From assembly GCA_964292495.1 (NCBI GenBank), contig CAXYVX010000001.1, positions 1 through 63,300 on the forward strand: a stretch of DNA of 63,300 nucleotides, written 5' to 3'. Positions 1-63,300 of the stretch are shown here, piece by piece (the first letter of the stretch is position 1; each line of letters begins with the position of its first letter). The DNA comes from an uncultured Candidatus Saccharibacteria bacterium (lineage in GTDB: Bacteria; Patescibacteriota; Saccharimonadia; Saccharimonadales; Saccharimonadaceae). The position numbers and the translations under genes were made by a program. The notes beneath the pieces are model-generated. The model searched no databases. It saw only the letters and a program-made list of their open reading frames with translations, and was not told the DNA's origin.

Positions 1-1
1 T

Positions 2-78
2 GGCACCATAGCTCAGCTGGTTAGAGCGTAGGACTCATAAGCCTAAGGTCCCTGGTTCAAGCCCAGGTGGTGCTACCA
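2..78 (+). tRNA. tRNA with anticodon CAU (elongator Met, or Ile2 if C34 is lysidinylated); 3' CCA encoded
   Basis: Hand-folded cloverleaf: acceptor GGCACCA/TGGTGCT (one G-U), D arm GCTC..GAGC, anticodon loop CTCATAA, T arm CCTGG-TTCAAGC-CCAGG. Confidence 0.85.
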
Positions 79-122
79 AAATTTTGTTTTCAATGAAAAT
101 CGTGTTATAATAAACATGTTGA

Positions 123-200
123 CGCGGGGTGGAGCAGTCTGGTCAGCTCGTGTGGCTCATAACCACAAGGTCGTTGGTTCAAATCCAACCCCCGCAACCA
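123..200 (+). tRNA. initiator tRNA-fMet (CAU); CCA encoded
   Basis: Starts CGCGGGG and ends CCCCGCAACCA like E. coli tRNA-fMet. Has the C1xA72 mismatch typical of bacterial initiators, anticodon loop CTCATAA, and T arm GTTGG-TTCAAAT-CCAAC. Confidence 0.9.
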
Positions 201-205
201 AAAAA

Positions 206-227
206 GCCTGAGTTTCTCGGGCTTTTT
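206..227 (+). terminator. rho-independent terminator after the tRNA pair
   Basis: Stem GCCTGAG/CTCGGGC (one G-U), 3-nt loop, followed by TTTTT. Confidence 0.7.
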
Positions 228-259
228 CTGATTTACGCGTTTATTTACGTGTTCTAAAA

Positions 260-463
260 TTAATCCAGTTCAACCGTTTCAAGCGCGGACAATTTTCGCG
301 AAATAAACGAGTCCAGCTCCTCGTGGCTTCTCTCTCTTAACCATGAAAACAGGGAAGTGCTTTCCATTTTTGCCTTTCTTTTTCTTTTTATTTTATTTCG
401 CGGCCACGAAATTATGTTTATATTGTAGCAATAATTAGCCCAAATGTCAAGTATATTTTTCAA
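260..463 (-). CDS. small hypothetical ORF (67 aa), doubtful
   Basis: ORF track only. No convincing RBS or -10 seen; lies in a 300-bp gap. Confidence 0.2.
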   Translation of the reverse strand: MKNILDIWANYCYNINIISWPRNKIKRKRKAKMESTSLFSWLRERSHEELDSFISRKLSALETVELD

Positions 464-483
464 TAAAATGTTGTAAAAAAACG

Positions 484-511
484 TTGACTTATATCATGCT
501 CGTGCTAAAAT
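484..511 (+). promoter_or_regulatory. sigma70-type promoter for the 533 gene
   Basis: TTGACT (484-489), 16-nt spacer, TGc-TAAAAT (503-511). AAGGAGGA RBS lies downstream. Confidence 0.55.
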
Positions 512-532
512 AAATGTAAGGAGGAAAACAAA

Positions 533-1222
533 ATGAATGAGATCTATGATATCTGGATACCAGCGGTTGCGGCGGCTTTAATTATGGCAAGTTTTTCCAT
601 GCCAGTTTCTCTATTGACCATGCTTGCGCACAATATTTTGGGCCACGAGAAGCATCACGTAAAACTGACGCGGTTTTCATTTTTGTATTTTTGCGGCGCG
701 CTTCTAGCGATGCTTTTATTGACATTTTTCGCAATCACAGTGGTGAATATTCCGTTTTTCGCGAATGATCACAGATTTATTTGGTCGCTTTATGCACTTT
801 TGATTATTGACGGATTGTTTGTTTTGATGTTTTATTACCGTTCAGATAGAGGTACGAGATTGTGGCTTCCAAGAAAATCTGCTGTGAATTTGACTCGTTC
901 GGTTGAGCAGGTTAACGGCGGCGGAAGTGCTTTTCTTTCGGGCGGGCTAGCCGTTTTTGCCGAGCTTCTGCTTACTGTCGTCCCGATTTTCATCGCTTCC
1001 GAAAGTTTGTCAAAACTTGGCGGCGACACGCAATATTACGCCGGGTTCGGATTTGCGTTTTTGGCGCTTTTGCCAGTGATAGCACTGATATTCGCGAATG
1101 CTGCTGGTAAGAAAATCAGCAAATTCCAGAGATTTCGCGAAAAAAACAAGATGTTTTTTCAGATTACTGCCGGGATTTTAATGCTGGCGCTTGGTCTTTA
1201 TTTATTCATGATTAACAAATAG
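533..1222 (+). CDS. polytopic integral membrane protein, family not recognised
   Basis: 229 aa with about 6 hydrophobic segments and a strong AAGGAGGA RBS 7 nt upstream. Confidence 0.75.
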   Translation: MNEIYDIWIPAVAAALIMASFSMPVSLLTMLAHNILGHEKHHVKLTRFSFLYFCGALLAMLLLTFFAITVVNIPFFANDHRFIWSLYALLIIDGLFVLMFYYRSDRGTRLWLPRKSAVNLTRSVEQVNGGGSAFLSGGLAVFAELLLTVVPIFIASESLSKLGGDTQYYAGFGFAFLALLPVIALIFANAAGKKISKFQRFREKNKMFFQITAGILMLALGLYLFMINK

Positions 1223-1237
1223 AAATGGGAGAAAAAA

Positions 1238-1504
1238 ATGGTAAAGGTTTTATTAGATAAAAAGGTTTCGGAATATGATCCGGTTCGTCATCACGCGGCG
1301 GTCGCAAAAACTGCTCGCGCGAATGGAACGCCGAGCGGCGATGCGGAAAATTTCGCAAAAAACGTGATGAATAAAATATCAGTATGGATTCGCGATAAAG
1401 AAGAGATAACTGCGGAGGAATTGAGGGCGATTACTTCCGGAATGATGGCGGAATATGACGAAGACGCCGCATATTTATACGGCAGCGAAAACCGCATGAT
1501 TTAA
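1238..1504 (+). CDS. stand-alone ATP-cone-like domain protein
   Basis: 88 aa. The pattern (V..L.K...EYDP.......A.......G.....ENFAKNV...I...I....EITAEELR......M..YDEDAAYLY) resembles the ATP-cone of NrdR/RNR. GGGAGAA RBS. Confidence 0.5.
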   Translation: MVKVLLDKKVSEYDPVRHHAAVAKTARANGTPSGDAENFAKNVMNKISVWIRDKEEITAEELRAITSGMMAEYDEDAAYLYGSENRMI

Positions 1505-1510
1505 GGAGCA

Positions 1511-2905
1511 ATGGTGGGCAAAAAAGAAAGAAAATTTGATTATGATTTGGTTGTCATCGGCAGCGGTGCTGCTGGTGCGGTCATCGCGGAATCTGTTGCT
1601 TCGTGCGGAAAAAAAGTCGCGATAATTGAGTCCGGAAGTTTTGGCGGGTATGCACCAAATTTTGGCGACATCCCATTGAGAGCCGCGCTCGAATCCGCGC
1701 ATCTTTTCGCGAAAACGAAAACTGCGGGAACGTTTGGGTTGCGAACGAATTCAGTTGGCTATGGTTTTCCGGGGGTGAAAAACTGGCGCGAATCCGCAAT
1801 TTTAAGAAGTGGCGTGAAAAAAACAGCGGAGTATTTGAGGTCTCGTGGAGTTGACGTGGTCCGCGGGCGAGCACATTTTATTTCAAAAAACGAAATAACT
1901 GTTGGCAGAAATTCAAATCGTAGGCACATTTCCTCTGATAAATTTGTTGTTGCAACTGGAATTTCGCGAAAAATACCAAAAATTTTTGACGAAATCTCGG
2001 TTTTGACCCCAGAAAATATTTTTGATCTGAATCGTCCACCAAAAACTCTTGCGGTCATTGGTTCGGGCGCCGAAGCGGTCGAGTTGGCGGAATTTTTCGC
2101 GATTTTAGGAACAAAGGTTTATATGATTGAGAAGAAAGCTGAGATTCTTGGCGGGTTTGACGAAGAAGTTTCAAACGAAGTTCGCGAAGATTTTTCAAAA
2201 AGCTATGAAACAGAATTTCTGGTTTCCGCTGAGATTTTCTCTGTAAAAAAGGAGGGTTCTCTTGCGAAAATAACATACGGCGCGGGTGGATCAGAAAAAT
2301 CAATCAAAGTTGAGGAGGTTTTGTTTGCGGAAAGCGGATCTCCATGCATGGATTTGGGGCTGGTTTCGGCGGGCGTTGAATTTGACGAATATGGAATTTT
2401 GACCGACGATTTTCTCTCAACGAGCGCAAAAAATATTTTCGCGGCTGGAAATGTCGTAAAAAGGAATTTTCTAAATCATGTAGACATTTCAACAACAATA
2501 TATCAAGCTTCTGTGGCTTCGCAGAACTTATTTAAAAGGAAAAAGGAATCTGCTTTTTCAAGACCGGACTATAAAACTTTGGCGATCAATCCGAAAGTCG
2601 TTTCTGTTGGGCTCAGCGAAATTACACTTCGCGAAAATGACATAAAATACAAAAAATCTGTCGTTCAAAACAACATTTCATCCCAGGCGAACATTTCCGG
2701 CGAAGCGCGAGGTTTCGTCAAGATTCTCGCAAGCCAAAAAGGCGAAATATTGGGTGCAACAATTATGGGCGCCGGCGCGCTTGAAGAAATTGGCGTTTTT
2801 TCCCTGGCAATTCGGCATGGGCTGACCGCAGAAATTTTGGCGGACGAAATACAGCCTTTCGGATCTTGGAATGAAACCGTCCAAACCGCTCTGCGCCAAC
2901 TGTGA
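1511..2905 (+). CDS. class-I pyridine nucleotide-disulfide oxidoreductase homolog (Lpd/GR/MerA fold) lacking the redox-active cysteines
   Basis: DYDLVVIGSGAAG FAD dinucleotide fold and a second Rossmann motif LAVIGSGAEAVE. The canonical GGxCxNxGCIPSK is GGYAPNFGDIPLR, and the C-terminal HxxxxE region reads QPFGSWNE. Confidence 0.8.
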   Translation: MVGKKERKFDYDLVVIGSGAAGAVIAESVASCGKKVAIIESGSFGGYAPNFGDIPLRAALESAHLFAKTKTAGTFGLRTNSVGYGFPGVKNWRESAILRSGVKKTAEYLRSRGVDVVRGRAHFISKNEITVGRNSNRRHISSDKFVVATGISRKIPKIFDEISVLTPENIFDLNRPPKTLAVIGSGAEAVELAEFFAILGTKVYMIEKKAEILGGFDEEVSNEVREDFSKSYETEFLVSAEIFSVKKEGSLAKITYGAGGSEKSIKVEEVLFAESGSPCMDLGLVSAGVEFDEYGILTDDFLSTSAKNIFAAGNVVKRNFLNHVDISTTIYQASVASQNLFKRKKESAFSRPDYKTLAINPKVVSVGLSEITLRENDIKYKKSVVQNNISSQANISGEARGFVKILASQKGEILGATIMGAGALEEIGVFSLAIRHGLTAEILADEIQPFGSWNETVQTALRQL

Positions 2906-2908
2906 TTC

Positions 2909-4573
2909 GTGTTAATATGTTTCTATATGATAAGAAATTTTTTCGCGAAACATGAAAAATCCGTCAGTGTGATCGCGGTTTTGGTTGCAGTTTTGGTCTT
3001 TTCGGCGATTTGTTTTACGCAAATTGGACGCTGGTCAATCTGGTTTGACGAGAGTTTTACTCATTTTTTAGTCAAATTTAATTTTTTGGATATTGCGAAA
3101 TGGACCGCAAGCGACGTTCATCCACCTCTGTTTTATTGGCTTCTGAAATTATGGTCTCTAATTTTCGGGTCAAGCGATGTTGCGCTCAGAGCTTTTTCAA
3201 CGCTTTGCGGCGCCGGCGCGATTGCGATGGGATTTGTTGTTTCGCGAAAACTTTTTGGGAAAAAGGCGGGATATCTCGCGCTGCCGCTTCTTGCCTTGTC
3301 TCCGATGCTTTTGCGATACGGAATTGAAATGCGGATGTACGCATTCGTGGTGTTTTTGGTTTTTTTGCAGCTATTTATTTTGATCAAAATTCGCGAAAAA
3401 AGCACTCGTTTACACTGGGTTTTATACGGTTTTTTGTTGGCGATCGGCGCGTGGACCCAATATTTCGCGGTCTTTTCTGGTGTTGCTCAGGTGATTTGGC
3501 TATATGTTTCTGCGCGGGCTGATTTGGGCGAGAAAAAGCTATTTTCGCGAAAAATATGGCGAAAGTTTATTACTGGATCTGAACAAAAAAGCCAAAAAAT
3601 CAAGGATATTATTTTCGCGAAAAACGGAAATTTATTGCAAGCAGTTCTTGTGGCATTTATCGTTTTTCTTCCGTGGATTCCGTTTGTTTTGATCCAATTT
3701 TTGACTGTTGCCACGAGCGGATTCTGGATTCCGCCGGTTAATTTCGCGACAATTCCTGACCTGATTTCGAGCATGTTTTTCTTTGAAACAGCCGCAAATT
3801 TGACGGGTTGGTTTTCGATTATTATGATCGCGGTGATTGCGTTGATTTTTGCGCAAGCAAGAAAAGCATTTCGTGCGAATCCTAAAAAAGATTTTCGCGA
3901 ATCTTTCAATCTGGTTTTATTTGGTGTGATCATTCCGCCAGCCATACTTCTTTTGATTTCGTTGCCGCCAATGAGAAGCTATTTTATCGACCGCTATGTT
4001 TTGGCGAGCGTAGCGATGGTGCCAGTTTTGATCGCTGCGATTATCAGTGTTTCGCGAAAAAATACAAAAAATGTGCTGGGAATTGCGCTGTATATTTTGG
4101 CGATCGGTTCGTCAATTTTCGGAGTTTTATCTCTGTTCCATTACGGAAATTATAATCGGTATTCGGGCGATATTTCAATGTCAAAATTCATGATGAAGCA
4201 AGTTCAGGAGAAAACCGGCGCAAATAAAATTCCAGTTGTGGCTGATTCTGCTTGGAGTTTTTTCGATGCCGACACTTACGCGACAAGTGAAAATCCAGTT
4301 TATTTTTTGGATTCGCAGGTTGATAATTATTATTACGGTAGCGAAAAAATGTTGGCTGGAAGCCAGGAAGAAATCGTTGACCTTAAAGAATTTTTCGCGA
4401 AAAATAATAGCGAGAGTTTTTGGTATGTTTCTTCAACGGGATCCGCGGAAAATTTGCCCGGAGAACTTTCGGATTTCAGAGGTAAAATCACGAAAATTGA
4501 TGAAATAAATGTGAATACGCCGAACGGCTGGAAAGGCTCAAGCCAGGCTGTTTTATATAAAATACAACATTAA
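2909..4573 (+). CDS. GT39/ArnT-PMT-like membrane glycosyltransferase
   Basis: 554 aa, polytopic. The N-terminal WFDESFT...DVHPPLFYWLLKLW loop is typical of the ArnT/PMT_2 family. The start could be ATG 2927 rather than GTG 2909. Confidence 0.7.
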   Translation: MLICFYMIRNFFAKHEKSVSVIAVLVAVLVFSAICFTQIGRWSIWFDESFTHFLVKFNFLDIAKWTASDVHPPLFYWLLKLWSLIFGSSDVALRAFSTLCGAGAIAMGFVVSRKLFGKKAGYLALPLLALSPMLLRYGIEMRMYAFVVFLVFLQLFILIKIREKSTRLHWVLYGFLLAIGAWTQYFAVFSGVAQVIWLYVSARADLGEKKLFSRKIWRKFITGSEQKSQKIKDIIFAKNGNLLQAVLVAFIVFLPWIPFVLIQFLTVATSGFWIPPVNFATIPDLISSMFFFETAANLTGWFSIIMIAVIALIFAQARKAFRANPKKDFRESFNLVLFGVIIPPAILLLISLPPMRSYFIDRYVLASVAMVPVLIAAIISVSRKNTKNVLGIALYILAIGSSIFGVLSLFHYGNYNRYSGDISMSKFMMKQVQEKTGANKIPVVADSAWSFFDADTYATSENPVYFLDSQVDNYYYGSEKMLAGSQEEIVDLKEFFAKNNSESFWYVSSTGSAENLPGELSDFRGKITKIDEINVNTPNGWKGSSQAVLYKIQH

Positions 4574-4606
4574 ATTTTGATTAAAATGGCGGTTTCTGCC
4601 GAAATT

Positions 4607-4615
4607 TGATAAAAT
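4607..4615 (+). promoter_or_regulatory. extended -10 (TGaTAAAAT) 6 nt before the ftsH ATG (leaderless)
   Basis: TGATAAAAT at 4607-4615, then AGAGAT, then ATG at 4622. No SD. Confidence 0.55.
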
Positions 4616-4621
4616 AGAGAT

Positions 4622-6502
4622 ATGAATCCAAGAGGGAAAAAACCAGCGGGCGGATCGCCTGCGAACCTGTCGCCGAAGGGGCGCTGGGTGAGAAATATCT
4701 CGTTTTATGCAGTTGTGATTTTTATTGCAGTTTTAGTATTTGCGGCGGTCAAAACTGGATCGGGTCTGAAAAATGTCCCGTTTAGCGAATTGATTGGCCA
4801 AGTTAATGACGGAAAAGTCGCGAAAATTGTTGAAAGCGGGCAGGATCTTGAAATAACTTTGAAAGACCAGAAAAACGCAACGGAATCGAGCATGATTCCG
4901 AACGGCGCGAGCGCTTCCCAGCAAGGACTTGACATTACGAAGGTTGATTATAAAGTTGTGGCCGCTGATAATACGGCTGGAATGATCTGGAATATTGCTG
5001 GAATTGTAGTGCCAACATTGGTCATTATTGGCTTGTTTGTTTGGATGATGAAAAGCGCGGGAAATCAGGGAAACCAATCAATGGCGTTTGGGAGAAGCAA
5101 GGCGAAACTTTATGGAAAAGACAAAAAACAACAAAAATTCGCGGAAATCGCTGGCAACGCAGAGGCAAAACAGGACCTTGAAGAAGTTGTTGATTTCTTG
5201 AAGCATCCGAAAAAATTCATTTCACTTGGAGCAAAAATTCCGCGAGGGGTTTTGATGGTTGGTCCTCCGGGAACCGGAAAAACCATGTTGGCGCGCGCCG
5301 TTGCAGGGGAAGCTGATGTGCCATTTTTCTCGATTTCTGGTTCAGAATTTGTGGAAATGTTCGTTGGTGTTGGTGCGAGCCGTGTTCGCGATTTGTTTGA
5401 AAAGGCGAAAAAGAACTCGCCCGCAATTATTTTCATTGATGAAATTGACGCTGTTGGACGACGCCGAGGATCCGGAATGGGTGGTGGACACGACGAGCGA
5501 GAACAGACATTGAACCAGATTTTGGTTGAAATGGACGGTTTTGACAAAGACCAAACAGTGATCGTTTTGGCGGCGACAAACCGCGTGGATGTCCTTGACC
5601 CAGCATTGCTCCGACCAGGACGTTTTGACAGACGAGTAAACATTTCTCTCCCAGAAAGAAAAGATCGCGAAGCTATTTTGAAAGTTCACGCAAAAGGGAA
5701 ACCGGTTTCAAAAGATGTTGATCTTGATGCACTTGCTGCCAAAACAGCTGGAATGGCTGGTGCCGACCTCGCGAATGTTTTGAACGAAGCTGCGATTAGG
5801 GCTGCTCGCCAAAATGAAAAGGAAATCACGAACGATGACATCACTGACGCTTTTGAAAAAGTTTCAATTGGTCCGGAGCGCAAAAATAAAGCTATGAATG
5901 ATCGCGACAAAGAACTAACTGCTTTTCATGAGGGCGGCCACGCGCTCGTTGCGCAGGTTTTGCCAGACAGTGATGATGTCCATAAAGTCACAATTATTCC
6001 TCGCGGCGGCACCGGTGGCGTGACTTGGACCTTGCCTTCTGAAGATCGTCCATATACGTCAATTGTTGAGTTCAAAGATATTTTGGCTCGTGCTCTCGGT
6101 GGGCGAATCGCGGAAGAAGTTGTGTTTGGCCGAGATCACATTACAACTGGAGCTGGATCTGATTTGCGGAACGCGACTTCAATTGCTCGCGACATGATCA
6201 TTGAACAGGGAATGGGAACGAAATTACGCGACCAAGTTTTCCATGAAGATGAGGGCGGATTGATGATGGATCGCATTGCTCGCGAAAAACCATATAGCGA
6301 AAAAACCGCAGAAGAAATTGACAAAGAAGTGAATGAGTTGATTGAAGAAGCGGCGAATCGTGCAAGGACCGTGATCACTCAAAATCGAAAAATGTTGGAT
6401 AAAATCAAAGATGAACTTCTTGAAAAAGAAACATTGGACGCAGGCCAAGTGAAAGAAATTTTCACTGGAGCGGTCCTGCCTGATTCGGCAAAACTATATT
6501 AA
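4622..6502 (+). CDS. ftsH: ATP-dependent zinc metalloprotease FtsH
   Basis: Walker A GPPGTGKT, Walker [13 protein letters not shown] region, and zinc motif HEGGHA. Confidence 0.97.
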
Positions 6503-6520
6503 ATTTTGTTGGAACATAAA

Positions 6521-6557
6521 AAACCTGCTCGGAGAAATCTGAGTAGGTTTACTTTTT
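6521..6557 (+). terminator. rho-independent terminator of ftsH
   Basis: 10-bp stem AAACCTGCTC/GAGTAGGTTT (one G-U), 10-nt loop, then ACTTTTT. Confidence 0.7.
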
Positions 6558-6647
6558 ATCGAGCATATTCTTAAATGGACGTGATAAAAGGGATTTTAAT
6601 AAAATTGGGGGAGATGATATGAGCAATCTAACAAAACAAGTCATTAA

Positions 6648-8055
6648 CGTTCACGTTCTGGGGTGGGTCAAGCACCGCCGAGCGTGCCAAACGCGCCAAA
6701 CACTGGCTTCATTGGCGGACTTGCTGATTTCGCTCAAACAAATTTCTTAACCATCATCTTACTTACACTTGGTATCACCGCAATCATCCTAGCAATCATT
6801 TTCTTCATCAAACACAAGAAGAAGGGCAGCGGCAATAAACTCTCACCAAGCTTCAAAACATCAAAGTTTTCCTTCAAAAACAAGCTCAGCGACAGAATCT
6901 CCAAACCGAAAACTAAATTCGCCGCCATATTCTCATCTTTCACAACCGCAATTTTTGCGGCTATTTTCATTCCTACATTTTTAGCGAATGCAGCCACTCT
7001 GCCACACACGGACATTACCTCAAGTGGCTCAAACGTGAATATCACACTTGTCAAAGGTGAATCTGGCACAAAAACCACTGTCGCGAAAAGCCCAGTAAAT
7101 ATTACTAGCAACATCAACACTGAACTAACTGCAAAGCTGAGTTTAGACACCACTGAAACCAGCCCAGAAATCATCGCGAACTTCACCGCATACACTGGAA
7201 GCGTCTCAGCACCAGCGCAACAAACTGCCAACACGCTCGGTTTCGCGATTCCTAACACAGAACAGTACTTAGTTGCCAACGAATTCGCCCCAGGCTATTC
7301 TCAAACTGAAAACAGCACCACCATCCCAAGCGAAACCTTCGCTGGAATTGATGTAAATGGCGCCCAAACACCTTTCAAAATCATCCCAGTGGACACCATC
7401 ACTAATGGCACATATTTAAACATCGCCACAGATTTGTTCTTCGCAATTACCGCCGATGACAGCTTGCCGGTAGGCGACTACAAGGCGGTTGTGAACATTA
7501 AAGCCGCTGACACCTCACAAGCAACTGTAAAAGTAAACTATAACACCACCAGCTCAACCAACCAAGATGTAATCGCGACATTAACTTCCAGCGAGCCACT
7601 TCAAACACCAGCTGGCTGGACAGAGGTTTCTGGTAGTGATGGCACTCAGTTTACAAAAGCATTCAGCGACAATATCACTGAAAACATCACGGTCAAAGAT
7701 CTAGCAGGCAATGAAACAGATGTTCAAATAGACATCACAAATATTGACAAAACTCCGCCAGTCATCACTATAAATGGCGCGATATCACTAAACCATGAAG
7801 CCAAAACATCTCACACTGACCTGGGCGCAGATGCTATAGATGCGGTAGATCGAGCAGTTTCTGTCAGTACATCTGGCGCAGTCAACGACCAAGTCAAAGG
7901 TCAATACACCATCACTTACACCGCCACCGACGCAGCTGGCAACCAAGCCACCGCCACCCGAACAGTAAATGTGGTAGACACAACCGCGCCAGTTCTCACA
8001 GTTTCACCATCCAGACTTGACATTGTTCAGGGCACGACAATCGCGGATTTGAATG
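6648..8055 (+). pseudogene. chimeric, 3'-truncated surface-protein ORF: orphan PNTG sorting signal + signal peptide + Ig-like (DUF5011-type) domains
   Basis: The frame opens at 6648. It reads APNTGF + TM + KHKKK (a C-terminal sorting signal), then a full signal peptide (..FIPTFLANA/AT), a T/S-rich region, and a DUF5011-like repeat (GQYTITYTATDAAGNQATATRTVNVVD). Composition switches at about 8055, and the last ~40 codons of track ORF 6663-8174 are island DNA. Confidence 0.55.
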
Positions 8056-8678
8056 CTTATATCGTATTCTTCCGCAAAATCAAAAGGCAGGCCATCGTAT
8101 TCTTTATTGTCTCGATTTCCTATAACGTCAAGAAGAGCTTGGAAAAGGAGCTTTTTGGAATTACTAATAGCTAGTAAAATATTAATGTCAGAATCCTTGG
8201 ATTTAAGTTCATCTTTTAATCTTCTATCTCCCTTGATACATTTATGTACTAAGGATTGAAATTTTTTAGAATCAATTTGAGTATAAATGCGAATGAAAAG
8301 AGGGTTAGTGATGCCCTTTAAAACCTTATCCTGATTTTTTTGCTATTTTTAATGCTTCTTCCTTGTAATCCTTGTTGATTTCTGGAAATTTTACTAATGA
8401 ATCTTCCTGCATAGCCTATTTTACTTGGATTATATACGTCTGTAGCCCCATTTGCTATCGCTTTTTGTGATTCTTCGGGGCTGTAGCTATATGCTCCATC
8501 TGCAAGAATAAAACTAAATAGCACCGCGGCTATTTTTTGACCCCCATCAAGCGGATCATTACTTATCAGTAACCTTACATGATTTATCGAAACTCTGTTT
8601 CCATGCGAGAGTAGCTGAGTATTTTATTATTTCAAAGTAGCTTCTAAAATTCCATCTAATTTCTTTGTTTTTATCCAT
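8056..8678 (-). pseudogene. decayed gene in three frame-disrupted pieces at the left island edge
   Basis: GAGG RBS + ATG at 8678 gives 39 aa then a stop. The frame then continues as ..DPLDGGQKIAAVLFSF..RIRF* (track ORF 8318-8524), shifts again to KGITNPLFIRIY..LPFDFAEEYDISI, and runs into the junction at about 8055. Confidence 0.5.
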
Positions 8679-8852
8679 GATCTCTACCTCTATTGCCTAC
8701 TATTATACCAAAGCTAGACAATGATTTCCATTGACTTTTTTGCAAAGTATGGTAATGTATAAGAGGTAGATTTAGCGTTTATTGCGTTTACTCCACAAGC
8801 CCTTGCTTGCGGAGACGTAAGCAAAATCTATGGCACAGAAAAGGCTATAACT

Positions 8853-9239
8853 ATGGGATTTTATCCGGTAAAAGGTATGGTTTTTAACACACAAGATATG
8901 TTCAAAATGCACGTTTTTGATCTCAATATGGAATTAAAAGAACACGCTGCACAAGATCTGATGAACGAAGCGTTTACTTTGAACGACGTATTTGCGGTAC
9001 GTTTCGCGATGGGGAACTCTACCAGCGACATCATTTTCTTTATGGGGGTTGATGCAGATGCAACTTTAATTGCGATTGATTGGTTTGCTCGAATATTGGA
9101 GAGAGATTCTGAATTAACAGAAGAAGATTACGCATTTTATAATCGAATTCTCAAATATATGAAAGCATTCCCGAAGGATGACAGCGAATTGTATGACTCC
9201 TTCGATGAGCGACGAGCTAAAGGACACGTCTACATTTGA
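8853..9239 (+). CDS. hypothetical acidic cytoplasmic protein (128 aa)
   Basis: Clean ORF with a TTGACT-N16-TAATGT promoter-like element at 8731-8758 and a terminator downstream. No recognised motifs. Confidence 0.6.
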   Translation: MGFYPVKGMVFNTQDMFKMHVFDLNMELKEHAAQDLMNEAFTLNDVFAVRFAMGNSTSDIIFFMGVDADATLIAIDWFARILERDSELTEEDYAFYNRILKYMKAFPKDDSELYDSFDERRAKGHVYI

Positions 9240-9267
9240 CGAGAATTGAACGTATCTAATTTCACAC

Positions 9268-9296
9268 ACTTCCGCCTAAAAAGCGGAAGTTTTTTC
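9268..9296 (+). terminator. rho-independent terminator
   Basis: Stem ACTTCCGC/GCGGAAGT, 7-nt loop, TTTTTT. Confidence 0.8.
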
Positions 9297-9427
9297 TTTG
9301 CTCAAAAAATTCATAAACTTCATCTTATTTTTCATGAACTTCACGTGAATGAATGAATTAAGATAAGAGTGTAGAGTTAATCAGGCCTGATGATTTTACA
9401 AAATACTTTATAAGGACGGTATTGCAG

Positions 9428-9610
9428 ATGACCAACAAAAAAGAAATCTCAAAAAATGAGCAAGACAGCACTCAAACACATAAAAAAGAAGCAAAAAAAC
9501 AAAAAGAGGTTAAAATCCTTGACTCTCCAGAGTTTGAGGAAACCTATAAATCTAAGTTTGTGGAGCGTATCATTAGTATTGATGAACTAAGAGAGAAGCT
9601 TGGTAAATAA
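9428..9610 (+). CDS. small K/E-rich hypothetical protein (60 aa)
   Basis: ATG at 9428 (the track starts at TTG 9422). Highly charged, predicted helical. Confidence 0.45.
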   Translation: MTNKKEISKNEQDSTQTHKKEAKKQKEVKILDSPEFEETYKSKFVERIISIDELREKLGK

Positions 9611-9760
9611 TTGAGCTCAGAACAGAGAAAGGCGATTGAAATGAAGATTAGAGCACCTGTGAGCTTGCTCGCTTTATCACGGCAATGTTTTTATGAAGAA
9701 TTAAACCAATTTTGCAGCTTGTATGAACTTTAAGAATCCAATGAAACGGAGAGAACAGAA

Positions 9761-10192
9761 ATGAAAATCTTAAGATTCAATAAAAATAGTTTGCCATCGG
9801 GCGATGATAAAGCAATTGTCCGTATGGAGGCGATGACACCAGAAGAACAGATGAGACCGTCTGATTACCGTATACTGAGCGAATTTATGACGATGAAGCG
9901 AGTGAATGCGAGCTTTTTGAAACATTTTAAGGACGGTGAAATTGATGTTAATAATGAAGATATCCGGGATAATTTCATTGAACTTCTGGCTGAAAAAGTG
10001 CTGGTGGATATTGAACGTCAAAAATCGGAACATGAAGCTCAGATTGAAACTCTTGCGCAGCTGAGCGAGGCACATAAAAAACAATTTACAGATCATTTGG
10101 AAAAAGTAAAAACTAATTTAGCGGAACAAGAATCTATTGTCAGGTTGCTCAAAGAAAAACAGGAGGACTTCCATGTTGCACAAGAAAAATGA
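9761..10192 (+). CDS. hypothetical coiled-coil protein (143 aa)
   Basis: GGAGAGAA RBS 6 nt upstream. The C-terminal half has heptad-like E/K/Q-rich sequence. Confidence 0.6.
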   Translation: MKILRFNKNSLPSGDDKAIVRMEAMTPEEQMRPSDYRILSEFMTMKRVNASFLKHFKDGEIDVNNEDIRDNFIELLAEKVLVDIERQKSEHEAQIETLAQLSEAHKKQFTDHLEKVKTNLAEQESIVRLLKEKQEDFHVAQEK

Positions 10193-11048
10193 ACTCTATT
10201 ATTTAGAACAAGGTAGCCTTGTTTTCACTCTGAATTTACGGCTTAAGAAGCTGGAAATGAGTTGGAGAGCTATGCTTAGGCAATTTTTCGTTAACCCGCT
10301 TATACTCGGTTTAAATCTGGTGTTCATGGTGGTTGATGCGCTCAATTTCTGGAATCTTTATCATGCGGTGGCTAACGATAATATTTGGCTGGAAGCAGGT
10401 TTGGTTGTATTCTCTGTGATTTTGTTAGACTTTACAGGATTAATCTTGGGGCATGCATTAAAGAAGAAAAAACAAGGATATAAAGTAGAAGTTTTGCCCT
10501 TGATGATGGGATGTTTGGCTTTCGTTATTGCAATGTTTATCAATTTCACTTATCGATTTGTCTTTGCGAAAAAACTATTTCCACCAACGCTCTATACGAC
10601 TTACGTAAACAATCATCCACAGTTCCATGCACTTGATGCTTCGGGTTGGATAGCCTTGAATTATTCCTTGATTCCACTTGCTGTGCTATTTTTCACTTTC
10701 ATGCTGACTTATCTCTTTGCGAATCCGCTATTAGAAGAGTTGCGCCTTGAACGGGACAAATTGGAACTGATCAAAAGCGAGCGAAGTCAGTTTGAAGCAG
10801 TATTGAATTTTTATGCCAATGCGAGATATAAACAAAACCTGCAAGTTTATGATGATACGCAATACGCTTACGTGCGGGAATTTGTGAGGATACAAGCTGA
10901 AATATTCAGAAATGAGATTCGTGAAGAAATGAAACTAAAAATGAAGAGTCCGGAAAAAATTGGCTGGCTGTCGCGAAAGGTCATAGCCTTAAAAAACAAA
11001 ATTTTCGGCGAATCCAAGACCGAAAACAAAGAAAGTGTGAACCTATGA
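10173..11048 (+). CDS. 4-TM membrane protein with a ~95-aa C-terminal coiled coil
   Basis: AGGAGGA at 10161-10167, then ATG at 10173 (the track start 10137 is less likely). Four hydrophobic helices, then an ELRLERDKLELIKSERSQFEAV.. tail. Overlaps neighbours on both sides, as in an operon. Confidence 0.65.
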   Translation: MLHKKNELYYLEQGSLVFTLNLRLKKLEMSWRAMLRQFFVNPLILGLNLVFMVVDALNFWNLYHAVANDNIWLEAGLVVFSVILLDFTGLILGHALKKKKQGYKVEVLPLMMGCLAFVIAMFINFTYRFVFAKKLFPPTLYTTYVNNHPQFHALDASGWIALNYSLIPLAVLFFTFMLTYLFANPLLEELRLERDKLELIKSERSQFEAVLNFYANARYKQNLQVYDDTQYAYVREFVRIQAEIFRNEIREEMKLKMKSPEKIGWLSRKVIALKNKIFGESKTENKESVNL

Positions 11049-12268
11049 AAAATAAATTATTTATTGTTCTATCTCTTGTTCTGTGCTTGATTATTGTACT
11101 TGCGGGCTGCGAGAAAAAGTCAAAATCTAATGAGCGCACAGACGTGGTTTTATTGGTTGGAAATCATGGAAACAGCACTATACCGAGTCTTAATTTCCAA
11201 ACCTTCAAAGATGAAATGCAGGCTGCAATCAGCTCAGGAGGCACAGTTTCTGCGGTGCTTGATGATGGTAACCCGTTCACTCAAACATTCAACGATGGAC
11301 AATCTTATACTGCCGAGCTGGAACAATATAAAAACGATCCGAATCAGCAAAAAATGTTAGTGGAGAATATCGTGGATGAAATCTTGAAAAGTGCAGGGAA
11401 TATGAAAGCAAAAAGTCCTGAAGTTGATATGTTGATGTCACTTAGAAAGAGTGCTGAGATACTTAAATCACAATCAAAAAGTTCACAAAAAGTTATTTTG
11501 GTGGACGACACGGGGCTTTCAACGACTGGTGTATTGAATTTCAGAAACAACTTATTGTCGCTGAACCCAGAAAAAATTGTAGAGGAACTAAAAGCAAAAC
11601 AGGACATCCCGGATCTTTCGGGGATTACAGTGAAGTGGATACAAGAGGCGGTCGTCAGCCCACAACAAGCTCTGTCGCAAAAAGATAACAATCGGTTGAT
11701 TGCAATTTGGCGGATGATTATTGAAGCGGGCGGTGGAAAATTAGAAGTTGAATTATCCACTCAAACTGGGAATGTTCGTGAGAAGTTCAAAACTTTGCCC
11801 AATGTTTCATCTGTTGATGTTGGGGCAGACACGCCGATCAATTATGACCCGAAAGCTGAGATATCTTTTGTACAGCCCTTGGTGTTGAATGACAAGCAAC
11901 TGAACTTTCAAGCAGATTCAGCGGCCTATATTTCAGGGAAATCCGCGCTGCTACTGCTTGAACCAATTGCTAAATATCTGAAACTGCATCAGAACTTCAA
12001 GCTCCTGCTCGTCGGGACAACTGCTGGAGACACTGGTCAGGTAGATGAAAATCAGGCACAAGCTTTATCGCTGGCGAGAGCGAACGCAGTTAAAAATTCC
12101 TTGGTTAAGCTCGGAACCAAGCCACAAAACATTGCGACAGTGGGTTGTGGCATCCGTTCACCTTGGCATATTTCTGGGCTTGGTTTGACGGATATAGCAG
12201 CGGCCAAAAACCGAACTGTGGTTATGATTGATGCCAGTTCAGGAGTTGCTAAAAATATCACAAAATAA
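11045..12268 (+). CDS. lipoprotein with a vWA-like N-domain and a C-terminal OmpA/MotB-type peptidoglycan-binding domain
   Basis: Lipobox LVLCLIIVLAGC. vWA-like strands VVLLVGNHGNS / KVILVDDTGLSTTG. OmpA_C-like FQADSAAY..LLLVGTTAGDTG..NQAQALSLARANAVKNSLVKLG..NRTVVMI. Confidence 0.7.
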   Translation: MKNKLFIVLSLVLCLIIVLAGCEKKSKSNERTDVVLLVGNHGNSTIPSLNFQTFKDEMQAAISSGGTVSAVLDDGNPFTQTFNDGQSYTAELEQYKNDPNQQKMLVENIVDEILKSAGNMKAKSPEVDMLMSLRKSAEILKSQSKSSQKVILVDDTGLSTTGVLNFRNNLLSLNPEKIVEELKAKQDIPDLSGITVKWIQEAVVSPQQALSQKDNNRLIAIWRMIIEAGGGKLEVELSTQTGNVREKFKTLPNVSSVDVGADTPINYDPKAEISFVQPLVLNDKQLNFQADSAAYISGKSALLLLEPIAKYLKLHQNFKLLLVGTTAGDTGQVDENQAQALSLARANAVKNSLVKLGTKPQNIATVGCGIRSPWHISGLGLTDIAAAKNRTVVMIDASSGVAKNITK

Positions 12269-12288
12269 AAAAGAAAGCAGGAAAGAAA

Positions 12289-12519
12289 ATGGAAACAGAA
12301 GAAACGATCGCTGAACGGCTTGAATATTTGGAAGACTGTATGGAAGAGGTTTGGGAACAAAGTGGGCGTCAAAAAGCTATTTTTCAGATGCTCGAAGAAC
12401 TCTGCGAAACGCTTGGTGTGCCGCTGAACAAATGGGCGGAGTTGGAGAAAAAAGAGATTGATGAGTTGCGCGAACAGCAGGAACAAAACGAACGGGAGCT
12501 GCGAGGAGAGGAGGAATAG
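12289..12519 (+). CDS. small acidic coiled-coil protein (76 aa)
   Basis: AGGAAAGAAA upstream. E-rich helical sequence. Last gene of the plus-strand operon. Confidence 0.5.
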   Translation: METEETIAERLEYLEDCMEEVWEQSGRQKAIFQMLEELCETLGVPLNKWAELEKKEIDELREQQEQNERELRGEEE

Positions 12520-12678
12520 ACGATGATTTCTAATGTTAGAGTGTATTTTCCGCCTTGAGAAGGTGAAAAAAAGAGCCGTTTTACGACTCTATGAAAGGTG
12601 CGAAAAGTACCACGGAGAACGTTGACGAGAGGTATTGTAGACTATGTCGGTCTTTTCCCTTATCATCTTAACAGCTTC

Positions 12679-12819
12679 CTAGGAGGTGCGCGGTCTGTTT
12701 TCCGATAACATTTCTTCTTTAACTAAATGTTTAATCTCCTGCTTCATTTGTTCAGGACAGATGTATAACTCGAACATCACACTAGTTATACGCTTAGGAT
12801 CTCTAGATGATTTTCTCAT
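12679..12819 (-). CDS. small basic protein, possibly ribbon-helix-helix-like (46 aa)
   Basis: TAGGAG RBS 7 nt before ATG 12819 (the track ORF starts at 12897). KRITSVMFELYICPEQMKQEIKHLV resembles a beta-strand + helix RHH layout. This is weak. Confidence 0.3.
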   Translation of the reverse strand: MRKSSRDPKRITSVMFELYICPEQMKQEIKHLVKEEMLSENRPRTS

Positions 12820-12908
12820 ATTAAAACTCCTATACTTTTTGGATTTCATTCGGACGAATGATACAAGAAAACAGCATTCGTTTTCAATACGAGACATTAT
12901 AGCACGGC

Positions 12909-13193
12909 TTAATATCGCGTATCTATATCCTTTATTGCCTTGGTTAGGAGTGCCTTTCGATTTTCCATGGGTAAATTGTGGCTAATCTGCTTTATGTCCC
13001 GAACAGCATTTTTTACAGCACGCTCTTTTCTAAAGTTATAAAAGGAACTTGCGATAGCGGCATTGTTTACAGAGATATAGTCGCTATCAATACTGGTTGT
13101 GCGATATAATTTTGCAGATTTAGGGGCAGTTCTCTTAGAATAAGTGCTATTGACAATGTTAGCGTGAAGATTGTTCTTTTGAGTATTTGACAT
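12909..13193 (-). CDS. small basic hypothetical protein (94 aa)
   Basis: GAAAGGAT RBS before ATG 13193 (MSNTQKNN..). The track start 13298 would overlap the upstream gene. Confidence 0.45.
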   Translation of the reverse strand: MSNTQKNNLHANIVNSTYSKRTAPKSAKLYRTTSIDSDYISVNNAAIASSFYNFRKERAVKNAVRDIKQISHNLPMENRKALLTKAIKDIDTRY

Positions 13194-13239
13194 GATATAT
13201 ATCCTTTCAAGTGTGACTTTTGGCTTAGTATAAATGAAA

Positions 13240-14421
13240 TTATCGAGTATAGCAATCCCGTAACATTTCAAGAAAATCAAATTCCTTGGACAACTCATCA
13301 GCGGGTTTCAGAATATCACTGCCTTTTTCCAGATTTCTTCTCATTTCCGATAAATAATAGCCGATAGCTTCAGAGTATCCCACCAGATTGGGTAAGACAA
13401 ATTTTGAAAGTATATGATCGCTAAAAATATAAGTGTCAATATAAACATTTAAGAAACCAAATAGAACATATTGCCCATTGCGAGAATTTCTATCGGTTAA
13501 TGGGATTAATATATTGCCTTCACTAATATAGCTTCTCAAATTTACATTAAGTTCATCGATGTAGTAAATTTGCTTCATTCTATCGGTGAAATGGTGTACT
13601 TTGTATTTTTCAACTTTACGGTGGCTTTGATCATCTACAAACGTATTATAGTAAAAAATCCCATAGCCTTGAGATCGAAAATTATCCGCCAAACTCTGCC
13701 CAAAATCAGTATTCTTACTGTATTTATCATCAGATAGTATCAGTTGCAAAGCAGACACTTCAAAATCCTCAGTCAATAACTGAAGCTTAATTGTGGGATG
13801 AACACCAGTAGAGTTATAGATACTTAAATCTATGTCATTAAATATAGATCCATAAAAGTGTTTACTTGTTATTGATGAGTTTTTTTGAAGAGTAAATAAC
13901 AGGTTATCTACCAAACTTTGAAATTCTTCGTTATTTTCTTGTGTGTTCTTTAACTTTATACGATTTTCATAAAGTATTTCTGGAATAACCAATGAGATGA
14001 CATTGATAAGTGTCATCCACCGACCAAACAATTTGGTCTGTTCCGCTAACTCTATGAAAGAATGTCTGGAATATTTTTGCAATGAATCTGGTGATTTTTG
14101 TGCGATTGACCTATAAAAATAATAACGATAAGTGATTATGCCTATAAATAGTGAAATAAAAAAAATAAAGGGATTCGCTATAATCACTAAATAAAGGTGC
14201 TCATTCCCATATGAGAAAAGCTTCCTTGAATAAAACCCGAGAGAAGGGCTAATATTGTCAGTTGTTAAAACAGGCGTAAACACTGATAGGGTAAATATAA
14301 CACTGTAAGTCCAACCGAATAGTTTGTTAGCCTTTGAGATTCCTATTTTATATGATTGAAACATCCATCTAAGCCATTGCCAAATATCAAGGATGTTTAA
14401 CCTTTTTACTGATTTATTCAA
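13240..14421 (-). CDS. membrane protein: 3 N-terminal TM helices + ~230-aa cytoplasmic domain, function unknown
   Basis: 393 aa. GGAGG RBS 7 nt before the TTG start at 14421. AT-rich codon usage like the rest of the island. Confidence 0.65.
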   Translation of the reverse strand: MNKSVKRLNILDIWQWLRWMFQSYKIGISKANKLFGWTYSVIFTLSVFTPVLTTDNISPSLGFYSRKLFSYGNEHLYLVIIANPFIFFISLFIGIITYRYYFYRSIAQKSPDSLQKYSRHSFIELAEQTKLFGRWMTLINVISLVIPEILYENRIKLKNTQENNEEFQSLVDNLLFTLQKNSSITSKHFYGSIFNDIDLSIYNSTGVHPTIKLQLLTEDFEVSALQLILSDDKYSKNTDFGQSLADNFRSQGYGIFYYNTFVDDQSHRKVEKYKVHHFTDRMKQIYYIDELNVNLRSYISEGNILIPLTDRNSRNGQYVLFGFLNVYIDTYIFSDHILSKFVLPNLVGYSEAIGYYLSEMRRNLEKGSDILKPADELSKEFDFLEMLRDCYTR

Positions 14422-14682
14422 TTATATACCTCCAAATAAACGCTCAATATATACGATTATCATATAAGCAAGCAAATAACAATCAATCACGGTTAAAACT
14501 AGTTTTTCCAATAAACATAGTAGAGCGGACAAGAAATCCGCTCTTTTTGTTATCTCTAGTATCTGAATTTAATATTGAGTATATATTGTTGTGATACACT
14601 ATGGTTGATAGAGATTCTCTGTCAATTCCTAAATAAATAAAGGAGGATGTATGATAATGGCTAAAGAAAAAATAAAGGAGAT

Positions 14683-14877
14683 GTGGAAATAAGAAGTTAT
14701 GTTAACAAAGATGGGTCAACGACCCATGAACATAAAATTGGCGACATAACTTATATTATTAGCTCAAATTTTATACCGACAGAACAAAATAAGAAAGCGC
14801 TTATCAAAACGATTCAGCATATAATGAAAAACGCTAAATTATCAGATGCGGAAAAATTTATGGATGACGATTTTTAA
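14683..14877 (+). CDS. TnpW-like small transposon-associated protein (start probably frameshifted)
   Basis: HKIGDITYIISSNF....KKALIKTIQHIMKN fits my recollection of the TnpW pattern IG.T.Y.V...F......K......I. A strong AGGAGGA RBS serves ATG 14651/14657, which is out of frame by one nt at an A-run. Confidence 0.4.
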   Translation: MEIRSYVNKDGSTTHEHKIGDITYIISSNFIPTEQNKKALIKTIQHIMKNAKLSDAEKFMDDDF

Positions 14878-14986
14878 CTGAATGTTAGTCTGGTGATTCA
14901 GACAAAATAGAAGTAAATAAAATAATTGAGAGTGTATTGCTACGTACCTTTAAGTATAATACTTTGAGAATTTGAATCATCAGATT

Positions 14987-15022
14987 AAAGACAAAGCTCA
15001 ATAATATAGCTTTGTCTTTTTT
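14987..15022 (+). terminator. rho-independent terminator at the right island edge
   Basis: 11-bp stem AAAGACAAAGC/GCTTTGTCTTT, 11-nt loop, T-run. Confidence 0.8.
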
Positions 15023-15070
15023 ATTCTTTTTCACCACACCCTCTTGCATTTCCATCCCGCCTATGATTAA

Positions 15071-15598
15071 ATTAACATCTCCGTGCAGGCTGGAGATATT
15101 GTGAAAGTAACGGAAAGTAATGGTGATAATACATTCCGAGGTTGGCGTGCATATGGCGACGACCCACTAGTCAAGGAACCGAAAACAGCGATAATATCTA
15201 TGCCTGAAATGAATAGGTTTACCACAGACACGGCGGGAACAACAGCAAAGGGCGACTTCTTCTACAGTTTTAATCACGCTGGCTCACTCACCTCGCTCCC
15301 AGCTGGATCATTTGACACCAGCAACATTACGACAGTAGGAAACAATTTCTTCGCAAACTTCAACCTCAACGGCGCCCTTACCTCTCTCCCAGCAGGGTCA
15401 TTCAATACCAGCAACATTACTTCGGTAGGAAACTATTTCTTTGATAATTTCAACTACAATGGTAAACTAATCCAGGGAAACAATTCAATAAGCATTAAGA
15501 ATATAACAAGTTCAGTAATGGCGTTTTATTACTGGACGGGCTCATCAACGACTCAATCCGTAGCACCGGGCGACTCCATGACCTACAACGGAGACTAA
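15071..15598 (+). pseudogene. 5'-truncated paralog of the 28317 LRR surface protein
   Basis: The frame opens at 15071 with no signal peptide. It aligns with residues ~80-330 of the 28317 protein (MPEMNRFTTDTAGTTAKGDFF.., GSLTSLPAGSFDTSNITTVGNNFF x2). Confidence 0.6.
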
Positions 15599-15608
15599 AA
15601 TAAATCAA

Positions 15609-15637
15609 ATTCTCCTCGCGAAATCGGGGAGAATTTT
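15609..15637. terminator. hairpin terminator between convergent genes
   Basis: 10-bp stem ATTCTCCTCG/CGGGGAGAAT (one G-U) around CGAAAT, then TTT. Confidence 0.6.
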
Positions 15638-15649
15638 ATATAAAAGACT

Positions 15650-17458
15650 CTATTTTTCGCGAATATTTAAGTGTCCGTAAAAGATTTTCTTCAAATATTT
15701 TAAGACCGGGTCAACTTCAGCTAGTTTGAACATTCGCGAAAACCCGATGTAAATCACGAACGACAACAACGAAATAACCGCGAATTTTGGCAGAACCATC
15801 ATCAGATTTTGATTCTCAAATTCAAGGTTTAGGAAAGTTGACATCGCGTATGTTGCAATACTCATTACCCCTGCCGCAATAAACATTTTCAAGACTCCGG
15901 ACCAAAATTCGCGATTGAAAATGCCGGTCATTCGCCTGTGGATGATGAACCACTGGCAGACAATTTCCATGACGGCCCACAAAACTTGCGCGATTGCGAG
16001 GGAAATTGCGCCAAGATTCAGCACAAAAACCATGAAAAAGTTTGCCGCGATTGAGATCGCGAAGGTGACCAGTGAGATTATCAGAGGTGTTTTTGTGTCT
16101 TGCTGTGCGTAAAAACTGCGCGCGGCAATTTGGTAGACTGAACGAATAAATATTGCGATCGTGAGAATCCCAAACAGCCCGGCGATGGTTGAGTTGCCGC
16201 CTTTTTGGATGATGCTGACGATATATCCTCGCGCGAAAAATGCGATTGTCGCGACCGGCAAGGAAAGCCAGATGATTACTCTGAGGATTGAGCGGAATTC
16301 CTTTTTGAACAAATCCGGGCGTCCTTGACCGATGCGTTCTGTCATCTGTGGGAAGGCTGCTGTGGAAATCGCCACGCCGATGAGGTTAATTGGCATGTTG
16401 TAAAGTGATCCGGCTTGCTGATATGCGCGGATTGTGCCGTCCGCCATTCGCGAAGCAAGGTTGGTGTCAATCATGCTGCTGAGATAGTCAAGCCCTTGAT
16501 CCGCCGAACGAGCAGGGAGCAGCGCGAGAACTTTGCGAAAACCGCGGTTTTTCCAGTAGATTTTGAATTCATAATCAAACCCGAGCCCAATCAGCCCAAG
16601 GCAAGAAACCAGAAGCTGCAAAACCGCGCCAAGAACCACGCCGAGCGCCACACCCATAATTCCGCCGGCGAAAATCTGGTGCCCGAAAATCGTGATTCCG
16701 TTTGTGAAGACGGTCGCGCCGATGATGATACCGATGTTGTAAATCATTGGTGCGAGCGCGAAGAAAACGAAGCGCCCGACAGCTTGCTGGATACTCGCAA
16801 TCACTGTCGCAACTGCGAAGAGGAACGGGTTGATTGCGATGATTCGCATCATTGATGTGGCGAGAGCTTGTCCGCTTTCGCTCATGCCTGGACCGACTAT
16901 GTATTTAACAAAAACCGGCGCGAAAATCATGATTAAAACAGACGCAATCAATGTCAAAAGCGCCAAAAAGTTCAAAGTTGAGCTGGACAATTGCCATGCG
17001 CTTTTTCGGTTTCCTTTCGCGAGACGATCATTGAAAACAGGGATAAATGAGACTGAAAGTGCGCCAGTAACCAAAATCATATACATAAAATCCGGGATTA
17101 TAAATGCGGCAGTGTACGCGTCAATGCCGATTTTATATGTGGTTAAATACATTCCGTTCAGCAATCTGTCGCGATAAATTCCGAGAACTGCCGACATCAT
17201 GGTCGATCCAGCCAAAAGCGCGGCTGCCATTTTGATTGAAATTTTCTGGTTTGCTTTTGCGAGAGTTGTAATAAGTTTGTTTTGCGCACGCTTCTTTTTC
17301 GCGATTTCAGCCTGATGAATTTCAAAAGCGTGGTGCTTTTCAAGCCGGATATTGCGATCTGTGTAGTCCGCCAAAAGATCTCCTGCTTCAGAATTGAGAA
17401 CTATATTTTTATTAGCATCGTTTTCTTGCTTGGGTGATTCGCTTTGATCGTCTTTCAT
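15650..17458 (-). CDS. murJ: lipid II flippase MurJ (MviN family) with an N-terminal extension
   Basis: 602 aa with about 14 TM. SAVLGIYRDRLL matches the MurJ N-terminal S.(V/L)LG..R motif. Polytopic MOP-superfamily layout. Confidence 0.8.
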   Translation of the reverse strand: MKDDQSESPKQENDANKNIVLNSEAGDLLADYTDRNIRLEKHHAFEIHQAEIAKKKRAQNKLITTLAKANQKISIKMAAALLAGSTMMSAVLGIYRDRLLNGMYLTTYKIGIDAYTAAFIIPDFMYMILVTGALSVSFIPVFNDRLAKGNRKSAWQLSSSTLNFLALLTLIASVLIMIFAPVFVKYIVGPGMSESGQALATSMMRIIAINPFLFAVATVIASIQQAVGRFVFFALAPMIYNIGIIIGATVFTNGITIFGHQIFAGGIMGVALGVVLGAVLQLLVSCLGLIGLGFDYEFKIYWKNRGFRKVLALLPARSADQGLDYLSSMIDTNLASRMADGTIRAYQQAGSLYNMPINLIGVAISTAAFPQMTERIGQGRPDLFKKEFRSILRVIIWLSLPVATIAFFARGYIVSIIQKGGNSTIAGLFGILTIAIFIRSVYQIAARSFYAQQDTKTPLIISLVTFAISIAANFFMVFVLNLGAISLAIAQVLWAVMEIVCQWFIIHRRMTGIFNREFWSGVLKMFIAAGVMSIATYAMSTFLNLEFENQNLMMVLPKFAVISLLSFVIYIGFSRMFKLAEVDPVLKYLKKIFYGHLNIREK

Positions 17459-17623
17459 TATGAATAGTTTAACATACTTTCGTAAAAACGTGTTTTTTGA
17501 AAACGTAAATTTCTCTCTGTAAATCGATTTGAGAAATTAAAAATTGGTTTTTCGCGAATTTTCGTTTTTATTTTTCACTAAAAAACTGTCTGAAATTTTA
17601 ATCTTTCAAAAATGGCTGGATAA

Positions 17624-17632
17624 TGTTAGAAT
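17624..17632 (+). promoter_or_regulatory. extended -10 TGtTAGAAT 6 nt before the lepA GTG (leaderless)
   Basis: TGTTAGAAT at 17624-17632, then ATACTG, then GTG at 17639. Confidence 0.5.
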
Positions 17633-17638
17633 ATACTG

Positions 17639-19579
17639 GTGAATAATATTAGAAATTTTTGCATAATCGCGCATATTGACCATGGTAAAAGCACTTTAGC
17701 TGACCGAATGATGGAATTAACCGGAACGGTTGAAAAGCGCGAGATGAAATCTCAACTTCTTGATTCCATGGATCTTGAACGCGAGCGCGGCATCACCATT
17801 AAACTTGCGCCAGTTTCCATGCTCTGGCGAGAAGGTTTTTTTGGTAGTGCTGATTTTTCTGAAAATAATTTTTTGAAGAAATCGCAAGAAAATTTTCGCG
17901 AACTTCATGGCGAAATTTTTGGAAAAGATGAAAAAATTTCGCGAGAAAAACGCGATGATTTCCGAAAAAATAATTACGAGTTGAACTTGATTGACACGCC
18001 CGGACACGTTGATTTTTCATACGAAGTTTCGCGAAGTTTGGCCGCTGTTGAAGGCGCGATTTTGGTGGTTGACGCGACGCAGGGAATTCAAGCGCAAACA
18101 CTACAAAATTTATATCTCGCGATGGATCAGAATCTGGAAATAATTCCGGTTCTTAATAAAATTGATTTGCCAGCAGCGGATGTTGAAAAAGTGAGTCGCG
18201 AAATCATCAATTTACTTGGAGTTTCAGAAGACGAGATTTTGAAAATTTCCGCAAAAACCGGCGACGGCGTGGCGGAAGTTTTGGATGCGGTTGTTTCAAG
18301 AATTCCGGCACCGCGAAAAACAGATTTTGCGGAAAACTTCGCGAATGAGAAAGACGTCCCGTTGCGCGCGCTGATTTTTGACTCGTATTATGACGATTAC
18401 CGTGGAGTGATTCTTTATGTGAGAGTTGTGGACGGGCACGTCGCGAAAGGTGATGAAATTTTCATGATGGCGACAGAGAAAAAGGGTTTGGCGCTGGAAA
18501 TCGGGAAGCTTTCGCCGAAAATGACTGAAATCCGAGAGCTCGGACCGGGCGAAATTGGCTATATTGTGACGAACTTGAAAACCACGCGCGATGCAAAAGT
18601 GGGGGATACGGTTAACCTTGCAGATGAGTTAGCCAATGAGCCTCTCCCCGGCTACAAAGAAGTCAAACCCTTCGTCTATGCTGGATTTTTCCCGACCAGC
18701 AACGAAGATTATGGCAAACTAAAAGACGCAGTTGAGAAGATTTCACTCTCGGATTCTGCACTGCAATTCGCGCCGGAAAACTCGCCGGTTCTCGGGTTTG
18801 GTGTGCGAATTGGATTTTTGGGGCTCCTGCATTTGGATATTATTCGCGAAAGATTGGAGCGTGAATACGGGCTTGATTTGATTGTGACAAACCCGAGCAC
18901 GGACTACGAAATCGTCTTGTCGAGCGGAGAAATTCTTGACATTAAATCAGCCAGCGAATTGCCTGACCAGACGAAAATTCGCGAAATTCGCGAGCCGTGG
19001 GTGAACGGAGAAATCATCGTCCCGCGCGAATATGTTGGCGCTGTTTTGAATCTCATCATTACAAAACGCGGAATGCAAAAAAATATTTCTTACATTGAAG
19101 AGCGATCACTGATCACTTTTTCGGCGCCGCTCGCAAACCTTTTGACCGACTTTTACGACCAGCTGAAATCAGTCACTTCCGGCTACGGATCTTTTAATTA
19201 TGATTTGGCGGATTACAAAACCGAAGATTTGGTGAGAGTTGATTTTCTGATCGCGGAGGAAATTGTGGACGCGCTGTCGGTGATGTGCCACAGAAGCGAA
19301 GCTGCTCCGCTCGGGCGAGAGCTCGTGAAAAAGCTCAGAGACGTCATCCCGAGACAGAACTTTGTTGTGAAAATTCAGGCCGCAATCGGCGGAAAAATCA
19401 TTGCTCGCGAAACAATTTCTGCATACAGAAAAGACGTGACTGTCAAAATTCACACCGGCGACCCAGACCGCCGAGCCAAACTTCTTGACAAGCAAAAACG
19501 CGGCAAAAAACGCATGCGCAAATTTGGAAAAGTTGAGATACCAAGCGAAGCATTTACGGTGATGTTGAAAAAAGATTAA
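17639..19579 (+). CDS. lepA: translation elongation factor 4 (LepA) with a ~40-aa insertion in the G domain
   Basis: IRNFCIIAHIDHGKSTLADR, DTPGHVDF, NKIDL, and LepA C-terminal domain. Extra segment between ITIK and LIDTPGH. Confidence 0.95.
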   Translation: MNNIRNFCIIAHIDHGKSTLADRMMELTGTVEKREMKSQLLDSMDLERERGITIKLAPVSMLWREGFFGSADFSENNFLKKSQENFRELHGEIFGKDEKISREKRDDFRKNNYELNLIDTPGHVDFSYEVSRSLAAVEGAILVVDATQGIQAQTLQNLYLAMDQNLEIIPVLNKIDLPAADVEKVSREIINLLGVSEDEILKISAKTGDGVAEVLDAVVSRIPAPRKTDFAENFANEKDVPLRALIFDSYYDDYRGVILYVRVVDGHVAKGDEIFMMATEKKGLALEIGKLSPKMTEIRELGPGEIGYIVTNLKTTRDAKVGDTVNLADELANEPLPGYKEVKPFVYAGFFPTSNEDYGKLKDAVEKISLSDSALQFAPENSPVLGFGVRIGFLGLLHLDIIRERLEREYGLDLIVTNPSTDYEIVLSSGEILDIKSASELPDQTKIREIREPWVNGEIIVPREYVGAVLNLIITKRGMQKNISYIEERSLITFSAPLANLLTDFYDQLKSVTSGYGSFNYDLADYKTEDLVRVDFLIAEEIVDALSVMCHRSEAAPLGRELVKKLRDVIPRQNFVVKIQAAIGGKIIARETISAYRKDVTVKIHTGDPDRRAKLLDKQKRGKKRMRKFGKVEIPSEAFTVMLKKD

Positions 19580-19605
19580 AAAATTCTTTGTTTTTGTTTC
19601 GCGAT

Positions 19606-20343
19606 TTATTTGAGTCGCAAAATAAACTGGTGGGTTTCGCCGCCTAGTTCGCGTTCGATGTCGTCGTGAAGTTTTTTGGCTGCTTTTTTTGCTTCGTCAT
19701 CGCTGTATTTTTTCGCGAATTTTTTGTCGGCAATGAGTTTTCGCGAAATTTCCGCAGCTTCTTTGAGGTCGTCGTTGATGACGAAACGGTAGTAATTTGA
19801 GCGTAAAGCAAAATCTAGTTCGGCTTCTGCGCTGATCATGCGATTGCGTTTTTCTTCTGAACTTTTGCTGTCATCGCGGCCGGACCAGCGTTTTTGCCAA
19901 ATCTCAAATGATGGCGGAATGATGAAAATTGAAACTAAATTTCGTGCAACGCGGTGATATTCCTCAACTCCTTGAACATCAACATCGCCCAACGCAATCT
20001 TTTTTTCCTCCGTAATTCGCGAAAGTTCGTCGGTTGTCGTCCCGTAAACTCGTCCATGGACAAGCTTTGCTTCAAAATATTTTTTGTTATTTAGATTTTC
20101 GCGAACTTTCTCATTATCAATAAAATGATATGAAACATCTTGAATTTCTCCCGGTCGCGGCGCGCGCGGAATTGTGGTGATGATGCGCGAGAAATTTTCT
20201 GTGTCTTTCAAAATTTCGCGAATGATTGAATCTTTTCCAGCCGCAGCAATCCCAACAATCAATGCAATCCGCATTTTTTCAACGATTTTTTTTGCGTCTT
20301 CCGGCGCTTCATAACTATCAACTTTTTCTCTCAAACTTTCCAT
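19606..20343 (-). CDS. gmk: guanylate kinase-like protein with a C-terminal tail
   Basis: P-loop GIAAAGKDS, and TTIPRAPRPGEIQDVSYHFID....F.......YFEAKLVHGRVYGTT matching the Gmk core. Confidence 0.65.
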   Translation of the reverse strand: MESLREKVDSYEAPEDAKKIVEKMRIALIVGIAAAGKDSIIREILKDTENFSRIITTIPRAPRPGEIQDVSYHFIDNEKVRENLNNKKYFEAKLVHGRVYGTTTDELSRITEEKKIALGDVDVQGVEEYHRVARNLVSIFIIPPSFEIWQKRWSGRDDSKSSEEKRNRMISAEAELDFALRSNYYRFVINDDLKEAAEISRKLIADKKFAKKYSDDEAKKAAKKLHDDIERELGGETHQFILRLK

Positions 20344-20349
20344 AGATAG

Positions 20350-20357
20350 ATTATACA
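20350..20357 (-). promoter_or_regulatory. TG-TATAAT 6 nt before the gmk-like ATG (leaderless)
   Basis: The minus strand reads TTCGCGAAAATC-TG-TATAAT-CTATCT-ATG. Confidence 0.5.
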
Positions 20358-20394
20358 GATTTTCGCGAAAAAAATGAAATGAAGCTGGAGGAAA

Positions 20395-22554
20395 TCAATA
20401 ATCTTCCGCCGGTTCGTCAAACTGCGAGTTGTAGAGCTTTGCATAGAAACCGTTTTGCGAAAGCAGGGAAGCGTGATTTCCGCTCTCAACAATGTCGCCG
20501 TGATCCATCACCAAAATCAAGTCCGCGTCGCGAATTGTCGACAAACGGTGTGCAATCACGAAACTCGTGCGTCCCTTCATCAGCTGCAACATTGCGTGCT
20601 GAATGTGAGATTCGGTGCGCGTGTCAACGTTTGAAGTTGCTTCGTCTAAGATCAGCATTGGCGGGTTTGCGAGCATTGCCCGAGCAATGGTCAAAAGCTG
20701 CTTTTCGCCAGCCGAAATGTTTTCTGCGTCTTCCGACAGAATCGTTTCGTAGCCGTGAGGAAGTGAGCGGATGAAATGGTCAACGTGAGCCGCTTCTGCG
20801 ATTTTCGCGATTTCTTGATCTGTTGCGTCGTGTTTTCCATACGACAGGTTTTCGCGAATTGTGCCGCTGAAAAGCCAAGTGTCCTGCAAAACCATCGCGA
20901 AGTTTTTGCGAACATCTGCGCGCGTCATGTCGCGAGTGTTGACGCCATCAATGGTGATTTCGCCTGATTCCGGGTCATAAAAGCGCATGAGCAAATTCAC
21001 GATTGTGGTTTTTCCTGCACCGGTCGGGCCGACAATTGCCACTGTTGCGCCAGGTTTTACGGATGCTGTGAAATTCTTGATAATTGGTTTTCCGGTTTCG
21101 TATGCGAATTTTACATCTTTGAATTCAACTGCTCCGCGAACATTTTTAAGCTTAACAGGTTTTGCTGGATCGGCGATTTCATTTGGCTCTTCAAGGAATT
21201 CAAACACGCGCTCCGCGCCGGCCGCCATTGGTTGAAGCATGTTCATGATTTGCGAAAGCTGCATGATCGGCTGGTTGAACTGCTGAACATATTGAATGAA
21301 CGCCAAAATGTCGCCCACACCCATCCCTTGGTTGATCGCCAGCCAGCCGCCCATTAGCGCCACGCCGACATATCCAAGGTTGCCAACAATGTTTGAAATT
21401 GGCCACATTAAGCCAGACAGAAACTGCGATTTCCAGGCTGTGTCGTGAAGGTCGTCATTGTATTTGGAGAATTTCTCGACGGTTTTTTTCTCGCTACCAA
21501 AAACTTTAACCACGCTGTGTCCGGCGTAAACCTCTTCAATTTGCCCGTCAATTTTCCCGAGAACTTCCTGCTGTTGCGCGAAATATTTCTGCGATATTTT
21601 CACAACGCGCATAACAAAGAACATGCTAATCGGGATGACCGACAGGGAAATAAGTGCCATTTGCCAGCTAATCGTAAACATCATTATCGGGATGCCAATC
21701 ACCATTGTTAGAGATGAAATCATACTGCTTAGCACCTGGCTCATTGATTGCTGGACCAAATCAACGTCGTTGGTAATTCGCGAAAGAATGTCGCCAAACT
21801 GCCGCGAATCGAAATATTTTAGTGGCATCTCATTGATTTTTCGCGAAAGGTCGCGGCGCATCCTAAGAGCCATTCTTTGCGTGATTCCCGCCGCAAGAAA
21901 ACCTTGAATGTAGCCAAAAAGCATTGCGATCGAATAAAACCCGAGCATCAACAAAATGATTTCACCGATAAACCCAAAATCCATTTGCGGTTTTTCGCTA
22001 AGTTTCATTGATGCAACTTCTTTGCGCTGATCACCAGAGAGATTTTTCAAAACTTTATCAACGGTTTCCTGAGCTTTGGAAACTTGCTCGTCAGCGGATT
22101 TTCTGGCTTGATTTAGCTTTTCAAGCGAAGCTGCACGAATCGCTGGCGGCGCTTTTTCAAGTTCAGCCCCAGATTTCGCGAATTGCTGGTCGGTTTCCTG
22201 ACGCATTTTATTCGCGAAATTTTGGAATTCCCAATCAGTAGGAATTTTTTGTCCCTCGGGAAGATTTTTTTGAATCTGGCTGTAAATTTGATCTTTGATC
22301 ACGTAATTTTGAATTTTATTTGTCGCGCCAGCCAAAATTTTTGGTCCCAAAATTGACAAAACAGTTCCAATTATCGCGAAAGCAACCACCAAAAGCACCT
22401 TAAACTTTTCGTTTTTCAAATAATCAACAAGGTTTTTCACGGCTTTATTGAAGTCATTTGCTTTTGCGTCAGACAACATTGCCGCGCCGTGCGATTCTGG
22501 TCCAGACGCTTTGCTTTGAGCTTTTTTCAGATCGTCTGTTGATTCTTTTGCCAT
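20395..22554 (-). CDS. ABC exporter subunit (TMD-NBD, consensus ATP site), MdlB/LmrD-like
   Basis: Walker A GPTGAGKTT, signature SAGEKQLL, Walker B MLILDEATSNVD. A ~120-aa hydrophilic insertion follows TM1. Confidence 0.9.
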   Translation of the reverse strand: MAKESTDDLKKAQSKASGPESHGAAMLSDAKANDFNKAVKNLVDYLKNEKFKVLLVVAFAIIGTVLSILGPKILAGATNKIQNYVIKDQIYSQIQKNLPEGQKIPTDWEFQNFANKMRQETDQQFAKSGAELEKAPPAIRAASLEKLNQARKSADEQVSKAQETVDKVLKNLSGDQRKEVASMKLSEKPQMDFGFIGEIILLMLGFYSIAMLFGYIQGFLAAGITQRMALRMRRDLSRKINEMPLKYFDSRQFGDILSRITNDVDLVQQSMSQVLSSMISSLTMVIGIPIMMFTISWQMALISLSVIPISMFFVMRVVKISQKYFAQQQEVLGKIDGQIEEVYAGHSVVKVFGSEKKTVEKFSKYNDDLHDTAWKSQFLSGLMWPISNIVGNLGYVGVALMGGWLAINQGMGVGDILAFIQYVQQFNQPIMQLSQIMNMLQPMAAGAERVFEFLEEPNEIADPAKPVKLKNVRGAVEFKDVKFAYETGKPIIKNFTASVKPGATVAIVGPTGAGKTTIVNLLMRFYDPESGEITIDGVNTRDMTRADVRKNFAMVLQDTWLFSGTIRENLSYGKHDATDQEIAKIAEAAHVDHFIRSLPHGYETILSEDAENISAGEKQLLTIARAMLANPPMLILDEATSNVDTRTESHIQHAMLQLMKGRTSFVIAHRLSTIRDADLILVMDHGDIVESGNHASLLSQNGFYAKLYNSQFDEPAEDY

Positions 22555-24368
22555 TATTTTCCTCCTTTTTTGCGCAAACCGCCCGCATGATTTTTTGCAG
22601 TTTTCATCTCGTCCGCGAATTCACTTTCAGCAAACTGGCTCTCCGCAATTTCGCGATAAGTTTTACTGCTATTTAACAAGTCGTAATGCGTTCCAATTGC
22701 GTCGATTTTTCCGTCGTCAAGCACGATTATTTGCACCGCGTCCTTGATGGTTGAAATACGCTGCGCAACAATAATGACGGTTTTGTCTTTCGCGAATTTT
22801 TCCAAATTTTTGCGAACTTTTTTATCTGTTGCGTAATCGAGCGCACTGAAAGAATCGTCAAAAATCAGAACGTCAGGATTTCCAGCTAATGCCCGCGCAA
22901 TGCTGATTCGCTGTCGCTGACCACCGGAAACATTGGTTCCACCCTGTGCGATTCGCGATTTGTATCCGCCTTCAAGTTTGCGAATAAAGCTGTCGGCTTC
23001 GGCAACTTTCGCGACTTCTTCGATTTCTGCGTCTGTGATTTTTTCGGACTTTTCGCGAATATTTGAAGCCACGGTTCCGGAGAATAACACGCCTTTTTGC
23101 GGGATATAACCGACTGTTTTCACGAGGTCATCCTTTGCGATTTTTTTGATTTCCGCGCCATTGATAAAAATCTGTCCTGATTTTGCGTCATAAAAGCGGG
23201 GAATGAGCTGAATTAGCGTGGATTTTCCGGAGCCGGTTGAGCCAATCACGGCGGTGGTTTTTCCCGGCTCGGCGACAAAAGAAATTCCGTTCAATGTTGA
23301 TTCTTCTGCGCCAGGATATGCAAAATCCACGTTCTTGAATTCTACGGTTCCAACTGGAACATTTTTCGCGAAAACGGTTTTATCTTTTGTGAAAACAACT
23401 GAATTTTCTGTGTCAAGAATTTCGCCGATTCTTTTCACGGAAACGGCCGCTCGCGGAATGAAAATCATCAACATTGCGATGAAAATGAAGCTCATGATCG
23501 CTTGGATTGCGTATTGCGGGAAGCTGACCATGTCGCCGATGTTGACATAATGATTGACAATTCCGTCTGCCATAAACCAAGTGATCATCAGCGAAATTCC
23601 AGTGATCATGAAGCTGACGAGCGGAAACATCACCGCAATCACGCGGTTGACCCAAAGTGTCGTCTCTGTGAGAGCGTCGTTGGCTTTCGCGAATTTTTTC
23701 TCCTCAAATCGTTCGTTTCTAAATGCGCGAATAATGCGCAAACCAGTCAAATTTTCCCTAGAAGCGAGGTTCAAATTGTCGGTCAATTCCTGAATTTTCG
23801 CGAATCTCGGAACGACCAAAATAATCACCAAAACCAAAATTATGATCATGGTTGCCATGCCGAGCCACATTATCCAGCTCAGGCGCGGCGCTTGCTGAAC
23901 CGCCAGAATGATTGAGTAGGCCGCCATGATTGGTGATTGGAGAATCATTCTTAAAACCAGGATTGAGGTCTGCTGTATCTGTTGAATATCGTTTGTACTT
24001 CTGGTGATCAAAGAAGCGGTGGAGAATTTATTGATCTCGTTTTGCGAGAAATTTTCAACTTTTTCAAAAACTTCTTGGCGCAATCTTTTTGCCCAGCCGG
24101 TGCCGATTTTACTCGCGAAATATCCGGCGGCAATCACAGTAGCAGCGCCAATCACAACCATGCCGATCATGATCAATCCGTGCTGCCAGATGTAATTCAT
24201 GTCTGGCGAAATCACGCCTTTTGCGTCAACATGATTGATGCCGTTATTGACAATATCTCCGGTTATTGAAGGTAATTGCAGTTGCGACCAAACGCTGATG
24301 GCCGTTGTGGCGAGAATAAGAATGATCATCCACCAGTAGGGAATAAGGTATTTAAAAACTTTTTTCAT
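22554..24368 (-). CDS. ABC exporter subunit (TMD-NBD, degenerate catalytic site), MdlA/LmrC-like
   Basis: GSTGSGKST, VSGGQRQR, and Walker B LIFDDS (Asp in place of the catalytic Glu). ATG 24368 (MKKVFKYL) is preferred over track start 24449, which overlaps the next gene. Confidence 0.9.
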   Translation of the reverse strand: MKKVFKYLIPYWWMIILILATTAISVWSQLQLPSITGDIVNNGINHVDAKGVISPDMNYIWQHGLIMIGMVVIGAATVIAAGYFASKIGTGWAKRLRQEVFEKVENFSQNEINKFSTASLITRSTNDIQQIQQTSILVLRMILQSPIMAAYSIILAVQQAPRLSWIMWLGMATMIIILVLVIILVVPRFAKIQELTDNLNLASRENLTGLRIIRAFRNERFEEKKFAKANDALTETTLWVNRVIAVMFPLVSFMITGISLMITWFMADGIVNHYVNIGDMVSFPQYAIQAIMSFIFIAMLMIFIPRAAVSVKRIGEILDTENSVVFTKDKTVFAKNVPVGTVEFKNVDFAYPGAEESTLNGISFVAEPGKTTAVIGSTGSGKSTLIQLIPRFYDAKSGQIFINGAEIKKIAKDDLVKTVGYIPQKGVLFSGTVASNIREKSEKITDAEIEEVAKVAEADSFIRKLEGGYKSRIAQGGTNVSGGQRQRISIARALAGNPDVLIFDDSFSALDYATDKKVRKNLEKFAKDKTVIIVAQRISTIKDAVQIIVLDDGKIDAIGTHYDLLNSSKTYREIAESQFAESEFADEMKTAKNHAGGLRKKGGK

Positions 24369-24414
24369 GCTTACATCATACTTGATTTTCGTGAAAAATC
24401 CGAAAATGCGGAAA

Positions 24415-26298
24415 TTATTTTTTCGCGATTGAGTGTGCGCGCAAAGCATTTAAGATGACCGTAACGTCAATCAGCTCTTGAAGTCCGGCGCCAACGATGG
24501 CCGGAATGAACCCAAACGCCGCGATCAATTCCAGGACTATACACAGCGCGATTCCAGACCAAACGGATTGCAGTGCAACGGAAATCGTCCGTTCGGAAAT
24601 TTTTCTCATTAAGACAACTTTTGACAGGTTGTCCAACATGATCACCGCGTCTGCGCTTTCGCTGGCGGCCGTGTTTCCGCGAGCGCCCATCGCGATTCCG
24701 ACATCTGATGCGGCAATAACCGGCGCGTCGTTAATTCCGTCGCCGACCATCGCCACAGAACCGTAAGTTTTTCGCAATCGTTTGATCTCCGCGACTTTAT
24801 CCTCAGGCAAGAGTTCCGCCCGGAAATCCAGCCCAATTTTTTTCGCGATTGCCGATGCGGTTGTTCGGTTATCCCCGGTCAACATCACGATTTCGCGAAA
24901 ACCAAGTTTTGAGAGATTTTTCACCGTTGATGAGCTTTCTTTGCGCAAGTGATCCGCAAAAATAATCCGCCCGGCCAGCTTTCCGTCCACTGCGACAAAC
25001 ATTGAAGTTTGGCTGTCATTTTCAGGGAGATTTTCGGTAATTTTATTCTGTTTCAAAAAGTCCAGCTGTCCGACGAGTATTTTTTTAGAGTCAACATTTG
25101 CGTAAATTCCTGAGCCGGTGATTTCGCGAACATTTTTCGCTGCGGACAACGAAATTTTTTGCTTTTTCGCGAAATTTAACAGGGAAGCGGCGAGAACGTG
25201 CGAACTTCCGCTTTCGGCGCTGGCTGCGAGTCTAACCAAATCTTTGGTGCTGAAACTTTTCGCGAAAACTTTGACATCTGTTATTTCAACTTCGCCTTTT
25301 GTTAAAGTTCCGGTTTTGTCAAACGCGATTGCGCGAGCGGTGCGGAATTTTTCAAGCACCGAGCCGTTTTTGACGATAATTCCGTTTTTGCTAGCGATTG
25401 ACATTCCGCTGATCAGCGCGATTGGCGCCGCGAGAATTAGTGGACACGGACTAGCCACGACCAAAACCTCCGCGAATCTGACAGGATCGCCGCTGATGAT
25501 CCAGGCAATTCCCGCGATCACATAAGATATCAGCGTGAACGGCACGGCGTAGCGGTCAGCGAGTCGCACAAACGGCGCTGGCTGGCTTTCGGCTTCGCGA
25601 ACGAGTTTGATGATTTTCGCATACTGCGAATCTTTTTCTTCGGCGGAAACCTTGATTTTGATCGCGCGGTTTCCGTTCAATGAGCCGGACATGACGCCGT
25701 CGCCCGGGTTTTTCAGAACAGGTATGCTTTCTCCGGTCAGCGATGATTCGTCAAATTCCGCGGATTCTTCCAGTAAAGATCCATCAACAGGGACAACTTC
25801 TCCGGCTTTGACTAAAAGAATGTCGCCAATTTTCGCTTCGGCAACTTTAATATCGCGAATTTCTTCTCCTATCACCAGATGCGCCACGTCTGGGACGCGT
25901 TTTAAAAGTGCGGTTAATTCGCGTTTTGCTCGCCCAGCCGCAAAATCTTCAAGAGTTTCGCCACCAGTCAACATCAGGACTATCACCAATGCAGCCCAAG
26001 TTTGACCGACCAAAATACACGCCACAATCGCCGTGATCGCCAAAATGTCAACGCCGTATTTGCCGCTGCGCAAAGTTTTCACCATGTCTGAAAACAGTAC
26101 AACAGCGATGAAAATTCCCCAAACCATGATTGCGATTTCGCCTGCGGTGAAGCTTGAAATTTCCATTTTTCGCGAAAATAGCGGAATATCGTTTCCCCAG
26201 CTCCCTGAAATTCCCGACCAAATCAGCGCAAATGCGCCAACAAAAATCGTGATCAAAAACTGCCAATAATTTTTTGCGAAATCTAATACTTTCTTCAT
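24415..26298 (-). CDS. P1B-type heavy-metal ATPase, P1B-4-like (SPC motif, no N-terminal metal-binding domain)
   Basis: DKTGTLT, TGES, GDGINDAP, and TM motif ASPCPL. AGGAGGAAAAATG RBS. Confidence 0.9.
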   Translation of the reverse strand: MKKVLDFAKNYWQFLITIFVGAFALIWSGISGSWGNDIPLFSRKMEISSFTAGEIAIMVWGIFIAVVLFSDMVKTLRSGKYGVDILAITAIVACILVGQTWAALVIVLMLTGGETLEDFAAGRAKRELTALLKRVPDVAHLVIGEEIRDIKVAEAKIGDILLVKAGEVVPVDGSLLEESAEFDESSLTGESIPVLKNPGDGVMSGSLNGNRAIKIKVSAEEKDSQYAKIIKLVREAESQPAPFVRLADRYAVPFTLISYVIAGIAWIISGDPVRFAEVLVVASPCPLILAAPIALISGMSIASKNGIIVKNGSVLEKFRTARAIAFDKTGTLTKGEVEITDVKVFAKSFSTKDLVRLAASAESGSSHVLAASLLNFAKKQKISLSAAKNVREITGSGIYANVDSKKILVGQLDFLKQNKITENLPENDSQTSMFVAVDGKLAGRIIFADHLRKESSSTVKNLSKLGFREIVMLTGDNRTTASAIAKKIGLDFRAELLPEDKVAEIKRLRKTYGSVAMVGDGINDAPVIAASDVGIAMGARGNTAASESADAVIMLDNLSKVVLMRKISERTISVALQSVWSGIALCIVLELIAAFGFIPAIVGAGLQELIDVTVILNALRAHSIAKK

Positions 26299-26351
26299 TT
26301 TTCCTCCTGTTTTTTCTAAATCTTTATCAATTCTAGCAGATTTATTATAAA

Positions 26352-26360
26352 TGATATACT
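26352..26360 (+). promoter_or_regulatory. extended -10 TGaTATACT 6 nt before the ATG (leaderless)
   Basis: TGATATACT at 26352-26360, then GGCAAT, then ATG at 26367. Confidence 0.5.
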
Positions 26361-26366
26361 GGCAAT

Positions 26367-27671
26367 ATGTTTTTATTTATTTTGGGGCGTCAACCAGAGA
26401 TCGGGACCGCAGAACTCGCGGCGGTTTTTGGGCGCGAGAATATTCGCGAAATTTCACGCAATATTGTGGCGGTTTCCGAAGAAAAAATTTTGGCGACTGC
26501 GGTTTCTGGCGCGAAAGATTTATCTGATCGCGAAAAGCAAAATCTAGTGTTTGACCGGCTTGGATCTGTGGTGAAAATCGCGCGGGTTTTCGCGAAAATT
26601 GCAGACAATAAAGATTTGAAACTAACAACTTTTGCAGATGAAATTTCGCGAAAATTCAGCGAAAACGGCGGAAAAATCACGCTCGGTTTTTCTAGCGAAA
26701 CGCGTGATTTATCGCCGCGAAATTTGGATGAAATTTCGCTGCAAGTTCGCAAAAATTTAGCCGCGCAAGACATCACTTTTCGCGAAATTTTCCGCGAAAA
26801 AGGCGAAAATAAACTGAATTCCGCTAGCGTTTTTCACAATAAATTGACTGGCGAAAGTTTGCGAAAAGCCGAAGTTATTTTTGCAGATTTCAATCACGAA
26901 TTTTTGCTTGCGGAAACGGTTTTTGTTCAAAATATCACCAGCTACACTTTTCGCGATCGCTCCCGCCCGAAACGAGATGCGAAAGTTGGCATGCTTCCGC
27001 CAAAACTCGCTCAAACCATCATCAATCTCGCGGTTGGTCAAGATGATATGCGCGGGAAAATTCTGCTGGATGCGTTTGTTGGAACAGGGGTGATTTTACA
27101 GGAAGCGGCGCTGATGGGCATGCGAGTTTACGGTTCTGACATTGAGCCGCGAATGATTGATTACACGCGCGAAAATTTGGATTGGGTTTCGCGAAAATTT
27201 GGGCGAGAATTTGCGCTGTCTGGCGCGGAACGTGATTTTCAGAGATTGCTTGAGGTTGGTTCTGCAACAGAGATGAAATGGAGTTTTTCAGACGAAACCT
27301 CAACGGATTCCGCCACAAAAAAAGACAAAGTTTTTCCTGATTTTGTAGCTGGCGAAACATATCTTGGGCGCGCATATGCAACGGAGCCGAGCGCTGAGAA
27401 TTTGCGCGAAAACATCGGCAACGTGAATAAAATTTTGACGGAATTTCTCAAAAATTTGCGTGGGCAAGCCACGGCGAAAACCGGGATTTGTTTGGCCGTT
27501 CCGGCTTGGTTTATCGCGAAAAATGGCCGCGAAAAAATAGTTCATTTACCTCTGTTGAAAGAGTTGGAAAACATGGGTTTTTCGCGAAGTTTTGAAGGGC
27601 TTGTTTACCACAGAGAAGGACAGATTGTCGGGCGCGAACTGCTGGTGTTGAGAAAAGGCAAAAACAAGTAA
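26367..27671 (+). CDS. SAM-dependent (RNA) methyltransferase, UPF0020/Trm11-RlmL-like
   Basis: RPKRDAKVGMLPPKLAQTIINLA and ILLDAFVGTGVILQEAALMG..VYGSDIE (motif I and post-I). Confidence 0.65.
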   Translation: MFLFILGRQPEIGTAELAAVFGRENIREISRNIVAVSEEKILATAVSGAKDLSDREKQNLVFDRLGSVVKIARVFAKIADNKDLKLTTFADEISRKFSENGGKITLGFSSETRDLSPRNLDEISLQVRKNLAAQDITFREIFREKGENKLNSASVFHNKLTGESLRKAEVIFADFNHEFLLAETVFVQNITSYTFRDRSRPKRDAKVGMLPPKLAQTIINLAVGQDDMRGKILLDAFVGTGVILQEAALMGMRVYGSDIEPRMIDYTRENLDWVSRKFGREFALSGAERDFQRLLEVGSATEMKWSFSDETSTDSATKKDKVFPDFVAGETYLGRAYATEPSAENLRENIGNVNKILTEFLKNLRGQATAKTGICLAVPAWFIAKNGREKIVHLPLLKELENMGFSRSFEGLVYHREGQIVGRELLVLRKGKNK

Positions 27672-27692
27672 AACGCCGAATCGCCGAAAGAC

Positions 27693-27720
27693 TTGATTTT
27701 CGCGAAAAATTTGTTAAAAT
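27693..27720 (+). promoter_or_regulatory. rpmA promoter with the palindrome in its spacer
   Basis: TTGATT (27693-98), spacer containing TTCGCGAA (27699-706), then TGt-TAAAAT (27712-20). About 85-nt leader with a small hairpin CTGAT-TGCCTT-ATCAG. Confidence 0.5.
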
Positions 27721-27806
27721 AGAGTCAAATAATTTAATGATCTTCGGATTGGCGCGCTGATTGCCTTATCAGTCTCGGTCCGTCTGATCGAGAAAAAGGA
27801 GTATAA

Positions 27807-28088
27807 ATGTCACACGTGAAAGCAGGCGGTACCGCCAAAAATATCCACAATAACGCCGGTCATCGTCTTGGTGTCAAGCGATTTGGTGGCCAGAAAGTTT
27901 GCCAAGGAGAAGTGATTGTTCGCCAGGTTGGCGCAACTAAAATTGCTGGCGCCGGCGCTTATATGAGCCGCAACTTCACCATCCACGCAGGTCGCGACGG
28001 AGTGGTGAAATTCATCACACGCAAGGTTCGCACCTTCACCGGGAAAACTGTCCCTCGCACAGAAGTTCAGATTGTGGACGCGGAGTAA
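27807..28088 (+). CDS. rpmA: 50S ribosomal protein L27
   Basis: SHVKAGGTAKN....RLGVKRFGGQ.V..G..IVRQ.G matches the L27 N-terminus. AAAGGAG RBS. Confidence 0.95.
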   Translation: MSHVKAGGTAKNIHNNAGHRLGVKRFGGQKVCQGEVIVRQVGATKIAGAGAYMSRNFTIHAGRDGVVKFITRKVRTFTGKTVPRTEVQIVDAE

Positions 28089-28106
28089 TTCGCGAAAACT
28101 TGAGAC

Positions 28107-28131
28107 ACCGCCCTTAATTGGGCGGTTTTTC
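28107..28131 (+). terminator. rho-independent terminator of rpmA
   Basis: Stem ACCGCCC/GGGCGGT, loop TTAATT, TTTTT. Confidence 0.8.
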
Positions 28132-28316
28132 TTCTGTGAAAAGTTTTTCCACACCACGTTGTTGAAATCACAATTGTAAAACATTGTGTAGTTAAAATAT
28201 CTGTACTAAACTGATTATGTATATTATTATATAAAAACAAAGATTTAAATTGAGCCAAAGGAGACAAGCCCAATGAAAAACCTATCTATTAGCTTAAAAT
28301 CGCGTGGTCGGAAAAA

Positions 28317-29753
28317 ATGATCACAGGAGCAATCCTGCTCTCGGCTTCTTTATTAGCTCTTGGAGCCTCTTTTATTTTTGCGAAAACACCGAACGCGAAC
28401 GCAGAATCTTCCTCGGATATTGTCATCCGTATCACAAATCAAGGTGATGGAGCAATAAATGATATTTGGGACTCGCCGGTTAATTACAGTAGTAGCAACC
28501 CAGGGTGTTTGGCGTCTGGCACGCTCAATGCTCAAGCGTCAGTTGATCTGGGAAACTGTGCGGTCGGCGACACAATTACCATTTCTGAGAGCGTTCCAGG
28601 CGTGAGTTTTAGGCAGTGGAACGGTAATAACTATAACCCATTATTTAGTAGTAATAATAATGTTAAGGCGGTTATTGACTCCATGCCGGCAATGAACGCA
28701 TTCACCACTGACAGCACCGGGGAGACAGCAGGAGACAACTTCTTTTCCAAATTCAACTATAATGGCGCCCTCACCTCATTCCCAGCGGGCTCATTTGACA
28801 CGAGCAACATCACAACAGTGGGCAACTATTTTTTCGCGAGTTTCAACAGCTACGGCGCTCTCACTTCACTCCCAGCCGGCTCCTTTGATACCAGTAAAAT
28901 CACAGCATTAGGAGACTTTTTCTTTTCCTTTTTTAACGACTCCGGCGCCCTCACTTCACTCCCAGCTGGTTCATTTGACACCAGCAACATCACAACAGCG
29001 GGTAACTATTCCTTCAATAGTTTTAACTCCTTCGGCGCCCTCACTTCGCTCCCGCTTGGTTCTTTTGACACTAGTAAAATTACAACAGCAGGCAACAATT
29101 TCTTCAATGGTTTTAACTCCTACGGCGCCCTCACCTCACTCCCGGCCGGTTCCTTTAATACTAGTAAAATCACAACAGTAGGAGACGGTTTCTTTAATAG
29201 CTTCAACTCCTCCGGCACCCTCACCTCGCTCCCAGCCGGCTCATTTGACACCAGTAAAATTACGACGCCAGGCGACAATTTCTTCCATAGTTTTAACTCC
29301 GATAACGGCAAACTTGTAAAATCCAACACCGGCATCCCGATCAAAAACGTTTCCTCGAATCCAGTTGATTTCCAATCATGGAACGGCGCTTCATCGGACA
29401 CGAACACGGTCAATTCTGGCGACACCTTTGAATTCTACGCAGTAAACGCATGGAACTACACAATTAACGCAGACAGTGGCAACCTCACCGGTGGAACAGT
29501 TATCGGCGTAATAGACGAAGGCACTCTCGTCCAGCTCCCAACCACCGCTACCCGCGAAGGCTACACTTTCGCCGGATTCACATCAAGCGCGTGGACTGGA
29601 ACCAAAAACCTCGGTGAAACGTTTACTTTAACAGGCGACACAGAAATCACCGCAACTTGGACCAAAAACGCTGATCCTGCGCCAAATCCAACACCAAACC
29701 CAGACAACGGCGGTCAAACACCAGCCGCACCAAACACGGGGTTCCGCAAATAA
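28317..29753 (+). CDS. secreted BspA-type leucine-rich-repeat surface protein with a Listeria-Bacteroides (Flg_new-like) repeat and a truncated PNTG sorting signal
   Basis: Hydrophobic signal ITGAILLSASLLALGASFIFA..ANA. Six 30-aa repeats GALTSLPAGSFDTS(N/K)ITT.GN.FF.SFNS. REGYTFAGFT...TGDTEITATW. Ends AAPNTGFRK*. The SD-led ATG at 28273 is in another frame. Confidence 0.8.
   Translation: MITGAILLSASLLALGASFIFAKTPNANAESSSDIVIRITNQGDGAINDIWDSPVNYSSSNPGCLASGTLNAQASVDLGNCAVGDTITISESVPGVSFRQWNGNNYNPLFSSNNNVKAVIDSMPAMNAFTTDSTGETAGDNFFSKFNYNGALTSFPAGSFDTSNITTVGNYFFASFNSYGALTSLPAGSFDTSKITALGDFFFSFFNDSGALTSLPAGSFDTSNITTAGNYSFNSFNSFGALTSLPLGSFDTSKITTAGNNFFNGFNSYGALTSLPAGSFNTSKITTVGDGFFNSFNSSGTLTSLPAGSFDTSKITTPGDNFFHSFNSDNGKLVKSNTGIPIKNVSSNPVDFQSWNGASSDTNTVNSGDTFEFYAVNAWNYTINADSGNLTGGTVIGVIDEGTLVQLPTTATREGYTFAGFTSSAWTGTKNLGETFTLTGDTEITATWTKNADPAPNPTPNPDNGGQTPAAPNTGFRK
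28754..29294 (+). repeat. six tandem 90-bp coding repeats (LRR units)
   Basis: Period of 30 codons read directly from the translation and DNA (..ggcgccctcacctc(a/g)ctcccagc(c/t)gg..). Confidence 0.85.
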
Positions 29754-29793
29754 TTTTATTTGAGCTGAGAAATAGATAGTTTCGCGAAAAACT

Positions 29794-29801
29794 TGTATAC
29801 T
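29794..29801 (+). promoter_or_regulatory. TG-TATACT 6 nt before the ruvB ATG (leaderless), palindrome just upstream
   Basis: TTCGCGAA (29781-88), AAACT, TG-TATACT (29794-801), GTTTAT, ATG at 29808. Confidence 0.5.
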
Positions 29802-29807
29802 GTTTAT

Positions 29808-30827
29808 ATGCCTATCAAAAATCTTGAAAACGATGAAAAAACGCGAATTGTGAGCGCCGACTTTTCAGAGTATTCCGACGAAAATGAAACAAATCTTCGC
29901 CCGCAAACTTTCTCGGAATATATTGGCCAGCCGCGTTTGAAGCAGAATTTGGCGCTGGCGATTGAGGCTGCGAAGAAGCGCGGGGAGGCGATTGATCATG
30001 TGCTTTTATATGGTCCTCCTGGGTTGGGAAAAACCACGATGGCGGGCGTGATTGCGAATGAAATGGGCGCAAATCTGAAAGTTACATCTGGTCCAGCGAT
30101 CAAAAAATCCGGAGATCTCGCGATGCTTTTGACGAATCTTGAAGACGGCGACGTGCTTTTTATTGACGAAATTCACCGCTTGAACACGGCAATTGAAGAG
30201 GTTTTATACTCGGCGATGGAGGATTATAAATTGGATATTATCATCGGTGAAGGGCCAAGCGCGAAAAGTGTGCGACTGGATTTGCCCCGTTTCACAGTGA
30301 TTGGCGCGACAACGCGGACGGGGAGTTTGGCGGCGCCGTTGCGAGACCGTTTTGGGCACGTTTTTCGCCTGGAATTCTACAGTGACGACGAAATTCGCGA
30401 AATTATTGAACGCTCAGCCGGGATTTTGAAAACGGATATTTCGCGAAAATCGGCGGAAATTATTGCTGAACGATCACGAAAAACTCCGCGTATTGCGAAC
30501 AGATTATTAAAGAGAGTCAGGGATTTTGCGGAAGTCAAAAGCAATGGAAAAATTGACCAAGAAACCGCCGTTGAATCCATGAAAATGATGGAAATTGACG
30601 CGCTCGGGCTGGATCCAGCAGACCGCGAAATGCTCGCAAAAATGCGCGAAAATTACGGAGAAAAACCAGTTGGAATCGCCACAATTGCAGCGCTCACCGG
30701 AGATGAGATCTCTACGCTTGAAGATTTTATTGAGCCGTATTTGCTTCAGATCGGGTTTTTGATCAAGACACCACGCGGACGGCAAATTTCGCGAAAAGCT
30801 GTGGAATTTTTGGAGCGCAGAAAGTGA
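29808..30827 (+). CDS. ruvB: Holliday junction branch-migration helicase RuvB
   Basis: LRPQTFSEYIGQ, GPPGLGKTT, LFIDEIHRL, and RuvB winged-helix C-terminus. ATG 29808 is preferred over TTG 29793. Confidence 0.95.
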   Translation: MPIKNLENDEKTRIVSADFSEYSDENETNLRPQTFSEYIGQPRLKQNLALAIEAAKKRGEAIDHVLLYGPPGLGKTTMAGVIANEMGANLKVTSGPAIKKSGDLAMLLTNLEDGDVLFIDEIHRLNTAIEEVLYSAMEDYKLDIIIGEGPSAKSVRLDLPRFTVIGATTRTGSLAAPLRDRFGHVFRLEFYSDDEIREIIERSAGILKTDISRKSAEIIAERSRKTPRIANRLLKRVRDFAEVKSNGKIDQETAVESMKMMEIDALGLDPADREMLAKMRENYGEKPVGIATIAALTGDEISTLEDFIEPYLLQIGFLIKTPRGRQISRKAVEFLERRK

Positions 30828-31453
30828 TAGAAGTTGAGAAATATTTGCGGAAATTCCCGAGTGATCAAGATCAAATTTCGCTTTCTGAATTACGAATTAT
30901 TTTGAAGGAATTTGCGAAAAATTTGGATGAAAAAGTACTTGGAGATGTGGTTGAATTCGGGTGCTATAAAGGTGAAACTAGCGAATTTTTCTTTGAAATT
31001 TTACGCGATGAAAAATCACAAAAAAACTTATGGCTTTACGATTCTTTTGAAGGTCTTCCGCAAAAAACAAGAGAAGATTTTTCAATTATTGGTGTGGATT
31101 TTAAGAAGGGAGAACTTTTTGCGGCTAAGGCAAAAATTGAGGAAAAATTTGCGAAAATTGGCGCAAAAAACGTGCGAATTGTAAAAGGATTTTTCGCGGA
31201 AATTGCCGACCGAAAAGTCCCAAATGAAATCTGTTTTGCATTTTTTGACGGCGATTTTTACGCGTCAATTCGCGATTCCTTCGCGAAATGCGAGAAAAAA
31301 TTCGCGAGCAAAGCGACGATAATTGTTGACGATTACAGCAATGAAAAACTGCCGGGAGCAAAGAAAGCTGTTGACGAATGGTGTGAAAAAAACGCGAAAA
31401 AAATTGAAAACTTTCGCGAAGAAAAATCATTGGCGATCATCAACTTGAAGTGA
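30824..31453 (+). CDS. TylF/macrocin-O-methyltransferase-like class I SAM methyltransferase
   Basis: GDVVEFGCYKGETS, LWLYDSFEGLP, FFDGDFY, IIVDDY. The GTG start overlaps the ruvB stop. Confidence 0.65.
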   Translation: MIEVEKYLRKFPSDQDQISLSELRIILKEFAKNLDEKVLGDVVEFGCYKGETSEFFFEILRDEKSQKNLWLYDSFEGLPQKTREDFSIIGVDFKKGELFAAKAKIEEKFAKIGAKNVRIVKGFFAEIADRKVPNEICFAFFDGDFYASIRDSFAKCEKKFASKATIIVDDYSNEKLPGAKKAVDEWCEKNAKKIENFREEKSLAIINLK

Positions 31454-31502
31454 AATAACAGATTAAAAATTGATTTTTCCACAGGAATTTTGCGAAAAAG
31501 TC

Positions 31503-31531
31503 TTGACATAAAAAGTATGAAAAGTTATACT
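31503..31531 (+). promoter_or_regulatory. promoter TTGACA-N17-TATACT, 6 nt before ATG 31538 (leaderless)
   Basis: TTGACA at 31503-08, TATACT at 31526-31, then TCTTGC, then ATG. Confidence 0.6.
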
Positions 31532-31537
31532 TCTTGC

Positions 31538-31816
31538 ATGTCAAAAAAAGATTTTGATTTTCGAGTGTTCGGCGTCGTAAAGATGGGCGAGAAGGGCCAA
31601 TTGGTCATTCCTGCCAACGCGCGAGAAGAGATCGGCATTCGCCCAGGAAGCGAAGTTGTGATGTTTGGTAGTTGCAAGAAAAAAGTTCTTGCTGGAATGC
31701 GCGAAGAAGATTTTCGCGAATTTCTGTCTAAATTCGGTGAAAAAATCGGAGAAGCGGCGGAAGATTTCGCGAAAAATACCGACGGCAAAAAATCGGAAAT
31801 TAAAATCAATAAATAG
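31538..31816 (+). CDS. AbrB/MazE/SpoVT-type DNA-binding protein
   Basis: KMGEKGQLVIPANAREEIGIRPGSEVVMF matches the swapped-hairpin (SpoVT_AbrB) motif. Confidence 0.7.
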   Translation: MSKKDFDFRVFGVVKMGEKGQLVIPANAREEIGIRPGSEVVMFGSCKKKVLAGMREEDFREFLSKFGEKIGEAAEDFAKNTDGKKSEIKINK

Positions 31817-31827
31817 GAAGGATTAAG

Positions 31828-33909
31828 ATGTTTAAGAGAAAAACTCGCGATCAATTCACGACCAAAACAAAAGTGGCCGCGGAGGGCATTTCGCGAAAAT
31901 CTAAGAATGAGGCGAAAATTGCGGAGAACGCAAAAAAAGGCTTGCCTCTTTTGAATCACCTCAGTAATGGGCGAAAAATCGTCATCATGCTCGCGGTGAT
32001 GAGCGCAACTTTTTTGGTGGCGCTTGACAGCACAATTATGAGCACCGCGATCAATAAAATCGCGAGTGATTTCAACGCTTACAGTTCGTATAGCTGGTTG
32101 TTGACGAGTTATTTATTGACTTTCACGATTGCGATTCCGATCGGCGGAAAACTTTCGGATTTGTTTGGACGTAAAAACATGCTTTTGTTTGGCCTGTTTG
32201 TCTTTGTGTTGGGATCTCTTGGAAGTTCGGCTTCTGGCGACATTATGTGGCTGATTATTTGGCGCGCAGTTCAAGGTCTTGGCGGCGGCGTGATTATGGC
32301 GAACGCTTTCACGATCATTGGAGATTTATTCACACCGCGAGAGCGAGGACGCTGGCAGGGTTTGATTTCGTCAGTGTTTGGGCTGGCAAGTGTTGCTGGG
32401 CCTCTGATCGGCGGGGCATTTGCTGACGCTGGAACAATTCTTTCAATTGCTGGCTGGCGCTGGAATTTCCTGATCAATATCCCGATTGGAATTGCTGCGA
32501 TTGCGTTGATTTGGGTGTTAACTCCGCTCATCAAACACGCAAAAAACGCGAAAGTTGACTGGTTTGGCGCTGGCGCGATCGCGATTTCGGCGGCCGCATT
32601 GATTTTCGCGACGGACAACGCCGCGGAAACATTTAAGTTTTTGACCGACAAAGGTTGGTCGCTTGGGCTGATCCAGCTCGGGCTATGGGCTGTGGTGGCA
32701 GTGTTTGCTGGACTGTTCGTGCTCGCTGAACACAAGGCTCACGACCCAATCATCCCGAACCGTTTCTGGACAAACAGAACTTATTTATTCTCTATGATTG
32801 CTTGGATTTTCTTCGGCGCAGCGATGATGAGCTTTATTTTGTACATCACGCAATTTAACCAGCAAGTTTTCTTGGCGGGCAATAAACATGCGGCAACAAT
32901 CAGCGGACTGATGCTTTTGCCGGCAATTCTCGGGATGTCAGCGACTTCCGCTGTGAGTGGAATTTTGGTGACGAAAACTGGGCGATATAAAGCAATGATG
33001 GTTGTCGGGTTTGTGATGGTCACGATCGCGGGTATTGCCGCGACGACCTTGAACGCAAATTCTCCGTATTGGTACGAAGCGATTTGGCAGATTGTGGCTG
33101 GAATTGGCTTGGGAATGAGCATGCCGACATTGAACTTGGCAGTTCAGAACGCTTTCCATCAAAAAGATTTGGGTGTTGCGACGTCCAGCTCACAGTTCTT
33201 CCGTTCGCTCGGGCAGACCATTGGTACGGCTGTGCTTGGTTCCATGATGACCGCCGGCGTCGCGGGATTGATCGGCGATGTTCCAAAAATGGATTTTGTG
33301 AAAGATATTCAACTTTTCGCGAAAACTGAGACCAACAAAGACCTTTCGGGCATGGTTGAAAATGCAACGATTGACAGCAACTTCGCGATCAGTATCAGCG
33401 GATTCATCAGTAAAGACACTGTGAAAGACATGCAAAACGGTGTGAACGAAGGCTATGTGAAAATCAACGACGCGGTCAAAGACGCGCAAAATTCCGTCCT
33501 GGAACAAACTGCGCTGAAAATGAATATCCCAGCGAGCGCCATCCCGGAAACCGCAAAACAGAAAATTTTCTCGCAAGTTCGCGAAAAAGTTCTTGCAAGT
33601 TTGCCGTCCAGTAAAAAAGATTTGACATATTCTGAAATTGAGCAGCTCACGAAAAATCTGAGCGGAGATTTTGATAAATTCCACAAAGCCGTGGTTGACG
33701 CGTTTGTCAAAGAACTTTCGCAAATATTTATGATTGTTTCAATTCTCTCGGCAACTGGCGCAATAATCGTGGCGTTTGGCGTGAAAGAGCACAAACTTCG
33801 TGGCGGTACCGAAGGAACACCAGGGATTGAACCGTCAAAAGGTGAAAAAGTTGAGGAAGACGAAGCTCACGAAAAATGGTCAAAACGCGTTAAAAACGCA
33901 AAGAAATAA
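31828..33909 (+). CDS. MFS transporter, DHA2 (14-TMS, EmrB/QacA-like) with a long hydrophilic C-terminal region
   Basis: LDSTIMSTAINKIASDF, GKLSDLFGRK (motif A), and multiple TMs. GGAAGGA RBS. Confidence 0.85.
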   Translation: MFKRKTRDQFTTKTKVAAEGISRKSKNEAKIAENAKKGLPLLNHLSNGRKIVIMLAVMSATFLVALDSTIMSTAINKIASDFNAYSSYSWLLTSYLLTFTIAIPIGGKLSDLFGRKNMLLFGLFVFVLGSLGSSASGDIMWLIIWRAVQGLGGGVIMANAFTIIGDLFTPRERGRWQGLISSVFGLASVAGPLIGGAFADAGTILSIAGWRWNFLINIPIGIAAIALIWVLTPLIKHAKNAKVDWFGAGAIAISAAALIFATDNAAETFKFLTDKGWSLGLIQLGLWAVVAVFAGLFVLAEHKAHDPIIPNRFWTNRTYLFSMIAWIFFGAAMMSFILYITQFNQQVFLAGNKHAATISGLMLLPAILGMSATSAVSGILVTKTGRYKAMMVVGFVMVTIAGIAATTLNANSPYWYEAIWQIVAGIGLGMSMPTLNLAVQNAFHQKDLGVATSSSQFFRSLGQTIGTAVLGSMMTAGVAGLIGDVPKMDFVKDIQLFAKTETNKDLSGMVENATIDSNFAISISGFISKDTVKDMQNGVNEGYVKINDAVKDAQNSVLEQTALKMNIPASAIPETAKQKIFSQVREKVLASLPSSKKDLTYSEIEQLTKNLSGDFDKFHKAVVDAFVKELSQIFMIVSILSATGAIIVAFGVKEHKLRGGTEGTPGIEPSKGEKVEEDEAHEKWSKRVKNAKK

Positions 33910-33917
33910 CCAAATAA

Positions 33918-33945
33918 ATCGCCTGAGAAATCGGGCGATTTTTTC
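33918..33945 (+). terminator. rho-independent terminator
   Basis: Stem ATCGCC/GGCGAT, 10-nt loop, TTTTTT. Confidence 0.65.
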
Positions 33946-34000
33946 GCGAAAAATTAACTTTGCCGGTATGCTATAATTATTTAAATCAACCAATTCAAGG

Positions 34001-34846
34001 ATGTTCCATATGGAAAACGTAGACAAAAATAATTTGCCGGACGCGAAGAAGGTGGAACAGAAGAAAACCAAGCTTGGTTTGATAATTGGTCTGAGCGTTG
34101 GCGCCGCGGTTTTGGCGATAATTGGAATCGCGGTTGCGTTGATTTTTGCTTTTAGCATCAGTAAAGCTGATTGGCAAAAATCCGAAGATCATCTTGATTC
34201 GTTGAATTCTTTTATTAAAAAAACGAATACGGTTATTGAGGATGATGTTTCAGAAATGACTGATTCTCCAACTCAGGAGAACATCGCGAAAGTCACGAGC
34301 GACATCAAAAAATATCGCGACGATTTGAAGGGCCGCATTTCTGATTTGTCGGCCGAAAAAGCGATTAAGCAAGATAAAAAAGCTGCTGATAAATTCGCGA
34401 AAATCAACACAATTTACAAAAAATACGACAATGAATTGGCGAAACTGGGCGTGATTTACGCAAAAGTTTTGCCGTTGTTTGGCGAGATGAAAGATTTGGG
34501 AAGCCGAGAAAATTCTCTCACTTCATTCAGCGATGTGAAAAGTTTAGCCAATAAATTTATTTCAATTGGCAATAAATTTGCTTTGGTTAAAACCGGATAT
34601 TCTGATATTGACGAGGTTGTTGCGAAAATTGGCGATGACATGAAAAAAATTGGTAATCAAATGAGCGGACTTTCTGCCGGCGATTTGAGTGGAGTCAGCA
34701 ATTTGACAGATTTGACAGACGAACTGGAAAGTGATTCCGAAGATTTAACAGATGTGTTTGAAAGCAGCCCAGTCAGCGACCTTGAAAGTGATTTTGACGA
34801 CGCTGTGTATGATCTGAGTGCGTATATTTCATTGCAAATAAAATAA
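34001..34846 (+). CDS. membrane-anchored hypothetical protein (1 TM + helical ectodomain)
   Basis: TM LGLIIGLSVGAAVLAIIGIAVALIFAF. The start could be ATG 34010. Confidence 0.6.
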   Translation: MFHMENVDKNNLPDAKKVEQKKTKLGLIIGLSVGAAVLAIIGIAVALIFAFSISKADWQKSEDHLDSLNSFIKKTNTVIEDDVSEMTDSPTQENIAKVTSDIKKYRDDLKGRISDLSAEKAIKQDKKAADKFAKINTIYKKYDNELAKLGVIYAKVLPLFGEMKDLGSRENSLTSFSDVKSLANKFISIGNKFALVKTGYSDIDEVVAKIGDDMKKIGNQMSGLSAGDLSGVSNLTDLTDELESDSEDLTDVFESSPVSDLESDFDDAVYDLSAYISLQIK

Positions 34847-34870
34847 TTTGTTTCCAACTTTTCGCGAAAA

Positions 34871-34879
34871 TGTTAGAAT
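34871..34879 (+). promoter_or_regulatory. extended -10 TGtTAGAAT 6 nt before the ATG (leaderless), palindrome adjacent
   Basis: TTCGCGAA (34861-68), AA, TGTTAGAAT (34871-79), ATACAG, ATG at 34886. Confidence 0.5.
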
Positions 34880-34885
34880 ATACAG

Positions 34886-35923
34886 ATGTTCGGTAATAAA
34901 AAAAATTCTGATTCGCGGCGGACGCCAAGGCTTGATGGGACATATAATGTGCCGAGATATCGCGAATATCAGTCGCCGAGAATGCGCCGTTTGATGCGCG
35001 ACGAAGAGCGGCAAAAGCGAGTCAGAATTTCGCGAAATTACGGATTGTTGCTTGTGGTTGCAATTGTGGCGAGCACGATTATAACCGGCGTCGCTGGCGG
35101 AAACGCGGTGATTCAAATGCAAAAAGCTGACACAATAAAAAAACAACATGCACCAACAACATTGATCAGTGAAGGCTTACAGAGTGAAATAAACAGGTTG
35201 TCGGCGCAGAATAATTTGCCAGGAGAACTTGATTCTTCGCTTCAACCAAATGGAGCGCAAGTTGCGGTGAGTTTGATTGATTTGAGCGATAAAAATCGCG
35301 GAGAAGTGCATTTTAATGATCAAACTCAGTGGACCAGTGCCAGCACGTACAAACTTTTTGTTGCGCTGGATATGAGTAAAGCTGTGGAAAGTGGGCGGTT
35401 GAATTGGAATTCTCCTCTGAATGGCGACACGATGGGTGGTTGTTTGAGCCAGATGATTCACGTTTCGGATAATGAATGCCCGGAAACTTGGCTCGCAACT
35501 TATTCGGATTATGAGAAGCTGACGCAGACTGCTAAAAATTTTGGGAGCAAGCAGACGGATTTCAATTACGGGAACATGACAACCAGCGCTGGCGATCTTG
35601 CCAACTTTTTGAAAAAGCTCTATCAAGGTGAATTGATGAATTCTGATGACACGAAAAATCTCATGGATCTTTTGGAACATCAACAATACCAGGACGGAAT
35701 TCCCGACGGAATCCAAAATAATATCAACGCAGGAAAAACACCGCAGGGAACTTTGGTCGCGGATAAAGTTGGATTTGTGGATGATTACACCGGCCCAATT
35801 CTGAATGACGCTTCAATTGTGTCCAGCCCGAACGGCGCATATGTTCTTGTTGTGATGGCTAATGGTTATTCATGGCAGTTTATTTCGCAGTTGACGAGCT
35901 GGATTGATGCGCAAATGGAGTGA
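34886..35923 (+). CDS. membrane-anchored serine hydrolase, class A beta-lactamase/PBP-like
   Basis: S-x-x-K (SASTYKLF), SDN (HVSDNE), and a KTG-like DKVGF. Confidence 0.6.
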   Translation: MFGNKKNSDSRRTPRLDGTYNVPRYREYQSPRMRRLMRDEERQKRVRISRNYGLLLVVAIVASTIITGVAGGNAVIQMQKADTIKKQHAPTTLISEGLQSEINRLSAQNNLPGELDSSLQPNGAQVAVSLIDLSDKNRGEVHFNDQTQWTSASTYKLFVALDMSKAVESGRLNWNSPLNGDTMGGCLSQMIHVSDNECPETWLATYSDYEKLTQTAKNFGSKQTDFNYGNMTTSAGDLANFLKKLYQGELMNSDDTKNLMDLLEHQQYQDGIPDGIQNNINAGKTPQGTLVADKVGFVDDYTGPILNDASIVSSPNGAYVLVVMANGYSWQFISQLTSWIDAQME

Positions 35924-35937
35924 AATTCGCGAAATCA

Positions 35938-35946
35938 TGATAAAAT
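35938..35946 (+). promoter_or_regulatory. extended -10 TGaTAAAAT upstream of pnp (~110-nt leader)
   Basis: TTCGCGAA (35926-33), ATCA, TGATAAAAT (35938-46). The leader is GC-rich (GGCGCGAGCCGGAGGG..), possibly structured. Confidence 0.4.
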
Positions 35947-36058
35947 AGGAATGTAAAAATTAACGTCGGCGGTGAAAATTTTCGCAGGAACAGGCGCGAG
36001 CCGGAGGGTAGTTTCCTGGGAAAATTTGCACGGCTGACAGAGAGGAGTTTCGCAAAAA

Positions 36059-38230
36059 ATGGGCGAAATTGTAAAGCAAACAGGTAAAGAAATTATCGAA
36101 GTTTCATGCCAATGGATGGGTCGTGAGCTGAAAATGACGGTCAATAAAGTTGGTTTTAGGACCAAAGGAAGTGTTTTGGTTAAATACGGCGACACAGTTA
36201 TTCTTGGAAGTGCGAGCGCTGGGAGCGTCAACCCAAATCTGGATTATTTCCCACTTTCAATAGATTACGAAGAAAAATTCTACGCGAGTGGTAAGATCTC
36301 ATCAAGCAGATTCATCAAGCGTGAAGGCCGTCCAAGCGACGAAGCGATTTTGATCGGGCGCTTGATTGATCGCCCGATTCGCCCGCTTTTCCCGAAAGGT
36401 TATCGCAATGAAACTCAGGTTGTCGCGACAGTTCTTTCAATGGATCCAAGTTTCCGCCCGGACGCAGTTGCGATGATTGCGGCGAGCACGGCTTTGATGC
36501 TGACAGGAGTTCCTTTTGACGGACCGGTTGCTGGTTTGCGTGTCAGCCTTGACGATGAAGGCGAATTTTCCGCGTTCACAACTCGCGAAAACCTCGCGAA
36601 TTCGGGCATGGATTTGTTTGTGGCTGGTCGAACTTTGCCAAACGGCGAAAACGGCGTGATGATGGTTGAAGCTGGAATGAACGAAGTTCCAGAAGAAAAA
36701 GTTGCAGACGCGATTGAATGGGCGCTGGCTGAAATTGCTCCTGCGCTTGAGCTTCAAAAAGAATTGATTGAAAAAGTTGGTGTTGAAGCTCAAAAATACG
36801 AGCTGGTTTTGCCGAACGAAGAGAATTTTGCGAAAGTTGAAGAATATCTTGCTCGGGTTTGGACGGACGATTTGCGCGTGGCTTATCCAGAGCGAAATCC
36901 AAAAGTTCAGGAAATTCGTGATAACATGTTCGCGAAATTTGAAGAAGAATTTGGTGCTGAAAAGTTTGCGGAGATCAAAGGCGATTTATATGCAGCTTTT
37001 GACAAATACAATTTCGCGAAAACTCGTGGCGGAATTATCTCTGATGGCGTGCGCCCGGATGGACGAAAACTGACGGAAATTCGCCCGCTCAGCGCCGAAG
37101 TTGATGTCTTGCCGCAGGAAGTTCACGGATCAAGCTTGTTCACGCGCGGTTTAACTCAGGCTTTGAATACGGTAACATTGGCCAGCTTGTCGTTTGCTCA
37201 GCTTGTTGACACAATGGAAGTGAATGACGGCACTCGCCGCTACATGCACCACTACAACGCTCCTGGCTATACAGTTGGCGAAATTAAGCGAATGGGCGCG
37301 CCGGGACGTCGCGAAATCGGCCACGGTTATCTCGCGGAACGTGCGCTTTTGCCGGTTCTCCCGAGCGAAGAAGATTTCCCGTACGCAATTCGTTCCGTAA
37401 CTGAAATCATGTCTCAAAACGGATCCACCTCAATGGCCGCGACTTGCTCCTCATGCATGGCGTTGATGGCCGCTGGCGTTCCTTTGCGAAAACCGGTTTC
37501 CGGCGTCGCGATGGGATTGATGGTTGCGCAAGATGCCGCACATAATTACGACCTTGACAAAAACGAATATTACGTTTTGACAGATCTCGCGGACCAGGAA
37601 GATTTTGCTGGGGATATGGACTTTAAATGCACGGGAACTGACAGTGGAATTACTGCTTTGCAGATGGATATGAAAGTTCATGGATTGCCGGCGAGCATTC
37701 TTCGCGAAGCGCTGGAACATGCGAAAGTTGGTCGCGCTGAAATCCTGAAAGTCATGCTTGAAGCGATCCCTGAACCGCGAAAAGAACTTTCGCCGTTCGC
37801 GCCGAAAGTCGAGAGTTTGCAAATTAAAGTTGACCAGATTGGAACAGTAATTGGTAAGGGTGGAGAAACCATTCAGAAAATCACCGGCGAAACTGGCGTT
37901 CAGATTGACATTGCGGAAACAGGACTGATCACTTTCGCGACCAATGATGCTGAGATGATGAAAAAATCTGTTGATTGGGTGAAATCTCTGGTTGAAGAGC
38001 CGGAAGTTGGCAAAATTTATCGCGGAAAAGTTGTTGGGATCAAAGATTTTGGCGCATTTGTTAACATTTTGCCGGGAACCGACGGAATGCTTCACATCAG
38101 CCAAATCGCGGACCACAGAATTGACAAAGTCACCGATGTTCTTAGCATGGGGCAAGAAGTGAATGTTAAGCTTGCGTCGATCGACGACAGAGGAAAATTG
38201 TCGTTAACAATGCAAGACGTTGAACAATAA
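36059..38230 (+). CDS. pnp: polyribonucleotide nucleotidyltransferase (PNPase)
   Basis: Two RNase PH domains, KH (GKGGETIQKI) and S1 (GKVVGIKDFGAFV). Confidence 0.97.
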   Translation: MGEIVKQTGKEIIEVSCQWMGRELKMTVNKVGFRTKGSVLVKYGDTVILGSASAGSVNPNLDYFPLSIDYEEKFYASGKISSSRFIKREGRPSDEAILIGRLIDRPIRPLFPKGYRNETQVVATVLSMDPSFRPDAVAMIAASTALMLTGVPFDGPVAGLRVSLDDEGEFSAFTTRENLANSGMDLFVAGRTLPNGENGVMMVEAGMNEVPEEKVADAIEWALAEIAPALELQKELIEKVGVEAQKYELVLPNEENFAKVEEYLARVWTDDLRVAYPERNPKVQEIRDNMFAKFEEEFGAEKFAEIKGDLYAAFDKYNFAKTRGGIISDGVRPDGRKLTEIRPLSAEVDVLPQEVHGSSLFTRGLTQALNTVTLASLSFAQLVDTMEVNDGTRRYMHHYNAPGYTVGEIKRMGAPGRREIGHGYLAERALLPVLPSEEDFPYAIRSVTEIMSQNGSTSMAATCSSCMALMAAGVPLRKPVSGVAMGLMVAQDAAHNYDLDKNEYYVLTDLADQEDFAGDMDFKCTGTDSGITALQMDMKVHGLPASILREALEHAKVGRAEILKVMLEAIPEPRKELSPFAPKVESLQIKVDQIGTVIGKGGETIQKITGETGVQIDIAETGLITFATNDAEMMKKSVDWVKSLVEEPEVGKIYRGKVVGIKDFGAFVNILPGTDGMLHISQIADHRIDKVTDVLSMGQEVNVKLASIDDRGKLSLTMQDVEQ

Positions 38231-38244
38231 ATTCGCGAAAATAA

Positions 38245-38278
38245 AAACCCTTCGCCATCGGAGGGTTTTATTTTTTTG
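38245..38278 (+). terminator. rho-independent terminator of pnp
   Basis: Stem AAACCCTTCG/CGGAGGGTTT, 4-nt loop, T-run. Confidence 0.8.
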
Positions 38279-38296
38279 TTAAATTCAAGCGAGTAT

Positions 38297-38328
38297 AAAA
38301 AAACGGATGGTCAAACTCATCCGTTTTT
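38297..38328. terminator. bidirectional hairpin terminator (serves the minus-strand DsbA-like gene)
   Basis: A-run, stem CGGATG/CATCCG, then T-run. Confidence 0.7.
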
Positions 38329-38344
38329 AGTTTCACTTTCGTGA

Positions 38345-39166
38345 TTAGTTCACGCTTTTCAGTGCTTCGTCAATGGCGCTTCGCATGTCGCTGTCATTGC
38401 TGCCGCTAACCGTTTTGGTTCCGTTCGGGCCGCTGATAATCCAGGTTGGAGTTGCGTTGATGTTTGCCGCAAGACCGAGATTTTTGTCGCGATTGAGTTT
38501 GTCCTGAATTCCGTTCGTAGCGAAATTCGCAACCAAATCGTCAAATTTATCTTTGTTTAATCCCAGATCTTTGACGTATCCATCAATAGCTTTTTGGCAA
38601 GTATCTTTCGCGCTTCCTTCTACGCATTTCTGCCCCTGGAAGATTTTTTGCACCATATCCCAGAAAATATTCATGTTGTTTCCGCTCTCAACATATGCTG
38701 CCTGAGCGCTCGCCTGCGACAAAATGCTTGTCGGCTGACCGATGGAGAAGTTGCGATAAACAAACGCAACCGACTTATTTTCATAGTCTTTATAAATTTT
38801 TTCCGCGCTAGGTTCAAATGCTGTACATGCCGAGCAAGCGAAGTCTTCGTACTGTTCAACGATCACTTTCGCGTCTTTTTTGCCGGTCCACTGATCGGCA
38901 ATGATGTTTGCGCTCGGCTTCCAATCCGACTTTTCAGATCCGCCGTTCACGAATTTATTTTGCGCGGTTTTAATTTCGTCGACATTCAGAATTTTATTTC
39001 CGTCGCCCAAGTATTTCGTGTAATCACCGTTTGACGGGTCTTTGCTGCCGCCAAAAACGCGCACAGCAATCACGCCAATAACCGCCGCCGCAATCAGAGC
39101 GCCCAATACAATCCACATCAGATTTGCCACACCGTTTTCCTCGCGAATTTTGTTCAAAATTTTCAC
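38345..39166 (-). CDS. membrane-anchored DsbA/BdbD-family thiol:disulfide oxidoreductase
   Basis: N-terminal TM and thioredoxin-fold CxxC (FACSACTAF). AAGGAGGA RBS. Confidence 0.8.
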   Translation of the reverse strand: MKILNKIREENGVANLMWIVLGALIAAAVIGVIAVRVFGGSKDPSNGDYTKYLGDGNKILNVDEIKTAQNKFVNGGSEKSDWKPSANIIADQWTGKKDAKVIVEQYEDFACSACTAFEPSAEKIYKDYENKSVAFVYRNFSIGQPTSILSQASAQAAYVESGNNMNIFWDMVQKIFQGQKCVEGSAKDTCQKAIDGYVKDLGLNKDKFDDLVANFATNGIQDKLNRDKNLGLAANINATPTWIISGPNGTKTVSGSNDSDMRSAIDEALKSVN

Positions 39167-39244
39167 CTAATCCTCCTTATGTTTAGCCTACATTATACCA
39201 AATGCACGCGCCAAATCAACTTTCTCGCTGAAAGAAGATAAATC

Positions 39245-39253
39245 TGATATATT
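39245..39253 (+). promoter_or_regulatory. extended -10 TGaTATATT 6 nt before the ATG (leaderless)
   Basis: TGATATATT at 39245-53, then ATAAAC, then ATG at 39260. Confidence 0.5.
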
Positions 39254-39259
39254 ATAAAC

Positions 39260-40132
39260 ATGAACATTTTTATTTTAGTCGTTATTTTTGTGTTTTTATC
39301 CGCGTTTCTCTCTGTTAAATGGAAATATGAATTGTCGGCTTTTGAGGTTTCGCGACGCGCCCAAAAAGATAAAAAATACGCCAGAATTGAGAAATTTCGC
39401 GAAATTTATCCAGGTTTTCTCGTGTTTTCGCGAATAATTTCTTTGCTTCTCGCGGCTCTGTTTTCCGGACTTTTGTTCGCTGATTTCGGCTTCCTTGAAA
39501 GCTGGGTTTTGGCGTTCGTTTTTCTGATCATTTCCTGGATTATTTCGCGTTTGCTTGAAGATTTTTCGTCAAAACTTATCTCAAAAAACATTGATTTTTT
39601 ACTGAAATATTTTGCGTGGACAGGGATTTTTTCGCGAATTTCCAGGCTTGAAGGCGAGATTAAAATCAGTTCCAAAAATGAGTTGCTTCACGTGATTTCG
39701 CAGGCCGAATTTTTAAGCGAAAGCGACAAATTATTTTTCGCGAAAGCGACCGATTTTCGCGAAAAAAAGGTTTCTGACGTGATTGTTCCGAGAAATAAAA
39801 TTGCGTTTGTCCATGCAAAAGACGAACTTACACCTCTGTTTATTGACGAACTTTTTGAAAGCGGACACAAAATTTTTCCGGTTGTAAACAAGGATCTTGA
39901 CCACGTTGTCGGTTTGCTTGATCTGGATGATTTTCGCGAAATTTCTGGAAAACAGGAAATTTTATCTGAAAAAATGCGAAAAATTTCACATCCAATTTCC
40001 GCAGATGAAAGCTTGGCCGACGCTCTGAGGTTTTTCGCGAAAAACAATGTCTTTTTGGCACTGGTTTCGCAAAATGAAAAAATCGTCGGCATGATCACTT
40101 TGGAAGATGTTCTTCGTGAAATCGCGGAATAA
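39260..40132 (+). CDS. CNNM/DUF21-like membrane protein with a CBS pair (TlyC/CorC-type, no CorC_HlyC tail)
   Basis: 3-4 N-terminal TMs, then VSDVIVPRNKIAFV...GHKIFPVV...VVGLLDLDD and IVGMITLEDVLREI. Confidence 0.65.
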   Translation: MNIFILVVIFVFLSAFLSVKWKYELSAFEVSRRAQKDKKYARIEKFREIYPGFLVFSRIISLLLAALFSGLLFADFGFLESWVLAFVFLIISWIISRLLEDFSSKLISKNIDFLLKYFAWTGIFSRISRLEGEIKISSKNELLHVISQAEFLSESDKLFFAKATDFREKKVSDVIVPRNKIAFVHAKDELTPLFIDELFESGHKIFPVVNKDLDHVVGLLDLDDFREISGKQEILSEKMRKISHPISADESLADALRFFAKNNVFLALVSQNEKIVGMITLEDVLREIAE

Positions 40133-40278
40133 TTTTGAAAAAACCTTTTACTAGCCAAAATCCACCGCCTATTAAAAACGAAGATCGATGATTTCGTGAA
40201 AATGTGATAAAATACGGGTATAATTTAAGTTAAATTTTTCGCTGTCGCAGTCTACGATTTCGCGAAAGAAAGGAAAAA

Positions 40279-42135
40279 ATGGAACGAACTATTAGTTTGG
40301 AAACTCGCGAAAAAATCGGCGAACAAGTTAATTTGAAGGGGTGGGTGAATACGCGCCGAGACCACGGCGGTGTGATTTTTGTGGATTTGCGCGATCATAA
40401 GGGCATTGCGCAGATCGTTTTTAATCCGGAAAACGCGGAAATGTTCGCGCTTGCGGAGAGTCTGCGCGATGAATTTTGTATCTCCATTTTTGGAAAAATT
40501 CGCGAACGTGGAGCTGGGCTGGAAAACCCAAACATTCCGACTGGAAATGTTGAAATTGTCGCTGAGAAATTGGAAATTTTGAATAAAAGCGCCGTTTTGC
40601 CGGTGGCGACGCGTGATGAAGGCCAACAGAGTTCGGAAGAATCGCGCCTGAAATATCGTTTTCTTGATTTGCGCCGTCCGTCGATGCAAAATTTGCTGAA
40701 AACGCGCGCGAAATATCTTTCGTTTATTCGAAACTGGATGGAAAACGCAGATTTTACAGAGGTGATTACGCCGATTCTCGCGAATTCCAGCCCAGAAGGT
40801 GCACGAGATTTTTTGATCCCGAGTCGGCTCAGACAGGGGCAATTTTACGCATTGCCACAAGCGCCGCAGCAGTTTAAGCAGCTGCTCATGGTTGCGGGCG
40901 TGCCAAAATATTACCAGCTCGCGCCGTGTTTTCGCGATGAAGATCCGCGCGCCGATCGCTTGTACGGCGAGTTTTACCAGCTGGATCTGGAAGAGAGCTT
41001 TGTTGAAAACGGAGAAGTGATCCGCGATGAAATGGAACCGATGATTGCTGATTTGACAGAGAATTTTGGTGGTAAAACGCTCGTGAACCGCAACGAAAAT
41101 TTTGCGAAAAATCTTCCAGAAAACGTAGTTTTTTCTGAAAATAACGATTTGAAAATTCCGCGAATTCCGTATGAAATTTCCATGAATACTTATGGAACAG
41201 ATAAGCCGGATTTGCGATACGACATGAAATTGACGGAATTGACGGATGTTTTCGCGAAAACGAATTTCAAAGTATTTCAGGCGGAAAACATCAAAGCGAT
41301 AAATGTGCGTGGCGGAGCGGTTTTGGCTCGTCGCGAAATTGACGGATTCACTGAAATTGCGAAAGGCGAAGGCGCGGGCGGACTTGCGTATTTGACTTTC
41401 CGCGAAAACGACGAAAATGCTGAAAAACACGGCGAATTTTTCATTCAATCCCCGATCGCGAAGTTCATGAGCGAAGAAGAAATTCAAGAAACCGCAAAAA
41501 GAACTGGCGCGTCCGCTGGCGACATTATTTTCTTTGGCGCTGACAGCCGGGAAATAGTAAACAAAGTTCTTGGAAAATTGCGTGTGGAATTCGCGAAAAA
41601 ATTCAACCTCACGAAGAGCGATGAAGTTGCGCTTTGCTGGGTGATTGATTTTCCTTTTTATGAATGGGATGAAAATAATCAGAAAGTTGACTTCGGCCAT
41701 AATCCGTTTTCAATGCCAAAAGGCGGACTTGATTTGATCTGCGCCGCAGAAACCGACGAGCAAAAACTCGCGCTCGTTGCCGACCAATATGACATGGTGA
41801 TGAACGGATATGAAATTTGCTCTGGTGCCGTGCGAAACCACAACCCAGAAATCATGTACGAAGTTTTCGGAAATCTCGGCTATTCTCGTGAATATGTTGA
41901 GCAGAAATTTGGCGCAATGTTGCAGGCTTTCAAATTCGGCGCGCCGCCGCACGCGGGATGTGCGTTTGGAATTGACCGGATTTTCATGGTTCTTAACGGC
42001 ACTGAAAACATTCGCGATATTGTTGCGTTTCCGAAAAATGGCCAAGGTGTTGATCTGATGATGCAAGCGCCGAATTTTGTCGACGAGGCCCAATTGCGCG
42101 AACTTCATGTGAAAATTCGCGAAAGCCACAAATAA
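40279..42135 (+). CDS. aspS: aspartyl-tRNA synthetase (bacterial type)
   Basis: OB fold GWV.TRRDHGGVIFVDLRD, motif 2 FYALPQAPQQFKQLLM..YYQLAPCFRDED, and motif 3 GCAFGIDR. Confidence 0.97.
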   Translation: MERTISLETREKIGEQVNLKGWVNTRRDHGGVIFVDLRDHKGIAQIVFNPENAEMFALAESLRDEFCISIFGKIRERGAGLENPNIPTGNVEIVAEKLEILNKSAVLPVATRDEGQQSSEESRLKYRFLDLRRPSMQNLLKTRAKYLSFIRNWMENADFTEVITPILANSSPEGARDFLIPSRLRQGQFYALPQAPQQFKQLLMVAGVPKYYQLAPCFRDEDPRADRLYGEFYQLDLEESFVENGEVIRDEMEPMIADLTENFGGKTLVNRNENFAKNLPENVVFSENNDLKIPRIPYEISMNTYGTDKPDLRYDMKLTELTDVFAKTNFKVFQAENIKAINVRGGAVLARREIDGFTEIAKGEGAGGLAYLTFRENDENAEKHGEFFIQSPIAKFMSEEEIQETAKRTGASAGDIIFFGADSREIVNKVLGKLRVEFAKKFNLTKSDEVALCWVIDFPFYEWDENNQKVDFGHNPFSMPKGGLDLICAAETDEQKLALVADQYDMVMNGYEICSGAVRNHNPEIMYEVFGNLGYSREYVEQKFGAMLQAFKFGAPPHAGCAFGIDRIFMVLNGTENIRDIVAFPKNGQGVDLMMQAPNFVDEAQLRELHVKIRESHK

Positions 42136-42157
42136 TCAATTTCAATCAAAAGAGAAT

Positions 42158-43054
42158 TCAGGCTTGATTGCTTGGATTTTCGTCTTCAAAAATAATATTT
42201 TTCACGCCCTTAACCATTTTTCCGCTGAGAAATTTGCGCGGCGCTTTTGGAAGCATATGTAAACCTTCCGCGAAGCCAGCGAAAACTTGGTTAAGAAAAA
42301 GTTCTTTATCTGTTGTTTTGCGCAGTTTTCCATTTTTATCCAGCAAAATTATTGGTTTGTGGTAAAGAATCTGTTCATTTTGTTTATCTGTTTTGATAAG
42401 GATTTTTTTGGATCCAGGAATTTCTGTCATGATTCTGTGAACAGGATCGCCGGCGGCAGAAATATTAGTGATTTTTGCAAAAAATTCGCCGGGATATTTC
42501 GCGAATTCTTTCTCGTATTTCGCGAAAAATTCCTTGCTAAAACCTTGTCCGTCAAATGAAACTGCACGCGAAATTTTGCCGGAAAATAGCGCTAAGTACA
42601 TCGCGATATTTCCGCCTTTGCTGTGGCCAGAAACAGTAATTTTTTTGTAAGGAAGGTTTTTGAGATGTTTCAGAGCGACTTTTTGCATGGGTGAATCCGA
42701 AACATAAGTTGAAATTGCGTTGTCGTCCCAATCGCTGGATTCCGCGCTTCCGCGAAAAATAAGGTTGACGTCATTCGCGAAAAATCGCCTGTTTTTTGCA
42801 ACGAAGCAGAACAAACCTTTGTGTTGAAAACGGTTTGAAATTCTATACTTTAAGAGTTTTTCGTCGGATAAAATTGCCTCTAAAACCAGTTCCCATTCTT
42901 TGACGTTTGTGCGCATTGGATTCCGCGGAGTTTTTTCTTTGAGGATATATTTTTCGCGAATTCCCTCAGTTAATTCGCGAATATTTCGCGCTGGAATCTC
43001 GGCGGCAGCGTAAGACAAAATGCTTAATAAAAGTAGTTGTTCGTGGTTTAACAT
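42158..43054 (-). CDS. Mbeg1-like/DUF2974 alpha/beta hydrolase (lipase-type GHSxG)
   Basis: VSGHSKGGNIAMYLA nucleophile elbow. ATG 43054 (MLNHEQ) is preferred over track start 43129, which overlaps the next gene. Confidence 0.6.
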   Translation of the reverse strand: MLNHEQLLLLSILSYAAAEIPARNIRELTEGIREKYILKEKTPRNPMRTNVKEWELVLEAILSDEKLLKYRISNRFQHKGLFCFVAKNRRFFANDVNLIFRGSAESSDWDDNAISTYVSDSPMQKVALKHLKNLPYKKITVSGHSKGGNIAMYLALFSGKISRAVSFDGQGFSKEFFAKYEKEFAKYPGEFFAKITNISAAGDPVHRIMTEIPGSKKILIKTDKQNEQILYHKPIILLDKNGKLRKTTDKELFLNQVFAGFAEGLHMLPKAPRKFLSGKMVKGVKNIIFEDENPSNQA

Positions 43055-43085
43055 GTTTATATTATCTGCAAATTTTGCCCGAAAA

Positions 43086-43808
43086 TCAAGGCGACGGCAA
43101 CGGCTCGTTTGGGCAATTCGCGAGAACACCGCGCATCGCAGCTGCTTCGGGCTCCGTCAACCAGAGGGAATATTTGGTTTTAACCGCAATTTGACGAGCC
43201 ACATATTCGCAGCGAAAACTTTTGTTTGGCGGCAACCAAGTGGCTGCATCTCCGTCAGATTTTTTGTTGTTTGCCGGACCGTCAACCGCCAAAAGTTCAA
43301 GTGGATCGTTGTAAAGTTGCTTGCGCTGATCGGACGAGAGATTTTGCGCGCCGGTTTGCCAAGCGTTTGAAATCGCGACGACGTGGTCGATTTGAACCAA
43401 ACTTGAAGTTTTCGCGCCTCTTTCAAAACTAATTGTTTTTCCAGTATACGGATCGTCCAGCGTTCCCGATTTTACCGTGCAATTGTCGTCGCTTAAAACC
43501 GTGTTTTTTAGATCTCGCGCCAAGATTTTTTCGCGTTCATTACATGTTTTTCCGTAAGATTTCCAATCTCCGCCAAATTGTTCGCGAGAATAGCCGGTTT
43601 TTGGCGCGCGGCCTTTAATTTGCAACTTTTCCAGCGCCTCAATAGCTAGGGTTTGGTTTGTTTCAGGTGGTCGTTGAGAAGGAGCTGTTTGTGGAAAATT
43701 TGCTGGATTTTGGCCGGAATTCCAAATGTAAAACGTGGTCAAAATTAGAACAATTCCGAAAATTACTGTGGTGGCCACGCGACGAAAGCGATAAACATCT
43801 CTTTTCAT
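43086..43808 (-). CDS. membrane-anchored/secreted DUF1524 (GmrSD-C / HNH-like) nuclease
   Basis: N-terminal TM. NCTVKSGTLDDPYTGKTISF, QIDHVVAISNAWQTGA, and AVDGPANNKKSDGDAATWLPPN. Confidence 0.75.
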   Translation of the reverse strand: MKRDVYRFRRVATTVIFGIVLILTTFYIWNSGQNPANFPQTAPSQRPPETNQTLAIEALEKLQIKGRAPKTGYSREQFGGDWKSYGKTCNEREKILARDLKNTVLSDDNCTVKSGTLDDPYTGKTISFERGAKTSSLVQIDHVVAISNAWQTGAQNLSSDQRKQLYNDPLELLAVDGPANNKKSDGDAATWLPPNKSFRCEYVARQIAVKTKYSLWLTEPEAAAMRGVLANCPNEPLPSP

Positions 43809-43838
43809 ACTTATATTTTACAAAACTTTGGCCGAGAA

Positions 43839-43847
43839 TGTTATAAT
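43839..43847 (+). promoter_or_regulatory. extended -10 TGtTATAAT 8 nt before ATG 43856
   Basis: TGTTATAAT, then TGTTTCAG, then ATG. Confidence 0.5.
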
Positions 43848-43855
43848 TGTTTCAG

Positions 43856-44392
43856 ATGAAGAAAATATTTTTAATTTTAGTTGGATTTGCCGTTGTGATT
43901 TTCGGGGGATTTTCTCAGGTTTTGGCAGATGACGCGCCGGTTCAGCTCGGGCAAAATGGTTTGCCAGACCAAGCAACCGTCAGCGGAAATTGCCGCTCGG
44001 CGCAGAGCTTGCTCGGGCGAATCGAGCGCGCGGATAGTGTGATCCGGGTTAATCGCGGATCGGATTATAACAACATCCTCAATCTGTTTTTTGCCATGAA
44101 TGCGCGTTTGGCGAGCCAGAAAATCAGTGCGCCAAAACTTGCAGATATCACAAATAATTTTCAAAACGAATTGGAAAATTTTCGCGATTTTTATAACAAA
44201 TATGATGACAGCTTGAGCGCGCCGATTTCCGTTGATTGCTCGAACGACCCAACCGGTTTTTATGGAAATTTACAAAAATCGCGAACTTTTGTGAATTCGC
44301 TGAATCAATCAACAACGAATCTCGACAATTTGGTTCAGGATTATAAAAACGAACTTATGAACATCACATCGCAGAACGGGGATAAAAAATGA
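43856..44392 (+). CDS. secreted hypothetical protein
   Basis: Signal peptide MKKIFLILVGFAVVIFGGFSQVLA/DD. The track starts at TTG 43847. Confidence 0.6.
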   Translation: MKKIFLILVGFAVVIFGGFSQVLADDAPVQLGQNGLPDQATVSGNCRSAQSLLGRIERADSVIRVNRGSDYNNILNLFFAMNARLASQKISAPKLADITNNFQNELENFRDFYNKYDDSLSAPISVDCSNDPTGFYGNLQKSRTFVNSLNQSTTNLDNLVQDYKNELMNITSQNGDKK

Positions 44393-44736
44393 GCCAGAAA
44401 AAATTCGCGAAATTAAAAAAAGATATTTACACGCACCAATTTGTGGTTTTTGTAGTTTTAGCTCTGGTCATCACCGGATTTATGACGTTTATCAGCCTTG
44501 AAATTTACGTTTCAAGCGGAGCGGTGAAGCTTGATTTGTCGCGCCCTGGGTATGAAAAGTTGCGAAATGACGTCCAACAATCTTCCTCAGATCAGACTTT
44601 TTCCGCGAGCGGCGATGTCAATTCTGAAACGATCAAAGACTTTAATTCGCGAGTAGATTCGTCGGTGAAAGATTTGAAAAATAGCGGAAAATTTGGCGGA
44701 TCCGACGCGCTCTCCGATACATCACTTGGACTTTAA
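44389..44736 (+). CDS. membrane-anchored hypothetical protein
   Basis: ATGA overlap with the upstream gene. One TM (FVVFVVLALVITGFMTFISL). Confidence 0.55.
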   Translation: MSQKKFAKLKKDIYTHQFVVFVVLALVITGFMTFISLEIYVSSGAVKLDLSRPGYEKLRNDVQQSSSDQTFSASGDVNSETIKDFNSRVDSSVKDLKNSGKFGGSDALSDTSLGL

Positions 44737-44743
44737 CTGAGAA

Positions 44744-44782
44744 TTAGCGCTCTTGACTCCCGAGTGCTAATTTTGGTATAAT
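44744..44782 (+). promoter_or_regulatory. CIRCE operator 1 + hrcA promoter
   Basis: TTAGCGCTC-N9-GAGTGCTAA (44744-44770). The spacer holds -35 TTGACT (44753-58). TGgTATAAT at 44774-82. ATG at 44792. Confidence 0.9.
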
Positions 44783-44791
44783 AATTATGTT

Positions 44792-45532
44792 ATGATGACT
44801 GAAAGACAAGCAAAAATTTTGGCCGCTGTGATTGAGCAATATGCCGAGTTAGCCAATCCGGTTGGCAGCGTGATTCTCGCGAAATTATTTAACATTTCGG
44901 CGGCGACGGTCCGGATGGAAATGGCGAGGCTTGAAGACATGGGATATTTGGAGCAACCGCACACGAGTTCTGGCAGAATTCCGACCGACAAAGGATACAG
45001 AGTTTATGTCAACTCAATTAGTGAAAATTACGACAAAATTCACGAAAAAAATCTTCGCGAAAACGAGAATTATCTTCCGGATTTTTCGCGAAAAACCAAA
45101 GCTTTATTTTCGCGAATTTCCACGCCCGACCGCGCGGATGTTGCGATTAAAAACGCTGTTGATTCACTGGTTGATCTTACGCGAGATTTTGGTTTCGCAA
45201 CAATCGGCGAGCAATTGTATTTGGCTGGGCTTGGCAATTTATTTTCTCAGCCAGAATTTTTGGGCGGAACGGAAGCTCGTGATGTTGCGCGTTTGATTGA
45301 CCAGCTAGAGCCGTGGCTCAGAGAAGCGGAACCAAATCAGCCACTAAATGTTTTTATCGGTGCGGAAAATCCGATTGGTAAAGAGACTGGCGTGAGCTTG
45401 ATAATTTCCAGGTTTCGCTCGCCGTTTTCGGATAAAAGTTATATTGGCGTTCTCGGATCAACGCGACAAAATTACGCAAAAGTTATGAGCCTTGTGGCTG
45501 AGACTGGAAGAATATTGGAAAGGAATTTATGA
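44792..45532 (+). CDS. hrcA: heat-inducible repressor HrcA (compact, 246 aa)
   Basis: wHTH RQAKILAAVIEQY.....PVGS..LA......SAATVR.EMA.LE..GYL.QPHTSSGRIPTDKGYR. C-terminal IGVLGSTRQNY. Confidence 0.9.
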   Translation: MMTERQAKILAAVIEQYAELANPVGSVILAKLFNISAATVRMEMARLEDMGYLEQPHTSSGRIPTDKGYRVYVNSISENYDKIHEKNLRENENYLPDFSRKTKALFSRISTPDRADVAIKNAVDSLVDLTRDFGFATIGEQLYLAGLGNLFSQPEFLGGTEARDVARLIDQLEPWLREAEPNQPLNVFIGAENPIGKETGVSLIISRFRSPFSDKSYIGVLGSTRQNYAKVMSLVAETGRILERNL

Positions 45533-46038
45533 GCAAAGACGATAAAAAAAACGGACAAAATGTTGACTTAAATCAAGCCGACGAGCAATTAAAAACCACA
45601 GAAAGCGACCAAGTAATTTTGGCTTTGACCGCAGATTTACAGAGGCAACGCGCTGATTTTGAAAACTATCGCAAACGCGTTGACGGCGATCTAAAATTCG
45701 CGAAAAAATCCGGAGAGAAAAATTTCGCGAAAAAAGTTTTGCCACTTTTGGATGTTTTTGACAGTATTTTTCGCGGTCTTGAAAATCAAAATCTTGACCA
45801 GAATTTTGCAAAAGGCGTTCAGCTTGCGAAGAAAAATTTTGATAAAACGCTGTCAGAAATGGATTTAGAAAAAATGAATTATGTAGTTGGTGATGAATTT
45901 GACCACGAGAAAATGTTCGCGATTTCTGCAGATGAAACCGAAGGCGAAACTGAGGTTATTTCTGAGATTTTGCAGCCTGGCTATATTTATGGCGGCGAAG
46001 TTTTGCGCCCGGCGATGGTGAAAATTACGCGGAAATAA
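45529..46038 (+). CDS. grpE: nucleotide exchange factor GrpE
   Basis: RQRADFENYRKR, and C-terminal beta domain ..LQPGY..GGEVLRPAMVKI. ATGA overlap with hrcA. Confidence 0.9.
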   Translation: MSKDDKKNGQNVDLNQADEQLKTTESDQVILALTADLQRQRADFENYRKRVDGDLKFAKKSGEKNFAKKVLPLLDVFDSIFRGLENQNLDQNFAKGVQLAKKNFDKTLSEMDLEKMNYVVGDEFDHEKMFAISADETEGETEVISEILQPGYIYGGEVLRPAMVKITRK

Positions 46039-46106
46039 TTCTTGTAAATTTCTATGTTTACGCTAGAATATAATGGTTGTAAAAAATAAAAAAGGAGATT
46101 TATGGC

Positions 46107-46355
46107 ATGGCAAAAAATAAAATCAAAAATGTGAAAAAGACCGATGAAAAGACTATAAAAAAGCCTCAATTTTTTCCGACAAAAAATTATGATTTCAGGA
46201 GTTCTGCGATTATTGCGACCCTAATTGCGGTTGCTTTTTTGGGAAGTACAATTTTTTTGTTTGCAAAAAATATGGAAAAGGATCAACAAGTTGAGCGACT
46301 GCAAAAAGAAATCTCTAGCCTGCATGATACCGTAAAAACCCAAGATCTTAAGTGA
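46107..46355 (+). CDS. small single-TM hypothetical protein inserted between grpE and dnaK
   Basis: GGAG RBS. TM AIIATLIAVAFLGSTIFLF, then a coiled-coil tail. Confidence 0.5.
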   Translation: MAKNKIKNVKKTDEKTIKKPQFFPTKNYDFRSSAIIATLIAVAFLGSTIFLFAKNMEKDQQVERLQKEISSLHDTVKTQDLK

Positions 46356-46394
46356 AAATTAGTAAAAAAACATTATGTAGATAATTTTACTACA

Positions 46395-46432
46395 TTGGCA
46401 CTCTTGACACGAGAGTGCTAATTTCTTATACT
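46395..46432 (+). promoter_or_regulatory. CIRCE operator 2 + dnaK promoter
   Basis: TTGGCACTC-N9-GAGTGCTAA (46395-46421). -35 TTGACA (46404-09) lies inside the spacer, followed by 17 nt and TATACT (46427-32). Confidence 0.9.
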
Positions 46433-46528
46433 AATTATGTTGAAATTCGCGAAAAAGTTTGCAATATATCGAGTGCAAATCTCGCGAAAAGTAAAATTAT
46501 TTAGTAAGAAACCTAAAAAGGAGGAAAA

Positions 46529-48433
46529 ATGAGTAATATTATTGGAATTGACCTCGGTACGACCAACTCGGCCTTTGCTTACCTAGTGGCGGGAAAGCCA
46601 GAAGTTATCGCGAACAAAGAGGGCGATCGCACGACGCCGAGTGTGGTTGCGATCACGAAAAAGGGCGAGCGATTGGTTGGAAAACCTGCTCAGCGCCAGC
46701 GCGTAACCAATCCAACGGGGACAATTTACGCTATCAAACGCTTGATTGGGCGCAAGCTAAGCGATCCAGAAGTTCAGAAAGATATTGAAATTTCGCCGTT
46801 TAAGATTGTCGGCAAAAATGGCAACGCGGCGGTGGAATTGGATGGAAAAACATATTCGCCAGAGGAAATTTCTGCGATGATTCTCGCGAAAATCAAGGCT
46901 GATGCGGAGGCTTATCTTGGTTCGCCGGTGAACGAAGCGGTCATTACAGTGCCAGCGTATTTTGACGATGCTCAGCGCCAGGCCACAAAAGACGCTGGAA
47001 AAATCGCGGGGCTTGAAGTGAAGCGAATTGTTAACGAGCCAACCGCTGCGGCGCTGGCTTACGGTCTTGAAAAAAATAAGGATGAAAAAATCGCGGTGTT
47101 TGACCTTGGTGGAGGAACATTTGATGTCTCGATTTTGGAGCTCGGCGACGGTGTGTTTGAGGTGAAAAGCACTAATGGCGACACGCACCTCGGCGGCGAA
47201 GACTTTGACAACCGAATTGTGAATTATTTCCTGGATCAGTTCAAAGGTGAATCCGGCATTGATCTTTCCGGTGATAAAGCCGCGATGCAGCGTCTGAAAG
47301 ATGAAGCTGAAAAAGCCAAAAAAGAGTTGTCTACCACCACGGAATATGAGGTGAACCTGCCATTTATCACGGCGGATGCAGATGGTCCGAAACATTTTGA
47401 GACCACTTTGACCCGTGCGAAAATGGAAGAGTTAGTTAAGGATTTGATTGACCGCTTGGCTGGACCGTGCGAGAAAGCGCTGAAAGATGCGGGATTGAAA
47501 CCGGCGGATCTGGGCGAAGTGGTTTTGGTTGGCGGCATGACTCGTATGCCAGCGGTGATTGCGAAAGTCAAGGAAATTTTCGCGAAAGAGCCGATGGCTG
47601 GCGTGAACCCGGACGAAGTTGTTGCGGTTGGCGCAGCGATCCAGGGCGGCGTGCTTGCGGGCGACGTGAAAGACGTTTTGCTTCTGGATGTGACGCCATT
47701 GACGCTTGGAATTGAGACGGCTGGCGGCGTTCGTACCCCGATGATTGACCGCAACACCACGGTACCAACCAGCAAATCTCAGGTGTTTTCAACCTTCGCT
47801 GACAATCAGCCCCAAGTTGAGATCAATGTTTTGCAGGGCGAGCGAGAATTCGCGAATGACAACAAATCTCTTGGAACATTTGTTTTGGACGGAATTGCAC
47901 CGGCACCGCGCGGCGTGCCGCAAATTGAAGTCACCTTTAGCATCGACGCGAACGGACTTGTGAACGTTTCTGCGAAAGATAAAGGCACTGGAAAAGAGCA
48001 ATCAATCACGATCCAGAACAGCGGTAATTTGAGCAAGGATGACATCGCGAAGGCGCAGGCGGAAGCAGAATTACACGCAGACGAGGATAAAAAGCGACGC
48101 GAAACAACCGACGCGCGAAACTTGCTTGAAAACACAATTTACCAGGCCAAGAAAATGCCAGATGAATTCAAGGACAAAATCAGCGACGAAGACAAGAAAA
48201 TCATTGAAGACGCAGTGAAATCTGCTGACGAGAAAATGAAATCCGACGATCTTTCAGAGCTTGAATCCGCTCAAAAAGAACTCTCGGAAACGATTCAGAA
48301 AATTGGCGCAAAACTGTATGAAAGCGCAAAAACTGAGGAGACAGCCAGTGAAAGTGGAGAAGGTAAAACCAAAACTTCGCGAAAAAAGGCAGATGATGAC
48401 GCAGTTGAAGGCGAAGTCGTTGACGAAAAGTAG
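46529..48433 (+). CDS. dnaK: chaperone DnaK (Hsp70)
   Basis: [46 protein letters not shown]. Confidence 0.98.
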
Positions 48434-48445
48434 TTAGCCAAAATT

Positions 48446-48476
48446 AAAAAAACCTCTCAATCGCGAGAGGTTTTTT
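48446..48476. terminator. bidirectional terminator between dnaK and the convergent small gene
   Basis: A-run, stem CCTCTC/GAGAGG, then TTTTTT. Confidence 0.8.
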
Positions 48477-48477
48477 G

Positions 48478-48789
48478 CTATTTGCTGAGTTTGTCAATTT
48501 TTGCATGGAGATCTTCAAGAGATTTTTTCAGTTCATCGTGTCGCGCGTGAAGTTTTTTGACGGAAGAATGAACCGCAGTTGAAGCGCCGGCCGCGATTGC
48601 TGCACCGAGCGCGCTGGTCACATTTGTGTAATTTCCTAAAACCAGCTGCATGTCCGCGCTTGGGGCGAGATTTTTCGCAAAAATCCCAATTAGACCGAAA
48701 ATAACCAAATAAACAAACAGGAACAGGAAAATAAAAATTGCTGGTGTAGAGGATAAAACCCTGGGGATGAGATCGATAAATTTTTTCAT
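48478..48789 (-). CDS. small membrane protein (2 TM + helical tail)
   Basis: MKKFIDL.. start at 48789 (the track starts at 48795). Hydrophobic N-terminal half. Confidence 0.5.
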   Translation of the reverse strand: MKKFIDLIPRVLSSTPAIFIFLFLFVYLVIFGLIGIFAKNLAPSADMQLVLGNYTNVTSALGAAIAAGASTAVHSSVKKLHARHDELKKSLEDLHAKIDKLSK

Positions 48790-48891
48790 AAACACATTTT
48801 AGCACGGCTGAAAAAACATTGAAAATAGACATTGAAAGGTAAATTCGCTTCTGTTATAATAAAGGTGCAAATTAACTAAAAAGGAGAAAAA

Positions 48892-49467
48892 ATGATCAAC
48901 CGTGCAGAGATAAAGGCTGATGCAAAAGACAAAATTAAAGGAAAAATTTTACCGATTTTCATAATTGGTGTTGTTTATTTTGTGGTGATGACTATCCTTG
49001 GTTTCACTATGATTGGAGCTCTTGTTTTGGAAGGCTCGTTCTACATTGCGCTCGTCGCGATTTTCTTGAATCTCGCGAAAAATAAAAAAGAACCTGAGGT
49101 CAAAGATTTGTTTACGACAATGACAACGAAAGATATCGCTCGCGGATTTTTCGCATATATCCGATTGACGTTTTTCACGTTTGTTTGGAGCTTGTTGTTT
49201 GTGATTCCGGGAATCATTAAAGCGATTGCGTATTCTCAGACATTTTACCTGCTCGCGGACAACGAAGATATGACTGCGGCTGAGGCGCAGAAAAAATCCA
49301 TCGAGATGATGCGCGGCCACAAATGGGAATATTTTGTGCTGGGCTTGTCGTTTATTGGCTGGAACATTTTGGCACTCTTCACATTTGGTCTGCTTTACAT
49401 CTGGCTCATGCCGTATATGGAAGCAACTCTCGCGAATTATTATTTGAAACTAAAAAAAGAAGCGTAA
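48892..49467 (+). CDS. DUF975-family integral membrane protein
   Basis: WSLLFVIPGIIKAIAYSQTFYLLADN.DMTAAEA...S.EMMRGHKWEYFVLGLSFIGW is the DUF975 signature. AAAGGAGAAAAAATG RBS. Confidence 0.8.
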   Translation: MINRAEIKADAKDKIKGKILPIFIIGVVYFVVMTILGFTMIGALVLEGSFYIALVAIFLNLAKNKKEPEVKDLFTTMTTKDIARGFFAYIRLTFFTFVWSLLFVIPGIIKAIAYSQTFYLLADNEDMTAAEAQKKSIEMMRGHKWEYFVLGLSFIGWNILALFTFGLLYIWLMPYMEATLANYYLKLKKEA

Positions 49468-49486
49468 ATAGTTTCGCGAAAAACGG

Positions 49487-49525
49487 TTAGCACTCTTGAC
49501 CCAGAGAGTGCTAATTTGCTATAAT
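49487..49525 (+). promoter_or_regulatory. CIRCE operator 3 + dnaJ promoter (leaderless)
   Basis: TTAGCACTC-N10-GAGTGCTAA (49487-49514) with -35 TTGACC in the spacer. TGcTATAAT at 49517-25. ATG 7 nt later. Confidence 0.85.
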
Positions 49526-49532
49526 TGGTTTT

Positions 49533-50597
49533 ATGGAAAAACGAGATTATTATGAAGTTTTGGGCGTTTCAAAAACGGCGAGCGATGAGGAAATTAAGAA
49601 AGCTTATCGCAAAAAAGCTGTGAAATTGCACCCAGACCATGGAGGAAGTGAGAAAGACTTTAAGGAGCTGAACGAGGCTTACGACACCCTAAAAGACGGA
49701 GGTAAGCGTGCTAATTACGACCAGTTTGGCCACGCGGCGGCAGGCATGAATCAAGGCGGACCGGGTGCGGGGGGATTTGGCGCTGATTTTGGAGATCTTG
49801 GCGATATTTTTTCACAGTTTTTTGGCGGAGGTCAGTCAAGCGGATTTTCTCAGCAGAGTTCTTCGCGGGCGCGGCGTCGCGGAAGAGATGTTGAAACTCG
49901 TGTGAATGTTAGTTTTCGCGAAAGTATTTTTGGCACGGAAAAAGAAATTTCAATGACCTTGGATATTGAATGCGACCACTGCCACGGAGACGGATCCGAG
50001 CCTGGAAGCAGTCTTGAAACTTGCCCGACTTGCCACGGATCCGGCCAAATTGTTCGGACGGTTAATTCTCTGTTTGGTCCGATTCAGCAGGCTGAAACTT
50101 GCCGCACTTGCCGCGGTCGCGGAAAAATTCCGGAAAAAACTTGCGTCAAATGTTCTGGGCGCGGTGTTGTTCGCGAAAAAGTTGAACTGAAAGTTAAAAT
50201 ACCGGCGGGAATTTCTGATGGAAACGCTGTGCGCCTTGCTGGTCGCGGCGAAGCAGTGCAAGACGGTAACGCGGGTGATCTGTATGTTGTGGTCAATGTC
50301 AAGCCAGATAAAAAATTCTCGCGCGACGGTGAATTGATTTTGAGTGAAGAAACCATTTCTTTTGCGGACGCAGCTCTTGGCGCGGAAATTGAAGTTGAAA
50401 CTTTGGATGGGAATTTAGTGATGAAAGTTCCGGCTGGCACGCAAAGCGGATCGGATTTCAAATTGTCTGGCCACGGCGTTCCTTCGCGAAATAATCCCGA
50501 AAAACGTGGCGCGCAAATCGTGAAAATCAATGTTGAAGTGCCGCGAAAACTCTCGCGAAAGCAGAAAAAGTTATTGGAAGAATTTCGCGAAAGTTAA
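49533..50597 (+). CDS. dnaJ: co-chaperone DnaJ
   Basis: J domain with HPD (KLHPDHGG), G/F region, and four CxxCxGxG zinc-finger repeats. Confidence 0.97.
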   Translation: MEKRDYYEVLGVSKTASDEEIKKAYRKKAVKLHPDHGGSEKDFKELNEAYDTLKDGGKRANYDQFGHAAAGMNQGGPGAGGFGADFGDLGDIFSQFFGGGQSSGFSQQSSSRARRRGRDVETRVNVSFRESIFGTEKEISMTLDIECDHCHGDGSEPGSSLETCPTCHGSGQIVRTVNSLFGPIQQAETCRTCRGRGKIPEKTCVKCSGRGVVREKVELKVKIPAGISDGNAVRLAGRGEAVQDGNAGDLYVVVNVKPDKKFSRDGELILSEETISFADAALGAEIEVETLDGNLVMKVPAGTQSGSDFKLSGHGVPSRNNPEKRGAQIVKINVEVPRKLSRKQKKLLEEFRES

Positions 50598-50613
50598 AAT
50601 AAATCCATTCCGC

Positions 50614-50641
50614 TTGACTTTTGTTTGAATTTATGTATAAT
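50614..50641 (+). promoter_or_regulatory. promoter TTGACT-N16-TG-TATAAT, 7 nt before ATG 50649 (leaderless)
   Basis: Read directly: cgcTTGACTtttgtttgaatttaTGTATAATataagatATG. Confidence 0.55.
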
Positions 50642-50648
50642 ATAAGAT

Positions 50649-51041
50649 ATGTTTGAAGACAAAAAAACTATATTTGGCGCCACTGAGAAAGTGATTCTCC
50701 CTGATTTTGCCAGTATTCAGCTTGATGCAAAAATCGATACCGGCGCTTGGAGCGGAGCGCTTCATGCGGAAAATATTCGCGAAATTAACGGAGAATTGGT
50801 TTTTGAGATTGATGGAGAAGAATTTCAGGAGAAAAATTTCTCGAAAGTGAAGGTGAGATCTGCTTCTGGCCACGCACAAAATCGGTATAAAATTCCCATA
50901 CGCATGATGATAATGGGGCGAGAATACAACGGAGAAATAACGCTTACAAATCGAGAGCAATTGACGTTTGAGATGTTGATTGGGCGGAAATTTTTGGCAG
51001 AAAATGGAGTTTTAGTGGATGTAAATAGAAAGGGAATTTGA
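50649..51041 (+). CDS. RimK-associated retropepsin-like protease (DUF785 / 'ATP-dependent zinc protease' family)
   Basis: EKVILPDF.....AKIDTGAWSGALHA, and operon position directly upstream of rimK. Confidence 0.65.
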   Translation: MFEDKKTIFGATEKVILPDFASIQLDAKIDTGAWSGALHAENIREINGELVFEIDGEEFQEKNFSKVKVRSASGHAQNRYKIPIRMMIMGREYNGEITLTNREQLTFEMLIGRKFLAENGVLVDVNRKGI

Positions 51042-51961
51042 AAATGAAAATTGCAATTTTAAGCAACGGACCGGGAAATTATTCAACAAAACGGCTGAAA
51101 GAAGTCGCGGAATCTCGCGGGCATGAAGTTGATGTTATTAAATACAAAAACTGTTATGTGAGCGTTTCAAAAACTGACGGAAAAGTTATTTATAACGGCG
51201 AAGAAATAGATATGAAAGTTTATGACGCTGTGATTCCGCGAATCGCGAACTACATGACGCGCTATGGAACCGCGATTGTTCGGCAGTTGGAACGCGAAGG
51301 TTTGTTTACAACTTCAAGCGCTCTCGCGATTCAACGCAGTCGCGACAAACTTCGCGCGACGCAAATTCTCGCGAAATATGTTGACATACCAAAAACGATT
51401 TTTTCGCGAAACTCAACCGACATCAACGACATGATTGAGGAACTTGGCGGTGCGCCGATCGTGATTAAACTCGCACAGAGCACGCACGGAAATGGCGTAG
51501 TTTTGGCGGATACGAAAAAGGCGGCCAAGAGCGCGTTGCAGGCGTTTTACCTCTATAATGAAGACGGAACAAATGTGATGATCCAGGAGTTTATTAAGGA
51601 AAGTATGGGGACCGATATTCGCGCTTTTGTGGTTGGCGGACGCGTTGTGGCGAGCATGAAACGCCAGAGTTTGGACGACTCGGATTTCCGGAGCAACTTG
51701 CATAAAGGCGGTGTTGGAACTCCGGTTAAATTGACACCAGAAGAAAGAAGAGCTGCGATTAAAGCTGCCAAAGCGATGAATCTCGGAATTGCCGGCGTGG
51801 ATATTATGCGCAGCGAGCGCGGACCACTTGTGCTTGAAGTCAATGCGTCGCCTGGGTTCGGAATTGAGCAGGCGACTGGCCGCGATGTTGCAACGCCAAT
51901 CATTGAATATGTTGAGCGCGGCGCGAAACATGGTCAAAAAAAGGATAAAATCGGAGCTTAA
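51038..51961 (+). CDS. rimK: ATP-grasp ribosomal protein S6 glutamate ligase RimK
   Basis: RimK-type ATP-grasp: IVIKL..STHGNGVVL, IQEFI.E..G.DIRAFVVGG.VVA.M.R, and GVDI..S..GPLVLEVN.SPG. Confidence 0.9.
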   Translation: MKMKIAILSNGPGNYSTKRLKEVAESRGHEVDVIKYKNCYVSVSKTDGKVIYNGEEIDMKVYDAVIPRIANYMTRYGTAIVRQLEREGLFTTSSALAIQRSRDKLRATQILAKYVDIPKTIFSRNSTDINDMIEELGGAPIVIKLAQSTHGNGVVLADTKKAAKSALQAFYLYNEDGTNVMIQEFIKESMGTDIRAFVVGGRVVASMKRQSLDDSDFRSNLHKGGVGTPVKLTPEERRAAIKAAKAMNLGIAGVDIMRSERGPLVLEVNASPGFGIEQATGRDVATPIIEYVERGAKHGQKKDKIGA

Positions 51962-52049
51962 TTCGCGAAAAATTCAAGCCCAAAAAACTTTTTCAAAGGG
52001 GCTTGAATTTTATTAAAAAGTTTGATAGAATTACTAGGTTATCAGCTGT

Positions 52050-52125
52050 GGGTCTATAGCTCAGCTGGTAGAGCACGGGCCTTTTAAGCCTGGTGTCGTG
52101 GGTTCGAACCCCACTGGACCCACCA
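52050..52125 (+). tRNA. tRNA-Lys (UUU); CCA encoded
   Basis: Acceptor GGGTCTA/TGGACCC, anticodon stem CGGGC/GCCTG with loop CTTTTAA, and T arm GTGGG-TTCGAAC-CCCAC. Confidence 0.9.
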
Positions 52126-52168
52126 AAATTATCCGGTCAATTGGCCGGTTTTTTGTTATTATTGATAC

Positions 52169-53836
52169 ATGGTAAAACGCGAGCCACCTCAAAAACTCGA
52201 CGCCCGCGCTCATAAAGTCGAACCTGACCGAAGTAAAAAATCTTCGGAGACTGCTTTTTCTTGGAATAAACGAACAATAAAAACAGTGCTTTTTCGCGAA
52301 AAAATTCGTTCATCGTGGATGATTACCGCGATTTTAGCTGGTTTCATTGCCGGAATTGGTTTATCGCTTTTGCCGCAAGCAAATTTATTTTTTGGCGAAA
52401 TTCCTTTGATTTTTGCTGGAATTTTGGCGGTTTTGGTCTTAATTTCAAGGCTGAAATTCGCGATATTTCTTGCGATTTTTGCCGGGATGATTTTAGGAAT
52501 CAACCGCGGGTTGCCAGCACAAGGAGACTTGTCTTCGTGGCAAAATGTCATTGGTAAAAATGCAAATATAACGGCGAAAGTGGAGCAAGATCCCGGGCTT
52601 GGCGCATCGGGTGCGACGAGCTTATATTTGACGGATATTGTTTTGGGTGGTCGCGAGATGCCGGGCACGATGTATGTCAGTTTATTTACAAAAGGTCAGA
52701 AGATTTCGCGAAGTGATGAAGTTGAAATTTCAGGAAAAATATCGGCTGGTTTCGGATCTTTTGTTGCGAGCATGCGGTATGGATCGCTCGACGGAATCAC
52801 TGAAAATACTGGCGCAGATCCAGCGAGAGAAGCCAGAGATTTTTTCGGGGAAAATCTGCGCAAAACAATTCCTTCGCCCGCGTCTGATCTTGGGATGGGG
52901 ATACTTGCCGGGCAAAAAACAGCTCTTCCATCCGCAGTTTCGGTGGCTTTTATCACCGTTTCTTTGACGCACATTGTTGTGGCCAGCGGGTATAATCTCA
53001 CCATTCTCATCAGGTTCGCCAGAAGATTATTCGCGAAAATTTCCAGGTTTTCCGGACTAGTTTTTGGCACGATTTTGGTTGTTTTATTCGCGAATGTGAC
53101 TGGATTTTCGCCAAGCATGTTCCGCGCATCTTTGGTGGCAATCATGAGTTTGTTCGCCTGGTATTATGGCAGAAAATTTCATCCCGTTGCGCTGTTAATT
53201 ATGACCGCGGCCGTGACGGTTTTCGTCAATCCGACATATCTCTGGGGTGACGCGGGCTGGTGGATGAGCTTCACGAGTTTTGCTGGAGTTCTGATTTTCG
53301 CGCCGTTAATTAAGGATTTCTTTTGGGGGAATGAAAAAGATTTTCGCGAAAAGCCAAAAATTATCAAACATATAAAAACGTTCCTTTTCAGAGGGAAATT
53401 TTCCAAAATTCAGAAAAGCGAACAGGTTGAGAAAAAGCATTCAATTCGCGGAATTGTGATTGAGACTTTTAGCGCACAACTGCTTTCTGCACCTGTGATT
53501 GCTCTGGCGATGGGACAATTTTCGCCATATGGTCTGATTTCAAATCTGCTTGTTTTGCCGGTTGTTCCACTGGCGATGGCGCTGACATTTGTGGCGGGAA
53601 TCGGTGGATTTTTGTTGCCAGAATTTATCGCGAAAATTGTGGCTTGGCCGGCGACGCAGTTGTTAAACTATATTATTTCGGTCGCTGGGTGGGTGAGTGA
53701 ATTTCCGGGGGCTGAACAGAAAGTTGAATTTGGACTTTGGCATGCCGCAGCGTCGTTCGCGATAATTTTAGTGATAATAATTATCCTGAAAAAGAAAACC
53801 AGGCACAATTTTTACTCCGACAATCTTGTTGAGTAA
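52169..53836 (+). CDS. comEC: DNA internalisation channel ComEC/Rec2 (no beta-lactamase-like domain)
   Basis: DUF4131-like N-terminus + competence domain (FITVSLTHIVVASGYNLTIL, multiple TMs). Confidence 0.8.
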   Translation: MVKREPPQKLDARAHKVEPDRSKKSSETAFSWNKRTIKTVLFREKIRSSWMITAILAGFIAGIGLSLLPQANLFFGEIPLIFAGILAVLVLISRLKFAIFLAIFAGMILGINRGLPAQGDLSSWQNVIGKNANITAKVEQDPGLGASGATSLYLTDIVLGGREMPGTMYVSLFTKGQKISRSDEVEISGKISAGFGSFVASMRYGSLDGITENTGADPAREARDFFGENLRKTIPSPASDLGMGILAGQKTALPSAVSVAFITVSLTHIVVASGYNLTILIRFARRLFAKISRFSGLVFGTILVVLFANVTGFSPSMFRASLVAIMSLFAWYYGRKFHPVALLIMTAAVTVFVNPTYLWGDAGWWMSFTSFAGVLIFAPLIKDFFWGNEKDFREKPKIIKHIKTFLFRGKFSKIQKSEQVEKKHSIRGIVIETFSAQLLSAPVIALAMGQFSPYGLISNLLVLPVVPLAMALTFVAGIGGFLLPEFIAKIVAWPATQLLNYIISVAGWVSEFPGAEQKVEFGLWHAAASFAIILVIIIILKKKTRHNFYSDNLVE

Positions 53837-53859
53837 ACTTTGCAGAATGCCGCCAATTT

Positions 53860-53868
53860 TGCTAAAAT
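53860..53868 (+). promoter_or_regulatory. extended -10 TGcTAAAAT 6 nt before the murT ATG (leaderless)
   Basis: TGCTAAAAT at 53860-68, then CATAAG, then ATG at 53875. Confidence 0.5.
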
Positions 53869-53874
53869 CATAAG

Positions 53875-55179
53875 ATGAATTTAAGAAACTTTTTGTCCGT
53901 CGCGGTTGGGAAAACAGTTGCGAAAAGCTCTCGTATTCGCGGCGGCCATGGCTCAGCTCTGCCTGGCTTGGTGATTGAAAAAATTGATCCAAAATTTCTT
54001 CAACGGATTTTTCGCGAAATTCCAGTCGCGGTTATTTCCGGGACAAATGGCAAGACCACAACAACGAAAATGGTGGTGGAATTGCTTGAAAAAAACGGAT
54101 TAAATGTTTTTACAAATGATTCTGGAAGCAATTTTTCGCGAGGCGTCGCGAGTAGCGCGGTCAGCAAAATGCGCGGCGGAAAGCTGGAATTTGACATTGC
54201 TGTGCTTGAATTGGATGAGGCGCACGCGGTGAAATTTGTCCACGACATAAATCCAGATTTCTCGCTACTACTGAATGTTTTAAGGGATCAACTTGACCGG
54301 TTTGGCGAAATCGATACGACCGCAAAAATGATGACGGAAATCGCGAAAAACACGCGAAAAAAACTCGTTCTAAACGCCAATGATCCACGCATTTCACAGA
54401 ACGAAAAATTGACGGAAGCGGATGTTTTATGGTTTGGTTTTTCAGATGATCTGAGTGAAATCTTCCCGACCGATGAGCAGCTACATGATGGAAAAAAAGC
54501 GCAAAAACGAAATGGAAAATCCGAGAAAATTTCGCGAAAAAATGACGATATTTTGCTTGCCGATTTTTCAAAAAATAATTCTGCAGAGTATGATTTTAAT
54601 GGCGAAAAAGTTCGCGAAAATCTTGCTGCCGGCGGAGCTCACAATGCTCTAAATGGTTCTGCCGCATTGCAGCTCGTGAGAGCAATTTTGCTGGAAAAAA
54701 GTTGTGGCAAATTTGATTTCAAAAAGAATGTTGAATGGCTCGCGAAAGTTAACCCAGCTTTTGGCCGCGGAGAATCTATTAAGATTGGAGACAAAAATAT
54801 TGTTTTGAATTTGGTCAAAAATCCGGCCGGTTTCCAATCTGTTTTGCGCTCTGCGGACGCGGAAAAAACCACGCTTTTTGCCGTGAATGACCAATACGCG
54901 GACGGTCGGGATGTGAGCTGGCTATACGATGTTGATTTTGACGTTTTCGCGAATAAAAACACCAAAATTTTCACAACGGGAATTCGCGCGAATGACATCG
55001 CTCTGCGTCTTGAATATGACGGCGTAAAAGTGCTCGGAATTGATGGAAATATCTTCAATGCAACCGAGAATTTCTTGACTGAAAATAGTGGAGATTTGCA
55101 GATTTTCGCAACCTATACGGCGATGTTGAAAATTCGAAAGATAATAAAAGAAAAATTAAGAAATGAGGATAAGCGATGA
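53875..55179 (+). CDS. murT: lipid II isoglutaminyl synthase, Mur-ligase subunit MurT
   Basis: ISGTNGKTTT, Mur ligase middle domain, and C-terminal DUF1727-like ADGRDVSWLYDVDF. Confidence 0.85.
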   Translation: MNLRNFLSVAVGKTVAKSSRIRGGHGSALPGLVIEKIDPKFLQRIFREIPVAVISGTNGKTTTTKMVVELLEKNGLNVFTNDSGSNFSRGVASSAVSKMRGGKLEFDIAVLELDEAHAVKFVHDINPDFSLLLNVLRDQLDRFGEIDTTAKMMTEIAKNTRKKLVLNANDPRISQNEKLTEADVLWFGFSDDLSEIFPTDEQLHDGKKAQKRNGKSEKISRKNDDILLADFSKNNSAEYDFNGEKVRENLAAGGAHNALNGSAALQLVRAILLEKSCGKFDFKKNVEWLAKVNPAFGRGESIKIGDKNIVLNLVKNPAGFQSVLRSADAEKTTLFAVNDQYADGRDVSWLYDVDFDVFANKNTKIFTTGIRANDIALRLEYDGVKVLGIDGNIFNATENFLTENSGDLQIFATYTAMLKIRKIIKEKLRNEDKR

Positions 55180-55997
55180 AAGAAAAAACATTAAAAATCG
55201 TCCAACTTTACCCAGACGAAATGAATATTTACGGCGACAACGGCAATGTTTTGGTTTTGTCTGAGCGTTCAAAATTATACGGGTTTTCACCTGAAATATC
55301 GTATTTTGAGGTTAGATCTGATCCAAAAATAATTCGTGAAGCTGACATCTTGGTTGGCGGTGGCGGGCAAGATTCCGGGCAGCTAAAAGTTGCTGCGGAC
55401 CTTCAAAAAAACGCGGAAGTTTTTCGCGAATCAATCGCAAAAGGTTGTGCGGGGGTTTTGATTTGCGGAATGTATCAGCTGTTCGGCAAGAGATTTTTGA
55501 CAAATGACGGCGACGAAATTGCTGGAATATCTGTTTTTGATGTTGAAACTATCGCCCAGCCGAAGCGATTGATCGGAAACATTGTGATTGATTCTGATTT
55601 TGGCAAGCTCGTCGGCTTTGAAAATCATTCTGGATTGACTTATCTTCGCGACGGACAGGCAGCGTTTGGAGAAATTGTATCTGGCGGCGGAAATAACGGA
55701 AAAGATGGCAGCTGGAACAGGGAAAAAGAAGATCTTAAAAACATTTCAAAAGTTAGCGAAAAAAATCTTGGCGGAAGCGAAGGATCGCGCACGGAAAATT
55801 GTTTTGGATCTTATTTGCACGGGCCAATTTTGTCAAAAAACCCGAAGTTTGCGGACGCTCTTTTGCTGATAGCAGCCAAGCGGAAATTTGGTTGTGAACA
55901 GCTGGAAGCGGTTAATGAAGATTCGCGAAAAAGATTGGCTCATCTTGATGAGATAGCGGAAAGAGCTAGAGAAATCGTTTTTTTGAGACCAAGATAG
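55176..55997 (+). CDS. gatD: lipid II isoglutaminyl synthase, glutaminase subunit GatD (CobQ/CobB-type GATase)
   Basis: ATGA overlap with murT. YPDEMNIYGD.GN, GGGQD, CGMYQLFG (catalytic Cys), and YLHGP. About 40-aa insertion before YLHGP. Confidence 0.85.
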   Translation: MKEKTLKIVQLYPDEMNIYGDNGNVLVLSERSKLYGFSPEISYFEVRSDPKIIREADILVGGGGQDSGQLKVAADLQKNAEVFRESIAKGCAGVLICGMYQLFGKRFLTNDGDEIAGISVFDVETIAQPKRLIGNIVIDSDFGKLVGFENHSGLTYLRDGQAAFGEIVSGGGNNGKDGSWNREKEDLKNISKVSEKNLGGSEGSRTENCFGSYLHGPILSKNPKFADALLLIAAKRKFGCEQLEAVNEDSRKRLAHLDEIAERAREIVFLRPR

Positions 55998-56055
55998 TAA
56001 TGTAAAATCGCCAGAAATAATTCGCGAATTTATGAAAAACAGTTCGCAAATTGTT

Positions 56056-57660
56056 TTAGTAATGGACCCAAACAGGCGTGCCGATTTGCGAGAAATCGTA
56101 AATAAATTTCGCGTCGCCTTTCCACATGTTGAGGCAGCCGTGAGAAAGCCCGGTTCTGAGCTGATCTGGCGTTAACCACCAAGCTTCGTGAAATGCATAT
56201 CCGCCTGGACCCCAGTAAGTTACATAGTGGATTGAGCAAAGGCTGGCTTGTGTTCCGCCCGGATTTGGCATGCAGACGCCGCCATAAGGGTTTGAATTCA
56301 CTGCGTTTGAGCGGTCTCGCGACATTCCCGCGGCGAGGTTCGCTTCGTAGCTTGCGTTTGGCCCGGCTGAGCCAGATGAATCGTTCCCGCCCACCTTTCC
56401 GAAAACCTTAAATAATCCAGTGATAGTTGCGCGCTCTGGGTCGATTTGCGCGGCACCTTTTGCGAAATTGTTGAATTGGGCTACCGGAGTCGCGCCGTTG
56501 TATGCGGTGACTGTCCAGGTTGAGAGGTTCGCTTCAATCCAATGCTGGTCGGAAAGTGTTTGAACCTTGTCGCTTTGCGCGGCGGACTGAGTTGTATTTA
56601 GGGCAAGATTTACTGGCTGACCGTCTTGAAGCGCGGAGATTATTTGAAGGGAAATGTCATCTGTGTTGTTAATGGCTTGGCCGTTTTGCCCCTTTGAGAC
56701 CGTGGCGTAAACTGTGTTTCCATCGGGCGAAGTTATCATTTTTCCGTTTATCGGCTTGTTTGGAATTGTCGCTTGGACTTTTGTGGAGATAAATTCTTTA
56801 ACTTTATTTCTGTCAAAAGTTATGCTGAGACGACCGTTTTCAGGAGTAAATACAGCCCAATTCGCGATGTCAACTGGATCTGGAAAATATACGGTTTGGC
56901 CATTTATTTGAAGGTTTATTCTTTGGTGAAGTCGCGAATTTATGGAATCTGCCGCTGCGGTTGCCGCTTCATCTGAGACAGCTGGTTTGCTGGATGTGAT
57001 TGCAACTTCTGAAACGGCGGATCGAGGATTTTTAACAAGACTTTCAATAATTAATTTCATTTTGCTCATATCAATCACTTTTCCTTCGGCACTAGCTTGG
57101 GTGACGAATTTTTGCGCTTTTTGATCGTAAATGACGCCGGCATTTTGAGCAGGGCTGGTGATCAGATCAGGGAAATTCTGGTTTAAAAACTTTTGCGTTT
57201 GCTCCCAATCAAAACTCGCGGAAAGCTCAATATTATGCTCCCCAAACAGATTCACGCGGTTCAGCCAGTTGTCGCTCGTGGAAACAGCTTGCTTTATGGT
57301 CTTGTCCATGTCAATTGTTATTCCCAGATCGCTAGCCTGCGCGGTCACTGTGTTTCCGCGAGAAGATAGCGTGAGCTGAATTTTGCTTTGGATTTGATTG
57401 ATTTGGTCCTTGATTGAAAGGGAGTTATTGCCGCTGACGTTATTTCCAGCGATTTTTGTGCCTGGTGCCGCTACAGCGTTGTATTTCGCGATTAAAAACG
57501 CTGCGCCACCCGCAATAACCAAGAAACAGAAAGAAATAAGGATCACAACAGCATGTTTTTTCGCCCATCCACCCGTGTGCTTTACTAGCTTTTTTGCGTG
57601 TCCAAAGTGAACCACTTCTCCGCCTGCTGAATCCTTAATTTGTTTCTTATTTTTCATCAT
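56056..57660 (-). CDS. membrane-anchored L,D-transpeptidase (YkuD domain)
   Basis: N-terminal TM. C-terminal FHEAWW....LRTGLSHGCLNM (the SHGC catalytic motif). Confidence 0.8.
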   Translation of the reverse strand: MMKNKKQIKDSAGGEVVHFGHAKKLVKHTGGWAKKHAVVILISFCFLVIAGGAAFLIAKYNAVAAPGTKIAGNNVSGNNSLSIKDQINQIQSKIQLTLSSRGNTVTAQASDLGITIDMDKTIKQAVSTSDNWLNRVNLFGEHNIELSASFDWEQTQKFLNQNFPDLITSPAQNAGVIYDQKAQKFVTQASAEGKVIDMSKMKLIIESLVKNPRSAVSEVAITSSKPAVSDEAATAAADSINSRLHQRINLQINGQTVYFPDPVDIANWAVFTPENGRLSITFDRNKVKEFISTKVQATIPNKPINGKMITSPDGNTVYATVSKGQNGQAINNTDDISLQIISALQDGQPVNLALNTTQSAAQSDKVQTLSDQHWIEANLSTWTVTAYNGATPVAQFNNFAKGAAQIDPERATITGLFKVFGKVGGNDSSGSAGPNASYEANLAAGMSRDRSNAVNSNPYGGVCMPNPGGTQASLCSIHYVTYWGPGGYAFHEAWWLTPDQLRTGLSHGCLNMWKGDAKFIYDFSQIGTPVWVHY

Positions 57661-57731
57661 GCTATGACGATTTTATCATAAGTCTAATGAAAACTTTGTT
57701 TTTTTCGCGGAATCTGATAAACTTTACGTAT

Positions 57732-57807
57732 CGGGGTGTAGCGCAGTTGGTAGCGCACGCGGTTTGGGACCGTGAGGTCGTCCGTTCGAGCCGGATCACC
57801 CCGACCA
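57732..57807 (+). tRNA. tRNA-Pro (UGG); CCA encoded
   Basis: Acceptor CGGGGTG/CACCCCG, anticodon loop TTTGGGA, and T arm GTCCG-TTCGAGC-CGGAT. Confidence 0.9.
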
Positions 57808-57915
57808 AGTTTTTCGCGAAAGCGCGTATTTTTACGTTTTAACAGTGTGCTTGCGTCGCAAAAGAAATGATGATAAACTGTTGACGGTTTGTCTGAGACA
57901 CGCCAAGGAACACTT

Positions 57916-57991
57916 GGGGACGTAGCTCATCTGGTAGAGCGCGGCATTCGCATTGCCGAGGTGGTCGGTTCAAGTCCGATCGTCTCCACCA
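57916..57991 (+). tRNA. tRNA-Ala (CGC); CCA encoded
   Basis: Acceptor GGGGACG/CGTCTCC with the G3:U70 identity pair. Anticodon stem CGGCA/TGCCG with loop TTCGCAT. Confidence 0.88.
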
Positions 57992-57995
57992 ATAT

Positions 57996-58070
57996 TCCGG
58001 AGTAGCGCAGCGGTAGCGCAGTTGGCTGTTAACCAATTGGTCGCCGGTTCGAATCCGGCCTCCGGAGCCA
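57996..58070 (+). tRNA. tRNA-Asn (GUU); CCA encoded
   Basis: Acceptor TCCGGAG/CTCCGGA, anticodon stem GTTGG/CCAAT with loop CTGTTAA, and T arm GCCGG-TTCGAAT-CCGGC. Confidence 0.9.
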
Positions 58071-58071
58071 G

Positions 58072-58109
58072 AGCAAGCAGAGAAAAGCGCAGACTAAGGT
58101 CCTAGACCT
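58072..58109 (+). repeat. imperfect direct repeat, copy 1
   Basis: AGCAAGCAGAGAAAAGCGCAGACTAAGGTCCTAGACCT, compare copy 2. Confidence 0.5.
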
Positions 58110-58250
58110 AGCTGTAACTTCTCTCCTCACTCAGCCAAGAAACAATGTGCTGATAATAAAGTACAAAATGTTGGAACCGTCCGAAAGGGCGGTTCTTTCA
58201 TGTACACCTCTGTAATTTAGTTCGAACCCAGCCCTTCGTGCCCTGAGGGA

Positions 58251-58286
58251 TCAAGCAGGCAAAAGGCAGACCCGTTCCCTAGACCT
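58251..58286 (+). repeat. imperfect direct repeat, copy 2
   Basis: TCAAGCAGGCAAAAGGCAGACCCGTTCCCTAGACCT. Shares the CAAGCAG..AAAAG.GCAGAC..CCTAGACCT blocks with copy 1. Confidence 0.5.
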
Positions 58287-58391
58287 GTTTTTTGTATTAT
58301 CACACGCTAGCTAGTGCAGGAGGGGGGGTAAGTAGTACACTGTAGTAAGAACATCATCGTTTAAAAATAGCTATATTGGGAAAAATTCAGA

Positions 58392-59570
58392 GTGATCCAA
58401 AATAATATTTCATCAGCGATAAGTCAGCTTCCAAATACAAAAAACCTTTACGTACTTGTAGGCTTTAATCGTTGGCTTGATATAATTTCTAACGATTTAG
58501 ACGAAACCTCACAGTTTCTTGACTTGCCCTCTGCTGATGGAGATATAACTATTGACTTGACTGCGCTGAATAGCGCCTTCCAGTCTGGTAAGCCAATATA
58601 TTTTTCAGCTGAGGCTTTTCTCTGGCTGTCGAATAACTCTTTAGCTGGCATCCCAAAGATGTACAGCTACGAAGTGGTTTGTGTATAGAACGATATCTTT
58701 AGTTCGTATTACCCCGATTCATTGACTAAGTCTGAATCTCTTGCCAAGCAGGCTCTTTATCAATCAGATACAGACAATCATATCCAAACTTATTACAGTG
58801 ACTACCAGATACGCGGAGACAACGGTTATATCATTTATAATCTTTCCACGTCTGAATTCACTCAGACTTTAACAGTTAGCTCCTTTTTAGAGTCGCCTGT
58901 GAACCCCAGCTTGTCAGGTAGCTCTATCGAAATACCAGAGGAGTTTGATAATGTTACATACTCCGAGATCGTACTATCTATCGATCATAAGTGACGGTAT
59001 CTCTCGTGCCATCATAGCGAGTGAGGTTCGAGAACAACATAAACTGGTTGAGCTTGCCAATGTCTTAAAATCGCTAGGTATTGGCATTGAATACAAAGAG
59101 TATCGCACCGAGCCTGAGGAGATAGATCAAGACAGGGCCAATGCTTATAGAAGTATTCTTCATCGAAAAAATCCAAACTACGACTTCTACGATATACCCG
59201 TATATACCGATCCATACGAAGATACATCTCTATCCTACGTAAACCAAATCCAAATTATTGATGATATAGTTAAAAACAGCACAAACTCTGTTGAAGAAAA
59301 AGTATTTCGTGATGTTTTCGTTACAGCTCCGACGGGCGCTGGAAAATCTGTCATGTTTCAGATTCCGGCCATTTACCTAGCAGAAAAAGAGAACCTGCTA
59401 ACGATAGTTGTCAGTCCGCTGATCGGTCTCATGAATGATCAAATTGAAAATATTCAAAGCATGACAAACGTGGCCGCTACAATCAACTCTGATTACAAAC
59501 CGCTTGAAAAAGAGAGCACACTTGAACGCGTAAAAAATGGGGAAGTTTCCATCTTATACCTTTCGCCAGA
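58392..59570 (+). pseudogene. decayed RecQ-like superfamily-2 helicase with a long N-terminal region (in-frame TAG, one frameshift, 3' deletion)
   Basis: Track ORFs 58392-58688 and 58722-58994 share a frame, split only by TAG 58686-88. ORF 58945- is frame-shifted. It carries motif I APTGAGKS and RecQ-like TIVVSPLIGLMNDQ..ILYLSPD, but no DExH box follows. Confidence 0.6.
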
Positions 59571-60003
59571 TTTTTCGAGTGTTCAGACTTATATTCAGAG
59601 CGGAAACGTTATCTTGGAGACAGATTTATCTTTAGGGGAGACAGAACAATTAATCCATAAAATAATCTTGGATAATTTTGGAGGCGATTTGGTTATTATT
59701 GCCAAAAATCATGAACAATTACAAAGAAGTTTCAAAAATTACCCCATCAAAAATATACCAACAGAGCGCCAATATTATACATTTTTAAAAGAATCACCAA
59801 CAAAAGACGGCATAAAAAAATTGGCCGAACGTGACTTTGGAAATGACAAGTATCAAATTATAGGCGACATGGTTTATGTCGCATTTGCTACTAAAGCATC
59901 GGACTCAAGGCTCACCAATAATGTTATTGAGCAGAAGTTAGGCGTAAGCGCCACGACAAGAAATTACAATACCGTGAAAAAGTTAGTCGAATTAATTATC
60001 TAG
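59571..60003 (+). pseudogene. 5'-truncated DUF1697 remnant fused in frame to the helicase fragment
   Basis: VQTYIQSGNVI... and the C-terminal ..LGVSATTRNYNTVKKLVEL match the DUF1697 pattern as I recall it. The N-terminal LLRGINVGG part is absent. Confidence 0.5.
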
Positions 60004-60186
60004 AGTCTTTCTTAATTATGGTGTGCGGCAGGCATGTTACGTATATTATTTTTATCGGCATTTTAATGATTACTAAATCCGCATAAATTCTGTGGCCCGT
60101 CAGTTGAGCCAAGAGCGCATATTTTATAGTGTACCCAGTGAGTATTCACGCTACTGGGTATTTTGATAACAACTAAATCATCTGTA

Positions 60187-60224
60187 TTAGCACTATTGCA
60201 TCGAGAGTGCTAATTTACTATACT
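60187..60224 (+). promoter_or_regulatory. CIRCE operator 4 + clpB promoter
   Basis: TTAGCACTA-N9-GAGTGCTAA (60187-60213). -35 TTGCAT lies in the spacer, followed by 17 nt and TATACT (60219-24). Confidence 0.85.
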
Positions 60225-60248
60225 AGTAGTTATAGGAGGTATAGATAT

Positions 60249-62390
60249 ATGCAGTCACAAGAAAATACGAAAAAACCACTCGAGCAATTCGGACAAGATT
60301 TCACTGCGCTTGCGCGTGAAGGTAAATTAGACCCAGTTATTGGCCGCGACGAAGAAATTCGTCGCTGTATGCAGGTGTTATCTCGCCGAAGTAAAAATAA
60401 CCCGGTGCTGATCGGTGAGCCAGGTGTCGGTAAGACGGCTATTGTTGAGGGTTTAGCGCAGCGTATCGTCAAAGGCGACGTGCCGCAAAGCCTGAAAAAC
60501 AAACGCGTCGTGGGTCTTGAAATCAGTAGTCTGCTCGCTGGTGCCGGATATCGTGGACAGTTTGAAGAGCGCCTACAGTCGGTTCTGAAAGAAATTGAAG
60601 AAGCTGCTGGAGAAATTATTTTATTCATTGACGAGATACACACGCTTGTTGGGGCTGGCAAGGCTGAAGGTGCGGTCGACGCTGCCAATATGCTCAAACC
60701 TATGATGGCGCGCGGTAAACTGCATTTAATCGGCGCCACGACACTCGACGAATATCGCCAGTACATCGAAAAAGACGCCGCGCTCGAGCGCCGGCTGCAG
60801 CCTGTCTATGTGGGTGAGCCGGACTTTGACAATACTGTGGCGATACTCCGTGGGCTGCAAGAAAAATATGAGGTTCACCACGGTGTAAAAATCCTGGACG
60901 AAGCAATTATTGCGGCTGCACGGCTTAGTGACCGCTACATAACCGAGCGTTTTTTGCCTGACAAAGCTGTCGATCTTATCGACGAGGCGACTTCGGCGCT
61001 CAAGATGCAGCTTGATTCAAAGCCAATCGAACTTGATCGGTTAAATCGCAAAATCATGCAGCTGCAGATTGAGCAGACAGCGCTCAAAAAGGATAAAAGC
61101 GAGAGTGTTAAAGCTCGAAAAGCCGAAATCGAGCAAGAAATCAAAACTATTCAGACTAAAGCTGACGAGCTAGATGCGAAATGGCAAAAAGAAAAGAATT
61201 TGATAGACAAGCTCAATGCCGAAAGTGAAAAACTCGAAGCAGCCAGAACCAAACTCGAGATGGCCGAAAACGAGAGCGACCTTTCTACCGCCAGTCGTCT
61301 TAAATACGGTGAGATTCCTGAAATCGAGAAAAATCTCACCGAGCTCAGGCGCCAAATTAACATAATACCGGCCGATCAGCGCCTGCTCCGCGATGAAGTG
61401 ACGGCAGATGATATTGCCGCTGTGGTGTCGAGATGGACGGGTATTCCGGTTGATCGGCTCAAAGAAAGCGAAACCCAAAAGCTCGCCCATCTCGAAGATG
61501 ACTTGCATAAGCGTGTGATTGGCCAAAATCGCGCCGTTGAAGCGGTCGCAAATGCTATTCGCCGTTCGCGGGCTGGTATTGGCGATTATCGCCGACCGAT
61601 TGGCTCGTTTCTCTTTCTTGGCCCGACCGGAGTCGGTAAAACCGAATTAGCCAAAAGTCTTGCCGTTGCGCTATTCGACGACGAGCGAGCTATCACGCGT
61701 ATCGATATGAGCGAATACATGGAACGACACGCCGTGTCGCGCCTGATAGGTTCGCCGCCAGGATACATCGGCTACGACCAAGGTGGCCAGCTGACCGAAG
61801 CAGTGCGTCGTCGCCCGTACAGTATTGTGTTGCTTGATGAGATTGAAAAAGCTCACCAGGATGTATTTAATATATTGTTACAGGTACTTGATGACGGCCG
61901 CTTGACGGATGGTCAAGGCCGAACGGTTGATTTCTCAAATACGATCATTATCATGACTAGTAATATCGGTTCGCAGTACATTCAGGAATGGGACGGTAAA
62001 AATTTCAGCAGTCTGGAGAGTCGTCTACAGCAGGAGTTAAGTCACAATTTCCGCCCTGAATTTATAAACCGTATCGATGATATAGTCATATTTGATCGCA
62101 TCGACAAAAACGACATACAGCATATTATTGAGATGCAACTCACGGCATTTCTGGAAGAAGTCGAGAAGTCAAAAGACATTAAGCTCGAGTTTACGCAGAG
62201 CGCCAAAAAAGCGCTTGCCGAAGAAGGCTATGATCCGGCATTTGGCGCGCGGCCGCTAAAACGAGTCATTCAAAAGCGTATCCTCAATGAACTTGCCAAA
62301 AGAATCATCGACGGATCAATTAAGTCGGAATCGGAGGTAACGGTCGATTACAAGAACAATGCGTTTCACTTTGACACAAAACATCGGTAA
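60249..62390 (+). CDS. clpB: disaggregase ClpB lacking the N-terminal domain
   Basis: AGGAGG RBS + ATG at 60249 (the track start 60207 is upstream of the RBS). [15 protein letters not shown], two AAA+ modules ([16 protein letters not shown]), and a coiled-coil M-domain. Begins where E. coli ClpB residue ~150 aligns. Confidence 0.95.
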
Positions 62391-62426
62391 ACCAATGTGC
62401 TTTTAGGTTTAGCAGCTATTTGTAAA

Positions 62427-62467
62427 TTAGCACTCTTGACACGAGAGTGCTAATTTTATACTATACT
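62427..62467 (+). promoter_or_regulatory. CIRCE operator 5 + hsp20 promoter
   Basis: TTAGCACTC-N9-GAGTGCTAA (62427-62453) with -35 TTGACA in the spacer. TATACT copies at 62457 and 62462. Confidence 0.85.
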
Positions 62468-62526
62468 AATAGAAGCTTTTATGCTTCTCCAGGAAACCAT
62501 TAATGCAATAATGAAAGGAGAATAGT

Positions 62527-62952
62527 ATGAGCAACCTTGTAAAGTGGGATCCGTTTGCAGAACTTTCTGCATTACAAAAACAATTTTTTGGTGATGACTG
62601 GATGTCGCCCCTAAAAGGCGTTAACATTCCGACGACTGACGTCTTTACTAAAGATAATAACCTTGTGGTTGAGGCGCATCTGCCTAACTTTGAGCGGAAA
62701 GATGTCAATATCGAAGTGGAGAACGGTACACTCGTGATTAGTGCCGAACGTCACGAAAAAGAAGAAGATAAAGGCAAGCAATACGTTGTGCGTGAAAGCT
62801 CAAGTAGCTTCTACCGTCGCATAGCTCTGCCAAAACGTGCTGATGCCGACAAGGTCGAGGCACACCTGGATGATGGAGTATTGAAAGTCAGTATTCCACT
62901 AACACCACTACCTGAACCAAAGAAAATTGCTATCTCATCGAAGAAGAAATAG
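62527..62952 (+). CDS. small heat-shock protein (Hsp20/alpha-crystallin family)
   Basis: WDPF...., alpha-crystallin core ..VEAHLPNFERKDVNIEVENGTLVISAER.......F.R...LP...D...V.A.L.DGVL.V..P. AAAGGAGAA RBS. Confidence 0.92.
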   Translation: MSNLVKWDPFAELSALQKQFFGDDWMSPLKGVNIPTTDVFTKDNNLVVEAHLPNFERKDVNIEVENGTLVISAERHEKEEDKGKQYVVRESSSSFYRRIALPKRADADKVEAHLDDGVLKVSIPLTPLPEPKKIAISSKKK

Positions 62953-62972
62953 CAGTCGCGCGTTCTAATCTA

Positions 62973-62998
62973 AAAGGATGCCTTAAGGCCTCCTTTTA
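62973..62998 (+). terminator. terminator of hsp20
   Basis: Stem AAAAGGA(T)GCC/GGC(C)TCCTTTT with loop TTAA. Confidence 0.6.
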
Positions 62999-63176
62999 GT
63001 TATAAAACCCGATTCAAGATCTGGAATTTGTTAGTTAAACTCCTTTAAAATAAGACACGCCCTAAAACATGCGTTCTGTGTCTTATTTGTCCCATCTCGT
63101 GTCCCCACCCCGTGATTGTTCCGTGACCTGTATGGTGAGCCAAAAACGCCTGATTTATCGGGCGCTTTTTTGATGT

Positions 63177-63202
63177 AAAAAACTCCGCATAAGAGCGGAG
63201 GT
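63177..63202 (-). terminator. terminator of the minus-strand yebC-like gene
   Basis: The minus strand reads CTCCGC-TCTTAT-GCGGAG followed by TTTTTT. Confidence 0.65.
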
Positions 63203-63219
63203 TTTCATTTAAACACTTT

Positions 63220-63300
63220 TTATTCTGAAATATTCGCGTTTGTCCAAACAGCGGTCACATCGTCCAATTCGTCCACCGCATCAAACAACTTTTCAAATTT
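63220..63300 (-). CDS. 3' end of a YebC/PmpR (TACO1)-family protein, partial at the window edge
   Basis: The minus strand translates to KFEKLFDAVDELDDVTAVWTNANISE*, matching the family's C-terminal ..L.D.DDV..V..N motif. Confidence 0.6.
   Translation of the reverse strand, partial: KFEKLFDAVDELDDVTAVWTNANISE

Follow-up and report, generated by a model that had tools for sequence, protein, structure and literature searches.

The closest described analogue of the sequence analyzed here is HIP1 (GCGATCGC) of cyanobacteria, whose function has been debated for ∼30 years; every known case falls in one phylum, and cause is therefore hard to separate from shared ancestry. Under the published definition (Xu, Lawrence & Durand 2018), a HIP is an octamer palindrome that occurs at >0.2 per kb, has an observed/expected ratio (O/E) of >16 in a 2nd-order Markov model, and is conserved; for HIP1, selection and not replenishment was argued to underlie this conservation, and a chromosome-structural role was proposed (PMC5861425). 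Cognate methyltransferases co-occur with HIPs (Elhai 2015, PMC4390886), methylated HIP1 raises natural transformation >100-fold and HIP1 has been suggested to act in a Chi-like manner (bioRxiv 10.1101/2024.09.10.611283), and DNA-uptake machinery co-varies with HIP1 abundance (10.64898/2026.06.24.733823). In Saccharibacteria, comEC-dependent natural competence has been shown experimentally (PMC10633639). The first-pass annotation of the DNA studied here named HIP1 and the uptake sequences of Pasteurellaceae and Neisseria as the closest analogues of a hyper-abundant palindrome, TCGCGA, and knew of no described equivalent in CPR bacteria; full-text literature searches likewise found no published report of an equivalent element.

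The window, that is, the whole stretch of 63,300 nucleotides that was analyzed, comes from a wastewater Saccharibacterium (CPR/Patescibacteria), and the affinities of its LepA, DnaK, and ClpB are with Saccharibacteria. In the native chromosome of this species, the palindrome (hereafter, the word) qualifies as a HIP-type element.

Abundance of the word

TCGCGA was the commonest hexamer of the window, with 233 copies. Expected counts were 11.1 at order 0 and 39.9 in a 2nd-order Markov model, corresponding to a 21-fold and a 6-fold enrichment, respectively. The longer forms were even further above expectation at order 0 and in the 2nd-order model, with 123 copies of TTCGCGAA (0.89 and 6.2 expected) and 53 copies of TTTCGCGAAA (0.07 and 1.2 expected). 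In the native backbone, TCGCGA reached 4.55 per kb, or about 1 per 216 to 220 bp, and TTCGCGAA reached 2.41 per kb with an O/E of 19.7 (2nd-order Markov), while the runner-up palindromic octamer, AAAATTTT, occurred at 0.32 per kb with an O/E of 0.7. Codon-aware nulls, in which either synonymous codons were shuffled with the protein kept or codons were permuted, were applied to 41 backbone genes. These genes carried 210 TCGCGA, compared with 53.0 ± 6.2 after synonymous shuffling (z = 25) and 25.6 ± 4.9 after codon permutation (z = 37), and 108 TTCGCGAA, compared with 20.2 and 3.8, respectively. Moreover, a general CpG excess was seen in the backbone with the motif masked (odds ratio, 1.40), and near-matches reachable by transitions were common (TTGCGA plus TCGCAA, 91; CCGCGA plus TCGCGG, 90).

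The abundance that was first reported is thus confirmed, and it is stronger than originally stated, being far above expectation in both the codon-preserving shuffle, which had been proposed as a check, and the 2nd-order Markov model. The seven positions cited for TTCGCGAA (26443, 26589, 26645, 26779, 27188, 27581, and 27699) are all exact, the count of 10 TCGCGA in that same stretch holds, and ftsH (4622-6502) carries 7 TCGCGA and zero exact octamers, as claimed.

Native and acquired DNA

The word marks native DNA only, and recently acquired DNA lacks it, as seen from the following segments:

231 to 8063, no strand: native backbone segment 1, TCGCGA at ∼4 to 5 per kb in coding and intergenic DNA
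8064 to 15069, no strand: strain-specific 7-kb insertion, only 2 TCGCGA (0.29 per kb), internal negative control
15070 to 57825, no strand: native backbone segment 2, same density as segment 1
26443 to 27706, no strand: densest cited cluster, 7 TTCGCGAA and 10 TCGCGA, mostly within gene 26367-27671
57830 to 63300, no strand: mosaic region past the tRNA-Pro/Ala/Asn cluster, 0 TCGCGA, internal negative control

The earlier statement that most of the backbone is dense in the word therefore stands for 231-8063 and 15070-57825 and fails for 8064-15069 and 57830-63300. Segment 1 aligned at 98.7 to 99% with other strains, in which the same sites were present. The insertion (GC, 36 to 39%; CpG odds ratio, 0.96), encoding surface and OmpA-like proteins, was missing from other strains, which had 0.8 kb of different sequence in its place. 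Segment 2 ends with a final copy, TTTCGCGAAA at 57812, directly past tRNA-Pro; within it, the gene at 28317-29753 has a single TCGCGA. In the mosaic region, the foreign stretch at positions 60106-63142 (ClpB and Hsp20) showed 92.6 to 95.3% DNA identity to other, motif-free Saccharibacteria.

At least six assemblies of the species, obtained independently in different studies, shared the sites at 97 to 99% identity, while the word was absent from syntenic Saccharibacteria with ∼70% LepA identity. This comparison with related genomes, which the first-pass annotation had suggested, indicates that the word is apparently confined to one species-level lineage.

Reading frames, flanks, and spacing

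Genes to which the analysis refers are as follows:

2909 to 4573, + strand: PMT_2 glycosyltransferase gene, 9 TCGCGA in all three frames (F-A-K, I-R-E, and S-R)
43086 to 43808: protein with a GmrSD_C/DUF1524 domain
46529 to 48433, + strand: dnaK, 6 TCGCGA
52169 to 53836, + strand: ComEC competence channel gene, native, 9 TCGCGA

The glycosyltransferase gene had been described as reading the word in three frames, and it does so, as TTC-GCG-AAA at 2942, ATT-CGC-GAA at 3390, and T-TCG-CGA-A at 3241. Across the window, 92% of the copies lay inside genes, with 41, 98, and 75 in frames 0, 1, and 2, respectively, and 19 were intergenic. The density was nevertheless higher in intergenic (6.2 per kb) than in coding (4.45 per kb) DNA, and the same TTT/AAA flanks were found in both, with T at -1 and A at +1 in 16 of 18 intergenic sites; these flanks are a property of the DNA. 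Because the word occupies all three frames, is denser between genes, and exceeds the synonymous-shuffle null, the constraint acts on the DNA rather than on a peptide, in agreement with the first reading of the sequence.

The logo was symmetric (W-T-T-T-TCGCGA-A-A-A-W), and flank information fell to ≤0.1 bit past about ±5 bases; there is therefore no repeated element around the word. A single mobile sequence with conserved flanks, named beforehand as an outcome that would count against the proposal, is thereby ruled out, and a mobile miniature repeat (MITE, REP, or BIME) was also rejected given the share of copies in genes. Site spacing was more even than random (coefficient of variation [CV], 0.825 versus 0.99; P = 0.0025), also when the null was drawn from compatible sites (CV, 0.915 versus 1.03; P = 0.03), and the largest TCGCGA gap in the backbone was 948 bp. 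Intergenic copies lay mainly 3′ of genes, in six of seven convergent spacers versus one of seven divergent spacers. Strong predicted terminators were separate from the word; only one (48447-48476) contained it, in its loop.

Peptide sites and current constraint

Of 448 peptide-compatible sites, 214 were occupied by the word, versus ∼49 expected from codon usage; overall, 42 to 55% of the peptide sites able to encode it did so, and occupancy was particularly high for FRE (17/19), IRE (16/18), FAN (8/8), and FAK (30/42). The sites are thus near saturation, while in the islands only 2 of 51 compatible sites were occupied. Proteins had been said to be peppered with FAK, FRE, and SRK, which was borne out for FAK, FRE, and SR: compatible peptide sites numbered 439, compared with 274 ± 15 after residue shuffling (z = 11), and FA[KN] occurred 51 times, against 9.2, a 5-fold enrichment of tripeptides by which the proteome has been reshaped. 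No such excess of FA[KN] or of compatible sites was found in the proteins of relatives. For instance, DnaK has nine motif-compatible peptide sites versus three and two in orthologues (76 to 77% identity), with replacements that include LSK>LAK, FGK>FAK, and IEK>IAK. The amino acid sequences of DnaK, LepA, and others have been changed by the word, which is a visible fitness cost.

Polarized polymorphisms among the strains (97 to 99% identical, closely related, and non-independent) revealed that the word is currently under constraint, the signal consisting of nine events. In 780 motif columns, these 9 derived changes compared with 21.2 expected (P = 0.0025, for strains that are not independent). 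Changes were also few at third-codon positions inside the word (3 versus 12.9 expected) and in the ±3 flanks (7 versus 16.4 expected), while non-motif CpG sites were unprotected (135 versus 118 expected). Gains of the word were at background, with 2 observed versus 2.06 expected, a comparison of low power.

Taken together, a DNA-level force keeps a palindrome with a TCGCGA core and graded symmetric flanks (TTTCGCGAAA) at near-saturating density in the native chromosome. This force overrides synonymous codon choice, has altered amino acids, and currently protects the sites of the word.

Possible roles of the word

Two-fold symmetry and graded flanks suggest recognition of the duplex word by a protein that is itself symmetric (dimeric) and sequence specific. 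If HIP1 is a guide, this reader would most likely be a cognate DNA methyltransferase, together with a competence or recombination factor. Conspecific DNA carrying the word, probably methylated, might then be preferentially taken up or recombined in a naturally competent lineage, and biased uptake or recombination combined with selection could spread and maintain the sites, a scheme that follows the molecular-drive model of the uptake sequences USS and DUS. We assign a probability of about 40% to this reading, in which the word is a self-tag with a symmetric protein reader, probably methylated, that favors conspecific uptake or recombination. A broader version, in which an independently evolved, methylated self barcode of HIP or uptake type in CPR lets an epibiont with a ∼1-Mb genome tell conspecific from host DNA, is conceivable, if doubtful.

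ComEC, which the first-pass annotation had placed in the window, is indeed encoded at 52169-53836 and is the sole component of the window relevant to uptake; the putative "secreted nuclease" listed beside it is no more than a GmrSD_C/DUF1524 domain protein. The product of gene 26367-27671 resembles Trm-G10/Trm11 tRNA m2G methyltransferases and is not a DNA methyltransferase. The ∼73 kb examined, comprising the window and 10 kb upstream of it in a genome that may measure about 1 Mb, contained no gene for a DNA methyltransferase, a restriction enzyme, or Vsr and no candidate uptake receptor, which was counted against the self-tag. Also counted against it were the palindromic form, given that USS and DUS are not palindromes; the gains, not elevated in a test of low power; the fact that the word, unlike DUS, is not itself a terminator; and the size of the conservation signal, at nine events in closely related, non-independent strains. 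The earlier interpretation as a whole is partly supported.

The word could instead be a functionless by-product of a methyltransferase and a methylation-dependent or very-short-patch-like mismatch repair that converts near-matches to TCGCGA (Elhai's ratchet model), a model put forward for HIPs in all cases with a matching methyltransferase (PMC4390886). The common transition neighbors, the CpG excess that persists after masking, and the lack of the word in recent DNA, as a slow mutational process predicts, all agree with such biased repair. It is nonetheless unlikely, since gains were at background, spacing is more even than random, the changes in DnaK, LepA, and other sequences carry a visible cost, HIP1 conservation was argued to be selective (PMC5861425), and the ∼73 kb contained no gene for such repair or for a methyltransferase. 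Rather improbable is a binding site for an abundant nucleoid-associated or chromosome-organizing protein (ParB/Noc-like or another dimeric helix-turn-helix protein), whose thousands of sites would structure or compact the small chromosome. Graded palindromic flanks are typical of protein-DNA binding energy landscapes, spacing is fairly even, and a chromosome-structure role was proposed for HIP1 (PMC5861425), but this reading leaves the absence of the word from syntenic relatives with the same gene set unexplained, and no candidate protein was found. The half-site ATTTC also resembles the half-sites of parS and of the Noc site of Bacillus (ATTTCCCGGGAAAT), although the half-site spacing differs from that of Noc/ParB sites by at least 2 bp.

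A methyl-directed system in need of dense sites, either a strand-discrimination or nicking signal for mismatch repair (like GATC in Escherichia coli) or a protected restriction-modification self mark against foreign DNA, would fit the native-only distribution and the known type II (NruI-type) specificity for TCGCGA, and the GATC density needed by MutH-type repair is close to that of the word, at ∼1 per 216 bp with a largest backbone gap of 948 bp. Such a system is very improbable, however: restriction sites as a rule are avoided rather than enriched, MutL nicking in monoderm-type bacteria is generally methyl independent, a strict hexamer-specific enzyme would not be expected to prefer TTT/AAA flanks, and no such gene was found in the ∼73 kb. 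A trivial origin, be it copies of one mobile or miniature repeat, an effect of peptides or of codon usage, or an artifact of sequencing or assembly, found no support and was refuted by the empty outer flanks, the presence of the word in three frames plus intergenic DNA, the failure of both codon-aware nulls, and the sites shared by independent assemblies, leaving it next to no credence.

Implications

The close syntenic relatives without the word provide a clean comparative test for a methyltransferase, competence, or DNA-binding gene unique to the lineage that is rich in it. The reach of a pressure acting on DNA is also evident here, with about half of the compatible peptide sites filled, tripeptide usage distorted 4- to 5-fold, and DnaK altered. 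For this lineage, the word is a sharp marker of native versus foreign DNA, of use in detecting islands or chimeric joins and in binning. Should the word promote transformation in the manner of HIP1, it would aid Patescibacteria genetics; the self barcode, if real, would be without precedent in Patescibacteria as an uptake or recombination signature and would offer a minimal-genome system in which a HIP reader could be identified by a simple gene-content comparison with motif-free relatives.

Comparison with known systems

Chi is, like the word, an over-represented short sequence that marks self DNA, and the word could likewise stimulate recombination; Chi differs in being asymmetric and orientation biased with replication, only few-fold enriched, and less conserved against synonymous change. 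The NruI-type type II target is the same hexamer, and dimeric enzymes read palindromes of this kind, but genomes that encode or meet the enzyme usually avoid its target, whereas the word is ∼20-fold enriched and its preference reaches flanks outside the hexamer. A restriction-modification target in its host was rejected, given the 6- to 21-fold enrichment and the lack of restriction-modification genes in ∼73 kb.

USS (Pasteurellaceae) and DUS (Neisseriaceae) resemble the word in several respects: hundreds to thousands of copies of 9 to 12 bp with weaker A/T-rich flanks, occurrence within genes in several frames, which affects the encoded peptides, intergenic copies mainly 3′ of genes, spacing more even than random, under-representation in foreign islands (for the word, 4.55 per kb in the backbone versus 0.29 in the insertion and 0 in the ClpB region), and hosts with a ComEC/T4P-type competence system. 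They are, however, asymmetric, while the word is a perfect palindrome that lacks the inverted terminator pairs they often form and is 3 to 5 times denser.

The likeness to HIP1 and HIP variants (GGGATCCC and others) is closest, in line with the initial comparison. All are perfect palindromes on the octamer scale, contain CpG in the core, and greatly outnumber every other palindrome, and TTCGCGAA lies inside the HIP1 ranges of 0.2 to 2.73 per kb and O/E 16 to 317. Both occur in all reading frames and between open reading frames, deviate more at outer than at inner positions, are rare in recently acquired DNA of naturally competent hosts, and are conserved between related genomes, for the word beyond controls on the basis of few events in strains 97 to 99% identical. 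HIP1 proper (GCGATCGC or a GATC-centered variant in a cyanobacterium) was rejected, as the word is TTCGCGAA and its host a Saccharibacterium. The word has a CGCG rather than a GATC core and A/T rather than G/C outer bases; HIP1 has the cognate methyltransferases DmtA/DmtC, compared with none for the word in the ∼73 kb examined, and it spans a whole phylum, while the word apparently belongs to one species-level lineage of Saccharibacteria/Patescibacteria that lives as an epibiont and has a far smaller genome. The word is a second, convergent HIP case, with a different sequence, in a distant phylum, and with a tiny gene repertoire.

Abundance of TCGCGA under compositional and codon-aware expectations

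The palindrome TCGCGA, described in the first-pass annotation as hyper-abundant and written through genes in all three frames, occurred 233 times in the window (63,300 bp; G+C, 43.4%) and was the top-ranking hexamer of all, above the poly-A words. The second palindromic hexamer was AAATTT (n = 125), and the remaining palindromic hexamers in the window reached at most 52 copies each. Every coordinate and reading frame quoted in that annotation was confirmed on the sequence. Two longer words, TTCGCGAA and TTTCGCGAAA, were counted alongside, and a third, TTTTCGCGAAAA, was present 19 times in the window.

Observed and expected counts of the word and two longer words in the window
Word; observed; order 0 expected; 2nd-order Markov expected
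TCGCGA; 233; 11.1; 39.9
TTCGCGAA; 123; 0.89; 6.2
TTTCGCGAAA; 53; 0.07; 1.2

A heuristic set of 54 long, non-overlapping ORFs covered 89% of the window, and codon-aware nulls were run on the 41 genes of the backbone (the native DNA at 231-8063 and 15070-57825). The claimed excess persisted when codons were preserved: TCGCGA was observed 210 times in these genes, versus 53.0 ± 6.2 after synonymous shuffling within genes (protein kept) and 25.6 ± 4.9 after codon permutation, and TTCGCGAA was observed 108 times versus 20.2 and 3.8, respectively. Both nulls err on the conservative side, since they preserve a codon usage that the word has already inflated.

Anatomy and placement of the word

The logo of the 233 copies showed two-fold symmetry, with T frequencies of 70%, 55%, and 43% at positions -1, -2, and -3 mirrored by A frequencies of 72%, 57%, and 42% at +1, +2, and +3. 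Farther out there was a slight A/T reversal (AAATTTCGCGAAATTT), and flank information was ≤0.1 bit past about ±5; thus, the copies have no conserved flank and do not belong to a mobile element. The two flanks were independent (joint T..A, 53%, versus 50% from the product), and the 8-, 10-, and 12-mers were accounted for by their sub-words under the maximal-order Markov expectation, so that the specificity is that of a core hexamer flanked by positions of graded preference.

Copies fell in frames 0, 1, and 2 of genes 41, 98, and 75 times, and 19 were intergenic; backbone density was higher in intergenic DNA (6.2 per kb) than in coding DNA (4.45 per kb). Since T at -1 and A at +1 were found in 16 of the 18 intergenic backbone copies, the flanks are a property of the DNA and not a by-effect of coding. 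Intergenic copies lay chiefly 3' of genes, with one carried by 6/7 convergent spacers versus 1/7 divergent spacers. A role as intrinsic terminator was rejected, the strong predicted terminators being separate hairpins; the sole one containing the word (48447-48476) has it in the loop. Z-DNA was likewise rejected as the driver, given the lack of enrichment of ACGCGT and GCGCGC, in which the alternation runs longer. Spacing was more even than chance (coefficient of variation [CV], 0.825 versus 0.99 for random placement; P = 0.0025), the greatest backbone gap between copies being 948 bp, and this evenness was weaker against a null drawn from peptide-compatible sites only (CV, 0.915 versus 1.03; P = 0.03).

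Saturation of compatible sites and effect on proteins

In the backbone genes, TCGCGA was present at 214 of the 448 peptide positions able to encode it by synonymous choice (42 to 55%, depending on the frame), where codon usage would predict about 49. Occupancy of the best-flanked peptides was 17/19 for FRE, 16/18 for IRE, 7/7 for VRE, 8/8 for FAN, and 30/42 for FAK. Moreover, the compatible peptides themselves were in excess over residue-shuffled proteins, and no such over-representation was seen in proteins of related Saccharibacteria.

Word-compatible sites, observed and in residue-shuffled proteins
Site class; observed; residue-shuffled proteins
All compatible sites; 439; 274 ± 15 (z = 11)
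FA[KN]; 51; 9.2
[FILV]RE; 52; 13.5
SR; 74; 46.8

Even DnaK carried 9 compatible sites here versus 3 and 2 in orthologues, with the replacements LSK>LAK, FGK>FAK, and IEK>IAK. This peptide excess, together with the altered conserved proteins, indicates that a DNA-level pressure has changed amino acid sequences. The effect was measured by compatible-site counts and residue-shuffle tests instead of by amino acid differences from orthologues; in the latter comparison, motif-site peptides were identical to 70%-identical orthologues in 15/45 cases, about what 70% identity predicts.

Word-poor stretches as internal negative controls

Two stretches of the window are poor in the word, with only 2/51 compatible positions occupied in them:
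8064-15069, 7-kb strain-specific insertion with small unknown proteins, a membrane protein, an OmpA-domain protein, and a DUF285-like protein
57830-63300, mosaic right end following a tRNA-Pro/Ala/Asn cluster at 57.7-58.1 kb
60207-62390, ClpB
62527-62952, Hsp20

The 7-kb insertion is absent from other strains, which have 0.8 kb of different sequence there, and its insertion point lies in the 3' part of their variable Ig-like surface-protein gene. It holds 2 TCGCGA at a G+C content of 36 to 39%, and its CpG odds ratio is 0.96, versus 1.51 in the backbone, where the ratio is still 1.40 with every TCGCGA masked. Half-site words, among them TCGCGG/CCGCGA and GCGCGA/TCGCGC, are likewise raised in the backbone.

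The right end has 0 TCGCGA. Its ClpB-Hsp20 part (60106-63142) shares 92.6 to 95.3% DNA identity with two contigs of distant Saccharibacteria that have other neighboring genes and 0.1 to 0.36 TCGCGA per kb. ClpB relatives (a cluster of 314 member sequences) form an unbroken series from 98% to 77% identity, whereas those of LepA fall directly to 70%; these profiles mark 57830-63300 as either recently transferred DNA or the product of a chimeric join at the tRNAs. The ClpB-Hsp20 part would be a heat-shock module under wide exchange or, alternatively, a chimera of assembly; whichever origin holds for the right end, both word-poor stretches are internal negative controls.

Also within the right end, the ORF at 58945-60003 combines a DUF1697 domain with an N-terminal helicase portion of RecQ/DEAD type (residues about 100-210); it has the appearance of a remnant or a fused gene inside the foreign region. 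In the backbone, just 1 TCGCGA was counted along the 1.4 kb of a surface-protein gene with a Listeria-Bacteroides repeat (28317-29753). The gene's internal repeats match a portion of the variable Ig-like gene of other strains at about 72% identity, and the gene may represent a cassette that evolves fast or was exchanged recently.

Strains, relatives, and constraint on the word

The gene content of the window is typical of CPR bacteria, including MurJ, LepA, Gmk, HrcA-GrpE-DnaK-DnaJ with CIRCE operators, ComEC, and MurT/GatD. LepA searches returned one near-identical cluster (99%), the window's own contig included, and next best matches at ≤70%, those at 68 to 70% being named Saccharimonadales, Saccharibacteria, or Mycosynbacter. 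The LepA of the window (17639-19579) has 646 aa; lengths of 635 to 650 aa occur in a few related lineages versus about 592 aa in most Saccharibacteria, which suggests a lineage-specific extension or insertion.

Same-species contigs from several independent sewage/wastewater assemblies (97 to 99% DNA identity) share the sites of the word, at about 4 per kb, and strain contigs carry it across the 10 kb upstream of the window as well (RuvA, RecA, RecX, dUTPase, TsaE/B, and RNase Y). Strain contigs came from ERZ22666005, ERZ28615046, ERZ28615429, and SRR33662495, and an 88-aa marker gene alone was present in 138 data blocks. Sites common to independent assemblies are not an assembly artifact, and the word spans the whole of the native DNA covered (~60 kb). 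In syntenic relatives (about 70% LepA identity), TCGCGA occurs at 0.27 to 0.49 per kb and no palindrome stands out, and among 80 GTDB loci found with LepA (all ≤55% identity, the window's species not being among them) none was enriched. When JGI metagenomes were scanned for TTTCGCGAAA-N40-70-TTTCGCGAAA, the matches listed comprised only local repeat arrays, satellite-like repeats, and chance pairs, with no genome-wide enrichment and none from the window's lineage; in viral contigs the same pattern gave 5 chance matches and no motif-rich phage. Five JGI contigs of metagenome Ga0164295 (L099, L115, L149, L103, and L137), which is unrelated to the window, had local ATTTCGCGAAAT arrays 15 to 70 bp apart at contig ends, and four other scanned sequences (L114, L135, L157, and L162) were satellite-like repeats containing runs of CACACA, with TTCGCGAA at about 25 copies per kb.

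Eight strain sequences were mapped on a composite reference, which gave 651 derived changes over 27,704 columns when variants were polarized by majority; expectations were derived from columns outside the motifs with the same base and codon position. The 130 ancestral motifs had 9 derived changes versus 21.2 expected (Poisson P = 0.0025), a comparison of few events among closely related strains. The deficit fell at third codon positions (3 versus 12.9), and the three bases on either side of the motif were protected too (7 versus 16.4); CpG outside the word was unprotected (135 versus 118). Gains from one-mismatch neighbors were at background (2 versus 2.06 expected), at low power, and in a simple per-word conservation ranking TCGCGA was 62nd among 164 frequent words, the clear signal coming from the polarized, codon-position-matched comparison.

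Candidate readers and explanations of the word

In the ~73 kb of genome made up by the window and the 10 kb upstream, no gene for a DNA methyltransferase, a restriction enzyme, or Vsr was found, nor any obvious candidate for a binding protein. Motif copies cluster most densely in the gene at 26367-27671, which has a weak N6_N4_Mtase match. It was rejected as the cognate DNA methylase: its 434-aa product has a Trm-G10/Trm11-like (TIGR01177, UPF0020) SAM-methyltransferase core, its best matches are Trm-G10/Trm11 tRNA m2G methyltransferases, and inspection by eye revealed no obvious (D/N)PPY motif. Besides ComEC, the window encodes a stand-alone GmrSD_C/DUF1524 nuclease-domain protein of 240 aa (43086-43808), overlapping the end of an Mbeg1-like hydrolase gene (42158-43129) and probably the putative "secreted nuclease" of the first-pass annotation. 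CIRCE-type inverted repeats (TTAGCACTC-N9-GAGTGCTAA) were located at 46394-46422 and 49487-49514, upstream of dnaK and dnaJ, and together with the following gene they constitute a predicted classical HrcA heat-shock regulon:
44792-45532, hrcA, adjoining the CIRCE-type repeats

A DNA-level force acts on the palindromic word; it operates in native DNA only, has had the strength to alter proteins, and continues at present. Symmetry and graded flanks would fit a dimeric protein reading duplex DNA. In cyanobacteria, home of the most thoroughly studied parallel (HIP1), HIPs co-occur with cognate methyltransferases (PMC4390886), HIP1 sites are conserved with quasi-regular spacing (PMC5861425), natural transformation is >100-fold higher with methylated HIP1 (bioRxiv 10.1101/2024.09.10.611283), and HIP1 abundance tracks the DNA-uptake machinery (10.64898/2026.06.24.733823); Saccharibacteria, in turn, are naturally competent via ComEC (PMC10633639). 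On the strength of the symmetry and graded flanks, the HIP1 parallel, and this competence, we rank first, with a probability of about 0.4, the explanation that the word may be a methylated self-tag favoring uptake or recombination of conspecific DNA, kept by drive and selection.

Methylation-linked biased repair, of which the word would be a functionless product, is a rather unlikely source. Somewhat more doubtful still is a binding site for a nucleoid or chromosome-organizing protein, and a dense-site mark for methyl-directed repair or of restriction type seems improbable. A mobile element, a peptide or codon artifact, and an assembly artifact are refuted.

Comparison with known systems

Full-text literature searches found no report of TCGCGA as a genomic signature or of such a feature in Saccharibacteria. 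Restriction targets behave in the opposite way to this word. The uptake sequences of Pasteurellaceae and Neisseriaceae (USS/DUS) resemble it in core-genome enrichment, island depletion, even spacing, and peptide effects, but they are asymmetric words with inverted pairs at terminators, both of which the word lacks. HIP1 is not the same element, as sequence and phylum both differ. By the operational criteria for HIP1 (an octamer palindrome at >0.2 per kb, with an observed/expected ratio of >16 under a second-order model, unique among palindromes, in all frames, and conserved), the word qualifies in the genome portion covered, with the octamer TTCGCGAA at 2.41 per kb of backbone (ratio, 19.7 under the second-order model), near the top of the cyanobacterial range of 0.2 to 2.73 per kb (PMC5861425).

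What the first reader, a model, noticed from the sequence alone, without database searches (positions are those of the whole stretch)
8056..15070. AT-rich ~7-kb island replacing the 3' end of one surface-protein gene and the 5' end of another
**What the sequence shows.**
- At about 8055 the Ig-like surface-protein ORF (..TTIADLNAY) runs straight into AT-rich DNA.
- At about 15070 an LRR surface-protein paralog begins mid-protein with no signal peptide.
- Between these points there are 0 TTCGCGAA and only 2 TCGCGA (9004, 10971).
- Genes inside use GGAGG Shine-Dalgarno sites.
- The content is unrelated to the backbone: a TnpW-like protein, a decayed gene, and two operons of unknowns.
- I found no integrase, transposase, tRNA target or flanking direct repeats.

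**Interpretation (inference).** This could be a recently acquired island of low-GC (Firmicutes-like?) origin inserted along with a deletion. It could be a recombination cassette in a variable surface-protein locus. It could also be an assembly or binning chimera. If it is real, it is the best place in the window to look for an undescribed accessory system.
Basis: partly seen in the sequence, partly recalled or inferred. Interest (0 to 1): 0.7.

Follow-up and report, generated by a model that had tools for sequence, protein, structure and literature searches.

The report
Lactococcus DNA inside a Saccharibacteria gene
A 7-kb stretch of foreign DNA, most of it about 99% identical to the cargo of a mobile element found in Lactococcus lactis, has been spliced into one surface-protein gene of an ultrasmall Saccharibacteria (TM7) bacterium and has broken it; this is a real and very recent cross-phylum transfer, not an assembly error.

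Summary
The island is real, and its exact limits are 8064-15069 (7,006 bp).

**Empty site.** A same-species contig (L088, 98-99% identical flanks) has one intact Ig-like+LRR surface-protein gene between ftsH and murJ. In the window, 812 bp inside that gene are replaced by the island. The two "truncated genes" are therefore halves of one gene.

**Composition.** The backbone carries a highly iterated palindrome: TCGCGA at 22x and TTCGCGAA at about 150x expectation. The island has it only at chance level.

**Origin.**
- 8505-14436 matches Lactococcus lactis isolate genomes (97% overall, 99.2-99.7% from 8800 on). There it is cargo of a serine-recombinase integrative mobilizable element (IME).
- The window's allele nests within the diversity of the Lactococcus copies.
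- The last 0.63 kb (14436-15069) is a separate module. Its junction with the LRR part recurs in an independent assembly.

**Mechanism.** There is no recombinase, relaxase, att repeat or tRNA. The joins show microhomology (TATATC on the left, AA on the right). I read this as illegitimate recombination of a fragment.

**Cargo.**
- A decayed STAND-gene stub.
- An intact, unannotated envelope cassette: a coiled-coil protein, a 4-TM protein, and a vWA-like/OmpA-like lipoprotein.
- An ORFan membrane protein.

**Surprise.** The Lactococcus IME's mobilisation module carries the Saccharibacterium's TTCGCGAA signature, which hints at two-way exchange.

The parts
6663..8063 (+). Native 5' part of the interrupted surface-protein gene. 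It carries a TM or signal segment and Ig-like (Bact_surface_Ig-like/HYR) domains. In the window the ORF continues into island DNA and stops at 8174.
   Evidence: Pfam PF16403 E 2e-13. 91% identical to P0168 residues 1-344. Window 1-8063 matches L088 2966-11029 at 98.85%.
8058..8063 (.). Left junction microhomology TATATC. It is present in the recipient (L088) and in the donor-type NB-ARC gene (L086).
   Evidence: Three-way comparison of the sequences.
8064..15069 (.). The island: 7,006 bp that replace 812 bp (L088 11030-11841) of the gene.
   Evidence: blastn of the window against L088, junction alignments, composition.
8064..8678 (-). Decayed, truncated stub of an NB-ARC-type STAND NTPase gene. 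Only the region homologous to residues 1-206 of a 912-aa protein remains, split over three frames. It lies upstream of where the NTPase domain would be.
   Evidence: tblastn of the L081 912-aa protein gives 50-69% identity in three pieces. Translation shows the frameshifts. The NB-ARC domain lies at residues 251-411 of the intact homolog.
8853..9239 (+). Acidic 128-aa protein of unknown function, followed by a terminator-like hairpin at 9268-9290.
   Evidence: 100% identical to the L081 copy. No family hits. Terminator scan.
9428..9610 (+). Lys/Glu-rich 60-aa ORF (62 aa if read from the TTG at 9422).
   Evidence: 98% identical to the L081 copy.
9761..10192 (+). 143-aa predicted coiled-coil protein, first gene of the conserved cassette.
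   Evidence: 99% identical to the L081 copy. Proteins of the same size (145-152 aa) precede the cassette in L082, L089 and L091. Composition.
10173..11048 (+). 291-aa membrane protein with four predicted TM helices and a charged, coiled-coil-like C-terminal half. GGAGG lies 6 nt upstream.
   Evidence: Hydropathy and upstream sequence. 23% identity, E 4e-13, to the 318-aa neighbour of the lipoprotein homolog in L082.
11045..12268 (+). 407-aa lipoprotein (lipobox LAGC). It has an N-terminal vWA-like alpha/beta domain with a degenerate MIDAS motif, and a C-terminal OmpA-like peptidoglycan-binding domain.
   Evidence: Pfam OmpA E 4.9e-9, 36.9 bits against a cut-off of 27.2. 98 homologs found. AlphaFold pLDDT 90.6 and 90.2. 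Foldseek matches Pal/OprF/MotB C-domains and VWA/integrin I domains at E 3e-5 to 1e-3.
12289..12519 (+). Very acidic 76-aa protein (net charge -16), last gene of the cassette.
   Evidence: 99% identical to the L081 copy. Net charge. A 90-aa ORF occupies the same position in L091.
12909..13193 (-). Basic 94-aa protein downstream of the 393-aa gene. The open frame extends to 13298 (129 aa).
   Evidence: Gene call of 94 aa at the homologous place in L086 and L175. ORF list.
13240..14421 (-). 393-aa ORFan membrane protein. GGAGG precedes its TTG start.
   Evidence: 100% identical to a Lactococcus lactis hypothetical protein, P0167. An exhaustive HMMER search of 1.84 billion representatives gave only itself and two weak partial hits. 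Hydropathy and ribosome-binding site.
8505..14436 (.). Block A: DNA shared with the cargo region of the Lactococcus lactis integrative mobilizable element.
   Evidence: 97.15% over 5,937 bp to L086 (GCA_031931265.1). Identity per 200 bp is 0.95-1.00 from 8800 to 14400. 30 differences in 3,764 nt to L081, and 5 in 1,873 nt to L086.
14436..15069 (.). Block B: a separate 0.63-kb module, absent from the Lactococcus element. It holds a bidirectional terminator-like hairpin at 14522-14544, the 64-aa ORF, and a second hairpin followed by a T-run at 14987-15025.
   Evidence: 98.4% to L173 and 99.0% to L174. Boundaries. Terminator scan. Sequence read directly.
14683..14877 (+).
   Evidence: The exact protein is also found on L173 and L174. 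46% identity over 37 aa to the small ORF upstream of the serine recombinase in L081. No TnpW model hit.
15070..15071 (.). Right junction microhomology AA.
   Evidence: Donor-type L173 reads ...GATTAAA|GGAAC. Recipient-type L088 reads ...GGTACAA|TTAAC. The window reads ...GATTAAATTAAC.
15070..15598 (+). Native 3' part of the same surface-protein gene (BspA-like LRR repeats). It now has no signal peptide or native start.
   Evidence: 97% identical to P0168 residues 619-789. Window 15070-20636 matches L088 11842-17408 at 98.08%. Paralog at 28317-29753.

Best explanation
**What it is.** The window comes from a Saccharibacterium (TM7, near the Nanoperiomorbaceae). One roughly 913-codon surface-protein gene lies between the convergent ftsH and murJ genes. 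It has an Ig-like N-terminal part and a BspA-type LRR C-terminal part.

**What happened.** 812 bp inside that gene were replaced by 7,006 bp of foreign DNA (8064-15069).
- About 6.4 kb (block A) is a fragment of the cargo region of an integrative mobilizable element (IME) that resides in Lactococcus lactis chromosomes.
- The last 0.63 kb (block B) is a separate small module. It also occurs in other contigs that carry the same TTCGCGAA signature.

**How it got in (inferred).** The fragment carries none of the element's own machinery: no serine recombinase, relaxase, coupling protein or att ends. It is cut inside a donor gene, and it is joined to the recipient through 6-bp and 2-bp microhomologies. 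I therefore infer entry by illegitimate (microhomology-mediated) recombination of a linear fragment. The most plausible route is natural-competence DNA uptake, which Saccharibacteria are known to possess.

**Consequences.** The event is very recent: 15 window-private substitutions in 3.8 kb and no acquisition of the host's iterated palindrome. It inactivated the surface-protein gene and left an immobile island.

**What the cargo does (inferred).** The intact cargo is a cassette of a coiled-coil protein, a 4-TM protein, a vWA-like/OmpA-like lipoprotein and a small acidic protein, plus an ORFan membrane protein with a small basic partner. My best guess is that it is envelope-anchored defence or exclusion cargo of the donor element. 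Whether it is expressed or useful in the Saccharibacterium is unknown.
For: **Shown**
- Taxonomy and the conserved ftsH-murJ neighbourhood.
- The empty site in sister contig L088, with 98.85% and 98.08% identical flanks and one intact gene.
- The exact junctions and their microhomologies.
- Motif and GC contrast between island and backbone.
- 5.9 kb at 97% identity, and 99.2-99.7% identity over 8800-14436, to Lactococcus lactis isolate genomes and metagenome contigs. The window allele nests within Lactococcus allele diversity.
- The complete element in Lactococcus carries Type III R-M, an NB-ARC gene, the cassette, a T4SS coupling protein, a Replic_Relax relaxase and a large serine recombinase. 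It sits next to ecfA, or next to a GT2 gene.
- The window has no recombinase, relaxase, tRNA or repeats.
- The right junction appears in an independent assembly, L174.
- The cassette genes are intact. The 15 window-private changes are 8 synonymous, 6 nonsynonymous and 1 intergenic, with no frameshift.
- The lipoprotein's architecture.
- The cassette sits in defence or mobile-element contexts.

**From the literature**
- Saccharibacteria are naturally competent (PMC10633639).
- Patescibacteria carry few relaxases, and the mobile-element genes they do carry are read as acquired from outside (PMC12102498).
Against: - The left junction has not been seen in a second assembly. All 14 other contigs that carry the 128-aa protein are Lactococcus-type.
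- The left 0.45 kb (8064-8504) is only about 55-70% identical to the sampled Lactococcus copies, so the true donor variant is unsampled.
- Block B is not part of the sampled Lactococcus element. In L174 its left neighbour is a motif-rich tatD gene rather than the 393-aa gene. The island may therefore have been built in two steps, or L174 may be a repeat-induced misjoin.
- Natural transformation as the entry route is an inference. Conjugative delivery is equally allowed by the data.
- The defence or exclusion role rests only on gene neighbourhood. PADLOC has no model for any cassette protein.
Confidence: 0.82

Rival explanations
1. A whole IME (or a tandem of elements) first integrated here through its serine recombinase. 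Later deletions removed the recombinase, the mobilisation module, the element ends and 812 bp of the host gene.
For: - The gene order in the island (NB-ARC stub, cassette, variable slot, small 'TnpW-position' ORF) follows the order in the Lactococcus element. The right junction lies where the recombinase gene would be expected.
- Accretion and decay of IMEs is well documented in streptococci (PMC5357655).
- L174 shows block B joined to the LRR part without block A, which hints at more than one event.
Against: - It needs at least three events (an integration and two deletions) within a time that left only about 0.4% private divergence.
- There is no trace of att sequence, recombinase or the motif-rich module anywhere in the 63-kb window.
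- The left end falls inside a donor gene at a microhomology.
Confidence: 0.1
2. Assembly or binning chimera: Lactococcus reads were mis-joined into a Saccharibacterial contig.
For: - The island is about 99% identical to Lactococcus DNA.
- The left junction has no independent confirmation.
Against: - The contig leaves and re-enters the same gene 812 bp apart, between ftsH and murJ, which are also neighbours in the closest relatives (L088, L002) and in most other Saccharibacteria loci retrieved.
- The only shared sequence at the joins is 6 bp and 2 bp, far below any assembler k-mer.
- The right junction is present at 99% identity in a contig from a different sample and assembler.
- The island is not identical to any sampled Lactococcus copy.
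Confidence: 0.04
3. The opposite direction of transfer: block A is native Saccharibacterial accessory DNA that moved into Lactococcus.
For: - The Lactococcus element's other half carries the Saccharibacterium's TTCGCGAA signature, so some DNA does seem to have gone that way.
- Block B occurs on a TTCGCGAA-bearing contig (L173) and next to a motif-rich tatD gene on L174.
Against: - Block A has the palindrome only at chance level. The host's own DNA has it every 240 bp.
- In the window, block A is truncated, has a decayed stub and is absent from the sister strain.
- In Lactococcus, block A is part of a complete element seen in 14 contigs and at two integration sites.
Confidence: 0.04

Closest known systems
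Integrative mobilizable elements of Firmicutes with a MobC/Replic_Relax relaxase, a VirD4-type coupling protein and a large serine recombinase (streptococcal IMEs, PMC5357655; L. lactis integrative elements, PMC10983677)
   Same: The donor of block A is such an element. The island keeps its cargo gene order and is about 99% identical to it.
   Different: The island has no recombinase, relaxase, coupling protein or att ends. It is cut inside a donor gene and sits in a different phylum. It is a dead fragment, not an IME.
Foreign-DNA capture by illegitimate or homology-facilitated illegitimate recombination during natural transformation (described for Acinetobacter and Streptococcus pneumoniae; cited from my own knowledge)
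   Same: Insertion with a simultaneous deletion, short microhomologies at the joins (6 bp and 2 bp), no target-site duplication, and a recipient lineage known to be competent (PMC10633639).
   Different: No homologous anchor segment was found on either side, so both joins would be illegitimate. The uptake route has not been demonstrated.
Tn4451/Tn5397-type serine-recombinase transposons with a small TnpW ORF (cited from my own knowledge)
   Same: In the Lactococcus element a small ORF sits immediately upstream of the large serine recombinase. The window's 64-aa ORF is 46% identical to it over 37 aa.
   Different: Neither protein hits a TnpW model, and no recombinase follows in the window.
OmpA/Pal/MotB-type peptidoglycan anchors and envelope-anchored defence modules such as Zorya ZorAB (ZorAB cited from my own knowledge)
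   Same: The cassette pairs a multi-TM protein that has a coiled-coil tail with a protein that carries an OmpA-like peptidoglycan-binding domain. It sits in defence islands.
   Different: The peptidoglycan-binding protein is a lipoprotein with a vWA-like domain, not a TM stator subunit. No PADLOC model, ZorA/ZorB included, matches it. No effector gene can be recognised.
HIP1 (GCGATCGC), the highly iterated palindrome of cyanobacteria (cited from my own knowledge)
   Same: The backbone's TTCGCGAA is an 8-bp palindrome. It is about 150x over-represented, occurs about every 460 bp of backbone and lies inside coding sequence. It works as a marker of long residence.
   Different: The sequence and the phylum are different. 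A full-text search for TTCGCGAA found no description of it as a genomic motif. Its cause is unknown.

Membership tests
Integrative mobilizable / conjugative element (functional) | Own integrase or recombinase gene | tested here: not met
   No Pfam or NCBIfam recombinase or transposase in any island ORF. tblastn of the L081 serine recombinase finds nothing in the 63-kb window.
Integrative mobilizable / conjugative element (functional) | Relaxase and/or coupling protein | tested here: not met
   tblastn of the L081 Replic_Relax protein and T4SS coupling protein finds nothing in the window.
Integrative mobilizable / conjugative element (functional) | Defined ends: att or direct repeats, or a tRNA or conserved-gene 3' end as target | tested here: not met
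   No flanking direct or inverted repeats. No tRNA. The target is the interior of a variable surface-protein gene, and the left end lies inside a donor gene.
Fragment of the Lactococcus lactis IME cargo region | Collinear, near-identical DNA | tested here: met
   Window 8505-14436 matches L086 at 97.15% over 5,937 bp. Identity is 99.2% (to L081) over 8800-12563 and 99.7% (to L086) over 12564-14436.
TnpW family | Match to the curated family model | tested here: not met
   Pfam at E up to 10 and NCBIfam at E up to 0.1 list no TnpW family for 14683-14877 or for its Lactococcus counterpart.
OmpA-like peptidoglycan-binding domain (PF00691) | Profile match above the curated threshold, and the fold | tested here: met
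   36.9 bits against a cut-off of 27.2. PDB profile hits to Pal, MotY and YiaD at E 1e-14 to 1e-12. Foldseek target-normalised TM-scores of 0.7-0.8 to Pal and OprF.
von Willebrand factor A domain | Rossmann-like VWA fold with a DxSxS MIDAS motif | tested here: inconclusive
   The best Foldseek hits are VWA and integrin I domains (E 3e-5 to 1e-3, TM 0.4-0.5). No Pfam VWA hit. The family consensus at the first strand is GNTANS (VGNHGNS in the window) rather than DxSxS.
NB-ARC / STAND NTPase (Avs-like defence protein) | P-loop NTPase (NB-ARC) domain present | tested here: not met
   The stub covers only residues 1-206 of the homolog, and the NB-ARC domain lies at 251-411. The stub is frameshifted.
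Known anti-phage defence systems (PADLOC-DB v2) | Any island protein matches a system model | tested here: not met
   Only chance-level hits, E 0.005 or weaker.
Phage or plasmid DNA | Nucleotide similarity to catalogued phages or plasmids; PHROG families | tested here: not met
   megablast finds no match in PLSDB or INPHARED. PHROGs matches only the OmpA domain region. Two viral-contig scans were empty.

The most novel reading that the evidence does not exclude
The Lactococcus IME and this Saccharibacterium exchange DNA in both directions.
- The IME's mobilisation and recombination module covers the T4SS coupling protein, the Replic_Relax relaxase, an MT-A70 methylase and the serine recombinase. 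It carries the Saccharibacterium's species-specific (T)TTCGCGAA(A) iterated palindrome at 4-6 per kb, and it matches the backbone's tetranucleotide profile (r = 0.87). It would then have evolved inside this Saccharibacterial lineage and now be functioning in Lactococcus.
- In the other direction, Lactococcus-type cargo has come back into the Saccharibacterium.

This would imply an intimate, possibly epibiont-host, association of a Saccharibacterium with a Firmicute, and a mobile element that crosses the CPR/Firmicute boundary. In addition, the vWA/OmpA-lipoprotein cassette would be a new envelope-anchored defence or exclusion system.
Probability: 0.3. Interest if true: 0.8.

Novelty: new member of a known kind. 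Interest (0 to 1): 0.6.

Why it matters
- **A clean case of recent cross-phylum transfer into a CPR bacterium.** An empty site, exact breakpoints and an identified donor element are all in hand. That is rare for uncultivated Patescibacteria, where horizontal transfer is usually inferred from phylogeny.
- **A physical link between organisms.** It ties this Saccharibacterium to Lactococcus-like Firmicutes. All cultivated Saccharibacteria so far grow on Actinobacteria (PMC10633639).
- **A built-in clock.** The host's iterated palindrome separates resident DNA from newly arrived DNA.
- **An unannotated cassette.** It flags a family of about 100 members of an envelope cassette found in defence islands and mobile elements.
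- **Possible transfer in the other direction.** It exposes a Lactococcus mobile element whose transfer module looks Saccharibacterial.

Tried and rejected
- Exact-protein look-ups of the window's own MurJ, lipoprotein and LRR171 found nothing, so the source genome is not in the collection.
- megablast of the island against plasmids and phages found no match.
- Viral-contig scans with the 64-aa ORF and with the lipoprotein alignment found nothing.
- A metagenome scan with the IME coupling protein was meant to find a Saccharibacterial home for the motif-rich module. It returned only 22-41% identical relatives, mostly on contigs of GC 0.6-0.7 without the motif. The origin of the module therefore rests on composition alone.
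- A look-up of the 128-aa protein was meant to find a second copy of the left junction. All the places it returned are Lactococcus-type.
- An apparent similarity between L173's 126-aa ORF and window 14307-14534 came mostly from the shared block B. There is no 393-aa homolog in L173.
- Literature searches for TTCGCGAA and for the accession numbers of the key assemblies were empty.
- The promoter and terminator scan was not above shuffled expectation, so I did not use it for operon claims beyond individual hairpins.
- A whole-protein Foldseek search saw only the OmpA domain. A separate model of residues 28-275 was needed to see the vWA-like fold.
- An exhaustive HMMER search for the 393-aa protein showed it is an ORFan, so I attempted no functional inference.

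Full report
**1. Observation**

The window averages 44% GC.

A far sharper contrast is an iterated palindrome.
- Outside the island, TCGCGA occurs 231 times where base composition predicts 10.4.
- Outside the island, TTCGCGAA occurs 123 times where 0.8 is predicted.
- The extended consensus is (a/t)TTTCGCGAAA(a/t).
- Inside 8064-15069 there are two TCGCGA and no TTCGCGAA. That is what composition alone predicts (0.8) and about 14-fold below the backbone rate (28.7 expected, P about 1e-10).

- The Ig-like ORF (6663-8174) does run into the AT-rich DNA, and the LRR ORF (15083-15598) does begin mid-protein relative to its paralog at 28317-29753.
- No integrase, transposase, tRNA, Rfam family or flanking repeat is present.
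- The 'TnpW-like' label is not backed by any curated model.

**2. The host and the empty site**

MurJ, FtsH and their neighbours are 55-77% identical to those of Saccharibacteria. The nearest relatives are a Nanoperiomorbaceae MAG.

Across the phylum ftsH and murJ are neighbours. In the closest representative (L002) they are convergent and 17 bp apart.

A homolog search with the native part of the Ig-like ORF found P0168, which is 91% identical and 789 aa long. It lies on a 25-kb contig, L088. L088 is the same species:
- Window 1-8063 aligns to L088 2966-11029 at 98.85%.
- Window 15070-20636 aligns to L088 11842-17408 at 98.08%.
- L088 carries the same palindrome, 39 TTCGCGAA in 17.4 kb.

In L088 a single gene lies between ftsH and murJ.
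- The window's Ig503 equals P0168 residues 1-344, and LRR171 equals residues 619-789.
- With its upstream GTG start the gene is about 913 codons long.
- The island therefore replaces 812 bp inside one gene.

**3. The junctions**

- **Left:** native sequence runs through ...GCTTATATC (8063). The donor-type NB-ARC gene reads ...CCTATATCGTATTC. TATATC is shared by both.
- **Right:** donor-type L173 reads ...GATTAAA|GGAAC, recipient L088 reads ...GGTACAA|TTAAC, and the window reads ...GATTAAATTAAC. The shared sequence is AA.
- No target-site duplication or terminal repeats exist.

**4. The donor**

The OmpA-domain lipoprotein (11045-12268) has a 99% identical copy on an ENA contig, L081. The 393-aa protein is 100% identical to a Lactococcus lactis hypothetical protein.

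Identity to the Lactococcus copies:
- Window 8505-14436 aligns to L. lactis isolate assemblies GCA_031931265.1 and GCA_031931465.1 at 97.15% over 5,937 bp.
- Identity is 95-100% per 200 bp from 8800 onwards and essentially 100% over 13200-14400.
- Over 8800-12563 the window differs from L081 by 30 nt. The Lactococcus copies differ from one another by 35-70 nt, so the window's allele lies within Lactococcus diversity. Only 15 substitutions are private to the window.

In Lactococcus this DNA is the cargo of an integrated element. Its gene order is:
1. Type III R-M
2. a 912-aa NB-ARC protein
3. the 128/60/143/291/407/76-aa gene set
4. a variable slot, holding either the 393+94-aa pair or other small genes
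5. a T4SS coupling protein
6. a Replic_Relax relaxase
7. DUF5049
8. an MT-A70 methylase
9. a small ORF
10. a 550-aa serine recombinase

The element abuts ecfA1, or in another assembly a GT2 gene. This is a Firmicute IME of a described kind (PMC5357655).

The window holds only the middle of the element.
- The NB-ARC gene is reduced to a frameshifted stub that covers residues 1-206.
- That stub is much more diverged (about 55-70% nt) than the rest. The actual donor variant is therefore unsampled.

**5. Block B**

Homology to Lactococcus stops abruptly at 14436.

The remaining 634 bp contain the 64-aa ORF flanked by terminator-like hairpins. They recur at 98-99% identity on two small contigs.
- **L173** places the module between a UvrD-like helicase fragment and an HTH/HsdM pair. 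The contig is AT-rich but holds three TTCGCGAA.
- **L174** comes from a different sample. It contains exactly the window's block B to LRR junction. Its left neighbour, however, is a palindrome-rich tatD 3' end.

L174 is independent evidence that the right junction exists in nature.

It also shows one of two things. Either the island was assembled in more than one step, or block B is a dispersed repeat that caused a misjoin in that 1x-coverage contig. I cannot tell which.

**6. Chimera?**

A mis-assembly would have to enter Lactococcus DNA at a 6-bp match and return to the same Saccharibacterial gene 812 bp further on at a 2-bp match. It would also have to coincide with an independently assembled junction. 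I consider that excluded for practical purposes. Read-level confirmation of the left junction is still missing.

**7. Mechanism**

*Shown:* an insertion-deletion with microhomologies, no mobility genes, donor genes cut, very low private divergence, and no amelioration.

*Inferred:* illegitimate recombination of a linear fragment. Natural transformation is a plausible entry route because Saccharibacteria are naturally competent (PMC10633639). Conjugative delivery from a Lactococcus donor is the alternative.

The main rival is site-specific integration of a whole element followed by deletions. It needs more events in a very short time and has left no trace.

**8. Cargo**

None of the island proteins matches Pfam, NCBIfam, PHROGs or PADLOC, except for the OmpA-like domain.

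The lipoprotein family has 98 detectable members, all about 400 aa and all unnamed.
- AlphaFold models are confident (pLDDT 90).
- They show an N-terminal vWA-like alpha/beta domain without a canonical MIDAS motif and a C-terminal Pal/MotB-type peptidoglycan-binding domain.
- In the four independent contexts examined it is preceded by an approximately 145-aa protein and an approximately 280-320-aa protein. The window's version of the latter has four predicted TM helices and is 23% identical to the L082 one.

In all four contexts the cassette lies beside defence or conjugation genes:
- Type III R-M and NB-ARC in the IME
- TIR-TPR, TIR-STAND, E1-E2/JAB and DolB-like genes in L089
- PP2C, VWA and MkoA-like genes in L091
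- McrBC, coupling-protein-like ATPases and a nuclease in L082

My best guess is an envelope-anchored defence or exclusion module. This is neighbourhood inference only.

The 393-aa membrane protein is an ORFan. In the window all these genes are intact. The private changes are 8 synonymous, 6 nonsynonymous and 1 intergenic.

**9. The unexpected reciprocal signal**

In every Lactococcus copy, the IME's mobilisation and recombinase module (about 6.6 kb, GC 0.45-0.52) carries TTCGCGAA at 4.3 per kb and TCGCGA at about 6 per kb.
- The flank preferences are the same as in the window's backbone.
- The adjacent cargo and the Lactococcus chromosome have none.
- With the motif masked, the module's tetranucleotide profile correlates at 0.87 with the Saccharibacterial backbone, against 0.60 with the Lactococcus flanks.
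- Among about 170 other loci fetched, only L088 (the same species) shows this TTCGCGAA density.

This suggests the module spent a long time in this Saccharibacterial lineage, or in an unknown genome with the same bias, before reaching Lactococcus. A metagenome scan found no closer copy to test this.

**10. Verdict**

- It is a new instance of a known kind of event: a fragment of a Firmicute IME captured by illegitimate recombination.
- The recipient, a CPR bacterium, is unusual, and the evidence is unusually clean.
- Interest is moderate to high, mainly for the Saccharibacteria-Lactococcus link and the reciprocal signature.

Noticed in passing
window 1-8063 and 15070-57813 (whole backbone); also L088: A highly iterated palindrome. 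TCGCGA is 22x and TTCGCGAA about 150x over expectation, roughly one TTCGCGAA per 460 bp of backbone. It lies inside coding sequence, with extended consensus (a/t)TTTCGCGAAA(a/t). It resembles cyanobacterial HIP1. A full-text search found no description of it.
   Followed up: partly
L081 13500-20100; L086 2700-9600; L092 10000-16700: The mobilisation and serine-recombinase module of the Lactococcus lactis IME carries the same TTCGCGAA motif with the same flanks, at 4-6 per kb. Its tetranucleotide profile correlates at r = 0.87 with the Saccharibacterial backbone. It is embedded in motif-free, AT-rich Lactococcus DNA.
   Followed up: partly
window 57814-63300: 5.5 kb with no TCGCGA at all, although GC is backbone-like at 0.44 (a gap this long has P about 4e-8). 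It holds a truncated helicase-like ORF (58945-60003), ClpB (60207-62390) and Hsp20 (62527-62952). It may be a second foreign segment.
   Followed up: no
P0175, P0177 (ENA contigs of 1.3-2.6 kb): Other alleles of the same surface-protein gene (87-93% identical) fuse the Ig-like part directly to LRR repeats at a different breakpoint. The gene is repeatedly rearranged in the population.
   Followed up: no
window 6663-6850; L088 about 9650-9830: The surface-protein ORF begins with a motif that looks like a C-terminal sorting signal: PNAPNTGF, then a hydrophobic helix, then KHKKK. A second, signal-peptide-like segment follows. The paralog at 28317-29753 ends in APNTGFRK.
   Followed up: no
window 4622-17458; L001-L030: In most Saccharibacteria ftsH and murJ are adjacent and co-directional. 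In the window, L088, L001 and L002 they are convergent. The interval between them is a variable slot: 17 bp in L002, 1.7 kb of small secreted proteins in L001, and a surface-protein gene here.
   Followed up: partly
L002, L003, L005, L028 (homologs of window 17639-19579): In several relatives the GTPase gene next to murJ (LepA-type domains in L088) is split after about codon 327 by inserts of roughly 0.5 to 6.6 kb.
   Followed up: no
L173 1-3291: An AT-rich contig (GC 0.34) with three TTCGCGAA sites. It carries a UvrD-like helicase fragment, block B, an HTH ORF and an HsdM N-terminus. It looks like an older defence island of a bacterium with the same motif bias.
   Followed up: partly
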